In this document: in pieces, positions 1 through 32,000 of the stretch
Layout of the letters: each line of letters begins with the position of its first letter
Numbering within the stretch: position 1 is the stretch's first letter
DNA from: Candidatus Hermodarchaeota archaeon
GTDB lineage: Archaea > Asgardarchaeota > Heimdallarchaeia > Hodarchaeales > Hodarchaeaceae
NCBI GenBank assembly: GCA_048886185.1
Contig: JBHLKY010000030.1
Span: 1,836 to 33,835 of the forward strand
DNA length: 32,000 nucleotides
Reading direction: 5' to 3'
The notes under the pieces: model-generated
The model's database searches: none
Seen by the model: only the letters and a program-made list of their open reading frames with translations
Told to the model about the DNA's origin: nothing
Program-made: the position numbers and the translations under genes

Positions 1-233
1 CCAATAGTAACATCACCATCGTAGTAATAATAATCTTCTAGGGATCCAAATACGACTTCCTCAAAAATTTCTTGTCGATAAGACTCAATTAAAACTCCGC
101 TTTGTGAAATAACTGTTAAAGCAATAATGAGTCCAATAATTGTAGGTAAGATAAGTCTTCTATTTCCAATAACTAACTCATAAGTTAAAAAAATGTGATT
201 TATTATTTTAGTGATGAGCAATTTAACAAACAT
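1..233 (-). CDS. Partial CDS running off the window edge: N-terminus of a probable FtsX/MacB-type ABC transporter permease
   Basis: Not in the ORF track. Manual translation from ATG at 233 gives MFVKLLITKIINHIFLTYELVIGNRRLILPTIIGLIIALTVISQSGVLIESYRQEIFEE..., open to base 1. GAGGA SD-like motif just upstream. Basic residues, one TM helix, then a soluble segment, as in FtsX-like permease N-termini. Confidence 0.6.
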   Translation of the reverse strand, partial: MFVKLLITKIINHIFLTYELVIGNRRLILPTIIGLIIALTVISQSGVLIESYRQEIFEEVVFGSLEDYYYYDGDVTI

Positions 234-547
234 GATCCTCAAATTCCCACGAGATATTGCCTAAAGGATAATTAAGGAGAAAACTTGTATGAACGATATA
301 ACATACTCTAATATTATTTATTAAGTTTCAGATGAAGGATGGTATTTACTCTTGGTAATGAAATTTATTAATAGAGTGAGGATGATTCTTCTTATACTCT
401 TTTAGATGATCATTAAAGAAGCCATTTTTTCGAACAGTAAATTACTATTTGTACTAATTTCTGAACTGAGAAAACAACTTTAAAGAGAGATAAGAGATAC
501 GCAATCAAATCAGTAATAAGATGTTTCCGGAATTCTTTTTTACTATT

Positions 548-1105
548 TTAAAGTATATAAAGTATCATTCCTATCCCACAAAAGATCGTTCCAGATAATT
601 GCATGATCCAGAACCATGCTAATTCTGGAGTTGGTCGTTCTTTTTGAGTTATCAAGTAGTTGGAGCCCCATTTTTCAATTCGTTTCCCAATGGCTATCCT
701 ATGTGCTGCAGTTACATAAAGAGCTTCCGTACGATCCCCAAAAAGAAATCCTCCTATATAAATAGGTTCTAATCCCGAGAAAAGATCAATACTATAATGA
801 ATTGCTATTCCAGTGGTAAAAAAGTTGATTTCTTGGTACATAAGATCTGAAAACAACAAATTTATCCCCCAAAATATGATTACAATACCATAATCATGGG
901 TAATCTTACGAATTACTACAGATGAGAGATTTAATTTACGTAAGAACAGTGATAGAAAATCCGGAAGCTGACTTCCAACAAGAACGATAATTATCCCGAG
1001 TGCTGTGAGTTGAATATTTTGGGTGGTTACCCAATTATGGAGTGCAAACCAAAAGAAAATAACACCAAGAGTCCATTCACTATGTTTTAAGGCTTCCATG
1101 TTCAT
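548..1105 (-). CDS. YdjM-like membrane-bound metal-dependent hydrolase paralog, degenerate
   Basis: GSQLPDFL, RKITHD and HYSID motifs. Colinear similarity to 1121..1657 at both termini (HSEWTLG/HLEWSLG; ELAWFWIM/ELSWLWLL). Several TM segments. Confidence 0.65.
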   Translation of the reverse strand: MNMEALKHSEWTLGVIFFWFALHNWVTTQNIQLTALGIIIVLVGSQLPDFLSLFLRKLNLSSVVIRKITHDYGIVIIFWGINLLFSDLMYQEINFFTTGIAIHYSIDLFSGLEPIYIGGFLFGDRTEALYVTAAHRIAIGKRIEKWGSNYLITQKERPTPELAWFWIMQLSGTIFCGIGMILYIL

Positions 1106-1120
1106 GATTCACTTCATTGA

Positions 1121-1657
1121 TTATGATATCCCAAAAAACAGGAAAATTCCAAGCATTAATATCCAAGAACCAATTATAGTTAGTAACCAAAGCCAGGACA
1201 GTTCATCCCCAATGTTTTCTGAGCCTGTATATGATCCTTGGATTATTTGTCGAAACCAAGATCCAATTCTGATAGATTGTTCTTTATTGATAAGCAGGAT
1301 ACTTCCTCTGTGGGTAATGGGTGAAAGGAGATAAATCGGATTTCCTCCTGAAATGATATCCTCAAAAACATGGAGGATAGATCCAAAAGTCAAGAAACCT
1401 AAGATAGGAACTATCTGACTAAGGAAAATAAGGATGAAAATGAAATAGATCGTGTGAGAAATTTCACGATGGCCTCGTATGAATCTTTTTCCGTGAAACA
1501 AAGCCCAATCAAATATATCAGGAAAAACTGATCCGATTCCTAGTAATAGAAGCCCGAGTGCATTAATGGATGTATTCCATATTGCTAAACAGATTAGACC
1601 TATGCCCAAAGACCATTCTAGATGAGCGATTGGTTCCAATAGGAGGTTTGTCTCCAT
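1121..1657 (-). CDS. YdjM-like membrane-bound metal-dependent hydrolase
   Basis: Family motifs GSVFPDIFD, GHREISHT and LHVFED, followed by a P-I-Y-L-L-S-P segment; hydrophobic helices. Confidence 0.8.
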   Translation of the reverse strand: METNLLLEPIAHLEWSLGIGLICLAIWNTSINALGLLLLGIGSVFPDIFDWALFHGKRFIRGHREISHTIYFIFILIFLSQIVPILGFLTFGSILHVFEDIISGGNPIYLLSPITHRGSILLINKEQSIRIGSWFRQIIQGSYTGSENIGDELSWLWLLTIIGSWILMLGIFLFFGIS

Positions 1658-1816
1658 CTTTTTGAATTTAATGGCTTCATATTGCCTTTAATAAGGGGAA
1701 ATTATTTAATGTTCTTGAATTTATCCTAATCTTTCTAGATTAATCAATGAAATAGTATTTTCAATAATTATAAAATTGCGAATAAACAGCATTAATATCG
1801 ACATAAACAGCTATTC

Positions 1817-1829
1817 TTGAAATATAAAT
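1817..1829 (+). promoter_or_regulatory. Candidate archaeal BRE/TATA promoter of ABCE1
   Basis: TTGAAA-TATAAAT lies about 28 nt upstream of the GTG at 1857, which would fit a very short leader. Confidence 0.35.
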
Positions 1830-1856
1830 GTGAAGAATAATATTTAATCCAGTAGA

Positions 1857-3648
1857 GTGGTTTAACATAAGAATAATTAACCTTAATTTCGATAAATGCA
1901 AACCAGACCTCTGTGGGTACGCTTGTCTCAAATATTGTCCTTTAGTAATAAAGGGAGAAAAAAATGTCATTAAAATCCGAAAAAGCACTGGTAAACCTAT
2001 TATCAATAACAATAAATGCCTACTTGCTAAAAAGGGAACTTGTGGTATTTGTATCAATAAATGTTTTCCAAGAGCGATAAGTGTTGTCACTCTTCCCACT
2101 CCTGAAACTGCAGGCCACCAAGTCCATTGTTATGGCGAAAATGGGTTCCGATTTTATGGTGTGCCCCAAATTAGCCCTGGAAAGGTAATTGGTTTACTAG
2201 GTGTAAATGGTATTGGTAAATCGACACTTTTAGAAATCCTAGCGGGCAGAAAACTTCCAAATGGGGGTAATTTTCATAACCCAAAACAAGGATTTCAGGA
2301 CTTTTCATCTCAATTATCTGTTGCTAGTTTTCGACAATTCCTCACAGACCTTTCAACTGATAAATTATCAGTTGCATATAAACCTCAAGTCTTTTCGGAG
2401 CTCCTGACGATAACAAGTTCAGTTCAGGAAATTATTTCTAGCAGACAGCAAAAGGGCTTATTTTCTGAACAGGAAATCATTGATTTAATGGAACTAGAAT
2501 CGATTTTGGATCGAAATCCCTCTGAATTATCTGGGGGGGAATTACAAAGGTTAGCTATTGGTAGAGCGTTGTCACAAAATGTTGACATCTATTTAATCGA
2601 TGAACCCTGCACGTTTCTTGATTTTCGTCAGCGTATAAAAATGGGAACAATTTTTCAAAGGTTGGCTAAAGCTGGAAAAGTGATTTTTATCGCTGAACAC
2701 GATATTGCTATTCATGATTTTCAAAGTGACATAATCTATATTTTCTATGGTGAGCCACATAAATTTGGGGTCATTTCACGATTAGCTTACTCTGTTAAAA
2801 AAGGAATTAACAATTTTCTTCTCGGTAAATTGAAAGATGAAAACATCAGGATTCGCGGAAAAGAAATAATTTTCACTAGAGTGGTGAAAGAGCGACAGTG
2901 GGAAGGAATTCCTGGTATTGATTATCCTTCCTTTACGAAACAGTTAGGATCTTTTACTTTGAATGCAAATAAGGGAACCGTTCATTTTGGGGGAATACTT
3001 TGTGTTTTAGGCGAGAATGGATTAGGGAAAACGACTTTTGCTAGATATTTATATAAAACATTAAAAACAGCTACAATTTCATATAAACCTCAATTCTTAC
3101 ATAGAAGCTTTAAGGGGACTGTTCGTGAATTTCTAACTCGTTATTCGAACACTTATATAGATTCTAATGAGTTTAAACTTTACATTCTTAAGCCATTTTC
3201 AATTTCACACCTTTTAGAAAAACCAATAAGTGCTTTAAGTGGGGGGGAGTTACAGCGATGCTTTCTAGCAGGAAGTCTAGGGAAAAAAGCTGATTTATAT
3301 ATTATTGATGAAGGAAGTGCCTTTCTAGACGTTGAGGAGAGATTGAATGCAACACGGGTCATTCGTCACATAATATCGAAGAATAAAGCAGCCTGTATTG
3401 CAATCGAACATGATATACAGATCGCGGAAGCCTTAGCTGACACAATATTATTGTTTGAGGGGAATCCTGGATATCAAGGAAAAACAGTAGGCCCTTTCTC
3501 GAAGAGAGAAGGCATGAATCGTTTTTTAAAAAGAATTAACACAACTTTTAGGCGTGATCCAGAAACAGGCCGCGCGCGTCTAAATAAACCTGGAAGTCGG
3601 CTAGATCGGGAACAACGGGTAATTGGGGCCTATTATTATGACTTATAA
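1857..3648 (+). CDS. ABCE1: Ribosome recycling ATPase ABCE1/Rli with N-terminal 2x[4Fe-4S] domain. The true 5' end is upstream of the track's 2161 start; start is GTG 1857 via a +1 shift/indel, or ATA 1867
   Basis: The reading frame of 2161 stays open back to 1834 and encodes IRIINLNFDKCKPDLCGYACLKYCP...KCLLAKKGTCGICINKCFPRAI (RLI Fe-S domain). Two NBDs (GVNGIGKST, GENGLGKTT, LSGGELQR twice, DEP/DEG, EHD). Typical C-terminus TFRRDPETGRARLNKPGSRLDREQ...YYY. Confidence 0.93.
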
Positions 3649-3676
3649 ATTGAAATACTGTTAATATAGAAGCAAT

Positions 3677-4885
3677 CTAGCTAAAAGTAGGAAAGATCAA
3701 GCTAAAAATTTCAATAGGAACAGGTAAGCAAAGAATAGCTAGAGGGAGAGAAAATACAGCAATAATCTTACGACTCACTGTAACTGATGAAAGATCATCT
3801 AGTGGGCCTGCATGGCCTGTCCGTGAATACATGATGAGGATTAAAAGCGCAAATAACCAGAAACCTAAAATAACCATCAATGCTGCGCTCAGATACGTTA
3901 AAATCCTATGATTGTTTTCGGAGAACAGACTTCTGGCTATATGTCCGCCATCTAGCTGACCGACTGGGATTAAGTTTAATCCTGTTAGTAGCAATCCTAT
4001 ATATCCTGCGAAAGCTAATGGGTGTAAAAATATCTGGGTATCCGCTCCTTCATTCGGTTTTATTAAGAAAGCAAGAGCCTCAAAGAGGAGAATTCGGAAT
4101 CTAGTCTCACTAACCAATCTGAAATCTATAGGAATCAAAGGATTAAAAAGATTTTCCGGAATAGCTGAAGTGTTAACTTCGAACGAGATCATTAATCCTA
4201 TTATAGTGAAAAAAATAGAAGTAATAAATCCAAAGATTGGGCCAGCAAACCCGATATCAAATAAATCATTTCTAGATCGAATTGGTGTTTTTTGTGAGAT
4301 AAATGCGCCAAATGTGCCATAACCAAAAGGAAAGGGCAGAAAATAAGGCCAACTTGCTTTAATACCATGAATCTTTGAAGCAAACATGTGACCTAGTTCA
4401 TGAATACCAACAATCCCAATCAAGCCCACAGCGTATAGGAAGCTTGTTACAACTGGATTAAGATTAGATAGCGAGGGGCTGTCGATTTGACGTAAAACAT
4501 CCCAGCTCATGAATCCCACAAAAATTACAGAGAGAATAGTAAGACCAAAGAGAATAAGCGGAGTGGATAATTTCTGATCCGTTTCTTGCATTTTCTTACT
4601 CAGAGGAAAAATGTATAGCATTCCCCGCGATTCTTGAACTGGATGGGGACGAAGGAGGGGGACAAAACCGAGCTCCCTGAGTTGCTTGTTAACTATCTGC
4701 ATGTTTAATGTTAAATCACTTCGACGAAGGATCTCATAGGCAGGAATAACATCTACTTGTAAGCTTCTATTCGTATATCTATTAGTCTGGGGTATTGGTT
4801 TGTAAGAAACAGCGGTGACAGTAAAGTATCTATTGATGACCTCATCAATTTGAGAATAAGCCCAAAATCCAGTATTATTAAACAT
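3677..4885 (-). CDS. Site-2 protease (peptidase M50), intramembrane zinc metalloprotease
   Basis: HELGH zinc motif, GAFI, FDIGFAGP and NLIPVGQLDGGH motifs; multiple TM helices; soluble N-terminal extension. Confidence 0.93.
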   Translation of the reverse strand: MFNNTGFWAYSQIDEVINRYFTVTAVSYKPIPQTNRYTNRSLQVDVIPAYEILRRSDLTLNMQIVNKQLRELGFVPLLRPHPVQESRGMLYIFPLSKKMQETDQKLSTPLILFGLTILSVIFVGFMSWDVLRQIDSPSLSNLNPVVTSFLYAVGLIGIVGIHELGHMFASKIHGIKASWPYFLPFPFGYGTFGAFISQKTPIRSRNDLFDIGFAGPIFGFITSIFFTIIGLMISFEVNTSAIPENLFNPLIPIDFRLVSETRFRILLFEALAFLIKPNEGADTQIFLHPLAFAGYIGLLLTGLNLIPVGQLDGGHIARSLFSENNHRILTYLSAALMVILGFWLFALLILIMYSRTGHAGPLDDLSSVTVSRKIIAVFSLPLAILCLPVPIEIFSLIFPTFS

Positions 4886-5086
4886 AGAATATTCACTTAG
4901 CTCTTATCTATAAAAGTTTGATAAATCCTTTGATACGAACAAGCTTAAAACGATCTTTCACTTCAGTATCAAGATTTAATATCTTTTAGTTTAATTATTT
5001 GAATGAAGAAAACTTGCAATAATCCTATTAAATTGGAAATTAAAATTAAATAGTGAATATAGCCAATGATTGGTAGTTTAAAGTTA

Positions 5087-5638
5087 TTAAATGAAAATTC
5101 TAAAATCATGCCAAGAAAAATCGTTGGGAGCAATGATATCGAGCAACTTTGGCTCATTTTTAAGTTTTAACAGATTATTGACGCGTATTTCCCAAATCTT
5201 ATTTATTTTTTTAAGTTCAAGTGAACTTAAGGTGATTTCAGTTGGAATAAGTAGGAGTTTACCCACACAATTGAGAACCAGAATTAGCTCGTGATAATCA
5301 TTCCACCAAGGCAAACGGACATCAATCAGTAGTGCAATATACCTTACATTTGTTTGTTGAATTATAGGGTGAATAAGGTAAAATAGGATATTCAGTTTAT
5401 TTTTAAGTATTATAAATTCACAATAGTGTCCAAAACATGTAATACGTAATATTGGAATTTCTCGCCAGTGAATTAGACTTGGATTATCTGGGTGATGACA
5501 TAGAGAGGTGAGAAAGGTAATACCAATTCTCTTTATTCGACCCATCTCCAAAGTGGCTTCTATTCGTGCATCACGGTCAAATGAATAATGAAGGGATTCA
5601 TTTCTTTCAAAAATTTCGTGAATAAGTTTGCAGTTCAT
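5087..5638 (-). CDS. Hypothetical protein, 183 aa
   Basis: Long ORF with ATG and GAGGA SD-like motif, downstream of the GTPase operon. No motif recognised. Confidence 0.6.
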   Translation of the reverse strand: MNCKLIHEIFERNESLHYSFDRDARIEATLEMGRIKRIGITFLTSLCHHPDNPSLIHWREIPILRITCFGHYCEFIILKNKLNILFYLIHPIIQQTNVRYIALLIDVRLPWWNDYHELILVLNCVGKLLLIPTEITLSSLELKKINKIWEIRVNNLLKLKNEPKLLDIIAPNDFSWHDFRIFI

Positions 5639-5756
5639 TGTATCCTCTAAGATGATCTAATAGTTAGATTTTAAGAGGGTTTTAGATACAGTTTACCGCA
5701 ATTCTCATTTTCAAAGTTAGATGGGTAAAGAAAGCTCCTTTGATTTATCAAGCTTC

Positions 5757-6686
5757 TCAAGATTCTATCATGCTTTTCAACTGGGAACTAAAAGCAAGTA
5801 CCTTGTTGTATAAAGTAGGAATTTGCTCATTTTTCTCTTTAAGACGATCTTTTGGAAACCCAAAGAATAAAGCGAGGCCACCTTCAATGAATCTGATAAT
5901 AAAAACTTGACGATCAGATTCTAATAAAACTGATGTAGTGTTCTGATTTCTTTGATTTGATAGGCGTTGAAATACAGCATCAAAAAAGCTTTTCACCTCT
6001 AGGAGAGATATATGGTCAAATCGCGAAACATCTTGAACTTTTGTTAAGGGAGCACCTTCTTTTGTAAATATTTGAGCCATATCGGCTGCATTATGACGAA
6101 TGAACGTTTCTAATAGTGGTTTGAGAGTTTTTCGTGCACCACTGGCTTCTGCATAAACATCACCCATTGCCCTGAAAATTGAATCGGTAAAAACAGAGGT
6201 TGAATAGAATTTTATCTCTTGAGTAACACCAGAGGAAATATACTCTTTGATCGTAATTTTAACTTCGTCTCTGAGTCTTTTTGGTATTTGATCTGTTTTA
6301 TGTTGAAAAATGAAGACAGTCGCATCTGGACTAAATTGTTTTAATTTATTTAATGATAAATCCAAGTAATATTTAGCACGTGATATTTCATTTATTTTTA
6401 TTGAGTCAACAACGAATACTAAAGATTTGACCCCACTGAATATAAACTCTGATAACTCCCCTGTAAATCGATCCAGAAATGCTGTTTGGCCTCCTAGATC
6501 AAAAATGGTGAGTTCTGTTCCTGCAATGGTTTTTTGTTTCCGTTCATAATCAATAGTCGGGTTATACGATTCTCCTTTTTGGGGGATTTTTCCTTCAGTT
6601 ACTACTTTTATAATAGTAGATTTCCCAGACTCTGCTAGCCCTAGAATCAGAATTTTACTTGTTTTCTTTCGTGCAAGGTATGACAT
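5757..6686 (-). CDS. Rag/Gtr1-like small GTPase with C-terminal roadblock-like domain
   Basis: G1 GLAESGKST, G2 YNPTIDYE, G3 DLGGQ, G4 HKTD, G5 TSV. C-terminal alpha/beta domain (MAQIFTKEGAPL...SVLLESDRQVFIIRFI...LALFFG plus terminal helix). Confidence 0.88.
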   Translation of the reverse strand: MSYLARKKTSKILILGLAESGKSTIIKVVTEGKIPQKGESYNPTIDYERKQKTIAGTELTIFDLGGQTAFLDRFTGELSEFIFSGVKSLVFVVDSIKINEISRAKYYLDLSLNKLKQFSPDATVFIFQHKTDQIPKRLRDEVKITIKEYISSGVTQEIKFYSTSVFTDSIFRAMGDVYAEASGARKTLKPLLETFIRHNAADMAQIFTKEGAPLTKVQDVSRFDHISLLEVKSFFDAVFQRLSNQRNQNTTSVLLESDRQVFIIRFIEGGLALFFGFPKDRLKEKNEQIPTLYNKVLAFSSQLKSMIES

Positions 6687-6700
6687 TCTCTTGACCTCTA

Positions 6701-7495
6701 TTATACGCCAATTTTCTGAATAGTTCCAATTTTTTCAAGGAGTAAATCACGTTCGATAGGATCTGATACATCACGGATAGTAAATTCATTTTTAAAACGA
6801 TTTGTATTCAGATTTGATGCGGCCCGACTGGCAAAAAACATAAGTCGTTGGGGGGTTGCATCATCTAATTTAATTAGAAATATTCGTTTAATTACCCCGT
6901 TAATCAATATTAATATGGAATAGGCGGTGAGGTCACTACTTGAATCCAGTTTGATTAATTCACCTTCTTTATCAACGGTGAAGAATTCTAATCCACCCTT
7001 TTCAGGTATGTATAGAGGTGTTTCTGGCTGGATAAAGGGTATTTCTTTGGATGAAATGTCTTTAATTCGATTTAGAATTCGCTCCATTATTGTTGGGTCA
7101 TATAGATTGTCTTCGATATGGATTGTACGAATCTCTTCTTGGAGTGCCTGTTCAATGACAGTATGTTGAAGGAAAACCCGATTTCGATCTTTTGACTCAA
7201 ACAATAGCCAGATAGTCGATTCTCGGCCATGTTGGTCGATTCGTACATCATCTGTTTTTGTTGGAGTAACAGTAAATGACATTGCTAAGGCTTCTAAATC
7301 TGGTGAATCAGGAATCGGAATGGAACCGTGTAAGCGATAATGTTGCTTTTCTGCAACAGTTCCTGCTCCCATGGAGAGAATTGTCATTCCGATAACACTT
7401 AATTTTACAGTGGTATCCTCTGATATTGGGGACAAATTCAAGAGTGGAAATGGTCCCATATCGGTCATTGTGGTTACAATGAGTCCAGAAATCAT
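6701..7495 (-). CDS. Longin/uDENN-like N-terminal domain fused to a gelsolin-like C-terminal domain (tentative)
   Basis: N-terminus GLIVTTMTDMGPFPLLNLSP resembles uDENN/longin starts. C-terminus ILILINGVIKRIFLIKLDDATPQRLMFFASRAASNL resembles gelsolin-like repeats. Recognised by eye only. Confidence 0.55.
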   Translation of the reverse strand: MISGLIVTTMTDMGPFPLLNLSPISEDTTVKLSVIGMTILSMGAGTVAEKQHYRLHGSIPIPDSPDLEALAMSFTVTPTKTDDVRIDQHGRESTIWLLFESKDRNRVFLQHTVIEQALQEEIRTIHIEDNLYDPTIMERILNRIKDISSKEIPFIQPETPLYIPEKGGLEFFTVDKEGELIKLDSSSDLTAYSILILINGVIKRIFLIKLDDATPQRLMFFASRAASNLNTNRFKNEFTIRDVSDPIERDLLLEKIGTIQKIGV

Positions 7496-7515
7496 CCATT
7501 TTTACTCCTTTGCAT

Positions 7516-8472
7516 CTAGTTCGCCTTATATTTCAGCAAAGATGTTATTTCAGTTGATATTTCAAGACATACTTGTTCAATAGTAGAATAAGATTCAGAA
7601 TTTAATCTGAATGTCGATTCTATTCCAATTAATACTAATTTTGTTCCAATATTAACAAGTTGAGTAATCATTAAAAAGTCTTCAATTCGAAGAACATTTG
7701 TTTTTGCCTCGGGGGCTATATCAAAAGCCTCATATTGGTCTAGCATCTTGATAATTTGAGGTCCGACTTTCTCTTGCCAACTTTGGTTTTTTCCTATTGC
7801 TAAAAGAATCTTATGGCTTGGAGACAATAAAAAAGCTCCAGCGATGCCATATGTCTTCATTTTCTCTTCTAGTCTTTCTTTAATTCGACGTTTATTTACC
7901 AGATCTAGATTTAGTTGTGCTTCCAAAGGTCTATCTTGGGAGAATTTACTAAAATCAGCAGCTTTATTTATTATCTGAGTAAAGATTAGGTTGGTTAATC
8001 GTTGTTCATCAGGCCCTTTCAATGAAACAATATAAGATGGGATTTCATTAGGAAAGAATTGTTGAAAGTTTTTGATGACTGTGTCTTTTATTTTGTTTCT
8101 TTCAACCTCACTAGTTATTAAATGTCCACGGTTTAGTAAAAGAACAACTCGAAAATTTTTGTTTACACTACTAATATCTGCAGTTATCCTTTGAAAATCC
8201 GATGAGATCTCATCTAAAAGTTGATAGGAGATATCGTGTATGTAAATAAGCGTGTTTATTTTCATTAAGATCTTTTCACGAATAGAAGGAAGTAAGCTAG
8301 TAATATAAGTCTCTTCTTTCTTTGAATGAGAGGGATTTAACCAATCATAGTAAAAAACGTTCTGTAATATCTTAAGATTTGGTTCTGTCCGTCCTAACTT
8401 CATCATTTGGCTAAAAAGTAGGTCTTTTCCAGAATGAGATAACCCGGATAATGCGATGAGGTTTTGACGCAA
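7516..8472 (-). CDS. Degenerate (pseudo) small GTPase with C-terminal roadblock-like domain
   Basis: TTG start with GAGGAG SD. G1 GLSHSGKD (D instead of S/T), G3 DWLNP, G4 NRGH. C-terminal domain IAGAFLLSPSHKILL...NVLRIEDFLMITQLV...LVLIG. Confidence 0.65.
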   Translation of the reverse strand: MRQNLIALSGLSHSGKDLLFSQMMKLGRTEPNLKILQNVFYYDWLNPSHSKKEETYITSLLPSIREKILMKINTLIYIHDISYQLLDEISSDFQRITADISSVNKNFRVVLLLNRGHLITSEVERNKIKDTVIKNFQQFFPNEIPSYIVSLKGPDEQRLTNLIFTQIINKAADFSKFSQDRPLEAQLNLDLVNKRRIKERLEEKMKTYGIAGAFLLSPSHKILLAIGKNQSWQEKVGPQIIKMLDQYEAFDIAPEAKTNVLRIEDFLMITQLVNIGTKLVLIGIESTFRLNSESYSTIEQVCLEISTEITSLLKYKAN

Positions 8473-8482
8473 TGTGACTCCT

Positions 8483-9487
8483 CTAAATTGGTGTTTTGAG
8501 CATTGATTCTAGCTGCATGGACAGAAGTTTAACAGTTTCTTCAATCTCTGCTAAATTTCTAGTTTCTAACATAGATTTTTCATCACTGGAGACTAGAATT
8601 AGTAAATGATGTGGTTGTAACTTAGATTTGTACATCATTACTGCTCCTAGCCTTTTTAATTCAGATTTCGATCCAGTGATTAATTTTAGATCTTTTGATT
8701 TATCCAAAAGAGTCAATAGTTGTTGGATTTCACTATCTTCTAACTCGGAGGCATTAATTCTGAAATTGGGATCCTCCAGCGAAATTAGAATGACTTCATC
8801 TAATCGGTTCATAAATTTAAGAGTGTGAAGTACCTGTTGAATAGGTCGAAGGCGAAGCCTTTGTTTAATCGCTTCTAAGTCTTCCTCTTCTTTCATGCTT
8901 TCTACTTCAGGAATAACTTCACTAGCTTCTGCTGTTATCCGTTTAAATGCTTCATGGATCGAATTATCATAAATGGATGTTTGCAAAAATGTTATGTTTT
9001 TGTTTGATGCCGCATCTTGAAACATTTCCATAAGAAATTCCATTCGTTCAGCCCGTTGAGTAAGATCGGGCATGAGATCAGTCTTGTGCAGCAGGACATA
9101 GACAGCAGGTTGTACATCAGACATCTCTTCCAAACGGCTGACACCTTCAACAAAGGCCTTGAGTGAAGCTGGAAATTTATCTGGAGTAGCAATATCACAG
9201 ATGAAAACTAAGACCGCAACATTACTGAAGATGAATGAACTCATACTACTCAAAAAACGTTTTAAAAAAACCTCTTGTCCTCCTAAATCCATAACAGTGA
9301 TGGGCTCGTCTGCAACCTGCTCAATCTGTCGTTCATAATTTAACGTCGCTGCATAATCCTTGGTTTCCTCTGGTGCCTTACCTTCAAAAACAACGTCACG
9401 AATGGATGTTTTTCCCGCCTGCGAGAGTCCTAGTAAGATTATCTTCCGTGCGCTCTGCGTTTTCAGCTGTTTCAAGTAATGACTCAT
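8483..9487 (-). CDS. Rag/Gtr1-like small GTPase with C-terminal roadblock-like domain
   Basis: G1 GLSQAGKTS, G2 YAATLNYE, G3 DLGGQ, G4 HKTD, G5 TSI. Acidic linker, then an alpha/beta C-terminal domain. Confidence 0.9.
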   Translation of the reverse strand: MSHYLKQLKTQSARKIILLGLSQAGKTSIRDVVFEGKAPEETKDYAATLNYERQIEQVADEPITVMDLGGQEVFLKRFLSSMSSFIFSNVAVLVFICDIATPDKFPASLKAFVEGVSRLEEMSDVQPAVYVLLHKTDLMPDLTQRAERMEFLMEMFQDAASNKNITFLQTSIYDNSIHEAFKRITAEASEVIPEVESMKEEEDLEAIKQRLRLRPIQQVLHTLKFMNRLDEVILISLEDPNFRINASELEDSEIQQLLTLLDKSKDLKLITGSKSELKRLGAVMMYKSKLQPHHLLILVSSDEKSMLETRNLAEIEETVKLLSMQLESMLKTPI

Positions 9488-9682
9488 GGCATCGTCCTCT
9501 CGAGATCTAACACCTAGAATTATCTACACAAGTTCAAGTGTAAAGTTTTAAGATTCATCAAATAAATCTTTTTATATAATTCTGTGTTATTAAAGGTATT
9601 AACCATTAAATAAAAAAAAACTATTGGTTCGCGTGAAAATAAGGCGTTTCTTTTTTGATTCTAATGTTGGAGCGTTAATCTC

Positions 9683-10030
9683 TTGCAACAACGCAAACCG
9701 CCCGATATTTTGTGTGAGATCACATGTAGATCTTTTCGATGCAGTGAAAAACTCTTGTCGATTACATATAGTCGTGGTGAGAAGAAGATAATGTGCAGAA
9801 TGATTGAAGGCGACGAATGTATCGGTTATAAATGTAAGTTTGCTGTTTGTTTTGTTCGGCCTTCAGCTTTGGATGTTTCAACAGGTTCTTGTTCTCAAAA
9901 GCTGAAACGTCAGAGACCTCGACACACTCAAAAAGCTAGTAGTAAAGATACTTTTGACGATCCCTTGAAATATAAAAATCTACTTGACAAAAAGTTAAGA
10001 AAAAATTTCAAGCTCAAAGATTACTATTAG
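9683..10030 (+). CDS. Small Cys-rich, putatively metal-binding hypothetical protein with basic tail
   Basis: TTG start with GGAG upstream. Cys pattern CEITC-RSFRC...C-RMIEGDECIGYKCKFAVC...C; Lys/Arg-rich C-terminus. Confidence 0.7.
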   Translation: MQQRKPPDILCEITCRSFRCSEKLLSITYSRGEKKIMCRMIEGDECIGYKCKFAVCFVRPSALDVSTGSCSQKLKRQRPRHTQKASSKDTFDDPLKYKNLLDKKLRKNFKLKDYY

Positions 10031-10093
10031 GATCTTTTCAGTAAGTAGATCTCTTTCTGTGTAATACTTTTCAATTTTACAAAGAGAGATTGA

Positions 10094-11575
10094 TTAAACT
10101 AGCTTGTGTGTGAAATGGTAAAATCCACTCGTTTCATATAGAAATAGGACTATGATGACTATAGCAATCAAGCTGAGTCCAAAACAGAAAGTAAAAAGAC
10201 CAATAATTCCTTCTGGGCCAAGGCCAACAAAATATCCTCCTATAATAGCGCCCATAATATTTCCCATAGCCATGAGTGATTGGGTAAAGCCCATCTCACG
10301 TCCCCGTTGCCCTGATTTGGTTACATCACTAACTAAACCAAGAGCAGCTGAAATAAAACAAGAAGCGGAGAGACCGTAAATGATAATCATTAAGACAACA
10401 AAGATGTGAGGGATCGGGAGTGGATTTTCAGGGATAAGATTCAAGGAAATTGTATCTGTTAATGAGAATGGATTTTTTATCAGATTAGACAATTCAGAAA
10501 GTTCCCATACTTGATTTCCATTTACGGATTCATAATCAAGAATGGATGCAAGTGTTATTAACAACATACTGGTACCAATAACTCCAATTACCAAGAAGGG
10601 TTTTCGTCCTACGTTATCAGAAAGTTTACCTAATACTGGTTGCATTATTCCCATTATACAAATCGCAAGAAAGCCAATTACCGCAATAGCGGGTCCTACC
10701 TCTATAACGAGGTCGAATATAATAGTAGGTGCTACAAAAGTGCTTGCTCCTATGAGTGTTGTATAAGCTAACCATGCAATGGCGAATTTACGAAACTGTT
10801 TGTCTTGAAGACTTTCTAGCATAGTTTTAAACGGATTTATATCAATCTCTGAATCCGTTACAGTTTGAGTGAAATCTGTTAGCATTATATCAGCTTCATC
10901 ATGTGAGACTATATCTGTATGGGGTTCAAAGAACCTAAACACATAAATTGAAGTAGCCAAGAACATTATGATTGCAAAGAAGAAGAATGAGTCCTCTTTT
11001 AAAATCGCCCATGCGAATAAAGCAAATGGATTCCCAATAGCTCCTCCAGCAGCTTTTGCTAAGTAGAATTTCCCCATTGTTTCACCATGCTTTTCTTCTG
11101 GGGATAAATCTGCAATTACCGCTAATATGGGTCCAGAGATCATCGCAGCAGCTAACCCTTTCAACCCGTTCGAAAGGACTAGAACTAGAAAACTAAATGG
11201 TAGAGTCGCATAGTAAGGATACATAATGGGAAAAATAATAAAGGAAATACCTGCTAATGCTGTTCCAATGATTAAAAATGGTCGTCGTCCAAAACGATCG
11301 CTAATTAATCCGAAAAATGACGCAGTTGATAATGAAACGATGTAGTAACTGGCTACAATTATTGCGGTTTCGATACCCACCGTACTCGTTCCACTTTGTT
11401 CTCCTAATTCCCGGAGGTATAGGGGTAAACTAAATCCTGCAGAAGCAAATGCACATTCCGTCACAGCCACTGCAATATAAAGAATCATACTTTGCTTCTT
11501 TAGCAAAAAGGTGATGGGTTGGCCAATGAAATGCAAGGTTTCCTTTGTATATTTTGATATTGTAAGGCGTGGCAC
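10094..11575 (-). CDS. Major facilitator superfamily transporter
   Basis: GTG start, about 12 TM helices, MFS motif A in both halves (GLISDRFGRRPF, GKLSDNVGRKPF). Confidence 0.92.
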   Translation of the reverse strand: MPRLTISKYTKETLHFIGQPITFLLKKQSMILYIAVAVTECAFASAGFSLPLYLRELGEQSGTSTVGIETAIIVASYYIVSLSTASFFGLISDRFGRRPFLIIGTALAGISFIIFPIMYPYYATLPFSFLVLVLSNGLKGLAAAMISGPILAVIADLSPEEKHGETMGKFYLAKAAGGAIGNPFALFAWAILKEDSFFFFAIIMFLATSIYVFRFFEPHTDIVSHDEADIMLTDFTQTVTDSEIDINPFKTMLESLQDKQFRKFAIAWLAYTTLIGASTFVAPTIIFDLVIEVGPAIAVIGFLAICIMGIMQPVLGKLSDNVGRKPFLVIGVIGTSMLLITLASILDYESVNGNQVWELSELSNLIKNPFSLTDTISLNLIPENPLPIPHIFVVLMIIIYGLSASCFISAALGLVSDVTKSGQRGREMGFTQSLMAMGNIMGAIIGGYFVGLGPEGIIGLFTFCFGLSLIAIVIIVLFLYETSGFYHFTHKLV

Positions 11576-11829
11576 AGCTCTCTTTTCCTTTATGAGGTAT
11601 TTGATTCTGATTAGCCTATTAAGTCAATGTATTGGTTTCGTGAACTTAATATTATCTTCTTCTTGCTTGTTTTATTAAGTTTGCATTACACTTCATAATA
11701 CAGTTAAATTTTATCAAAATAAGGAAAATTTAAAATTCTTTGTACCTTAAAGAAAGCAAACGATCTTATTATCCAAATTTTCGCCAAAAAAGTATTAATC
11801 ATGTTAATTTTCAAATTGAGGAGTTAAAC

Positions 11830-12732
11830 ATGAAAATTTCACTTGTTGGACTTAGTGGTTGCGGTAAAACATCAATCTATTTCACTACATTGGGTGGGAT
11901 GGCTCCTATGGAGACCAGTGATTTCGGGCCGACCATTATGTATGAGGTGAAGTCCCATAATTACTTGGGTCTTCAAATATCCCTGTGGGACTTCGGAGGG
12001 CAAGAAAAATATAGGCAATCGTACCTCGAGACACCTAAACTTCTCGCTAACACCACGGTGTTGGTTTTAGTCCTTGATCTCCATCATCCTGAGGATTTTA
12101 AGAAAGCAGACGATTACTTTAGGCAGGTTTATTCCGCTATTAAAGAAAATGGAGGAGATCCTCGTTTAATAATTTTCTTTCATAAATATGATACAGAGCA
12201 ATATCTTAAGGAACAGCTTGAAGAGAATCTCGACAAAGCTAGAGAATTACCATTTGTCCGAGAACTTAATCCTGAATCCTTTGTTACATCTATTTATAGA
12301 CAAGAGGAATTAAGTGAGGTTTTTCGTCAAATCTTGATTTCAGACTTTGATAAATTAAAAAATAGCGTTGAACACGCTCAAAACCAACTCATGAAGCTGA
12401 ATTCAAAGATCATTGTGAGTGATGTGAATGGAAATGTTATTACTCATAGTATCAAGGGTTTTTCAACGGGAATCCAGCTTCGTGAAGATTTGCGTGATTA
12501 TATTCTTTCCTGTAATGTATTACGTGAAAATTTCCTCACAAGTGATTCAGCTTCTTTTTCTGCCATTTCTGATTCAAAGACATTAGAATTGCATATTTTT
12601 AATTTTGTTCTAGCTGTACTCATTATGGTAGATAAAGGGGTAAAAGTTGATCCCCCTGAAGATATCGAAGCTTTGCTAAAAGATATGAAAGTGTTTGCAG
12701 AATTAATCATTGAAGCTAGTAGAGAAGATTAA
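11830..12732 (+). CDS. Rag/Gtr1-like small GTPase with C-terminal roadblock-like domain (start revised from 11740 to ATG 11830)
   Basis: GAGGAG SD precedes ATG 11830 (MKISLVG). G1 GLSGCGKTS, G2 GPTIMYE, G3 DFGGQ, G4 HKYD, G5 TSI. C-terminal KIIVSDVNGNVITHS roadblock-like strand-turn-strand. Confidence 0.88.
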   Translation: MKISLVGLSGCGKTSIYFTTLGGMAPMETSDFGPTIMYEVKSHNYLGLQISLWDFGGQEKYRQSYLETPKLLANTTVLVLVLDLHHPEDFKKADDYFRQVYSAIKENGGDPRLIIFFHKYDTEQYLKEQLEENLDKARELPFVRELNPESFVTSIYRQEELSEVFRQILISDFDKLKNSVEHAQNQLMKLNSKIIVSDVNGNVITHSIKGFSTGIQLREDLRDYILSCNVLRENFLTSDSASFSAISDSKTLELHIFNFVLAVLIMVDKGVKVDPPEDIEALLKDMKVFAELIIEASRED

Positions 12733-13099
12733 ACGTCTAAGAATCGTTATTCAGTTATATTTCTAATTATCCCAGAAACTCACCTTTTTTCCTCAAGATT
12801 TCGCTTTTTTTGTTTGTAAGGCTCGATTCAATTTTAGATCTTGGATTACTTAACTTATGAGGTTAAAAAGCACCTGAATACTCTAAATAAGAGACATTTT
12901 ATTGTTTGTACCTATTTTATGATAATTTAACTTTAAATCACTTGTAGAATAAATTTTTTAATTTATGTCAAGAAAGTAAGTCAAAATTTTCTTTTATTAT
13001 CTTCTAAGCATCAAAGATTTCAAGGTTTGAAAAACTCACGAGGTTTTCCATAGAATTCTTAAAATCCCCCCGAAAATCATTTATTGGAGGCATTTCTAA

Positions 13100-13585
13100 T
13101 TGATTGTTGAAGAAATAGGGAATACAACCCTTCAAAAGATATTTACATCAAAAAAGAGGAGTCGAAGTAGCTTAATCCCAATTTTACAAGACATACAAAG
13201 TGAATTTGGGTATTTATCTAAAGAAAACATGATTCATATTGGGGAATATATTGGAATGTCATTTAACGAAGTTTATGGGGTTGCTTCATTCTATAAACAA
13301 TTCAAATTTGTTAAATCTGGAAAACATATAATAACTGTATGTTTAGGAACAGCTTGCTTTGTAAAGGGCGGTCAAATACTCGCTGAAACTGTAAGAACAA
13401 AATTAGGTATTAATCCAGATGAAACTACAGAGGATAGGTTATTTAGTTTTGAACGTGTTGCTTGTTTAGGATGTTGTGCCTTATCTCCAGTTGTTCAAAT
13501 TGATGGGGAAGTTTATGGAGAAATGAAACCAGCAAAATTACTTCGAATTATCAATAACATAATTAGGGAAGAAAATAATAAGTAG
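13100..13585 (+). CDS. NuoE/HydC-like [2Fe-2S] subunit
   Basis: TTG start with GGAGG SD. LIPILQDIQ, VYGVASFY, CLGTACFVKG and CLGCCALSP motifs. Confidence 0.95.
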   Translation: MIVEEIGNTTLQKIFTSKKRSRSSLIPILQDIQSEFGYLSKENMIHIGEYIGMSFNEVYGVASFYKQFKFVKSGKHIITVCLGTACFVKGGQILAETVRTKLGINPDETTEDRLFSFERVACLGCCALSPVVQIDGEVYGEMKPAKLLRIINNIIREENNK

Positions 13586-13596
13586 GTAACTGGATA

Positions 13597-15423
13597 ATGA
13601 CCAAAAAAAATTCTTCTCTTAGAACAGTTCTAATTTGCCAAGGAACAGGATGTATCTCATCAAAATCAAATGAGATTAAAGAGGAATTTGAAGAACAGAT
13701 AATTGCGGAGGGTCTAGAAAATGAGGTGAAAGTAGACTTCACTGGTTGTCATGGATTCTGTGCTCAAGGTCCTATTGTGATAATTGAACCAGATGGAATT
13801 TTGTATTGTAAGATTAAAGTGGTAAATGTCAAAAACATTGTTACTTCACATTTGAAAAACATCCGGCCTGTTGAAGAATACTTTTACACCGATCCTAAAT
13901 CTGGAAGGAGAATATCAAAGTATAAAGATATTCCTTTTTATAGTAAACAGACACGAATGATTTTAGGTAACTGCGGACACATTAATCCTGAAAATATTGA
14001 CGATTATTTGCACATTGGTGGTTATTCAGGACTTAAACGAGCATTGAAAACCTCTCCCGAAGAGGTTATTCAAATTATTAAAAATTCTGGTTTACGTGGG
14101 AGAGGAGGCGCAGGTTTCCCAACTGGCATGAAATGGGAATTCTGTCGTAATGCACCTGGAAACGAGAAATACATTATTTGTAATGCAGATGAAGGAGATC
14201 CTGGAGCTTTTATGGATCGTTCAATACTTGAAGCAGATCCACACAGCGTTTTAGAAGGAATGATTATCGGAGCATATGCCATTGGCGCTTCTAAAGGCAT
14301 TATCTATGTTCGTGCTGAATATCCTTTAGCAGTTAAGCGTTTTAGATTTGCTCTTGAAACAGCAAGAAAAAATGGATTTCTTGGAGAAAATATTCTAAAT
14401 AATGGATTTTCATTCGATATTTCCGTTCATGAAGGTGCAGGCGCTTTTGTTTGTGGCGAAGAGACAGCATTGATGGCCTCAATAGAAGGAAACAGAGGTA
14501 ATCCACGACCTAGGCCACCATTTCCAGCAGAGTCTGGCCTTTGGGGTAAACCCACCAATATCAATAATGTAAAGACATGGGCTTCTACTGCGTGGATTTT
14601 TAAAAATAGTTGGGAGAAGTTTCACGCTATTGGTGTTGAACATGCACCTGGTACAGCGATTTTCTCACTAACAGGGAAAGTTAAGAATTTGGGCTTAATA
14701 GAAGTACCTATGGGTATCAGTATAAGAGAAATCGTCTATGAAATAGGTGGTGGTATTTTAGATGATAAGGAATTTAAAGCTGTTCAGACTGGAGGTCCTT
14801 CAGGTGGATGTTTACCAAAAAGTCATTTAGACTCCCCTGTTGATTATGAAAGCATGGCTACTTCTGGTAGTATTATGGGTTCAGGTGGAATGATTGTTCT
14901 TGATGAAACTGATTGTATGGTAAAATTAGCTCATTATTTCATAACATTTACACAAGCTGAGTCTTGTGGGAAATGTGTCCCCTGTCGGATCGGAACAAGA
15001 GCAATGTTGGTTATTCTAGATCGGATTATAAAAGGAGAGGGTGAAGACCGAGACCTCATGCTTTTAGAAGAATTAGCCAATACGGTAAAAATGGGATCAT
15101 TATGTGGGCTTGGCCAAACCGCACCAAATCCCGTATTAACTACATTGAAATATTTTCGTAATGAGTATCAGACCCATATTTTTGAAAAACGTTGTCCTGC
15201 TAAAGATTGTCAAGATCTGATTGAATACGTAATTGATGAAGCTATTTGTAATGGATGTACATTATGTGCCCGCAACTGCCCAATGAAGGTCATCACAGGG
15301 ATTAAAGGAGCTACTCACATGATTGATACAAATAGGTGCATTAGATGTGGTATCTGTTTCAAAAGTTGTCCTAGAAACGCAGTGTACAAAAGGGATCGGT
15401 ATCCTCAGCAGGTGAAAAGATGA
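13597..15423 (+). CDS. HydB-type (NuoF family) FMN/NADH-binding subunit with N-terminal [2Fe-2S] and C-terminal 2x[4Fe-4S] domains
   Basis: CQGTGC...GCHGFC, GRGGAGFPTG, NADEGDPGAFMDR, GAGAFVCGEETAL, ESCGKCVPCRIG, SLCGLGQ, and two CxxCxxCxxxCP motifs. Confidence 0.95.
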   Translation: MTKKNSSLRTVLICQGTGCISSKSNEIKEEFEEQIIAEGLENEVKVDFTGCHGFCAQGPIVIIEPDGILYCKIKVVNVKNIVTSHLKNIRPVEEYFYTDPKSGRRISKYKDIPFYSKQTRMILGNCGHINPENIDDYLHIGGYSGLKRALKTSPEEVIQIIKNSGLRGRGGAGFPTGMKWEFCRNAPGNEKYIICNADEGDPGAFMDRSILEADPHSVLEGMIIGAYAIGASKGIIYVRAEYPLAVKRFRFALETARKNGFLGENILNNGFSFDISVHEGAGAFVCGEETALMASIEGNRGNPRPRPPFPAESGLWGKPTNINNVKTWASTAWIFKNSWEKFHAIGVEHAPGTAIFSLTGKVKNLGLIEVPMGISIREIVYEIGGGILDDKEFKAVQTGGPSGGCLPKSHLDSPVDYESMATSGSIMGSGGMIVLDETDCMVKLAHYFITFTQAESCGKCVPCRIGTRAMLVILDRIIKGEGEDRDLMLLEELANTVKMGSLCGLGQTAPNPVLTTLKYFRNEYQTHIFEKRCPAKDCQDLIEYVIDEAICNGCTLCARNCPMKVITGIKGATHMIDTNRCIRCGICFKSCPRNAVYKRDRYPQQVKR

Positions 15424-17030
15424 CTAAATGGATGACTATCAACGGAAAACGTGTAGTGTTCGAGGAAGGAGAAACAGTACTCGAAGTTGCAACAAAAGCA
15501 GGGATATATATCCCCACTCTCTGTGCGAGACCTGATCTTCCTTCAATAGGTGCATGTCGCCTATGTATTGTAGAAGTCGAAGCTGGTCGGGGATTTTCCA
15601 ATTCTTGTACTTTACCAGCAAGAGAAGGAATGATTGTCAGAACAGAAACACCTAATATCAGAGCGATAAGACGAAACATTTTCCAATTAATTCTTTCGGA
15701 ACATCCTAGCTCTTGTATTGTATGTAATAATCAGGAGGAGTGTGAGGAAGTCCGTCATGGAGAGTACAAGGCGGGTCGAGTGATTGGTTGTTACACATGC
15801 AGTAATAAGGATCGATGTGAAATCAGAGAGCTGGCCGAATACTTACGAATAAAAGAAATCCGATTTCCAAAGTTGTATAAGAATTTGCCATTAGAACGGG
15901 AAGATCCATTTCTTGTTCGAGATTATAATCTCTGTATTCTCTGTGCTCGATGTATTAGAGCGTGTCAGAATGTTTTGGGGCATAGTGCTATCACACTCAC
16001 TAAACGAGGTCATGATACAAAAGTAGGAACATTACTAGAAATCCCTCATCTTGAAAGTGGATGTGTATTTTGTGGGCATTGTATAGATGTTTGTCCGACA
16101 GGAGCATTAACTGCTCGAGGATCTAAGTGGTTTGGTACTCCTGATAAGTCAATAGAAACAACATGCGTTTTATGTTCACATAATTGTCAAATGGTCATCG
16201 ATATAAAATGGGATAAAGTTGTAAATGTTCATCCACCTTATGAGATGTCAGCTCGTCGTGAATATTGTGTTAAGGGCCGTTTTTGCATTCCCGCACTAAT
16301 TAACGGCCGAGATCGTCTTCAATATCCAATGATTAAGCGTACAATCATTAAAGAGGAACTCTTTCCTGCATCTTGGGAAGAAGCCATTAATTATGCTGCA
16401 GAGAATTTGAAAAAGTTTAAACCTGAAGAGATAGGTATTTTTATTTCTCCATTTTTAACAGATGAGGCTGTATTCATACTTAACAAGTTCGCTCTACAAG
16501 TAAGCGAGAATAATATTGCTTATGACGACAAAGCACTCCAAGATTTAGCAGCTCAAGGAATCAAATTATTATATGCAACACAAAGATCCAAAGAACTTCT
16601 TAAAATGAAGGATCTAGAATTCTTAATTCTTCAAGATATTTATTATTCTAACTATTGTGAAATAGCAGGGGTTATTTTTCCAATGACAGCTTTTACTGAA
16701 GAGGAAGGCACAAAAACAGGAGATGAATTCATGAGAAATCCAGTTAGACAGGCAGCTGAACCAGTTGGGCTTGCTCTTCCTAGTTGGGATATTACCAATC
16801 GTTTGGCAAAGGCTATGAACTTAGAAGGATTCTCATATAGCTCACTGAACGATGTTCAGGATGATATTGTGAAAGAAGATCCTATTGAAATCCCATTGGT
16901 TCCAAAATCTTCCCTTGAATACTTAGGAATTCCTTTTGTTGAGAAAGTAAAAGATTTTCAAACTTTTTTTAATGCTAAACGACTAATCCATAAAACAAAA
17001 GGCAAAGGTGAGTTCATTGTCAATTTATAA
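15420..17030 (+). CDS. NuoG/FdhA-like Fe-S subunit with an internally deleted, cofactor-less molybdopterin-oxidoreductase domain
   Basis: IPTLC...GACRLC...SC [2Fe-2S]; HxxxCxxCxxxxxC; CILCARCIRAC and CVFCGHCIDVCP; TTCVLCSHNC...CVKGRF. No H-cluster motifs, no Mo-ligand Cys/Sec segment. 4-nt overlap with the upstream gene. Confidence 0.85.
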   Translation: MTKWMTINGKRVVFEEGETVLEVATKAGIYIPTLCARPDLPSIGACRLCIVEVEAGRGFSNSCTLPAREGMIVRTETPNIRAIRRNIFQLILSEHPSSCIVCNNQEECEEVRHGEYKAGRVIGCYTCSNKDRCEIRELAEYLRIKEIRFPKLYKNLPLEREDPFLVRDYNLCILCARCIRACQNVLGHSAITLTKRGHDTKVGTLLEIPHLESGCVFCGHCIDVCPTGALTARGSKWFGTPDKSIETTCVLCSHNCQMVIDIKWDKVVNVHPPYEMSARREYCVKGRFCIPALINGRDRLQYPMIKRTIIKEELFPASWEEAINYAAENLKKFKPEEIGIFISPFLTDEAVFILNKFALQVSENNIAYDDKALQDLAAQGIKLLYATQRSKELLKMKDLEFLILQDIYYSNYCEIAGVIFPMTAFTEEEGTKTGDEFMRNPVRQAAEPVGLALPSWDITNRLAKAMNLEGFSYSSLNDVQDDIVKEDPIEIPLVPKSSLEYLGIPFVEKVKDFQTFFNAKRLIHKTKGKGEFIVNL

Positions 17031-17904
17031 TATCGTTAAAAAATATGAATGTGTTCCAAACATCCATAAGTTAATCATCTCAGTACCAGAAATAGCTAAA
17101 AAGGCCCAACCAGGGCAATTCGTACTCGTAATGGTAGATGAGAAATCTGAGAGAATTCCATTAACAATTGCTGATTGGGATGTGACTACAGGAACTATTA
17201 CATTATTTGTTCAAGAAGTTGGATTGTCTACAACAAAATTTGCTTTTATGGAAGAAGGAGATTCATTTTTTAGTATTGTGGGCCCCTTAGGAAAACCTGC
17301 CTACCTGGATAAATTTGGAACTGTAGTATTGGGAGGTGGTTGTTTTGGGATTGGAGCTATCTATTCAATAGCTAAAAAGCTCAAGAAATTGGAAAATTAC
17401 GTTATCACTATAATTGAGGCAAGAAATGACTGGCTTTTGTATTTTGAGGATGAATTTCAATCTATAAGTGATGAAGTTATCGTGACAACTAGTGATGGGT
17501 CAAAAGGATCAAAAGGGTATATCTATGATGTTCTTGACAATATGATTACAGAAGGACGGGAAATTGATCATATAAAAGTTATTGGATGTAATGTCATGAT
17601 GAGTAAGGTTTCAGCCCTCACTAAAGAAAAAGGTTCCATTCCAACCTATGCAACTGTCTCAGCAATTATGGTGGATGGTACTGGGATGTGTGGAGCTTGT
17701 CGTTTGACATATGATGGAAAAACAAAATTTGCATGCGTGGATGGCCCAGAGTTCAATGCACACAAAATTGATTGGGAGGAACTAATACAAATCCGAAATA
17801 CAACTTATATTCAGGAGGAAACCCTTGCTTTCCAAACTCATTCCCCACAATGTCTATCTCTAAAGAGATTTGCAGAAATAAAAGATGAAGAGGAATTATT
17901 TTGA
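17008..17904 (+). CDS. nfnA: NfnA/SudB-like FAD/[2Fe-2S] subunit (PyrK family)
   Basis: AQPGQFV...ERIPLTIAD, GPLG, MVDGTGMCGACR and CVDGPEF motifs; GTG start overlapping the upstream gene. Confidence 0.9.
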   Translation: MSSLSIYNIVKKYECVPNIHKLIISVPEIAKKAQPGQFVLVMVDEKSERIPLTIADWDVTTGTITLFVQEVGLSTTKFAFMEEGDSFFSIVGPLGKPAYLDKFGTVVLGGGCFGIGAIYSIAKKLKKLENYVITIIEARNDWLLYFEDEFQSISDEVIVTTSDGSKGSKGYIYDVLDNMITEGREIDHIKVIGCNVMMSKVSALTKEKGSIPTYATVSAIMVDGTGMCGACRLTYDGKTKFACVDGPEFNAHKIDWEELIQIRNTTYIQEETLAFQTHSPQCLSLKRFAEIKDEEELF

Positions 17905-19634
17905 AGGCAAAGGAAAGAATGCAAATTTCTAGGGTGTCTATGCCAAGTCAACCTCCAGAGGTACGTGTTAAGAACTTCCGTGAGGTTCCTTATGGTTACA
18001 CAGAAGAAATGGCTGTAGAAGAAGCCAACCGTTGTCTTGGATGTAAAACACCAAAATGTATCGAGGGGTGTCCTGTTCGTGTACCAATTCCAGAGTTTAT
18101 CACATTAATACAAGAAAGAAAGTTTGCAGAAGCAGCATGGAAAATTAAAGAAACAAATGTCCTCCCAGCAATATGTGGACGTGTATGTCCTCAAGAGGCA
18201 CAATGTGAGGGAAAGTGTGTTCGTACGAAAAAGGGCGAATCTGTTGCTGTTGGTAACCTTGAACGATTTGTTGCTGATTATGAACGGTTAAAAGATATTG
18301 TTCCTAAAATAAATATCGTGCAAAAAAATGGGAAAAAAGTGGCAGTTATAGGGAGTGGTCCCTCGGGGTTGACTGTTGCAGGAGATTTAATAAAATTAGG
18401 ATATGAGGTAATCATTTTTGAAGCGTTTCACCTTGGTGGTGGCGTTCTTGTTTATGGAATTCCGGAATTTCGTTTACCTAAAGCAGTTGTGGAATATGAG
18501 ATACAGAATCTTAGCAAACTAGGAGTACAAATCTCTTATAATCATGTAGTTGGCCGTATTAAAACCATTGGGGAACTATTTGCTAATGATGATTTTGATG
18601 CTGTTTATATTGGTGTTGGAGCTGGTTTACCAGTTTTTATGAATATTCCAGGGGAAAACCTTATTGGGGTCTATTCTGCCAATGAATATCTTACACGCTC
18701 AAATTTAATGAAATCATATCTTTTCCCCGAGTATAATACTCCTTTAGTAAGTGGAAAAGATGTTGTGGTCGTGGGTGGAGGGAATACTGCAATGGATGCT
18801 TCTAGAACCGCTATACGATTAGGGGCAGCTAATGTTTACCTTGTCTATCGTCGCTCAAGAGAACAGATGCCTGCGCGAACATTGGAGGTACATCACGCTG
18901 AAGAAGAGGGAATTCAATTCAAACTTTTATCTAATCCTGTTGAGATCATTGGTGACGAAAAAGGTCGAGTTAAAGCAGTTACTTGTCAAAGATATCGTCT
19001 TGGAGAACCAGATAAATCTGGAAGAGCTCGTCCTATACCAATAGAAGGTGAGTTCTTTGAGCTAAAAACTGATTTAGTCATTATAGCTGTCGGAACGGGG
19101 GCGAATCCTCTAATCACAGCCACAACACCAGATCTAGAAACTAATAAGTGGGGGTATCTCGTAGCAGACGAGATGGGCCGTACTAGTAAACCATTTGTAT
19201 ATGCAGGTGGCGACATTGTTACAGGAACAGCAACTGTAATTTCAGCAATGGGGGCGGGTCGTCGAGCAGCTCAAGCAATACATGAGGATCTCTTTCCAGT
19301 GGTCAAGGAAGAACCCGAAAGAATTCGAATAGTTTCCGAGATTATACAAGTAAAAGAAGCCATAATACATCCTGAATCTACAACAATGAAAATTATATTA
19401 GCCAATACATCAGGAAGAGATCTCAAGAATCTAAAAATTGTTGTTTCACATCTCTTTGATTTGTTTGAAGAACCCTTATTTAATACATCTGTCTCAAGCT
19501 GGCCATCAAATGAAGAGCTGGAACTTGATTGTCCCCGAATTCATAAAAATGAAAAAGAATATCTTTTATCCATAAGAGATTTAGACAGAAAATTGTTATC
19601 AAAGCGACTTGTTGCTGAAGAACTAATGAAGTAA
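17901..19634 (+). CDS. nfnB: NfnB/SudA (GltD family) flavoprotein with an extra ~105-aa C-terminal domain
   Basis: EANRCLGC...CIEGCP, CGRVCPQEAQCE, GSGPSG, YGIPEFRLP, GGGNTAMD, YRR and AGGDIVTG. The core ends near HEDL; an extra domain follows. Confidence 0.93.
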   Translation: MKAKERMQISRVSMPSQPPEVRVKNFREVPYGYTEEMAVEEANRCLGCKTPKCIEGCPVRVPIPEFITLIQERKFAEAAWKIKETNVLPAICGRVCPQEAQCEGKCVRTKKGESVAVGNLERFVADYERLKDIVPKINIVQKNGKKVAVIGSGPSGLTVAGDLIKLGYEVIIFEAFHLGGGVLVYGIPEFRLPKAVVEYEIQNLSKLGVQISYNHVVGRIKTIGELFANDDFDAVYIGVGAGLPVFMNIPGENLIGVYSANEYLTRSNLMKSYLFPEYNTPLVSGKDVVVVGGGNTAMDASRTAIRLGAANVYLVYRRSREQMPARTLEVHHAEEEGIQFKLLSNPVEIIGDEKGRVKAVTCQRYRLGEPDKSGRARPIPIEGEFFELKTDLVIIAVGTGANPLITATTPDLETNKWGYLVADEMGRTSKPFVYAGGDIVTGTATVISAMGAGRRAAQAIHEDLFPVVKEEPERIRIVSEIIQVKEAIIHPESTTMKIILANTSGRDLKNLKIVVSHLFDLFEEPLFNTSVSSWPSNEELELDCPRIHKNEKEYLLSIRDLDRKLLSKRLVAEELMK

Positions 19635-19757
19635 GTAATACAAGTTGGTTATTAGTGGTTATAAGGGAAACTGTTTAGAGACAACCGATGACTTTAATTT
19701 ATTTTGATCTTTTTTGCCACTTATAGATAGAATGTTTGAATCATTTATTTTAGTTAC

Positions 19758-20177
19758 TTAATCTTCTTTTGATTTTAGTGAGAGGGATTCTAAGGAGTTG
19801 AAAGCGGCTAAAATATCGTAGGATGTTATTATCCCTACCAAATTATTGCTAACGGGATTTATTACAGGAATTCTTTTTATTCTATATTTAGACATTAGCT
19901 TTAACGCGTCTTTAACGGTTTCTTCTGAAGAAATTGTAATAAGGTTTTTTGTTGCAATGTCCCCTGCTTTGACTGTACAAGGATCATTACAATTTAGCAC
20001 AACTCTTGCGATAATATTTTGTTTTGTTATTATTCCAAGATTTTTTTGATCTTTATAAACCAACACTGAACCTACTTTTTTTTCGACCATTAATTGAGCT
20101 ACCTTCTCAACACTTTCATTGGGATTAACAGCTACAATCTCTTTCGTCATAAAATCTTTTACTTTAGTTCTATTCAC
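19758..20177 (-). CDS. Stand-alone CBS-pair protein
   Basis: KVKDFMTKEIV, VGSVLV, GIIT, IKRIPV and LVGIITSYDIL: two CBS repeats; GTG start. Confidence 0.93.
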   Translation of the reverse strand: MNRTKVKDFMTKEIVAVNPNESVEKVAQLMVEKKVGSVLVYKDQKNLGIITKQNIIARVVLNCNDPCTVKAGDIATKNLITISSEETVKDALKLMSKYRIKRIPVINPVSNNLVGIITSYDILAAFNSLESLSLKSKED

Positions 20178-20188
20178 GACATAACTTC

Positions 20189-21217
20189 CTATCCTTGAAT
20201 TCTTTTTAGCATTATTGTTTCATTTTCGTCTTCAATTTTAAGGAAATAGATCATACCAGTTCCTTCAGAGGGTTCAAATTCAAAGGAAATGATTTCTTTT
20301 GGGGCCCATTTTCTTATTTCTGAAATAAGGACATCTTTTCCGAAAAATCCATGTGATTCATATATTTTGAGAAGAACATTTTCTAAAATGGTTGAACTAA
20401 TGTTACGAACTGTGATACGAATGATTTTTTTGTCTTTAGGGGATTCAACTTGAATAATTTTTACACGTTTTGGTTCTGGTTTTAAGATTTCCTCTTTTTT
20501 ACTATCTGAAATCTCCTGTTGTTTTATTGTAGGTATTAAAAATCTTAATTTTTCTGGCCTTTTAGGTACTGAAGGGATACTAGGTTTCTGAAATTGATAG
20601 CTTTCTGAATTTGGTTTTTGCTCCAGTTCATTTTCTTTTAATTGTGCTTTAAGCTTTGTAATGGGGATTTTCGGAATTAAAGAATGATATTTACTCTCAA
20701 GGAGTTCTCTGATGTGTTTAGACCTTTCTATGACTTCTGGCTCTTTACTTTCCTCAAGTATATCTTCAATGAGGAAACGCAATCTTAAACTGACGTGATA
20801 ATTTTCGAGGGTTATTTTAAATTGGTACAATATTTCCTGAGCGATAAAAGAAACCGATGAAGGGGCCTTGACGATCAAAATAAATCTATCAAGTTGCCAT
20901 TTGGCAGATTCCATTCCTGAGCGTCTTTTAATTCTACGTGTTTCACAAAAAGATATTGTAGCACAGTAAATAACATCTCCTATCTCAAGATCGATGCTGG
21001 TAAACTTATCTGTATCTAGGAATTTTTCCTGGTGCCACCATACTGGATGAATGGATAATATTTGTTTTTCATTTTCATCGGTCAATAATTCTTCTGGATA
21101 TCCAAATAGTGGGACATGGCCTCTAATTTCGTCAAAAAAATAGAGAAAGAATCCATACGAATTGTCGCTGGCTAAAGAAACAATATTTTTTGTTGAGGGG
21201 ATATCCCCGTTACTCAT
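20189..21217 (-). CDS. Longin/uDENN-like N-terminal domain plus C-terminal beta-sandwich-like domain
   Basis: GFFLYFFDEIRGHVPLFGYPE start. Colinear similarity to 21697..22644 in both domains. Low-complexity Pro/Lys/Glu linker. AAGGAG SD. Confidence 0.65.
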   Translation of the reverse strand: MSNGDIPSTKNIVSLASDNSYGFFLYFFDEIRGHVPLFGYPEELLTDENEKQILSIHPVWWHQEKFLDTDKFTSIDLEIGDVIYCATISFCETRRIKRRSGMESAKWQLDRFILIVKAPSSVSFIAQEILYQFKITLENYHVSLRLRFLIEDILEESKEPEVIERSKHIRELLESKYHSLIPKIPITKLKAQLKENELEQKPNSESYQFQKPSIPSVPKRPEKLRFLIPTIKQQEISDSKKEEILKPEPKRVKIIQVESPKDKKIIRITVRNISSTILENVLLKIYESHGFFGKDVLISEIRKWAPKEIISFEFEPSEGTGMIYFLKIEDENETIMLKRIQG

Positions 21218-21250
21218 GACTACGCCTTTCTCCTTTATTCTAAAATCTAA

Positions 21251-21454
21251 TCAATCTAAGCTGATTTTAAAGGATTTCTCTCTATTTATCACATTTACAC
21301 AAAATTTCGATTTTAATCTTTTTTGTTTTTCATGAGAGATTATGGAGAAATCATCCGACAATAATATGGGAGTTAATGAAAAAGGGATCTGATGACAATA
21401 ATCAGGTAAGATTGACAATAAAAGCTCTTTTATTTGCTTATTGTCTAAAATCAA
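21251..21454 (-). CDS. Possible small hypothetical protein, 67 aa
   Basis: TTG-start ORF preceded by AAGGGG, filling part of the gap between two co-oriented paralogs. No motif. Confidence 0.3.
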   Translation of the reverse strand: MILDNKQIKELLLSILPDYCHQIPFSLTPILLSDDFSIISHEKQKRLKSKFCVNVINREKSFKISLD

Positions 21455-21696
21455 CCCCTTTTTTAATCCTTTTCTACATAAAAGGCATATAATGATTTAA
21501 TAGTCTTCTATAATGCTAGAGAAATATTTTTCATTTCTTCAGAGTAAAATTACGACAAAAAGGGGTAACCTCTTTACTCTATTAAACGTTTTTTCAAACA
21601 ATTTCTAGTATCATATCTTGATCATTAAAGGAACTTCAAACAATGCAAAGAATATAAATTTCTAAAGATGATTTTATCATTGGAGATATACTTAAA

Positions 21697-22644
21697 TTAA
21701 CTAGCATTAGTAGAAGCAATCTCAAGGGACTTTATGTCTATTGTTGTATTTCTACTAGTAATCTTTATCAAATACTTCCCAATTACGTCAGATTTGGAAA
21801 ATTCTAGGATTATATCTTCTTTTAAAGGCCATTCTTCAAGTTTATGCTCCCAAATAGTTTCACTAAAAAACTCTGTTCTTCTTGACACATGAATCCTTAT
21901 ATCATATAAATTTTCACTCTGATTAATTAATACTACCATTAATCTATTCTTATTTTCCTCTGTTGGTAAGACTCTCATGGTTATTTTTTGCTTAAACAAA
22001 TCCTGAGCACAAAGACTTGTCTCTACTGGAATCATGGAGGAATTGACTCGACTTGGTATTATCTCTGTGCTAAAAGGCTCTATATTTTTATTAATTCCAT
22101 AAACAAATTTTTTCCAAATATTTTTAAGGGACAATTCGATTTCTACGGCTTTTTTTAGTAATTCATCGTGTTCTCGTTTTTTGATCGGATTTAATGCCAA
22201 TTTTTCTCGTTGATATAATATCTCAAGATCTGAACCAATATCCGAATTTATTGTTGTTTTTAAATCAACAAATGCTTTAACGGGTATAGGATCACTATCT
22301 TTCCATTTTTTGATGACGATTCCATAGAGAGGGTGATCAATTGTTGACAACGATCCCTCTTGGGAATCTTCTTGAAGCTGAATAGCTGAGTAAACAAATT
22401 CTGAAAATTTTAAATCAATTCGAAAAGGAACATTTTCAATTTTCCACACACAATGAGTTTTTAGAATATTAATTTCATTTTGATTTTTTTTCAATTTTGA
22501 TGGGTATGAAAAGAGGATACGAAGGCCATGAGTAGTATCAAAAGAACACAAAAAAAATCCTATTAGGCCAACTTTTGAGTCAAAAGTTTGCTTATCGGTT
22601 GCAGGTTCAATATCAGTATCAAATACGGGATCGATATTCATCAT
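21697..22644 (-). CDS. Longin/uDENN-like N-terminal domain plus C-terminal beta-sandwich-like domain, paralog of 20189..21217
   Basis: GFFLCSFDTTHGLRILFSYP...NEINILKTHCVW matches GFFLYFFDEIRGHVPLFGYP...NEKQILSIHPVW. AAGGAG SD. Confidence 0.65.
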   Translation of the reverse strand: MMNIDPVFDTDIEPATDKQTFDSKVGLIGFFLCSFDTTHGLRILFSYPSKLKKNQNEINILKTHCVWKIENVPFRIDLKFSEFVYSAIQLQEDSQEGSLSTIDHPLYGIVIKKWKDSDPIPVKAFVDLKTTINSDIGSDLEILYQREKLALNPIKKREHDELLKKAVEIELSLKNIWKKFVYGINKNIEPFSTEIIPSRVNSSMIPVETSLCAQDLFKQKITMRVLPTEENKNRLMVVLINQSENLYDIRIHVSRRTEFFSETIWEHKLEEWPLKEDIILEFSKSDVIGKYLIKITSRNTTIDIKSLEIASTNAS

Positions 22645-22917
22645 TTCTCCTTATGTTTCTAATTTATTGAAAAGAAATAATCCTTTTGAAATAGTTTACT
22701 CTCGTAAGTGTTAAACCTTTTCCACTTCAAAAGTTTTATTAAATAGTTTAAAAGCATGTTTAATAACGTAACAAGATTTTTAGTGACCATCTGATATTTT
22801 TAATGTGGTTTTACAGCTCAACTATAGAAAAATCTATTTAATTATCGATAAAAACCTACTATTGTAGCATAGTAACACTATTTTTCCCCAAAACTACTAC
22901 AGAAAATCCATTATCCT

Positions 22918-24837
22918 ATGAAACAAAATTTTTTAGTATATTCTCATTTACTCACATCAGTAGAAACAATTCATCAAATAACTTTGGAACGTTTGGAGAA
23001 GAACATTTTGAGTACACAAGTGTGGGATCTCATTGTAGTGGGAGGTGGGCCTGCTGGTCTTTCTGGTGCTATTCGTGCTGCAGAATTAGGCCTTCATGTC
23101 CTTGTCCTCGAGGCACGTTCTGGAGTCGCTACCGCAGGTAGTATGGTTGTGGATGGGTATCCTGGCTTTTTTAGTATTACTCGCCAAGAACTACTAGATA
23201 AGATGGCTAAACAGGCGAAATATCATGCGACCATTAAGTATGCAGAGAAAGTTAGTAAACTTGAACTTCACGATCCTGTAAAAAGAGTTTACACACAGGT
23301 GACCAAAGGAGAGTTCTTCACCGAAGAGTTCATATATGACAGTAGGGCTATATTAATCGCTACTGGGGTTCAACCAAGGAAACTTGATATTCCCGGTGAA
23401 GGAAAATTCTGGAATCGTGGTGTATATTACTCTCTTCCAGACGAAGATTACTCGGAAAAAAATGTTGCTATTATAGGGCATACAGCTTGGGCGGTTAGAA
23501 ATGCACTTCATTATGATGCCATGGGCGCTCATGTTTACCTGATTACAAATAAGGAGGCAATTGATGTTCATCCTGCACTCATGAGAAGATTAAATGAGAG
23601 CTTTATTGAAGTTTTATACTCACATGAAATATTGTATTTTGAAGGTACAAATAAGTTAACTAAAACACGTCTTAAAAGTAGAGATGGAAAACAGTTTTCT
23701 ATCCTTACTAACATGGTATTGATCTTAAGTAGCAAGAGTACAAATCGTGAATTATTCCTAGATGCTGGTTTAGAGACTACACCTCAAGGAAATATTATTG
23801 TTTCATCACCCAATCAGAACACAAATATCCCTGGTGTTTTTGCTGCCGGTAGTGCTATAAGAGGTGATTCAGTTGTGGGTGTGGGGGCTGCTGAAGGTAT
23901 AAAAGCTGCAGAAGAAATATCTAAATATTTAGCTAGAATAGATGAAGAAAAGGAGGCTGAAGAACAACAAGAAAAGCCATCTCCTGTTCCTAGGTTCGTT
24001 GAAGGCAAATGTGTGATAGTTGAGAAAGAAGATCTTTCTCCAGAAATAGTCAAGTGGGTAGTTGAGGCACCTTTAATTGCAAAGAAAACTCAACCAGGCC
24101 AATTTGTGATTCTCAGAGTAGATGCAAACGGAGAACGAATTCCTTTAACTATAGCAGATAATGACAAAAACGCTGGGACGATAACTTTGATTTTTCAAAA
24201 AGTCGGAAAAAGTACTAAATTAATGGGAACCATGAAAACAGGTGATCATATTCTTAATCTTCTAGGTCCCTTGGGAAAACCCGTTGAAATTGAGAAATGG
24301 GGTACGGTGGCTGTTTTAGGTGGTGGTTGTGGTGTTGCCCCAGTACTACCTAAAGCTAAAGCACTTAAAGAGCGGGGGAATTATGTTGTGAGCATTATTT
24401 CAGCTAGAACTTCATCACTCTTGATTTGTCGTCAAGAGATGCAAGAAGCAAGTGATGAAATTCACATTGCTACTGATGATGGAACCTTAGGTCATCATGG
24501 GTTTGGACTTGATATCTTAAAACGTTTTGTGGAAGAAGGAAGACAGATAGATCATGTTGTAGCAGTTGGTCCTATTCCTATGATGAAATTCACTTGTGCT
24601 TTCACTAAAGAACATAACATTCCAACAACTGTTAGTTTAGCACCTATCATGGTAGATGGGACTGGAATGTGTGGCTCTTGTCGCGTGACTGTGGGTGGTG
24701 AGATTAAGTTTGCCTGTGTTGATGGTCCAAACTTTGATGGATTAAAAGTGGATTTTGAAGAATTAACCCTCAGATCAAGGGCTTATCTCTACGAGGAGCG
24801 AATTTCAACAGAAAAAATGGCTCGTGAGAAATCTTAG
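22918..24837 (+). CDS. nfnA: Fusion of a TrxB-like FAD oxidoreductase domain lacking CxxC with an NfnA/SudB domain (start may be TTG 23008)
   Basis: N-half: DLIVVGGGPAG, ILIATG, IPGE, TNIPGVFAAG. C-half: QPGQFV...ERIPLTIAD, GGGCGVAP, GPIPMM, MVDGTGMCGSCR, CVDGPNF. GGAG SD lies upstream of in-frame TTG 23008. Confidence 0.88.
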   Translation: MKQNFLVYSHLLTSVETIHQITLERLEKNILSTQVWDLIVVGGGPAGLSGAIRAAELGLHVLVLEARSGVATAGSMVVDGYPGFFSITRQELLDKMAKQAKYHATIKYAEKVSKLELHDPVKRVYTQVTKGEFFTEEFIYDSRAILIATGVQPRKLDIPGEGKFWNRGVYYSLPDEDYSEKNVAIIGHTAWAVRNALHYDAMGAHVYLITNKEAIDVHPALMRRLNESFIEVLYSHEILYFEGTNKLTKTRLKSRDGKQFSILTNMVLILSSKSTNRELFLDAGLETTPQGNIIVSSPNQNTNIPGVFAAGSAIRGDSVVGVGAAEGIKAAEEISKYLARIDEEKEAEEQQEKPSPVPRFVEGKCVIVEKEDLSPEIVKWVVEAPLIAKKTQPGQFVILRVDANGERIPLTIADNDKNAGTITLIFQKVGKSTKLMGTMKTGDHILNLLGPLGKPVEIEKWGTVAVLGGGCGVAPVLPKAKALKERGNYVVSIISARTSSLLICRQEMQEASDEIHIATDDGTLGHHGFGLDILKRFVEEGRQIDHVVAVGPIPMMKFTCAFTKEHNIPTTVSLAPIMVDGTGMCGSCRVTVGGEIKFACVDGPNFDGLKVDFEELTLRSRAYLYEERISTEKMAREKS

Positions 24838-24851
24838 GAGGAACTAGAAAT

Positions 24852-26270
24852 ATGTCAACAAAAAAATCAAAAAGACAAAGAGTTCACATGCAAGCCCAAG
24901 ACCCTGCCGAGCGAATTCGAAACTTTGAAGAGGTAACTTTAGGGTACACAGAGAGTGAGGCGATAGAGGAAGCTTCTCGCTGTCTCCAGTGTAAACGCCC
25001 ACGCTGTATCCAAGGATGCCCTGTTAGTGTGCGAATACCCGAGTTCATTTTAAAGTTAAGGGAGGGTGATATTGATACGGCAAAAGAAATAATTTTATCT
25101 ACAAATAGTCTACCTGCCATCACGGGACGAGTTTGTCCGCAAGAAAATCAATGTCAGGAGTTCTGCATTCACCCTAATGCAATAAGTATCGGTGCACTCG
25201 AAAGATTTGTTGCTGATCATGGAAAACGACCTGAAGTCTCCTCTCGTGAGAAATATCCAACTAAGGTTGCAGTAGTTGGATCTGGTCCATCGGGATTGAC
25301 TTGTGCAGCTGAGTTAGCAAATCTTGGTCATGAAGTAACCGTTTATGAGGCACTACATGAGCTTGGTGGAGTTCTGAGATATGGTATTCCTGAATTTAGA
25401 ATGCCAAAGAAGATAGTGAATGAAGAAATAGATTATGTAAGAAGCTTAGGAGTTAAATTAGATACAGATATATTGATTGGAAAGACATTAACAGTCGATG
25501 AGCTTCTAAATGAAAAAGGATTCAATGCTGTATATATTGCAGCGGGTGCAGGAACCCCCAACTTTCTTGGTATCCTAGGGGAGACCTTAAGAGGTGTTTT
25601 TTCCGCAAATGAATTTTTAACTCGCGTTAATCTTCTAAAAGGGTATGAATTTCCAGAATATGACACTCCTGTAACTGTTGGAGAAAAAGTTGCTGTCGTT
25701 GGGGCAGGAAACGTAGCAATGGACTGTGCGCGAACAGCACTCCGTTTAGGAGCTCGTGAAGTCGATATTATTTATCGTCGCTCTGAAGGGGAAATACCCG
25801 CAAGATTAGAAGAAATTATCCACGCGAAAGAAGAGGGAGTTGTCATAGGGGAGCTAACATCTCCGATTGAAATGCTTGGTAATAAAAAAGGAATGATAAT
25901 TGGACTAAAGTGTATTCAAATGACTTTAGGACAATTGGATGAGTCTGGTCGTCGAAGACCAATCCCCATCCCTAACTCCGATTTTATTTTCCCTGTGGAT
26001 ACTGTGATAGTAGCCATTGGTCAGCGACCCAACCAGTTAATAGCTCAAACCACTTCAGAGCTAGAAACTACAAAATGGGGAACTATTGTACATGAAAAAG
26101 AAACAGGAAAGACTACTAAGGAACGTGTATATACTGGAGGCGATGTTGCTACTGGAGCAGCAACTGTTATTTTAGCTATGGAAGCTGGTCGAAATGCTGC
26201 TAAAGCAATTCATAAGATGATTCTTGAGAAAGATTTGGAAATTCAAACTGAGTTAATACAAACCGAATAA
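24852..26270 (+). CDS. nfnB: NfnB/SudA (GltD family) flavoprotein, second copy without the extra C-terminal domain
   Basis: EASRCLQC...CIQGCP, GRVCPQENQC, GSGPSG, YGIPEFRMP, GAGNVAMD, YRR, TGGDVATG; AGGAGG SD. Confidence 0.95.
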   Translation: MSTKKSKRQRVHMQAQDPAERIRNFEEVTLGYTESEAIEEASRCLQCKRPRCIQGCPVSVRIPEFILKLREGDIDTAKEIILSTNSLPAITGRVCPQENQCQEFCIHPNAISIGALERFVADHGKRPEVSSREKYPTKVAVVGSGPSGLTCAAELANLGHEVTVYEALHELGGVLRYGIPEFRMPKKIVNEEIDYVRSLGVKLDTDILIGKTLTVDELLNEKGFNAVYIAAGAGTPNFLGILGETLRGVFSANEFLTRVNLLKGYEFPEYDTPVTVGEKVAVVGAGNVAMDCARTALRLGAREVDIIYRRSEGEIPARLEEIIHAKEEGVVIGELTSPIEMLGNKKGMIIGLKCIQMTLGQLDESGRRRPIPIPNSDFIFPVDTVIVAIGQRPNQLIAQTTSELETTKWGTIVHEKETGKTTKERVYTGGDVATGAATVILAMEAGRNAAKAIHKMILEKDLEIQTELIQTE

Positions 26271-26385
26271 GCAAATTTAATCTAAAAATATATGTCTTAT
26301 AATCAACAGCTACCTTATATTGTGGATTAATTTAATAACCATATTCATGAGTGAATATTCCTAAAAGGTTAATTGGGTGGTGTTA

Positions 26386-26874
26386 ATGAAAAATAAATGG
26401 CGAGTAATGCCCAAACGTGTAGGAAGGAGTCGAAAAATTCAAGTTAGGCAGTTTGAACCAGAAGAAATATGGATAGAATATGAACTAGATGTTGAAGATG
26501 CTTCATTAGCGAATGATGCTGTTCGAGAAGCAACTAAATTAGCAATTGCTTATCTAAATGAGGAGGAGGCCAAATTACGAGGTAAAAAATTTCCAAGGGA
26601 AGAGAAAATGGAAGAAAAACCTTTTATTGAATATTATCTTAAAATAACTGATGAAGGGAAGAACCTTGGTAATTTTCGTATAAAGCCATCAGATGACCCA
26701 CAATTCGCAAATTTCATACATTTATGGTTAGAAAAGGATCAACAAGAGTTTTATGTAGGTTTTTTACGCAAAGATACTGGAGAGTTCAAATTCAAGTCGA
26801 AAAACAAAGAATTAATCCAAAAATATGGGATCAAGAAAGACCAACATTTTCAAATTGTTGAGTCTAAAAATTGA
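26386..26874 (+). CDS. Hypothetical protein (start likely ATG 26386; track start GTG 26377)
   Basis: GGTGGTG SD-like motif precedes ATG 26386. Soluble and charged; no motif recognised. Confidence 0.65.
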   Translation: MKNKWRVMPKRVGRSRKIQVRQFEPEEIWIEYELDVEDASLANDAVREATKLAIAYLNEEEAKLRGKKFPREEKMEEKPFIEYYLKITDEGKNLGNFRIKPSDDPQFANFIHLWLEKDQQEFYVGFLRKDTGEFKFKSKNKELIQKYGIKKDQHFQIVESKN

Positions 26875-27069
26875 TAATTCATTTGGGAGCTTTCAGTTCT
26901 TCAGCTAGATTATGCAAGTGTAGTTTTCTTTTTGATTTCAGGGATTCTTAGGATTCGCCCAATTTTGAATAAAAATGAAACATGATTATGATTGTTAATA
27001 AAATAATTAAAACATTGATTCAACATAATTTTATCAAATCCCTCAAGTTAGAAAGCAATATAACAAGTT

Positions 27070-27378
27070 TTATTTTGATATTTGTTTTAAAATATGTCTG
27101 AGATTATTGATATAATCTTTAAAAGCAAGCTCGCCTTGTTTAGTTATTTCAACAATCTTCAATGGTCGTCCAGTAAGTATTGATTTACGTGTCTTTACAT
27201 AATTTACTCCTTCAAGTCTTTTTATGTGAAAATCTAAGTTACCAGGTGTTAAATGTAGGAGTTTTTGTAATTCAGTGAAACCAACATTTTTATGGGCATA
27301 TAGGATTAACATAATTGGAAATCGAACTGATGTGGGAAAAATTTCATTATTTGGGGGTATACGATCAGTATTTTCCAT
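27070..27378 (-). CDS. Winged-helix transcriptional regulator (ArsR/MarR-like)
   Basis: RFPIMLIL...FTELQKLLHLTPGNLDFHIKRLE...YV...VEITKQGELAF winged-HTH pattern. Confidence 0.9.
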   Translation of the reverse strand: MENTDRIPPNNEIFPTSVRFPIMLILYAHKNVGFTELQKLLHLTPGNLDFHIKRLEGVNYVKTRKSILTGRPLKIVEITKQGELAFKDYINNLRHILKQISK

Positions 27379-27397
27379 ACTATGAATCCCCTATGAA

Positions 27398-28132
27398 TCA
27401 TTCTTGAAATCCAGAGTCTCTTTCGAGAATTAAATGTGCTTTTTTGATAAGATAATAACCACAGATAAAGTAACTTATTAAAAAGATGAATAGATTGCTT
27501 ATAATGCCTAAATTGAAAGGTATATATGATCCTTGAAAATTAATATTAATAAGGATCCAATTAAAATCAATTAATTCATCAAAAAAGTACAAAATCATAA
27601 AAACACTGGCAAAAAAAATTAGAATTAATCCCAAATAAAGGATTTCTTTAAAGTTTTTGAATTCCACAATTTTTTTTAGAAAATAATACGAGATTAGGCA
27701 ACCTAAACCTCCACTCCATAAATAATTGACTGTAAATTGAGAAAAAGGAGTTAATATTAAGGCAGAGGGAAAAACGTACATGAAAAATAATGCAAAACCC
27801 AGAAAAGCATACCGATGAAAATGTAGTCCATTTTCGTCAATGGTTGTCTTTTTGACAGAAAAATATGTTAAAATCGTGAGAAAAAAGCATAATAATAGAG
27901 GAATAATAGTGGAGAATAGAAGTAAATAATAATAAAGATTTAAATTCCCAATGATTCGCAATGCCTTAAAGGGATCAGTAGGTTCATAAAAGAGGATATA
28001 TTGTAAAATTGCAGCAATAAAATTAGTAACACCAATTATTATTATCATAAATCCCAATGATTTTCTTATTTGATATTCTTCAAATTGATACAAGAGTTGA
28101 AAACCTTTAGTTACTTCTTCAATATCTGGCAT
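27398..28132 (-). CDS. Multi-pass membrane protein, likely co-transcribed with the winged-helix regulator
   Basis: About 6 hydrophobic segments; 19-nt gap to the downstream HTH gene. Confidence 0.75.
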   Translation of the reverse strand: MPDIEEVTKGFQLLYQFEEYQIRKSLGFMIIIIGVTNFIAAILQYILFYEPTDPFKALRIIGNLNLYYYLLLFSTIIPLLLCFFLTILTYFSVKKTTIDENGLHFHRYAFLGFALFFMYVFPSALILTPFSQFTVNYLWSGGLGCLISYYFLKKIVEFKNFKEILYLGLILIFFASVFMILYFFDELIDFNWILININFQGSYIPFNLGIISNLFIFLISYFICGYYLIKKAHLILERDSGFQE

Positions 28133-28493
28133 TTAAATCACAAAACAAATCTTATGGAACAATCATTCTAAGTTTTATAAGATTATTATATTCTCTGTTT
28201 GCCAGAATAGAGTAGGTAAATGATACTAAATGGGTCCATCTTCAATTCAATCAGAGAAATACATAAAGTATTTGGTAATCTTTCTTGGGTTTTTTAAACC
28301 AAGTCAAAGAATAAAGAATTAATATATGGAATCAAGAGGGAACTACATTTACAAATTGTGATGCAATAAGATAATTCTATCAAAATCCAGAATTTAAGGC
28401 ACAAAAAAGTAAAGATTTTAAAATCATGCAAACATTAATTCAATCGATTTCACTAATTAAGTTGTAATTCCAATTGAAATTTGAGTTGATAAT

Positions 28494-29411
28494 ATGAGTC
28501 ATGTTCGTTCTGCTATTCGTGCTGGTAGTTGGTATTCGGGGCAGAAAGATCGTTTAGTTCAAGAGATCCATAACATGTACCTCCACGAAGTAGGTCCAGG
28601 GAGAAGACCAGTAGCGTTTAATCAAAGAAAAGAAGTTAAGAATGTTCTTGGGGTAGTTTCTCCTCATGCAGGTTATGCTTGTTCCGCCCCTACAGCTTCC
28701 CATGGCTTTCTGGCAATAGCTGAAGATCGAAGAGAAGTCGATACAGTCATACTTCTTGGTAATAAACATACACACCGAGGGCCAGAAATTTCCGTTGCCT
28801 CTTTTGATGCCTGGGAAACACCCCTTGGCTTAGTTGGGGTTAATAAGTCGTTGTTAAAAAGAATTATTGAGAATAAACACCAATTGAGCAAGCAGCTCGC
28901 GTTAATGATTGATTTTGATGATACAGCTCATAAGGATGAGCATTCAATCGAATTGCAGATACCATTCATCCAAGATATATTTTCAAAGGTTAAAATTGCT
29001 CCAATAGCCGTAGGTCATCTTCCAACAAACCTTACACAATCTTTTGGCTATTATTTAGCTGAAATGATAAAACAGGAGGGGATTGAAAATTCAACTGTAG
29101 CTATTGCGAGCACTGATATGACTCATGGTAACTATTTTCCTATGTTAAATCATGACCAAGTTTCTTCACTCGATAGATTAGCTCTAGTTCCAATATTAAA
29201 TCGCGATCCTGAAGCATTAGAGGACGCTGTCCAGAAAAATAATATATCAATGTGTGGTGTGGGGCCTGTAAAGGTTCTTCTTTCAATGACAGAAAAATTA
29301 GGAGCAAAATCCGCTAAATTATTAAATTATGCAACCAGTGGTTTGACTTGTGGTTCTAGAAGTGCTGTAGTTGGCTATGCATCAATTGCAGTTTTAAAAA
29401 GCGATATTTAA
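28494..29411 (+). CDS. amrB: MEMO1 family protein (AmmeMemoRadiSam system protein B)
   Basis: AGSWY, VSPHAGY, WETPLG, EHSIELQIPF, STDMTH, SMCG and VVGYASI motifs. Confidence 0.93.
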   Translation: MSHVRSAIRAGSWYSGQKDRLVQEIHNMYLHEVGPGRRPVAFNQRKEVKNVLGVVSPHAGYACSAPTASHGFLAIAEDRREVDTVILLGNKHTHRGPEISVASFDAWETPLGLVGVNKSLLKRIIENKHQLSKQLALMIDFDDTAHKDEHSIELQIPFIQDIFSKVKIAPIAVGHLPTNLTQSFGYYLAEMIKQEGIENSTVAIASTDMTHGNYFPMLNHDQVSSLDRLALVPILNRDPEALEDAVQKNNISMCGVGPVKVLLSMTEKLGAKSAKLLNYATSGLTCGSRSAVVGYASIAVLKSDI

Positions 29412-29440
29412 AAAACAACAGTATAAAAGGAAACGGTCCT

Positions 29441-30415
29441 TTGGAACCTCCCAATATAATCCTTGTTATAGGTAAAGTGGCTTACCATTTCGACTTCTCT
29501 ATAAATAACGAATTTCTTACAATCACAGACCCTGATACTAAGAATCCTACTACAACTGCTGCTGATGTTAAGCGAATATTCAATGGAATGGGAGCAAATA
29601 TTGCATATGGTTTAGCCATTCTCGGTTCTTCTCCAATCCTAGTAACGCAAGTGGGGCGTGATTTTGATTGGTTTTATCTTCCACATTTGAGAAGTGTAGG
29701 CATTGACGTGAGACCATTTATTGACCCAGAAAAAGAAACAGCTTGTAAATACACGATAAAAGACAATCATAACCATATTATCAATATTTTTCAAGAAAAT
29801 AGTTATCATTTCTTTGCTGAAAGAGAATTAGAAGCCAATTTAGATTTAAATGAGTTTCAAGACCTGAATGTTGTATTCATTGGAACAGGAAAAGTCGAAG
29901 CTGATACAAAATTTGTTTCCAAGATTAATAAGCTAAATAAAAAACTTCCAATCATCTATTCTCCCGATTCTAATGTACATGAATTGACTAAGTGGAGAAT
30001 AACGCAAATATTCGATAAAATCTCAGTCCTAGTTTGTACAGAAGACGAACTGAGACTGATTGAAGATCGGATGAAACAACCATGCGATGAAATATTACAA
30101 AATTCACAACGGTTAAAATATATTGTTTCAATGATACAGCGTTCACGAATCCTCATTTTTTCAAAGGAATTTAAACTAAAAATATCTGAAGGACCTGCAG
30201 AAGAAGTCCTTTCCGAAAATGCATGGTATGATGCTTTCCGTGCTGGACTTACATATGGTATTGCATTAAAGAAACCAATTGAGGAGGCAGCTAAAATTGC
30301 ATCAGCTTTGGCATCCTACGCAGTTGAGACTCGTGAGAATCAAAAATATTCTCCTAGTCTAGAACAGGTATCACTTCGTGCTTTCGAGGTAAAAACAACA
30401 CAAAAAGAGAAGTAA
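29441..30415 (+). CDS. PfkB/ribokinase-family protein with a degenerate anion-hole motif
   Basis: GMGANIAYGLAILG, QVGRDF, DAFRAGL...AS.LAS..VE. The usual DTTGAGD is replaced by SENAWYD. TTG start. Confidence 0.75.
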   Translation: MEPPNIILVIGKVAYHFDFSINNEFLTITDPDTKNPTTTAADVKRIFNGMGANIAYGLAILGSSPILVTQVGRDFDWFYLPHLRSVGIDVRPFIDPEKETACKYTIKDNHNHIINIFQENSYHFFAERELEANLDLNEFQDLNVVFIGTGKVEADTKFVSKINKLNKKLPIIYSPDSNVHELTKWRITQIFDKISVLVCTEDELRLIEDRMKQPCDEILQNSQRLKYIVSMIQRSRILIFSKEFKLKISEGPAEEVLSENAWYDAFRAGLTYGIALKKPIEEAAKIASALASYAVETRENQKYSPSLEQVSLRAFEVKTTQKEK

Positions 30416-30441
30416 CTTCATAAGGAAAAGTTGAAAATATT

Positions 30442-31422
30442 CTAGGAAGAAAAATTCGGGACATAAGATTTTGCTAAATCATAATATTGGCTTGAAATTG
30501 TTATCTGCTCTTCTTTTTTCTCTGCATTGGATTCATTCATGCCTTGAAATCCATAAACTTTTCCTCTGACATAAGCTCGATAACATTTAAAGAAGTCTAC
30601 AATCTCTATTAATAGCTCATCTCCACTATAATCTATATATTTGTCTATAAATTTTTTGGACAAATCAGACTCTCCCCAAAAGTCGAGATCCATTGCTAGA
30701 AAGCCTACATCTTCGCATACATCCCCATAGCGTAGTAAAGGGTTAAATTCAATGCAATCAAAAATTTTGATTTCATTATTTGGTAGAATGAAAATATTAT
30801 TGCTACATAGATCGCCATGGTTATCTGTTATCCGATTATCATTAATACGTTCCTGAAATAACCCCTGATTTCCCCGCATGAACCCAAAGATATGATCTTG
30901 GAATTCTTTGCTTTCGGTTCGAAATTGAGAGGTAGTTCGAAAGTTCTCATCCCATTTTTCCCATATATATTTCAATTTACCCCATTCAGGAACTTTTTTG
31001 GTGTTTTCATGAAAAGTGGCTAGAATTTTCGCAGTTTTCTCAATCGCAGAGGTAGAAATATCCTTTTTCATTAACAAATTTTGCATAAGACAACTTTCTG
31101 GAAGTTGTTTCATTTGTACTCCATACTCTATGATCTCTCCTGGTTCGTTGATTTTACCCTCTGAGTTTATTGAGAAGACATCAATATAGATATCAGGAGA
31201 AAATCGTCTATTTAGTTTAAGTTCTTTATAGCAATATTTTTTTCGAAGATCTAAGGTTGAAAAGTCGAGAATATCTCCAAACTTAACTGGTTTTTTTACC
31301 TTATAGGCAAAAGATCCTGTTAAAAATACCCATGAAATGTGAGTTTCTCGCACTTCTAGCGTTTCTACTGAGTAAATGGTAGCCAAAGCTTCCTTAAACA
31401 TATTAGGATGAAAAAGTGTCAA
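30442..31422 (-). CDS. Aminoglycoside-phosphotransferase-like kinase-fold protein
   Basis: ETHISWVFLTG, AYKVKKPV, LDFSTL, ELKLNRRFSP, HGDL, FDCIEFN and DVGFLAMDL motifs. Confidence 0.88.
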   Translation of the reverse strand: MTLFHPNMFKEALATIYSVETLEVRETHISWVFLTGSFAYKVKKPVKFGDILDFSTLDLRKKYCYKELKLNRRFSPDIYIDVFSINSEGKINEPGEIIEYGVQMKQLPESCLMQNLLMKKDISTSAIEKTAKILATFHENTKKVPEWGKLKYIWEKWDENFRTTSQFRTESKEFQDHIFGFMRGNQGLFQERINDNRITDNHGDLCSNNIFILPNNEIKIFDCIEFNPLLRYGDVCEDVGFLAMDLDFWGESDLSKKFIDKYIDYSGDELLIEIVDFFKCYRAYVRGKVYGFQGMNESNAEKKEEQITISSQYYDLAKSYVPNFSS

Positions 31423-31951
31423 TATATGTTTTCACTTCCTGAAGAATAATTGCTAGATCCCTCCCTGTATCAATTTCTAAGTGAGGAATGGTTATAGGCT
31501 CAAATCTCTCTTTGATTTCCAAGTAAATGCTGAAATCAGCATCACTGGCATCATTTCCATGTAATTTTCGTTTATCTATCCTTTGTTTAATTATCTCTTC
31601 TGAACATATGGTTCTAATAACGATTAATTTCTCATTTAATTGTTGACAAATATCGAAAAGAGGCTGCCTTTTTGTTTGGGAATAAAAGGTACCATCTACT
31701 ATTACAGAGAGTTTTTGCTGGAGGAGAAAATCAGTAATTAGATATAATGCGTTATATACCAAATCGCGTTTTTCTTGTGTGTATAACTTGTCACCAAATG
31801 GGACATAATTATGATGAGAGAAATCAAAGAGTTTTCTTCTTACTATATCGGTACTCAGATAAATTAGTTGAGCTGAAGGAGAATGAGACAGTTCTTTCGC
31901 TAGACTTGTTTTACCTGTTCCTGGTAGGCCCAATATAACGATCAAAGGCAT
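31403..31951 (-). CDS. AAA_33-type P-loop kinase (gluconate/adenylate kinase-like)
   Basis: GLPGTGKT Walker A, STDIVRRKL, VDGTF and DASDAD motifs. 20-nt overlap with the downstream kinase gene. Confidence 0.88.
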   Translation of the reverse strand: MPLIVILGLPGTGKTSLAKELSHSPSAQLIYLSTDIVRRKLFDFSHHNYVPFGDKLYTQEKRDLVYNALYLITDFLLQQKLSVIVDGTFYSQTKRQPLFDICQQLNEKLIVIRTICSEEIIKQRIDKRKLHGNDASDADFSIYLEIKERFEPITIPHLEIDTGRDLAIILQEVKTYIDTFSS

Positions 31952-32000
31952 TTATACCAATTCTCTCATTATGATAATCTAATCACAACACATTTTCTAA

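Follow-up and report, generated by a model that had tools for sequence, protein, structure and literature searches.

A divergent ABCE1 paralogue of Hodarchaeales archaea probably starts at a near-cognate AUA codon behind a strong ribosome-binding site

The ABCE1-like gene of the window, the whole stretch of 32,000 nucleotides from Candidatus Hermodarchaeota archaeon that was analysed, is by its sequence a second, divergent ABCE1/RLI paralogue. We consider it probable that a leadered mRNA of this paralogue is translated by Shine-Dalgarno (SD)-directed initiation at the near-cognate codon AUA 1867, read as methionine. An ATA start at this position had been listed as an alternative in a preliminary description of the window, and it is now the favoured reading on the strength of the SD score, of the spacing and of the conservation of ATH (ATA, ATC or ATT) or ATG at codon 12 of the frame. 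The evidence comprises the startless layout of the frame, the spacing and score of the SD element, the selection acting on the Fe-S domain, the homology of codon 12 to true ATGs and the ATH and CTG starts found elsewhere in the genome.

The open frame and its startless 5' part

The genome that bears the window (G000) has 4.8 Mb and about 35% GC, and the names given to related proteins in public collections point to the Asgard order Hodarchaeales. The features of the window that are used below are the following, all of them on the + strand.

1867 to 3648, + strand: proposed coding sequence of the ABCE1/RLI paralogue, 593 codons plus stop, with ATA as Met (MRIINLNFDKCKPDLC...)
1867 to 1869, + strand: ATA, proposed near-cognate start, codon 12 of the open frame (conserved ATH position, SD score)
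1855 to 1860, + strand: GAGTGG, SD-like element, with GAG at -12 and GTG at -10 from ATA 1867
1857 to 1865, + strand: out-of-frame GTG GTT TAA, taken as SD core plus spacer and not as an ORF0 or shift site
1828 to 1833, + strand: ATG TGA start-stop, regarded as incidental, unconserved
1897 to 2064, + strand: Fe-S cysteine motifs C-x4-C-x3-C-x3-CP and C-x7-C-x2-C-x3-C (from the translation)
1792 to 1799, + strand: TTAATATC, AT-rich block, candidate TATA box (clade upstream alignment)
2161 to 2163, + strand: GTG, first canonical in-frame start, rejected as the real start (SD score -1.56)

Analysis of the open reading frames of the window showed an ABCE1-like frame that runs uninterrupted from 1834 to the stop codon at 3646-3648. 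Its first in-frame ATG, GTG or TTG is the GTG at 2161, 109 codons in, and all eight Fe-S cysteines are encoded upstream of it. The preliminary description had drawn attention to this layout, with the Fe-S domain lying inside the startless part, and the sequence bears it out. A startless stretch of this length is beyond chance: only 13 of the 3451 stop-to-stop frames of at least 150 codons in the genome have 100 or more codons before their first canonical start.

Two further elements that had been pointed out near the 5' end are also present as described. The GTG at 1857 lies out of the ABCE1 frame and reads GTG GTT TAA (VV*), and skipping T1863 would place M-V-N-I-R-I-I in the ABCE1 frame. The start-stop ATG TGA is found at 1828-1833, and it is not conserved, since some relatives have ATG AAT TGA and others either lack an ATG or have one in a different frame. 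Farther upstream, about 70 nt before the start, the clade upstream alignment revealed the TTAATATC block, which appears as AATATT in the relatives; this block is a candidate TATA box and, if so, would imply a leadered mRNA.

The window gene as a second ABCE1 copy

The translated frame exceeds the cut-off of the NCBIfam RLI equivalog model NF009945 by a wide margin (603.3 bits against 469), with residues 13-602 covering model positions 3-589 of 592, so that R13 of the open frame corresponds to position 3 of the model. Solved ABCE1 chains such as PDB 3j15_B and 6tmf_d were matched end to end (E = 5e-141), and I12 aligns with residue 1-2 of these chains and with Met1 of the canonical ABCE1 of the same genome. 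The Pfam model ABC_tran matches the paralogue in two stretches, and with the Pfam models RLI and Fer4 no match at E <= 0.001 was obtained. Both nucleotide-binding domains (NBDs) are complete, with Walker A motifs GVNGIGKST and GENGLGKTT, two copies of LSGGELQR, Walker B motifs DIYLIDEP and DLYIIDEG and two H-loops of sequence EHD. The Fe-S cysteines are C22, C27, C31 and C35 together with C62, C70, C73 and C77 (P0001 numbering). In comparison with canonical ABCE1, the paralogue carries a five-residue insertion (LLAKK) in the second cluster motif, because of which this motif takes the form C-x7-C-x2-C-x3-C.

The canonical ABCE1 of the genome is located on another contig (C3) and has an ATG start (MRIVVLDTDKCKPKKC); its identity to the gene of the window is 36%. 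Matches of the C3 type were found in all five families of the class that were searched (5/5); a copy of the window type was found with this query in three of them (f1, f2 and f4) and not in the remaining two (f3 and f5). The paralogue is like canonical archaeal and eukaryotic ABCE1 in having a full-length twin-NBD architecture and an N-terminal Fe-S domain with two clusters, and differs from it in the C-x7-C spacing of the second cluster and in having DEG for DEP in the Walker B context of NBD2. A search of the literature by title or abstract yielded nothing specific on ABCE1 paralogues in Asgard archaea.

Within the clade formed by the closest relatives, pairwise pN/pS is 0.10 over codons 12-109, at a pS of about 0.6, and it follows that the Fe-S domain is translated and under constraint. 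This result bears directly on the view that the Fe-S domain is untranslated, either through initiation at GTG 2161, through decay of the gene or through a one-base assembly error. We regard this view as extremely unlikely. GTG 2161 is indeed the first canonical start, and many JGI and Logan gene calls of relatives are truncated to 541 aa, but purifying selection of this strength, the retention of all eight cysteines (8/8), the poor SD score of GTG 2161 and the presence of the extra base in eleven independent assemblies all argue against it. A protein begun at GTG 2161 would lack the whole of the selectively constrained Fe-S domain, and this codon was rejected as a candidate start on that ground as well.

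Conservation of the startless layout among relatives

The same startless layout was found in the seven closest relatives, which are species-level genomes 81-84% identical to ours (G003, G007, G008, G009, G010, G014 and G017), and in three contigs from different JGI metagenomes. Upstream of codon 12, the seven relatives and the three contigs share no in-frame ATG, GTG or TTG. An upstream in-frame TTG, used as the start by the ENA call P0003, was considered and discarded, as it occurs in G014 only and is not shared. The ABCE1 frame of the seven relatives reads GyA GAG TGG TTy ATT ATy CGA, and in G008 and G010 a stop codon stands directly before GTA GAG TGG, six codons before codon 12, so that the start is confined to these six codons.

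A protein tree places the eight startless genomes in a single clade, with G015 as its sister. The sister has an in-frame GTG, obtained via GTGTGG two bases upstream of the homologous GTG. In members of the genus that are more distant, an in-frame GTG precedes the conserved I-R-I by three codons, and more distant relatives overall carry an in-frame GTG or ATG. Alignment of the DNA indicated that the GTG is homologous throughout and that one extra base lies between it and ATC-CGA in the clade and its sister. The preliminary description had named a one-base error in the run of T residues as a real alternative, and this is refuted: the extra base is common to eight genomes and three metagenome contigs, and it is because eleven independent assemblies share it that a sequencing error is rejected. 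An ordinary in-frame start in related genomes had likewise been named as evidence against an unusual start; such starts (GTG or ATG) do exist in the distant relatives, whereas the closest clade has none.

Codon 12 is ATA in the window and ATC or ATT in all of the clade relatives (7/7) and contigs (3/3). A 73%-identical relative from a JGI metagenome (L080) has a true ATG at this very position, within ATG CGG ATC TTG. The sequence AGAGTGG is invariant in the eight genomes despite a pS of about 0.6, while the six-base spacer that follows it (TTTAAC, TTCATT, TTTATT or AAGATT) varies more than any other part of the block; conservation resumes with the ATH codon and extends into the coding sequence after it. 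Alignment of the 5' ends of related ABCE1 genes, which had been suggested as a check for a conserved NTT-TAA-C or ATA, thus gave a divided answer: NTT-TAA-C is not conserved, and the ATA position is kept as ATH.

A ribosome-binding site at consensus spacing from ATA 1867

The 16S rRNA gene was not found with the Rfam SSU model in the assemblies of G000, G010, G015 and G007, and for this reason the SD sequence was derived from the upstream regions of genes (882 to 1469 starts). The consensus obtained from 1469 well-defined gene starts of the genome is GGAGGTGA, with T at -9, G at -8 and A at -7, and a position matrix for scoring was built from 882 ATG genes. The match of GAGTGG to GGAGGTGA is imperfect.

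With this matrix, and with the anti-SD inferred from the gene upstreams, ATA 1867 obtained a score of 4.75, which is above the 90th percentile (4.29) of the 882 ATG genes, and it stands at the consensus spacing of the genome behind GAGTGG. Codon 12 of the seven relatives scored 4.07-4.77. As a start, GTG 1857 scored -2.68 (-2.5 to 1.0 in the relatives) against a median of 2.0 for real starts. GTG occurs at exactly -10 in 8.7% of ATG genes versus a background of about 0.8%, and AGTG, with a peak at -11, and GAG, at -12 or -11, are likewise enriched in ATG genes; GTG 1857 is therefore an ordinary SD core.

The main rival to ATA 1867 is a near-cognate start at another ATH of the same cluster, namely ATA 1873, ATT 1876 or, in the relatives, the ATT at codon 11. 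Such codons are well conserved, codons 14 and 15 being ATH in all relatives and codon 11 being ATT in seven of eight genomes, and the public annotations already use them: the public protein of the window gene (P0002) begins MNLNFDK, taking ATT 1876 as Met, and that of an NCBI relative (P0004) begins MIRIINL, from codon 11. Non-canonical (ATT) starts for this paralogue family are thus already found in public annotations. Against these codons speak their SD scores (-1.61 for ATA 1873, -2.88 for ATT 1876 and 0.7-3.0 for codon 11) and the fact that codon 11 is AAC in the genome of the window, and a protein begun at codon 14 or 15 would lack the conserved R-I of the first beta-strand, the counterpart of M-R-I in the alignment with the canonical protein. 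We consider use of one of these neighbours unlikely, and we infer that AUA 1867 is the codon used and that it is read as Met.

Frameshifting and reinitiation as unlikely readings of the out-of-frame GTG

In bacterial prfB, which encodes RF2, a programmed +1 frameshift takes place at CUU-UGA-C. The preliminary description had proposed a shift of this kind for the paralogue at GTT-TAA-C, in which ribosomes initiating at GTG 1857 would decode GTT and then pass over one base where the slow TAA, or its equivalent in the relatives, is reached. The GTG is invariant in the eight genomes and three contigs and is homologous, by DNA alignment, to the true GTG start of distant relatives, and in the genome of the window a stop codon directly follows GTG GTT. 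The stop is not part of what is conserved, however. GTT-TAA-C is unique to this genome; the relatives have the sense codons CAT, TAT or GAT in place of the stop, reading GTG GTT CAT TAT CCG..., GTG GTT TAT TAT... or GTG GAA GAT TAT..., and their stop comes 4 to 9 codons later, and G009 even has GAA G in place of GTT. By the rules of codon-anticodon pairing, tRNA-Val on GUU does not re-pair with UUU or UUC, so that the tRNA would be expected to be unable to slip at this site. The SD score of the GTG is poor, and its position at -10 is accounted for as SD core. No known RNA element was found at 1600-2100 (best Rfam E-value 0.71), and the fold around the site is not significant (z = -0.6).

The resemblance to prfB is superficial and amounts to the order NUU, stop, C in a gene that belongs to the termination/recycling pathway. 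Unlike prfB, the paralogue has no conserved in-frame stop, no slippery codon competent for re-pairing and no properly initiated ORF0, and a shift in it would fall at codon 2; none of the features that define prfB is conserved in the relatives of the window genome. With a motif private to one genome, a GTG that scores -2.68 and no Rfam element or significant fold, a +1 shift is very unlikely, and RF2-like autoregulatory frameshifting does not hold for this recycling factor.

Termination followed by reinitiation had also been suggested. Here GTG-GTT-TAA would be translated, ribosomes would restart at ATA one base on, and the mini-ORF would gate expression. The geometry of the window would suit such a route, with the TAA (1863-1865) ending 1 nt before ATA 1867, and all clade members have a GTG mini-ORF, out of frame and 2-9 codons long, that overlaps the start. 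This geometry is not conserved, however, for in the relatives the stop of the mini-ORF lies 5-20 nt downstream of the ATH codon; moreover the GTG has a poor SD score, and AUA would still have to act as a start codon. We hold this route to be highly improbable. SD-directed initiation at AUA 1867 is thus the reading that we retain in what follows.

Near-cognate starts elsewhere in the genome

Near-cognate starts were sought in the rest of the genome among in-frame codons that precede the first canonical start by 10 codons or more, by asking how many had a top-decile SD score and by using out-of-frame codons as controls. An earlier version of the test, with a median SD threshold and with the codons adjoining canonical starts included, was uninformative, and the stricter test with out-of-frame controls was the only version that discriminated. 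In G000, a top-decile SD was found at 27 of 817 in-frame ATH codons versus 80 of 6641 other codons (Fisher p = 2.6e-5), and at 13 of 800 and 4 of 545 ATH codons in the out-of-frame controls. CTG behaved similarly, with 6 of 73 in frame versus none of 96 and none of 44 out of frame. Some 30 other genes of this genome, about 1%, thus appear to have AUH or CUG starts behind a strong ribosome-binding site.

We also identified seven other genes of the same genome in which a Pfam domain begins upstream of the first canonical start and in which an SD is followed by ATT, ATC or ATA at consensus spacing: two alpha/beta hydrolases, a DNA methylase, a transglutaminase-like protein, an Arf-like GTPase, NurA and a CxxCxxCC protein. 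At the start position of the Arf-like GTPase, eight of the genomes with an orthologue have ATT, ATA or ATC, four have ATG and one has TTG, always behind GGAG(G), and in two genomes stop codons stand directly before the ATT or ATC. In orthologues of the DNA methylase the start position is ATC or ATT in six genomes. Since about 30 unrelated genes share this codon class, the weak start need not be specific to the ABCE1 paralogue, and some of the AUH- or CUG-started genes of the genus are probably essential.

Proposed origin of the start and comparison with known systems

The start region would have arisen by mutations in the following order, which we propose from the comparison of the relatives. 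The ancestral start would have been the GTG three codons upstream. In the ancestor of the clade and its sister, one base would have been gained downstream of this GTG, putting it out of frame. The region of the old GTG (GAGTGG) would now serve as a ribosome-binding site, its distance to the Ile codon that matches Met1 of canonical ABCE1 being exactly 10 nt, and the initiator tRNA would read AUA 1867 as Met to give MRIINLNFDKCKPDLC...

Two possible causes of such a start were considered in the translation apparatus of the organism. Using aragorn, which detected an incomplete set of 32 tRNA genes, we found one CAU tRNA with initiator features (A1:U72 and three G:C pairs) and a normal anticodon, and an unusual initiator tRNA was set aside as a cause. 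Loss of aIF1 was likewise set aside, as aIF1 (SUI1) is present in the genome.

The hallmark of infC, the gene of IF3 in Escherichia coli, is autoregulation by a fidelity factor, and the paralogue is likened to infC by its start codon class and not by autoregulation. The AUU starts of E. coli infC and pcnB are the classical near-cognate cases (10.1101/063800). The paralogue resembles them in having an Ile-type near-cognate codon behind a ribosome-binding site, which would be read by the initiator tRNA, and, in the case of infC, in being related to translation. It differs in belonging to an archaeal host with aIF1/aIF2-type initiation and in the codon itself, which is AUA here and AUC or AUU in the relatives. 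In E. coli, AUA, AUC, AUU and CUG give initiation at 1-2% of the AUG level (10.1101/063800), and this was counted against the reading of AUA 1867 as a start; the codons enriched in G000 (AUA, AUC and AUU, and CUG) are the same four near-cognates that work in E. coli. If the AUA start is used, expression of the paralogue would therefore be low. By analogy with the AUU of infC, the weak AUA start and the overlapping out-of-frame GUG mini-ORF might form a control device that ties a second recycling/initiation factor to start-codon stringency, which we think quite unlikely, and autoregulation of the recycling factor would be speculation.

For archaea, reviews give AUG, GUG and UUG as the only start codons (PMC7531240), and in ribosome profiling of Haloferax near-cognate sites were seen and then set aside (PMC7261190). 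A rare ATT start with a well-placed ribosome-binding site has been inferred for the Asgard tubulin gene atubA of Kariarchaeaceae (PMC13394414). The organism of the window belongs to the same archaeal class, Heimdallarchaeia. The case of atubA concerns a single gene and was inferred from a structure model, whereas that of the ABCE1 paralogue draws on conservation in eight species, on the ATG of a relative and on a genome-wide statistic.

Implications for Asgard gene calling and initiation

A start at AUA 1867 fixes the N-terminus of the paralogue and gives it a complete Fe-S domain, and the public versions of 541 aa and 495 aa are artefacts of gene callers. In a Hodarchaeales genus, among the archaea closest to eukaryotes, AUA, AUC, AUU and CUG starts apparently occur regularly behind strong ribosome-binding sites. 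This has a bearing on gene calling in Asgard archaea, whose eukaryotic signature proteins have N-termini that are important for work on structure and function, and it provides natural substrates for the study of start-codon stringency in the aIF1/aIF2 system.

Two ABCE1/RLI genes in the genome

Analysis of the source genome (G000) revealed two ABCE1/RLI genes, one on contig C3 and the other in the window. The C3 copy, the canonical one, starts at an ATG, and each of the five families searched within the class gave a C3-like match; the window copy was found in only three of them (f1, f2 and f4).

L031:538-2370 (G000:C3:4837-6669), C3 copy of ABCE1/RLI
Window 1867-3648, plus strand, second ABCE1/RLI copy

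The two copies share 36% identity. The second Fe-S motif of the window copy carries a five-residue insertion (C-x7-C), and the Pfam RLI and Fer4 models gave no match to its N-terminal domain at E <= 0.001. A block conserved in the clade that lacks a canonical start for this gene (window 1694-1720; GATTATTTAAAGTTGTTGAAT in relatives) sits between the paralogue and a divergent upstream gene (1121-1657, minus strand). The block looks like a BRE/TATA promoter, and this putative promoter probably serves the minus-strand gene, which starts about 50 nt from it.

A search with the Rfam archaeal SSU model yielded no 16S rRNA gene from the whole assemblies of G000 and three relatives (G007, G010 and G015), two of the latter being single-contig assemblies; these genes may be unassembled or interrupted. 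In G000, Aragorn identified only 32 tRNAs, many of them intron-containing, besides three doubtful tRNA-Pyl(cta) calls.

Apparent near-cognate start codons

About 30 G000 genes appear, from their sequences, to start at ATT, ATC, ATA or CTG after strong Shine-Dalgarno sites, and a genome-wide test that included out-of-frame controls showed in-frame enrichment (p = 2.6e-5). In the example genes below, Pfam domains begin 5' of the first canonical start.

L032, C26:20798-21694, plus strand
L033, C7:154039-155190, plus strand
L034, C11:3519-4373, minus strand
L035, C4:29673-30725, minus strand
L036, C3:189882-191087, minus strand
L037, C20:75697-76455, minus strand
L038, C4:199901-200485, minus strand, CxxCxxCC-domain gene

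Orthologues of an Arf-like GTPase share one start position, which is ATA, ATC or ATT in some and ATG or TTG in others.

The CxxCxxCC-domain gene is preceded by an in-frame GTG GTA GTA TAA, which runs straight into ATA AAA AAG. As with the GTG GTT TAA in the window, this GTG is part of a ribosome-binding site, here AGGTGGT, which shows that the Shine-Dalgarno consensus gives rise to GTG-plus-stop look-alikes.

L039, C5:154595-156799, plus strand, helicase-like frame (ResIII, Helicase_C) of 734 codons

In this frame, 158 codons precede the first canonical start. Just upstream of the frame, an ATG follows AAGGA in a different reading frame (ATG GCT ATA ACC ... TAG), and codon 56 is an ATT scoring 5.29 as a start. 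The layout could represent a real or artefactual frameshift, or a further near-cognate start at this ATT.

Public gene calls

Records of the window paralogue in relatives (P0006-P0008, P0010, P0012, P0014, P0016, P0018, P0026 and P0030) are often 541 aa long, shortened to an internal Met (MAKKGTCG...), and such calls lose one Fe-S cluster, the first, entirely and the second in part. The 541-aa form is an annotation artefact of gene callers limited to ATG, GTG and TTG.

What the first reader, a model, noticed from the sequence alone, without database searches (positions are those of the whole stretch)
5757..26270. Candidate redox/energy-sensing Rag-longin signalling locus interleaved with electron-bifurcating enzymes
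Seen: within about 20 kb are three intact Rag-like GTPase-roadblock genes, one pseudo-GTPase, three longin/uDENN-like genes, a CBS-only gene, an MFS transporter and two Nfn-type operons. One NfnB carries a domain otherwise seen only on the longin proteins. Known: in eukaryotes Rag GTPases are controlled by longin-domain GAPs (NPRL2-NPRL3, FLCN-FNIP), a transporter-like sensor (SLC38A9) and the CBS-containing AMPK gamma subunit. Inference: this could be a prokaryotic precursor or analogue of nutrient/energy signalling whose input is NAD(P)H/ferredoxin state.
Basis: partly seen in the sequence, partly recalled or inferred. Interest (0 to 1): 0.8.

Follow-up and report, generated by a model that had tools for sequence, protein, structure and literature searches.

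The report
Asgard Rag GTPase module, swapped redox enzyme
In this Hodarchaeales (Asgard) archaeon a Rag-type GTPase, two folliculin/NPRL2-like longin proteins and a CBS protein sit beside an Nfn-type redox enzyme that carries the same rare docking-like domain as the longin proteins; sister species carry a different redox enzyme with that domain at the same spot, which ties a eukaryote-style switch to redox metabolism, though how it works is untested.

Summary
In detail: all the listed genes are present and intact. The 20 kb is not one system, though. It contains two separable modules plus neighbours.

Module 1 (5757-9487) is a four-gene operon: Rag-like GTPase, conserved pseudo-GTPase, longin-gelsolin protein with a GP motif and an invariant Arg, and a second Rag-like GTPase.

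Module 2 (11830-22644) is the local form of a pan-Asgard module. One orthologous Rag-like GTPase (RagA3) is inherited with a redox flavoenzyme and longin proteins that all end in one private ~100-aa Ig-like domain (Cdom).
- In 36 of 36 informative loci from other Asgard families, an FrhB-like enzyme carrying Cdom lies next to RagA3.
- In this genus, 11 genomes keep FrhB-Cdom and 10, including this one, have a NuoEFG-NfnA-NfnB operon whose NfnB carries Cdom. None has both.
- The swap happened at least twice.
- A natural fusion joins the longin, Cdom and four CBS domains.

A Rag/longin/CBS link to a redox enzyme is therefore well supported by comparative genomics. That redox state is the input, and that the MFS transporter, the second Nfn operon and module 1 belong to the system, is not supported.

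This scan found the FrhB form of the module earlier on other genomes; I found nothing in print. The enzyme swap is new here. Co-folding gave no verdict.

The parts
8483..9487 (-). RagA2: intact Rag/Gtr1-like GTPase (334 aa), first gene of the four-gene operon (module 1)
   Evidence: PF04670 E 9.5e-36. GKT, DLGGQ and HKTD are visible in the sequence. Orthologues are 77-90% identical across the genus.
7516..8472 (-). Conserved pseudo-GTPase paralogue (318 aa)
   Evidence: PF04670 scores only 21.6 bits. GKD, a deleted G3 and NRGH are conserved in 8 species. A 10-nt gap separates it from the upstream gene.
6701..7495 (-). Lng264: longin domain (res 1-150) with GP motif and invariant Arg85, plus a gelsolin-like domain (res 168-264)
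   Evidence: AF2 pLDDT 86. Foldseek hits: 8yqg E 4.6e-6, Thor ProGel 7c2f E 9.8e-4, FLCN-FNIP2 6ulg_N, and GATOR1 chains. A profile hit to ProGel has E 0.0068. G14, P15, D83, R85 and G90 are invariant in 30 sequences.
5757..6686 (-). RagA1: intact Rag/Gtr1-like GTPase (309 aa), last gene of the operon
   Evidence: PF04670 E 2.9e-34. GKS, DLGGQ and HKTD are present. A Rag-Rag-Lng264-like row occurs in another family of the order (L041).
9683..10030 (+). Cys-rich 115-aa protein, conserved in the genus only; membership uncertain
   Evidence: No Pfam match. Orthologues are 54-70% identical at the same position.
10094..11575 (-). MFS transporter; a genus-level neighbour, probably not part of the module
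   Evidence: PF07690 E 2.4e-38. It is not found beside RagA3 orthologues in other families.
11830..12732 (+). RagA3: pan-Asgard Rag/Gtr1-like GTPase (300 aa), hub of module 2
   Evidence: PF04670 E 1.4e-20. The best solved relatives are 8yl2, RagA and Gtr1. Orthologues 43-56% identical occur in 85 of 301 Asgard genomes. A Cdom-tagged FrhB-like gene lies next to it in 36 of 36 informative loci.
13100..17904 (+). NuoE-like, NuoF-like, truncated NuoG-like and NfnA-like genes, co-operonic with NfnB
   Evidence: Pfam and NCBIfam matches. Genes overlap or have 11-nt gaps. The operon is present only in genomes that lack FrhB-Cdom.
17901..19634 (+). NfnB1 (577 aa): an intact NfnB/GltD-type core plus a C-terminal Cdom (DNA about 19308-19631)
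   Evidence: TIGR01316 scores 590 bits over res 18-463. The Cdom HMM gives E 5e-31. In the domain tree it nests among FrhB Cdoms.
19758..20177 (-). CBS-pair protein (139 aa), 11 nt downstream of L342
   Evidence: PF00571 E 2.6e-30, two stretches. CBS is co-operonic with the longin-Cdom gene in other families. It is fused to it as four CBS domains in P0172.
20189..21217 (-). L342: NPRL2/FLCN-like longin (res ~17-200) with a conserved R-x-K-x-R-[SA]-G loop, a disordered linker and a Cdom (res ~250-342)
   Evidence: AF2 pLDDT 77. VIA-align gives Z 10.3 to 8fw5_B and 9.5 to 6nzd_H. The atlas search returns SMCR8/Folliculin and NPR2 clusters. The loop is conserved across Asgard orthologues.
21697..22644 (-). 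L315: paralogous longin plus Cdom, without the Arg-rich loop
   Evidence: BLASTP to L342 gives E 9e-9 (N-terminus) and 1e-4 (C-terminus). Joint alignment A3. HMM hits. The loop is absent.
22918..26270 (+). Second Nfn-type operon (TrxR-like-NfnA fusion plus NfnB2), divergent from L315; linked only within the genus
   Evidence: Pfam and NCBIfam matches. It is present beside L315 in the genus, absent from G001, and not seen in other families' loci.

Best explanation
The stretch is a composite.

**Module 2 (RagA3, NuoEFG-NfnA-NfnB1+Cdom, CBS, L342, L315)** is the Hodarchaeales form of a pan-Asgard Rag-GTPase module. I propose that the private Ig-like Cdom is a docking domain. It would tether one redox flavoenzyme and the longin proteins into a single assembly around the RagA3 GTPase.
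- L342 carries a conserved Arg-rich loop and is paired with its loop-less paralogue L315. I propose it acts on RagA3 in the way NPRL2-NPRL3 or FLCN-FNIP act on Rags.
- The CBS protein and the docked enzyme would supply metabolic information (adenine-nucleotide and redox/substrate state) that sets the GTPase state.
- In this genome the usual FrhB-like enzyme has been replaced by an NADH/NADPH/ferredoxin-type NuoEFG-NfnAB complex that acquired the domain.

**Module 1 (Rag, pseudo-Rag, longin-gelsolin, Rag)** is a separate Rag switch with its own GP-motif longin.

**Shown:** homology, folds, synteny, the fusion and the enzyme swap.
**Inferred:** complex formation, GAP action and the direction of signalling.
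For: 1. **Conserved adjacency.** In 38 RagA3-orthologue loci from other Asgard families, 33 have an FrhB-like gene with Cdom immediately upstream and co-directional. Two have it within 1.3 kb. One has a Cdom-bearing fragment cut by the contig end. The other two lack enough flank.
2. **Rarity of Cdom.** An exhaustive profile search of 1.84 billion proteins gave only 83 hits. Those I scanned against Pfam were FrhB-like proteins or the longin-Cdom-CBSx4 fusion; most others are 300-357 aa, the length of the longin proteins. The weakest hits are generic Ig-like repeat proteins.
3. **Enzyme swap in the genus.** Of 22 genomes, 10 have NfnB-Cdom and 11 have FrhB-Cdom. None has both.
   - Genomes with FrhB lack the Nuo-Nfn1 operon altogether.
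   - This genome lacks an FrhB-Cdom orthologue.
   - Both types occur on both sides of a 100%-supported split.
   - NfnB Cdoms nest among FrhB Cdoms.
4. **CBS linkage.** CBS is co-operonic with the longin-Cdom gene in f12, f23 and f30. It is fused to it in P0172, whose contig also carries a RagA3 orthologue.
5. **Longin fold and loop.** The L342 N-domain matches NPRL2, FLCN and SMCR8 longins. It keeps an R-x-K-x-R-[SA]-G loop across Asgard, and L315 lacks it.
6. **Co-loss.** G001 and G016 lack RagA3 and also lack L342, L315, CBS and Nfn2. These lie on both sides of the retained FrhB-Cdom gene.
Against: - There is no biochemical, structural or expression evidence.
- L342 has GH, not the GP motif that marks eukaryotic GAP longins (PMC12290439).
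- I could not check residue by residue whether its Arg loop is equivalent to the FLCN, NPRL2 or SMCR8 arginine finger.
- L342/L315-type proteins detectable with my profile are confined to one genus within Heimdallarchaeia. Divergent orthologues do exist in other classes.
- In the large family f14 no longin-Cdom gene was seen in the fetched flanks.
- The genomes compared are related to one another, so the locus counts overstate independence.
- Nothing indicates which way the signal flows.
Confidence: 0.4

Rival explanations
1. Same assembly, opposite direction. RagA3 with its longin regulators controls the activity, stability or location of the Cdom-tagged redox enzyme. The enzyme would be an effector or client, and CBS (or something else) would be the sensor.
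For: Small GTPases usually recruit effectors. The core pair in every family is enzyme-Cdom followed by RagA3 in one transcription unit. Other Cdom carriers in other families look like adaptors, for example arrestin-like proteins (weak Arrestin_C hit; earlier scan notes). Swapping one enzyme for another fits a role as interchangeable cargo as well as it fits a role as interchangeable sensor.
Against: It is unclear why a soluble flavoenzyme would need a GTPase switch. Longin proteins carry the same tag, so the tag is not simply an effector mark. There are no data on localisation.
Confidence: 0.25
2. The proteins are not one complex. Cdom is a generic Ig-like domain that binds a common third party, such as a membrane or envelope component. 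Alternatively it spread among neighbouring genes by local shuffling, and the gene linkage reflects co-regulation or inheritance only.
For: The Cdom fold is a common Ig-like sandwich. Its structural matches are generic: PDE6delta, GH2/GH3 domains and DUF3244 at Z about 9. The weakest profile hits are CARDB/ASH-type repeat proteins.
Against: Apart from that weak tail of repeat proteins, the profile hits are confined to a few module-type architectures among 1.84 billion proteins. The linkage holds at 43-56% GTPase identity while the flanking genes differ. Each genome in the genus has exactly one tagged enzyme despite repeated swaps. A longin-Cdom-CBS fusion exists.
Confidence: 0.15
3. The whole 20 kb is one redox/energy-sensing Rag system, covering both Nfn operons, the MFS transporter as an SLC38A9-like sensor, all four GTPase genes and all three longins.
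For: The genes are contiguous in about half of the congeneric genomes. L315 and the second Nfn operon are divergently arranged with a 273-nt spacer.
Against: Module 1 is about 800 kb away from the rest in G015. It persists without RagA3, L342, L315, CBS or Nfn2 in G001 and G016. MFS and Nfn2 are not linked outside the genus. MFS (PF07690) is a different superfamily from SLC38A9.
Confidence: 0.08
4. RagA3 is an assembly or maturation factor for the iron-sulfur flavoenzyme, as nucleotide-dependent chaperones are for metalloenzymes.
For: An NTPase is tightly paired in an operon with an Fe-S flavoprotein.
Against: RagA3 is a Rag/Arf-type small GTPase. The known metallocentre chaperones are G3E/SIMIBI NTPases (background knowledge). 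The swap to a structurally unrelated enzyme that keeps only Cdom argues against a cofactor-specific role. The longin and CBS partners also fit poorly.
Confidence: 0.05

Closest known systems
Eukaryotic Rag/Gtr GTPases with longin-domain GAP complexes (GATOR1 NPRL2-NPRL3, FLCN-FNIP, C9orf72-SMCR8)
   Same: The GTPases are of RagA/Gtr1 type (PF04670; best solved relatives RagA and Gtr1). The partners have a longin fold that matches NPRL2, FLCN and SMCR8. There is a paralogous longin pair in which only one member has an Arg-rich loop. Lng264 has a GP motif in the position described for GAP longins (PMC12290439).
   Different: There is no DENN or NPRL2 C-terminal domain, no Ragulator, TOR or lysosome context. 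L342 reads GH, not GP. The partners carry a private Ig-like domain and include a redox enzyme and a CBS protein. GAP activity is untested.
Asgard RagA3/FrhB-like/arrestin-like/longin module with a shared C-terminal domain
   Same: It has the same orthologous GTPase, the same shared domain, the longin-Cdom protein and the CBS partner.
   Different: Here the FrhB-like enzyme is replaced by a five-gene NuoEFG-NfnAB operon whose NfnB carries the domain. No arrestin-like Cdom protein occurs in this genome, and a second longin paralogue (L315) is present instead. RagA3 is convergent to the other genes, not co-directional with them.
NfnAB NADH-dependent ferredoxin:NADP+ oxidoreductase and NuoEF/HydBC-type bifurcating modules
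   Same: The NfnA and NfnB cores are intact (NF004862 at 339 bits; TIGR01316 at 590 bits). The NuoE/F/G-like subunits have the expected Fe-S and FMN domains.
   Different: NfnAB is joined in one operon to NuoEFG-like subunits without a catalytic hydrogenase or FDH domain. NfnB has a 110-aa Ig-like extension. The operon occurs only as the alternative to FrhB-Cdom at this locus.
Asgard Rag-like GTPase pairs and longin/roadblock proteins described by Tran et al. 2024 (PMC10933270) and Liu et al. 2020 (10.1101/2020.10.19.343400)
   Same: These papers describe Rag-like GTPases, one operonic Rag pair in MK-D1, and NPRL2/FLCN-like longins in Asgard.
   Different: Tran et al. report that small GTPase genes in MK-D1 are generally not in operons with longin or roadblock genes. 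Here a GP-motif longin-gelsolin gene sits inside a Rag operon, and a second Rag is linked to longins, CBS and a redox enzyme.
AMPK gamma / CBS-domain energy sensors
   Same: A stand-alone CBS pair is present, and it appears as a four-CBS fusion to the longin protein in relatives.
   Different: There is no kinase partner, the ligand is unknown, and homology beyond the CBS fold has not been shown.

Membership tests
Rag/Gtr1 GTPase family (PF04670) | Pfam Gtr1_RagA match above the gathering score | tested here: met
   Scores are 118.9, 123.8 and 74.2 bits against a cut-off of 22 for the three intact genes. The pseudo-GTPase scores 21.6 bits, just below.
Rag/Gtr1 GTPase family (PF04670) | Intact G1, G3 and G4 motifs, with an HKxD-type G4 | tested here: met
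   GK[ST], D[LF]GGQ and HK[TY]D are present in RagA1, RagA2 and RagA3. They are not met in 7516-8472 (GKD, G3 deleted, NRGH).
Rag/Gtr1 GTPase family (PF04670) | C-terminal roadblock domain that mediates dimerisation | tested here: inconclusive
   A profile of the C-terminal ~110 aa finds no solved roadblock. Language-model features point to Gtr1_RagA fragments at 0.85, which is only a lead.
Rag/Gtr1 GTPase family (PF04670) | Obligate heterodimer of two paralogues | not tested
   The gene order (Rag, pseudo-Rag, longin, Rag) is suggestive only.
Longin-domain GAPs (FLCN / NPRL2 / SMCR8 type) | Longin fold (beta-beta-alpha-beta-beta-beta-alpha-alpha) | tested here: met
   Both AF2 models have this topology. 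Lng264 matches 8yqg at E 4.6e-6, then FLCN and GATOR1 chains. L342 matches 8fw5_B at Z 10.3, 8adl_S at 9.8 and 6nzd_H at 9.5. Sec22, VAMP7 and AP sigma are within 1 Z, so the subtype is not resolved.
Longin-domain GAPs (FLCN / NPRL2 / SMCR8 type) | GP motif just before or at the start of strand 2 (PMC12290439) | tested here: met
   Met for Lng264: G14-P15 is invariant in 30 sequences and sits between strands 1 and 2. Not met for L342 (G33-H34) or L315 (G-L).
Longin-domain GAPs (FLCN / NPRL2 / SMCR8 type) | Catalytic arginine finger in the longin domain | tested here: inconclusive
   Candidates exist. Lng264 has an invariant D83-x-R85. L342 orthologues keep R-x-K-x-R-[SA]-G between strands 4 and 5. 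No residue-level superposition on FLCN R164, NPRL2 R78 or SMCR8 R147 was possible.
Longin-domain GAPs (FLCN / NPRL2 / SMCR8 type) | GAP activity on a cognate GTPase | not testable with these tools
   This needs a biochemical assay.
NfnAB transhydrogenase | NfnA (FAD/NAD-binding plus 2Fe-2S) and NfnB (two 4Fe-4S plus FAD/NADPH) subunits encoded together | tested here: met
   PF10418 and NF004862 match NfnA. PF14691, PF07992 and TIGR01316 (590 and 548 bits, cut-off 472) match both NfnBs.
NfnAB transhydrogenase | Electron-bifurcating activity | not testable with these tools
   This needs an enzyme assay. The extra NuoEFG-like subunits leave the reaction uncertain.
Asgard RagA3 shared-domain module (this scan's earlier findings) | RagA3-type orthologous GTPase | tested here: met
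   It is 43-56% identical over its full length to the GTPases of the FrhB-linked loci.
Asgard RagA3 shared-domain module (this scan's earlier findings) | Shared ~100-aa C-terminal domain on three or more module proteins | tested here: met
   The Cdom HMM gives E 1e-31 to 1e-35 on NfnB1, L342 and L315, and on nothing else in the genome.
Asgard RagA3 shared-domain module (this scan's earlier findings) | FrhB-like enzyme as the tagged redox partner | tested here: not met
   No FrhB-Cdom orthologue is present in this genome: the best FrhB-core hit has E 4e-26 and no Cdom. NfnB1 carries the tag instead. Eleven congeners do have FrhB-Cdom.
Asgard RagA3 shared-domain module (this scan's earlier findings) | Arrestin-like Cdom protein downstream of the GTPase | tested here: not met
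   This genome has no further Cdom carrier. The 376-400-aa Cdom proteins are present in other families. A weak Arrestin_C hit was seen only in L045.
SLC38A9-like transceptor | Amino-acid/auxin permease (APC-type) fold and conserved linkage to the Rag system | tested here: not met
   The transporter is MFS (PF07690). It is not linked to RagA3 outside the genus.

The most novel reading that the evidence does not exclude
The Cdom-tagged redox enzyme (FrhB-like in most Asgard, NuoEFG-NfnAB here) and the CBS protein act as metabolic sensors. They are docked onto an NPRL2/FLCN-like longin GAP that sets the nucleotide state of a Rag-type GTPase. If so, this would be a pre-eukaryotic relative of the Rag nutrient/energy-sensing hub, one that reads cellular redox and energy charge. 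Its sensor would be modular and could be exchanged simply by moving the docking domain.
Probability: 0.2. Interest if true: 0.9.

Novelty: new variant of a known kind. Interest (0 to 1): 0.68.

Why it matters
Rag GTPases and their longin GAPs form the core of eukaryotic nutrient sensing. What they do in Asgard archaea is unknown. Published work says that Asgard GTPases are hard to match with regulators because they are rarely encoded together (PMC10933270), and it asks which GTPases pair with the GAP-like longins (PMC12290439).

This locus supplies two concrete, testable sets of cognate partners in Hodarchaeales, a lineage proposed as close to eukaryotes:
- a Rag operon that contains a GP-motif longin;
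- a Rag GTPase linked to a longin pair, a CBS protein and a redox enzyme through a private domain.

The repeated exchange of one redox enzyme for another, with the domain kept, is a natural experiment. It shows that the tag and the redox function are what is selected, not one particular enzyme.

Tried and rejected
- **Co-folding.** RagA3, L342 and the NfnB1 Cdom were folded together, using alignments A4, A3 and A5 with Cdom as the partner. The score was 0.25 against a mark of 0.32, so there is no verdict. It is not evidence either way.
- **RNA evidence.** No RNA holder was listed among the sequencing runs. Only sediment or estuary DNA metagenomes hold the stretch.
- **Rfam.** No RNA family reached threshold in the window.
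- **Roadblock fold of the GTPase C-termini.** A profile of the C-terminal parts against solved structures gave only spurious hits to designed proteins. The RagA3 profile aligns with RagA and Gtr1 mainly over the G domain.
- **Lng264 profile against solved structures.** Only the gelsolin-like part hit (ProGel, E 0.0068). No longin was found by sequence.
- **Foldseek on the L342 model.** It returned only matches to the Ig-like domain. The longin domain was recovered only by VIA-align wide and the atlas search.
- **The L342/L315 profile.** It found nothing in 61 Heimdallarchaeia genomes outside the genus. Divergent orthologues turned up only by walking from RagA3 neighbourhoods.
- **Literature.** Searches for Asgard with FrhB and GTPase, or with Rag, F420 and gene neighbourhood, found nothing relevant.
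- **Rejected: one integrated 20-kb system.** Synteny breaks in G015, G001 and G016.
- **Rejected: the NfnB extension as a longin-only domain**.

Full report
**Organism and gene map**

The window is contig C30:1836-33835 of a 4.84-Mb, 96%-complete genome. Source names on close homologues place it in Hodarchaeales (Heimdallarchaeia, Asgard). B3_Heim is a congener.

ORF calling with Pfam and NCBIfam scans gives the following map:

| Coordinates | Strand | Gene |
|---|---|---|
| 8483-9487 | - | RagA2 |
| 7516-8472 | - | pseudo-GTPase |
| 6701-7495 | - | Lng264 |
| 5757-6686 | - | RagA1 |
| 9683-10030 | + | Cys-rich 115-aa gene |
| 10094-11575 | - | MFS transporter |
| 11830-12732 | + | RagA3 |
| 13100-19634 | + | NuoE-, NuoF-, NuoG-like, NfnA, NfnB1 (overlaps or 11-nt gaps) |
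| 19758-20177 | - | CBS pair |
| 20189-21217 | - | L342 |
| 21697-22644 | - | L315 |
| 22918-26270 | + | TrxR-like-NfnA2 fusion and NfnB2 |

The first four genes are separated by gaps of 10, 20 and 14 nt. The RagA3 ORF runs from 11740, but its orthologues start at the ATG at 11830.

**Check of the observation**

- The three intact GTPases score 74-124 bits on PF04670 and keep the G1, G3 and G4 motifs.
- The fourth GTPase-like gene has GKD, lacks the G3 segment and reads NRGH at G4. All three features are conserved in eight species, so it is a maintained pseudo-GTPase.
- Lng264 was folded from a 30-sequence alignment (pLDDT 86). It is a longin domain followed by a gelsolin-like domain.
  - The best Foldseek matches are a Lokiarchaeal longin (8yqg, E 4.6e-6), Thorarchaeal ProGel, then FLCN-FNIP2, GATOR1, Lst4 and SMCR8 chains.
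  - G14-P15 is invariant in the alignment and lies at the position of the GP motif reported as specific to GAP longins (PMC12290439). D83, R85 and G90 are also invariant.
- L342 (pLDDT 77) is a longin domain, a disordered linker and a seven-strand beta-sandwich.
  - The longin domain aligns best with a GATOR1 chain (8fw5_B, Z 10.3), SEA-complex Npr (9.8) and an FLCN-complex chain (6nzd_H, 9.5). Other longins lie within one Z unit.
  - Atlas neighbours include SMCR8/Folliculin and NPR2 clusters.
- L315 is a paralogue of L342.
- The C-terminal ~100 aa of NfnB1, L342 and L315 are homologous. I call this domain Cdom. It occurs exactly three times in this genome.

**What Cdom is**

An exhaustive profile search of 1.84 billion representative proteins found 83 hits (39 at E<=1e-10). 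By length, most are 300-357 aa (like the longin proteins), some are 450-510 aa, one is 641 aa, and many are short fragments. The Pfam scan of ten of them showed:
- the 478-510-aa ones are FrhB/FdhB-like;
- the 641-aa protein (P0172) carries four CBS domains after Cdom, and its N-terminus is 30% identical to L342 (E 2e-26);
- two proteins of 387 and 450 aa have no Pfam match;
- the weak tail consists of CARDB/ASH/NPCBM-type Ig-like repeat proteins.

Structurally Cdom is a generic Ig-like sandwich.

**Synteny within the genus**

I fetched twenty loci and annotated them against the window's proteins. The row RagA1-Lng264-pseudoRag-RagA2 is conserved in all of them.

The rest of the locus comes in three layouts.
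- **Layout A** (this genome, G019, G002 and others) has RagA3, the five-gene Nuo/Nfn1 operon, CBS-L342-L315 and Nfn2.
- **Layout B** (G003, G008, G010, G011, G015 and others) replaces the whole Nuo/Nfn1 operon with a single FrhB/FdhB-like gene of ~491 aa (PF04422, PF04432 and Fer4) that ends in Cdom.
- **Layout C** (G001, G016) keeps only FrhB-Cdom next to the MFS gene.
  - These two genomes lack RagA3 on one side of FrhB-Cdom and lack CBS-L342-L315-Nfn2 on the other.
  - RagA3 was not found anywhere in these 94%- and 90%-complete genomes.

In G015 the four-gene Rag operon lies about 800 kb from the rest.

Across the 22 genomes of the genus, 10 have NfnB-Cdom, 11 have FrhB-Cdom, none has both, and one is cut by a contig end. 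The exchange involves the whole enzyme:
- FrhB-type genomes have no orthologue of the NuoG-like subunit, and their only NfnB is NfnB2.
- This genome has no FrhB-Cdom orthologue.

A tree of the concatenated module-1 proteins puts both enzyme types on both sides of a 100%-supported split, so at least two switches are needed. In a tree of the domain itself, the NfnB Cdoms form a 100/99 clade nested among FrhB Cdoms, with 90/96 support for the joint group.

**Synteny beyond the genus**

RagA3 belongs to a pan-Asgard orthologue group. It is 43-56% identical to proteins that the sources name as Loki-, Frey-, Hel-, Hermod-, Odin- and Jordarchaeal. It was found in 85 of 301 Asgard genomes, but in no other Heimdallarchaeia family searched.

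I examined 38 orthologue loci from other families.
- In 33, a 487-515-aa FrhB-like gene with Cdom lies immediately upstream and co-directional, with gaps of 10-171 nt (2 kb in one case).
- In two it lies within 1.3 kb in another orientation.
- In one, a Cdom-bearing fragment is cut by the contig end.
- Two have too little flank to judge.
- Paralogues (37% identity, and the 60% Hodarchaeales paralogue) have no such neighbour.

Many loci have a 376-400-aa Cdom protein downstream. Earlier notes of this scan call it arrestin-like. I saw only a weak Arrestin_C hit.

In families f12, f23 and f30 the row reads CBS, longin-Cdom (an L342 orthologue, HMM E 1e-26 to 1e-33), a C25 peptidase (f12 and f23; absent in f30, which has a second CBS gene there), FrhB-Cdom, RagA3 and the 38x-aa Cdom protein. 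In f23 four V4R proteins follow.

Locus L081 has the order L342-like, CBS, FrhB-Cdom, L315-like, with RagA3 convergent. That is the same as layout B. The contig carrying the P0172 fusion also carries a RagA3 orthologue (46% identity).

All L342 orthologues keep an R-x-K-x-R-[SA]-G loop between strands 4 and 5. L315 does not.

**Interpretation**

The evidence supports a functional unit made of RagA3, a Cdom-tagged redox enzyme, the L342-type longin (here with L315) and CBS. Its most distinctive property is that the redox enzyme can be exchanged as long as it carries Cdom.

I therefore read Cdom as a docking domain and the assembly as a Rag-type switch coupled to redox and energy metabolism. Whether the enzyme informs the switch or is controlled by it remains open.

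Module 1 is an independent Rag operon with its own GP-motif longin-gelsolin protein. The MFS gene, the Cys-rich gene and the second Nfn operon are neighbours at genus level only.

**Comparison with what is known**

Asgard Rag-like GTPases and NPRL2/FLCN-like longins are already known (PMC10933270; 10.1101/2020.10.19.343400; PMC12290439). In MK-D1, GTPase genes are reported as generally not operonic with longin genes (PMC10933270). Which GTPases pair with GP-motif longins is posed as an open question (PMC12290439).

I found no paper describing the FrhB/Rag linkage. This scan noted the FrhB form of the module earlier on other genomes. I re-derived it independently here. I add three things: the Nfn-for-FrhB swap, its mutual exclusivity and recurrence, and the Hodarchaeales longin pair.

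**Limits**

- No binding, activity or expression data exist.
- Co-folding gave no verdict.
- The roadblock fold of the GTPase C-termini and the equivalence of the candidate arginine fingers were not established.
- The genomes compared are related, so locus counts are not independent observations.

Noticed in passing
window 22918-24837: The TrxR-like N-terminal half of the NfnA2 fusion reads GVYYSLPDEDY where thioredoxin reductases have the CxxC redox-active site. It therefore probably cannot perform dithiol-disulfide chemistry. This was seen directly in the translation and matches an earlier first-reader note.
   Followed up: partly
window 9683-10030: A Cys-rich 115-aa protein with no Pfam match is conserved (54-70% identity) between the Rag operon and the MFS gene throughout the genus. 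It may be a zinc-binding regulator.
   Followed up: no
window 5087-5638: A 183-aa hypothetical protein with no Pfam match is conserved (36-61% identity) directly downstream of RagA1 in most congeners. It may be a fifth gene of the Rag operon.
   Followed up: no
window 21218-21696: The spacer between L315 and L342 is 479 nt in this genome but about 80-190 nt in congeners. No Rfam family matches it. Its content was not examined.
   Followed up: no
G000 contig C28:5780-7726: There is a second Rag-longin pair in the same genome. A 345-aa Lng264 paralogue (HMM E 4e-28) lies convergent to the genome's best-scoring PF04670 GTPase.
   Followed up: no
L028-L032 (G011, G019, G002, G001, G016): A class-I Trp/Tyr-tRNA-synthetase-like gene (377-379 aa, PF00579) sits next to the MFS gene, on its Rag-operon side, in one clade of the genus. 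It is absent from that position here.
   Followed up: no
L083-L088, L116, L117 (families f12, f23): In other Asgard families the RagA3 module includes a C25 (gingipain-type) peptidase of 670-870 aa between the longin and FrhB genes. In f23 it also includes four tandem V4R (TRAPPC3-superfamily) proteins downstream.
   Followed up: partly
L082-L085, L116 (family f12): An FrhB paralogue with an N-terminal winged-helix (MarR/HTH-like) region and no Cdom lies beside the module, divergent from the 38x-aa Cdom gene. It may be a redox-responsive regulator.
   Followed up: no
L081 and P0087: Source labels look unreliable. The contig with the Hodarchaeales-like layout and 56% RagA3 identity is named Odinarchaeota. 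One L342 homologue is filed under Bacteroides sp. SM23_62_1.
   Followed up: no

Follow-up and report, generated by a model that had tools for sequence, protein, structure and literature searches.

A two-domain protein encoded among Rag-like GTPase genes, in which an N-terminal longin is joined to a single gelsolin-fold domain, is likely to regulate or bind a GTPase of its own operon. With less assurance, we lean towards a dedicated regulator of these Rag-like GTPases, most likely a GAP-type off-switch. The product of the adjacent downstream gene, here called RagD, is its most likely partner. The gene lies in the window, the whole 32,000-nucleotide stretch analysed here, on a contig from Hodarchaeales. 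These are Asgard archaea, which are among the closest relatives of eukaryotes. The genes of the operon, in their order of transcription, and the features of the longin–gelsolin protein are the following:

8483–9487, minus strand: first gene of the operon, a Rag-like GTPase (RagU) with intact G-motifs (Gtr1_RagA, E = 1e-35).
7516–8472, minus strand: upstream degenerate Rag-like pseudo-GTPase (weak Gtr1_RagA match, E = 1.6e-4; orthologue alignment).
6701–7495, minus strand: longin–gelsolin fusion gene P0001, 264 aa (homologues, AF2 model, Foldseek and VIA fold matches).
7034–7495, minus strand: longin domain, residues 1–154, of the GAP-longin (GP-motif) class (VIA, hhalign).
7451–7462, minus strand: GP motif D12-x-G14-P15, between strands 1 and 2 (deep alignment).
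7223–7249, minus strand: loop D83-x-R85-x4-G90-R91, ahead of the last longin strand (R85 codon, 7241–7243).
7001–7033, minus strand: variable, disordered linker, about residues 155–165 (pLDDT <50, low conservation).
6716–7000, minus strand: single ProGel-related gelsolin-fold domain, about residues 166–260, with DWG lost and a long helix at 216–232 (VIA, profiles, alignment with free ProGels).
5757–6686, minus strand: downstream Rag-like GTPase (RagD), G1–G5 intact, with a presumed roadblock C-terminal domain (Gtr1_RagA, E = 3e-34).

The longin–gelsolin open reading frame starts with ATG, is preceded by a GGAG ribosome-binding site and is separated from its neighbours by gaps of 14–20 nt, that to the following GTPase gene being 14 nt; a promoter and terminator scan gave signal at chance level. 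It has 72 homologues (43–100% identity), the named ones mostly from Hodarchaeales/Heimdallarchaeota, and these, together with a confident fold, rule out an artefact or a wrong reading frame. Across 400 genomes of the phylum, matches at E ≤ 1e-10 were found in 84, nearly all of the same class, and mostly to the longin part. A Pfam search with the protein named neither domain, neither the whole protein nor the longin profile gave a significant match in Pfam or among PDB sequences, and a feature-based Atlas search returned solely the family's own cluster. One orthologue (L047:3455-4255, G057) carries an in-frame TAA two codons past the conserved G-R while the remaining operon is intact, and is either a pseudogene or an assembly error.

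Structure prediction recovered both folds that the earlier note had proposed from sequence. The AF2 model, built from 71 sequences (pLDDT 84; whole-chain pTM 0.55), comprises two domains with a disordered linker at residues 154–165. In VIA comparisons, residues 1–154 matched the Lokiarchaeota longin 8yqg (Z = 13.0, rmsd 3.1, 139 aligned residues), C9orf72–SMCR8 (7o2w_A, Z = 11.7), Lst4 (Z = 11.6) and chains of GATOR1 and the folliculin complex (Z = 9–10). Foldseek likewise found a longin fold (E = 1e-5), and hhalign related the family to Asgard folliculin-like longins (P = 91%, E = 1e-6). These matches, together with the GP motif, bear out a longin of the FLCN/SMCR8/NPRL2 type. The gelsolin-like C-terminus was equally well recognized: residues 168–257 matched Thor ProGel 7c2f (Z = 11.3, rmsd 2.4, 87 aligned residues, 20% identity), further VIA matches were other gelsolins and Sec23a (Z = 8.3), and Foldseek agreed. 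By sequence, family profiles matched 7c2f_B (E = 5e-4 and 1.2e-5), and hhalign aligned the fused domain with free ProGels encoded in its own genome (P = 95%).

The location inside a GTPase operon, also pointed out from the sequence, proved constant within the genus. Full-length matches were found at 20 loci of the genus, kin from one lineage and not independent events, and at every one of them the pseudo-GTPase lies upstream and RagD downstream; RagU holds its position in 19 of them, and the twentieth stops at the contig edge. The G-motifs of RagD are conserved in 115 homologues and the catalytic Gln of its DxxGQ is kept, while the P-loop of the pseudo-GTPase ends in GKD, its DxxG is missing and its G4 is altered. 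RagD likewise adjoins the longin–gelsolin gene at L037, and in three distant relatives (L014, L057 and L095; 36–41% identity) the gene precedes a GTPase of the same downstream subfamily; at L015 a Rag-like gene lies divergently upstream. Two other genes accompany the operon. A 183-aa ORF (5087–5638, minus strand), with no Pfam match or usable Atlas match, directly follows RagD in most genus loci (36–61% identity), and a further Rag-like GTPase on the opposite strand (11740–12732, plus strand) is conserved near the operon in several of them.

Gene fusions point to the same partner. P0078, seen on one contig only, is an in-frame longin–gelsolin–GTPase fusion to a RagD orthologue. In a second set of proteins, the same gelsolin domain stands behind a different longin without GP and D-x-R; one of these, P0114, found on two contigs that are 99.98% identical, is fused to a member of the RagD subfamily, and two others (P0104 and P0115, loci L093 and L094) adjoin a RagD-subfamily GTPase. 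In a short-alignment tree, nine GP-less forms make up a supported group inside the longin–gelsolin family, and most GP-less forms nest there. The gelsolin domain thus keeps its GTPase partner despite the exchange of the longin, which suggests that it functions within the GTPase circuit. A weak search, made in a crowded candidate set, found no fused forms of greater length.

Distant versions occur in other Heimdallarchaeia. At eight distant loci the proteins have ~255–270 aa and a C-terminal part that weakly matches the gelsolin profile; when the C-terminal part of one of them (P0093) was folded, a ProGel-like domain emerged (Z = 10.4). Upstream of the gene at five of these loci lie an Arf-like GTPase and a degenerate copy; this arrangement spans two other families. 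The remaining three have no GTPase neighbour, which weighs against a regulator, as do the single contig of P0078, the near-identity of the P0114 contigs and the kinship of the genus loci. At L060:4613-7423 and L063:6039-9099, the catalytic Gln after DxGG is replaced by His in the upstream Arf-like GTPases. The genome of the window holds two further likely longin–gelsolin paralogues (L008 and L009, the latter convergent with a Rag-like gene) and a GP-longin with weak TPR matches (L007). Very large genes, several with laminin-G matches, flank several longin–gelsolin loci (L012, L014, L094 and L095), and very long ORFs (1500–10000 aa) with weak Folliculin-family matches are found on G000:C13 and in relatives.

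Two conserved motifs link the longin to GAP complexes. In a deep alignment of 78 diverse relatives, G14 of the GP motif is kept in all 78, P15 in 77 and D12 in 73; the motif sits ahead of strand 2 (model strands E2-11 and E14-20). As defined in PMC12290439, it is present in FLCN, NPRL2, SMCR8, C9orf72 and some Asgard longins, and is reported there to be specific to GAP-complex longins. In the loop before the last strand, D83 is found in 78 of the same 78 relatives, R85 in 76, G90 in 75 and R91 in 68, and all four residues are invariant in the 69 close homologues that cover the site. The earlier note had named these residues correctly but miscounted their spacing as D-x-R-x-x-x-G-R; four residues, not three, separate R85 from G90.

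It had also placed the arginines where FLCN and SMCR8 carry their finger, which by sequence alignment is right for the loop but wrong for the column. The FLCN finger is Arg164. Asgard folliculin-like proteins, from the same genome and from relatives, carry D-P-x-A-R-G-x-x-R, which aligns without gaps, as a weak match (E = 0.03), with D160–R168 of human FLCN. In the profile register against these folliculin-like longins, D83 corresponds to D160, D87 to R164 and R91 to R168, and five extra residues precede the Asp in the longin–gelsolin family. By this transitive alignment, with its weak link to FLCN, the R164 column falls on the variable D87, where 9 of 78 relatives have Arg. R91 was rejected as the finger, aligning as it does with FLCN R168. 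R85 lies two residues before the R164 column, in a predicted short helix (84–89), and may be a displaced arginine finger or a structural residue; the latter is possible because R85 also persists in GP-longins that have no GTPase nearby or are joined to other domains (L007 and L008). A separate folliculin-like protein with a canonical A-R-G finger (L082, G000:C6) is encoded in the same genome.

Judged from these alignments, catalysis by a GAP mechanism through R85 is a possibility that falls just short of even. Of the two loop arginines, R85 is conserved better, but the A-R-G finger is out of register, L082 has the canonical finger and R85 persists where no GTPase is nearby. The protein might instead be a non-catalytic partner, scaffold or effector that binds the GTPase complex in the manner of FNIP, NPRL3 or C9orf72, perhaps pairing with a catalytic longin such as the folliculin-like protein of this genome, or modulating exchange. 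The want of an arginine at the R164 column fits such a role, as does the availability in trans of that canonical-finger protein, and C9orf72 itself, though non-catalytic, carries the GP motif (PMC12290439). We nonetheless regard this as unlikely, given the conservation of R85 within the finger loop and an operon that contains no second stand-alone longin gene.

The gelsolin domain has diverged from its free relatives at the positions of known motifs. Its DWG motif is absent, with N199 replacing D and no W or G at 208–211. W-x-G and the V-R-x-R-F helix start both persist in four free ProGel/1DGelX-type proteins encoded by this genome, whereas W-x-G is gone from every fused domain in the alignments viewed. 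In the long helix, R217, F220 and A222 are shared with the free ProGels, R217 alone being kept of the basic pair; over the fused family, the helix start is poorly conserved and N230, K/R235, D245, E248 and K255 are conserved instead. There is no conserved acidic residue at S193 or L218, which, by our numbering of gelsolin, we take to be the expected type II calcium positions. In a tree, a long branch, partly a selection effect, parts the fused domains from the free ones. The loss of calcium ligands reveals little about actin because ProGel, which has no calcium sites, nevertheless binds actin, if weakly (PMC7444086, PMC9433394).

Meaningful binding of actin by the fused domain appears, from its residues, rather doubtful. 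Were it retained, the protein could couple GTPases to actin, as the earlier note proposed, the longin handling the GTPase and the gelsolin domain binding filaments weakly and independently of calcium, in the manner of ProGel; the regulator would then be placed on the cytoskeleton, or the GTPase would control actin. Such a coupler would be in keeping with the closest solved relative, the actin-binding Thor ProGel, itself a weak binder without calcium sites, with the residues of the long helix shared with free ProGels and with an actin encoded in the genome. It is improbable in view of the W-x-G lost from the fused domains and kept in the free proteins, the poorly conserved helix start and the long branch; at the loci examined no actin gene was found, and the gelsolin domain co-occurs with a GTPase instead. 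That the protein would be both a GAP for an operon GTPase, via a displaced finger at R85, and a binder of actin filaments is quite improbable.

The weakest alternative, a Sec23-like GAP whose gelsolin domain would contribute R249 as the arginine, by analogy with Sec23 and Sar1, draws on the fold match to Sec23a and on the presence of R249 in 65 of 71 close homologues, but is highly improbable, since R249 is found in 63 of 101 rows overall and 4 of the 36 most distant ones, position 250 is mostly E and the ProGel match is better (Z = 11.3 versus 8.3). R249 lies in the last helix of the gelsolin domain, at what we presume to be the counterpart of the Sec23 finger.

We return to a dedicated regulator of the operon's Rag-like GTPases. 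This reading is favoured by a fold nearest to GAP-complex and Loki longins, the GP motif, the conservation of R85, the catalytic Gln kept in RagD, the synteny, the P0078 fusion, the tie between gelsolin domain and GTPase that outlasts the longin swap and the Arf-like GTPase genes with degenerate copies ahead of distant members. Alongside the observed folds, motifs, sequence-based register, synteny and fusions, we infer steps of docking, dimerization and hydrolysis. The GP-class longin would dock on one of the neighbouring GTPases, most likely RagD, at the G domain, and would probably do so within a longin dimer, as in FLCN–FNIP2. R85 would supply the finger that accelerates hydrolysis, from a loop that exceeds folliculin's by five residues, with D83 and R91 holding the loop. 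The ProGel-derived domain would serve as a calcium-independent interaction module that binds or places the GTPase complex, and actin may or may not remain its ligand. A complex prediction with two copies of the protein, RagD, GTP and Mg gave a median of 0.17 against a mark of 0.32 and was counted neither for nor against.

With FLCN (FLCN–FNIP2, acting with RagC/D), NPRL2 (GATOR1) and SMCR8 (C9orf72–SMCR8–WDR41), the protein has in common the longin fold, the GP motif, the association with Rag-like GTPases and the conserved Asp and closing Arg of the finger loop (D160 and R168 in FLCN). Unlike all three, it has no Arg at the R164 column, a loop longer by five residues, a conserved Arg two residues earlier and a gelsolin domain in place of DENN or the C-terminal part of NPRL2. 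It is thus akin to longin GAP subunits but, by finger position and C-terminal domain, not strictly one of them. The GP class is shared with Asgard longins that combine GP and an arginine finger (PMC12290439) and with NPRL2-like and FLCN-like Asgard longins (bioRxiv 10.1101/2020.10.19.343400); here, however, D-x-R-x4-G-R replaces the D-x-x-A-R-G of the aligned folliculin-like proteins, and the Pfam Folliculin family missed the protein. The gelsolin domain is homologous to the single domains of Thorarchaeota ProGel/1DGelX/2DGel (20% identity), and ProGel likewise has no calcium sites (PMC7444086, PMC9433394), but here DWG is lost, the domain is C-terminal to a longin and it is encoded beside GTPases. 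It is a ProGel homologue that falls outside that class by its DWG positions, and the longin–gelsolin architecture is not among the three described Asgard gelsolin types. Sec23, a GAP, likewise contains a gelsolin-fold domain that is not known to bind actin; here the zinc finger, trunk and helical domains of Sec23 are missing, and the candidate arginine is not conserved in distant members.

GP- and arginine-bearing Asgard longins, Asgard Rag-like pairs and single gelsolins are already published (PMC10933270 among the sources). The gelsolin fusion is absent from the main texts of PMC12290439 and bioRxiv 10.1101/2020.10.19.343400, and an incomplete literature search, with supplementary tables outside its scope, returned no published description of it. 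Small GTPases and longins abound in Asgard archaea, and pairing the GTPases with GAPs or GEFs is reported to be difficult, the genes usually lying outside operons (PMC10933270). The Asgard GP-class longin has been proposed to be a GAP, with its partner GTPase left open and the question posed of which GTPases GP-motif longins target (PMC12290439). The present locus names a candidate regulator–target pair through synteny and fusion, makes the question of the pair assayable with four small proteins and adds a gelsolin architecture for which we found no description. Should actin binding survive, the GTPases would be tied to the Asgard cytoskeleton, and if GAP activity and actin binding both hold, the protein would provide a direct GTPase–actin link in the closest archaeal relatives of eukaryotes. 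If actin is not bound, a ProGel-derived domain would have been put to new use by a GTPase regulator before eukaryotes arose, with Sec23 as a parallel.

Elsewhere in the window, the N-termini of two ORFs (20189–21217 and 21697–22644, minus strand) look longin/uDENN-like by eye; neither has a Pfam match, and their longin-profile scores are insignificant. An ABCE1/RLI gene (1852–3648, plus strand), listed as an ORF from 2161, extends in frame to about 1852, which takes in the Fe-S domain, with no ATG, GTG or TTG to start it, and probably uses a non-standard start codon. To judge by eye from their translations, two plus-strand clusters (13100–19634 and 22918–26270) resemble subunits of bifurcating hydrogenase/NADH-dehydrogenase and NfnAB-type oxidoreductases.

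Follow-up and report, generated by a model that had tools for sequence, protein, structure and literature searches.

Gene Content of the Locus

The window (the whole stretch of 32,000 nucleotides that was analysed) holds a NuoEFG-NfnAB operon headed by a Rag/Gtr1-like GTPase gene, a CBS-pair gene and two longin-like genes on the opposite strand, and a second NfnB gene further downstream (Table 1). The open reading frames and coordinates that the earlier note had given for NfnB-1, longin-1, and longin-2 were recovered, and the peptides it quoted are present in the translations.

Table 1. Features of the locus, numbered from the first nucleotide of the window.
Feature	Position	Strand	Remarks
Rag/Gtr1-like GTPase, heading the NuoEFG-NfnAB operon	11740-12732	+	Pfam Gtr1_RagA
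NuoE-like, NuoF-like, NuoG-like, and NfnA genes	13100-17904	+	co-directional, directly upstream of NfnB-1
NfnB-1	17901-19634	+	577 aa
NfnB-1, NfnB/GltD-type catalytic core (Fer4_20 and FAD/NAD(P) domains) and short linker	17901-19337	+
NfnB-1, Ig-like tail domain	19338-19634	+	aa 480-577 plus stop; longin-tail-only HMM, hhalign, AF2
CBS-pair protein	19758-20177	-	11 nt downstream of longin-1, same transcription direction; Pfam CBS 2.6e-30
Longin-1	20189-21217	-	342 aa
Longin-1, Ig-like tail domain	20189-20470	-	aa 250-342 plus stop; BLASTP, tail HMM E 2e-27
Longin-1, N-terminal NPRL2/NPRL3-like longin domain (~aa 1-190) and K/E/P-rich linker	20471-21217	-
Longin-2	21697-22644	-	315 aa
Longin-2, Ig-like tail domain	21697-21990	-	aa 219-315 plus stop; BLASTP, tail HMM E 9e-26
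Longin-2, N-terminal longin-like domain	21991-22644	-	paralogue of longin-1 without Arg/Lys-rich loop
NfnB-2, tail-less paralogue (internal negative control)	24852-26270	+	472 aa; Pfam core ends at residue 446

The catalytic core of NfnB-1 matched PF14691 (4.5e-42) and PF07992 (1.9e-40) in Pfam and scored 590.3 bits against TIGR01316 (cut-off 471.75) over residues 18-463, making it a member of this NfnB/GltD small-subunit family. The NfnA ORF (17008-17904) overlaps the start of NfnB-1 and gave 339.5 bits against NCBIfam PRK06222 (cut-off 220); an NfnA partner gene (FAD/[2Fe-2S] DHOD-B-like) thereby adjoins NfnB-1, as in an NfnAB-type complex. The upstream genes carried the Pfam domains 2Fe-2S_thioredx, Complex1_51K/NADH_4Fe-4S, Fer2_4/Molybdopterin, and DHODB_Fe-S_bind, and the NuoEFG-NfnA-NfnB gene order was repeated in loci L008 and L026. 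With these two profile matches and the NuoE/F/G-like genes in the operon, the locus resembles the NADPH-dependent iron-sulfur flavoenzymes of the NfnAB/SudAB/GltD family and the Stn-type (HydBC-linked) transhydrogenases. The bacterial relatives matched and NfnB-2 end at the core, whereas NfnB-1 extends into an Ig-like tail. In the literature we found no NfnB/GltD member described with a C-terminal Ig-like domain.

The first gene scored 74.2 bits against PF04670 Gtr1_RagA (cut-off 22) over residues 32-224 of 330 and, on this profile match, encodes a Rag/Gtr1-type GTPase with a C-terminal extension. The position of the CBS-pair gene is conserved in L008 and L023-L026.

Homology of the C-Terminal Tails

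The analysis confirmed that the tails of NfnB-1, longin-1, and longin-2 are homologous copies of one ~95-residue domain, as had been proposed from a manual alignment. The NfnB-1 tail matched the longin-1 tail by BLASTP with E 5e-6 and the longin-2 tail with E 1e-4. A profile HMM made from 29 tails of longin type, with no NfnB tails included, recognized that of NfnB-1 with a score of 70 bits (E 2.4e-20, Z=5000). When the NfnB and longin tails were compared by hhalign, the probability was 99.1% (E 5.7e-19). Identity among the three copies was just 15-21%; N23, S25, L29, F43, W55, E59, Y75, and I79 were invariant in the three-way alignment, in agreement with the motif list drawn up earlier. None of the three tails was matched by Pfam at E<=1. 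The copies fall within 2.7 kb and are the only three in the window's own genome. NfnB-2 was said to lack the tail, and indeed it stops directly after its catalytic core and showed no match to the tail HMM.

Among the results that would refute its reading, the earlier note had named absence of the NfnB fusion from all relatives together with a misassembly near 19300. An assembly or gene-calling artefact is excluded: one uninterrupted frame of 577 codons spans the junction of NfnB-1 and its tail, and the same fusion recurs in four more proteins taken from separate assemblies (tail identity 57-83%), at L008 and L026, and in about ten congeneric genomes, where the frames are 581-588 aa long.

Predicted Fold of the Tail

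The AF2 model of the tail was a seven-strand beta-sandwich (pLDDT 91.7, pTM 0.82). In the ESM Atlas it matched models of Promethearchaeota clusters of longins bearing the tail (TM 0.88-0.92), of an FrhB cluster of 299 members (TM 0.79), and of CARDB/NEW3/DUF11-type proteins (TM 0.71-0.76). VIA-align of the model against the PDB returned 52 chains at Z>=8, all of them Ig-like domains, with a top Z of 9.8, rmsd of 2.1-2.9, and 79-97 residues aligned. With Foldseek, ASF1 gave TM 0.61-0.64 and the lipid-binding RhoGDI gave TM 0.49 (E 1.6e-3). From these models, the tail is predicted to have a generic Ig-like (E-set-like) fold, nearest to the CARDB/DUF11/NEW3 type, which bears out the guess of an Ig-like sandwich in the earlier note. 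Its more specific comparison with adaptin-ear or TRAPP domains was not supported: the BBS1 GAE domain matched at Z 8.7, within a flat list and no higher than dozens of unrelated Ig-like domains. PF23304 reached only a sub-threshold E of 0.015 against the tail of one arrestin-like protein.

The CARDB, DUF11, and NPCBM_assoc (NEW3) repeats of prokaryotic surface proteins have the same type of beta-sandwich and the strand pattern h-x-h-x-h-x-N-x-(S/G)-x(3)-L-x-N-h-x-h in common with the tail. The tail profile search also reached giant DUF11/DUF7507 repeat proteins, with a whole-sequence E of ~2e-6 and single stretches at E 4e-4 to 8e-3, and hhalign of the tail against DUF11 repeats gave a probability of just 28.7%. 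The tail differs from these families in being a single C-terminal copy on cytosolic proteins, whereas theirs are tandem repeats on secreted proteins, and in its FE turn and W-x-P-x-x-E motif. All the carrier classes described below keep the same N, FE turn, and W-x-P-x-x-E positions; the FE turn and the W-x-P-x-x-E loop sit at one end of the sandwich in the AF2 model. These conserved motifs could be purely structural.

The Longin-Like Proteins

The description of both neighbors as longin-like was borne out by predicted structure, sequence profiles being silent. Residues 1-190 of longin-1 gave TM by query of 0.59-0.62 to NPRL2, NPRL3, Npr2p, and Heimdall folliculin-like clusters in the ESM Atlas, a comparison with predicted models on both sides and an Atlas model pLDDT of only 0.60. 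In its language-model neighbor cluster, 19% of members carried PF06218. The whole of longin-2 gave TM 0.38-0.40 to NPR2 clusters, and its N-terminus matched that of longin-1 by BLASTP (E 9e-9) and the longinN HMM (E 9e-56). The N-terminal part of longin-1 had no sequence match in Pfam or the PDB. PF06218 NPR2, PF03666 NPR3, and PF11704 Folliculin were unmatched at E<=1 in both longins and in 30 family members; run against the PDB, the family profile brought up neither GATOR1 nor FLCN chains. The N-terminal halves thus look, by predicted structure only, like longins of the NPRL2/NPRL3/folliculin type. NPRL2-like longins have been reported in Asgards (bioRxiv 10.1101/2020.10.19.343400; PMC12290439).

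A glycine after strand 1 is invariant in the family, and a conserved S-x-R-x-K-x-R-x-G loop is present in the longin-1 type and missing from the longin-2 type. The linker of longin-1 carries a KLRFLIP motif. GAP longins are marked by a catalytic arginine finger and by a GP motif that follows strand 1 (PMC12290439), whereas the glycine here is followed by H or L and not by P. A GAP role is putative. A Gtr1/RagA-family GTPase encoded together with two paralogous longin-like proteins resembles the eukaryotic regulation of Rag/Gtr by GATOR1 (NPRL2-NPRL3) and FLCN-FNIP, and the Arg/Lys-rich loop on one paralogue only may echo the catalytic/non-catalytic GAP heterodimers of eukaryotes. Unlike in those complexes, there is no DEPDC5, DENN domain, or NPRL2 C-terminal domain here, and what accompanies the longin at the C-terminus is an Ig-like sandwich, shared with a redox flavoenzyme.

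Distribution and Locus Types in Asgards

When 1.8 billion representatives were searched by profile, 68 tail proteins were returned, among them about 30 of longin type, the FrhB/FdhB-like proteins P0024, P0035, P0042, and P0070, and P0044, a longin-tail-4xCBS fusion with the CBS domains after the tail. Of 301 Asgard genomes sampled, 102 carried the domain; 59 of these had exactly three copies, and some of the others had 1, 2, 4, or 5. Carriage was all-or-none by family (f1 20/20, f14 64/68, f12 5/5, f23 6/6; f11 0/76, f3 0/29). The domain has so far been found only in certain Asgard lineages, and we found no published description of it or of its fusions; the earlier note knew of none for the fusion. 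Its carriers fall into four structurally unrelated classes (NfnB, FrhB-like, longin, and arrestin-like), and the family alignment showed flexible, long low-complexity linkers in front of the tail. The tails cluster by carrier class and not by genome, in carrier-specific clades that span families; they are therefore old paralogues and not recent local copies.

Locus context was compared in 29 loci, where CBS and tail-bearing longin genes lay alongside or near the tail-bearing redox gene. Orthologues of the Rag-like GTPase (E 1e-87 to 1e-195) were found beside tail-bearing FrhB or NfnB in L005, L008, L009, L011-L015, L023-L026, and L030-L034, and such an orthologue adjoined the redox gene or its operon in all examined loci of this kind except L035. 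This is the sole locus examined from family f18, which has a tail-bearing FrhB copy only, and no Rag-like gene was found within the 20 kb examined. The tail domain is a lineage-wide marker of this Rag-like-GTPase gene set, which comprises one iron-sulfur flavoenzyme, one or two NPRL2-like longins, and, outside the window's genus, an arrestin-like protein.

Genomes of the window's genus (Hodarchaeota-labelled) have the tail on two longins and on one redox enzyme, which is NfnB or an FrhB-like flavoprotein but not both at once: about 10 genomes had NuoEFG-NfnA-NfnB with the tail, about 11 had tail-bearing FrhB, and none had the two together. Either one takes up the same slot, flanked by the Rag-like gene on one side and by CBS-longinA-longinB on the other. 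An NfnB-1 orthologue was absent from the four FrhB-type genomes searched, where the best match (53%) was NfnB-2, and a tail-bearing FrhB orthologue was not found in the four NfnB-type genomes searched. Since the two are mutually exclusive in one slot, these unrelated flavoenzymes are interchangeable provided that the tail is present. In other families a cassette of tail-bearing FrhB, Rag-like GTPase, and tail-bearing arrestin-like protein is kept together (L005, L009, L011-L015, L030-L034). By comparison, the window's genus has two longin carriers, the arrestin-like carrier was not found there, and in about half of its species the NuoEFG-NfnAB operon with tail-bearing NfnB replaces FrhB. FrhB-like flavoproteins are the usual redox carrier, and NfnB substitutes in part of this genus. 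The neighborhood link is looser in f14, the largest family, because its tail-bearing longin is often on a different contig from the FrhB-Rag-X cassette or 13-55 kb away from it.

Possible Role of the Tail

We lean, at somewhat better than even chances, towards the tail serving all its carriers as a module for docking or co-localisation, through which a redox enzyme would be coupled to regulators of a Rag GTPase. What we infer here from comparative genomics is that the carriers bind physically, which partner they bind, and that redox state is signalled to the GTPase. On its flexible linker, the tail would let the flavoenzyme join the longin (GAP/GEF-like) regulators, either in a single assembly or on a common partner, for which the adjacent Rag-like GTPase is the prime candidate. 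The flavoenzyme would sense the pool of NAD(P)H/ferredoxin (or F420) and the CBS protein adenine nucleotides, and both states could then be passed on to the GTPase switch. The adaptin/GGA appendages (GAE, ear) and BBS1 GAE are Ig-like platforms that recruit accessory proteins; the tail resembles them as a small beta-sandwich that follows a flexible linker and as a possible recruitment platform, a functional analogy at most, without support at sequence level.

The tail might instead direct its carriers to a non-protein or structural site, such as membrane lipid, envelope, a cytoskeletal filament, or a compartment, where they would be co-located without a defined complex. Flexible linkers would suit this, lipid-binding RhoGDI and many domains associated with surfaces or carbohydrates are Ig-like sandwiches of much the same shape, and the same residues conserved in four carrier classes suit one common ligand over class-specific heterotypic contacts. 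We nevertheless consider it unlikely, as every carrier is a predicted cytosolic enzyme or regulator and lipid- or sugar-binding domains matched no better than dozens of unrelated Ig-like ones. It also leaves unexplained why an orthologue of one Rag-like GTPase is adjacent almost every time, unless the GTPase is the localisation cue, and the targeting explanation then merges with docking. A tail that regulates its own carrier or senses a small molecule, with the clustering due to co-regulation, is distinctly improbable. Small Ig-like sandwiches seldom bind metabolites, and four structurally unrelated carriers with long low-complexity linkers would be atypical of such regulators, although the FE turn and the W-x-P-x-x-E loop, both at one end of the sandwich, might make up a ligand pocket and P0044 has CBS domains, which are ligand sensors, fused after the tail.

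We give very little weight to a neutral or merely stabilising appendage that spread among neighboring genes by local duplication and recombination and has no common function. Ig-like domains are highly mobile in evolution, the three copies of the window are close together, and in the AU test derivation of the NfnB tail from a neighboring longin tail stayed compatible (p 0.36 and 0.24). Against this, the copies are highly diverged and form old carrier-specific clades across families, the tail persists through the swap of redox carrier, and retention in so many genomes with a modal count of three is at odds with the frequent loss expected of a neutral domain.

Beyond the docking module itself, we tentatively raise a wider model, to which we give well under even chances: a Rag-GTPase signalling module of Asgards, a Hodarchaeota-labelled lineage included, in which the GATOR1-like longin pair, the arrestin-like protein, and the redox flavoenzyme are physically assembled through the Ig-like docking domain, and the switch reads electron-carrier (NAD(P)H/ferredoxin/F420) and adenylate state. 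The setting of the tail beside a Rag-like GTPase hints at a eukaryote-type GTPase switch wired to redox metabolism. If the model is true, eukaryotic Rag/GATOR nutrient sensing would have in this module a prokaryotic forerunner that senses redox state, and the sensor enzyme of the module would be exchangeable so long as it carried the docking tail.

The shared C-terminal domain

NfnB-1, the tailed flavoenzyme, was described from the sequence alone as ending in the same domain of about 95 residues (the tail) as its two longin-like neighbours, and BLASTP, HMM and hhalign comparisons all recovered one common domain. The open reading frames of the region also matched that description (table below). 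In BLASTP, the NfnB-1 tail (residues 480-577) aligned with the tails of longin-1 (250-342) and longin-2 (219-315) with E values of 5e-6 and 1e-4, respectively, and the motif listed in the earlier note was kept exactly in the three-way alignment. An HMM built from 29 longin-type tails only gave the NfnB-1 tail a score of 70 bits (E 2.4e-20 in a proteome-sized search), and hhalign gave a probability of 99.1% for NfnB tails against longin tails. The same HMM showed no match to NfnB-2, the paralogue said to lack the tail. The NfnB-1 core passed TIGR01316 (NCBIfam), scoring 590 bits where the cut-off is 471.75. The window's own genome (4.8 Mb, 96% complete) contained three tail copies only.

Coordinates of the tailed proteins and neighbouring genes (window positions unless a fetched locus of another genome, L, is named)
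Feature	Position	Orientation	Remarks
Gtr1/RagA-family (Rag-like) GTPase gene	11740-12732		precedes the NuoE-like to NfnB-1 run
NuoE-like, NuoF-like, NuoG-like and NfnA genes	13100-17904	same direction as NfnB-1	NfnB-1 is the last gene of the run
NfnB-1	17901-19634	+	577 aa; core of Fer4_20 and pyridine-nucleotide-disulfide-oxidoreductase, ends at about residue 464
CBS-pair gene	19758-20177	opposite strand to NfnB-1	11 nt past longin-1
Longin-1	20189-21217	opposite strand to NfnB-1, convergent	paralogue of longin-2
Longin-2	21697-22644	opposite strand to NfnB-1, convergent	
TrxR-like::NfnA fusion, then NfnB-2	22918-26270		beyond the longin genes
NfnB-2	24852-26270		stops right after the core
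375-405-aa tailed protein	L005:10492-11640; L009:4494-5648; L012:2905-4032; L014:13423-14592; L015:13761-14918		also in L031-L034

An assembly artefact behind the NfnB-tail fusion was ruled out, and we give it practically no chance of being correct. The tail was observed on four further NfnB proteins from other assemblies (57-83% identity), two loci (L008 and L026) repeat the whole window arrangement, and about 10 congeneric genomes carry a 581-588-codon frame that ends in the tail. The nearest named record of the NfnB tail was a MAG labelled Candidatus Hodarchaeota (83% identity), the sole true relative in a single-protein scan.

Fold of the tail

With the 70-sequence tail alignment, AlphaFold2 modelled the NfnB-1 tail as seven strands and a short terminal helix, with a pLDDT of 91.7 and a pTM of 0.82. 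Among ESM Atlas models, it matched longin::tail clusters with TM of 0.88-0.92 and an FrhB-family cluster with TM of 0.79; the next matches were NPCBM_assoc/CARDB/DUF11-bearing clusters (TM 0.71-0.76). Against solved structures, the top Z was 9.8, in a flat list of Ig-like domains that held DUF3244, GH2 and GH3 accessory domains, transglutaminase C-domains, ASF1, BBS1 GAE, and FlaF/G. Because these matches form a flat series, the predicted fold is a generic Ig-like beta-sandwich. The earlier guess of an Ig-like domain was borne out by the seven-strand model and its structural matches, but the specific adaptin-ear or TRAPP relationship was dropped because such matches do not rise above generic Ig-like domains. 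The tail was also considered as NPRL2's own C-terminal domain, and this was rejected on its all-beta make-up and the lack of a match to the NPR2 profile.

The tails showed no Pfam or NCBIfam match, and the tail profile found nothing significant among PDB sequences. Comparison with DUF11 repeats gave a whole-protein E of about 2e-6 in a large profile search and an hhalign probability of 28.7%; this sequence link is only suggestive.

Distribution and ancestry

A profile search over 1.8 billion representative proteins returned 68 proteins with the tail. The majority were 310-390-aa proteins with the N-terminal family of longin-1 and longin-2, four were FrhB/FdhB-like iron-sulfur flavoproteins with the tail at the C-terminus, and one (P0044) was longin::tail followed by four CBS domains. 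The tail forms a single domain family, its Ig-like fold predicted with confidence, on a small fixed set of carriers. It was present in 102 of 301 sampled genomes of the phylum, and its occurrence was all-or-none by family: f1 (20/20), f14 (64/68), f12 (5/5), f23 (6/6), and f18 (3/3) carried it, and f11 (0/76), f3 (0/29), and f17 (0/19) did not. Exactly three copies (E<=1e-5) were detected in 59 of the 102 carrier genomes, such counts being lower bounds for more divergent copies. The tail is an undescribed, Asgard-restricted Ig-like family, as yet unannotated, and would merit its own profile.

A maximum-likelihood tree built from 52 tails grouped the sequences by carrier class across genomes, with support of 100/99 for the arrestin-like class, 100/99 for NfnB, and 100/98-99 for the genus-specific longin-A and longin-B clades. 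This grouping marks the tails as old paralogues that co-diverged with their carriers, not recent local copies. The best tree joined NfnB tails with FrhB tails at weak support (54/73), and in the 70-sequence alignment an FrhB tail (38% identity) came nearest to the NfnB-1 tail among sequences outside the NfnB class; trees that put the NfnB tail with either longin tail were not rejected (p-AU 0.36 and 0.24). As FrhB::tail occurs widely and NfnB::tail only in part of one genus, the simplest reading is that the NfnB fusion is the derived state.

Gene context and exchange of the redox carrier

Gene context was analyzed for 29 loci from at least seven families, annotated with local HMMs, and two layouts recurred, one outside and one inside the window's genus. 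Outside the genus, the core consists of FrhB-like::tail followed by an orthologue of the window's Rag-like GTPase (E 1e-87 to 1e-107) and by the gene of a 375-405-aa tailed protein; this third gene lies at or near the GTPase gene and directly after it in most loci. CBS and longin::tail genes are located a few kb off this core, and farther in f14. The sole f18 locus examined had FrhB::tail only, with no Rag-like gene within the 20 kb fetched. Adjacency to the one Rag-like orthologue is near-constant, and the CBS partner is fused in some cases. P0044 (L009:792-2717) naturally joins longin::tail to four CBS domains in one protein, and the window has its separate CBS-pair gene 11 nt after longin-1, a Rosetta-stone hint that CBS and longin::tail work together.

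In all five members compared, the N-terminal 290 residues of the 375-405-aa protein gave sub-threshold matches to Arrestin_C (PF02752) that spanned almost the entire profile (best E 0.0027), which is a lead towards an arrestin-like third tailed protein. A divergent longin was rejected, as hhalign returned a probability of only 0.2% for the N-terminus against longins. One genome has four tandem V4R-domain genes after its FrhB-Rag-arrestin-like cassette (L005:11747-17018). V4R is considered related to TRAPPC3/Bet3.

Inside the genus, one of two alternatives lies between the Rag-like gene and CBS-longinA-longinB (the longin-1 and longin-2 types): FrhB::tail, as in L023-L025 (about 11 genomes), or an operon of five genes, NuoEFG-NfnA-NfnB::tail, as in the window, L008, and L026 (about 10 genomes). 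FrhB::tail and NfnB::tail were never found together in the genus. No NfnB-1 orthologue was detected in four of four FrhB-type genomes searched, where the top match was the NfnB-2 orthologue (52-53% identity), and no FrhB::tail orthologue was found in four of four NfnB-type genomes searched. One flavoenzyme carrier is exchanged for an unrelated tailed one in a mutually exclusive manner. The arrestin-like carrier was not found in the window's genus. Within a wider FrhB/Rag/arrestin/longin module, the NfnB fusion with the double longin represents a variant at the level of the genus.

Several further features of these loci were observed. The operon with NuoE/NuoF/NuoG-like and NfnA/NfnB genes (window 13100-19634) mixes HydBC-type and Nfn-type modules; its NuoEFG-NfnAB order is identical in L008 and L026, and it is apparently absent from FrhB-type congeners. 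The TrxR-like::NfnA fusion and NfnB-2 flank the longin genes in all loci examined from the genus (L023, L025, and L026), whichever redox carrier is tailed; in L024 only the fusion gene was seen, matched in part. Three more Rag-like GTPase paralogues lie upstream (window 5757-9487), and the same trio is at the locus in congeners (L023, L025).

The longin halves

The family alignment places longin-1 and longin-2 in one family, with a conserved start (h-h-L-x-Y/F-F-D-E-x-x-G-H-x-x-L-x-x-Y-P) and an I-H-x-I-W motif. At the GP-motif position, Gly is invariant and is followed by His or Leu. An S-x-R-x-K-x-R-x-G loop, with nearly invariant R95, K97, and G101, occurs in the longin-1 type only, which recalls the catalytic and non-catalytic subunits of longin GAP heterodimers. 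The N-terminal halves showed no Pfam, NCBIfam, or PDB sequence match. An ESM Atlas model of longin-1 residues 1-190 matched NPRL2, NPRL3, Npr2p, and Heimdall folliculin-like clusters with TM of 0.59-0.62, and both longins fell in Promethearchaeota-only clusters; single-sequence AlphaFold2 of longin-1 was unusable (pLDDT 43). The K/E/P-rich linker of the longin-1 type (window 20471-20650, about residues 190-250) contains K-L-R-F-(S/L)-I-P, conserved in at least 10 family members; this motif may serve as a linear peptide for docking.

Published work has described NPRL2-like longins in Asgards and a GP/Arg-finger signature (bioRxiv 10.1101/2020.10.19.343400; PMC12290439). The tail and a link to NfnB or FrhB are unmentioned in these papers and in the further literature searched, which likewise yielded no description of the fusion or the wider module.

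Proposed function

We infer a role for the tail in docking or co-localisation, as a tethered module that would join its carriers mutually or on a common partner, and we favor this general reading by a small margin over even chances. The obvious candidate partner would be the Rag-like GTPase. Conservation falls on the same tail positions in all four carrier classes, a pattern that tail-tail contacts would explain no better than a common partner or ligand. We regard the complete redox-to-Rag signalling scenario, where the redox flavoenzyme and the CBS adenylate sensor would feed into a longin-regulated GTPase switch, as rather doubtful at present.

The tail might instead be a location tag for a non-protein target, which we consider unlikely; a RhoGDI-like lipid-binding match was a single weak Foldseek row (TM 0.49). 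The chance that it is an autonomous regulatory or ligand-binding domain appears low, and that of a neutral appendage slightly lower still. The natural FrhB to NfnB swap, with the tail kept, is a ready-made experiment on the tail's purpose.

Asgard genomes encode dozens of small GTPases together with longin and roadblock proteins. Which regulator belongs to which GTPase has been described as difficult to infer from genomic arrangement, since these genes do not, as a rule, form operons (PMC10933270). In the present case, a rare common domain and a conserved neighbourhood pick out one Rag-like GTPase as part of a set with a metabolic flavoenzyme, a CBS sensor, and the longins that are its candidate regulators. 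The observation was confirmed and is broader than first seen; its function is inferential, but few such systems are as clearly delimited for experimental work. The set is a concrete, testable system for the pre-eukaryotic role of Rag-type switches, and it suggests that these responded to redox and energy state, not to amino acids.
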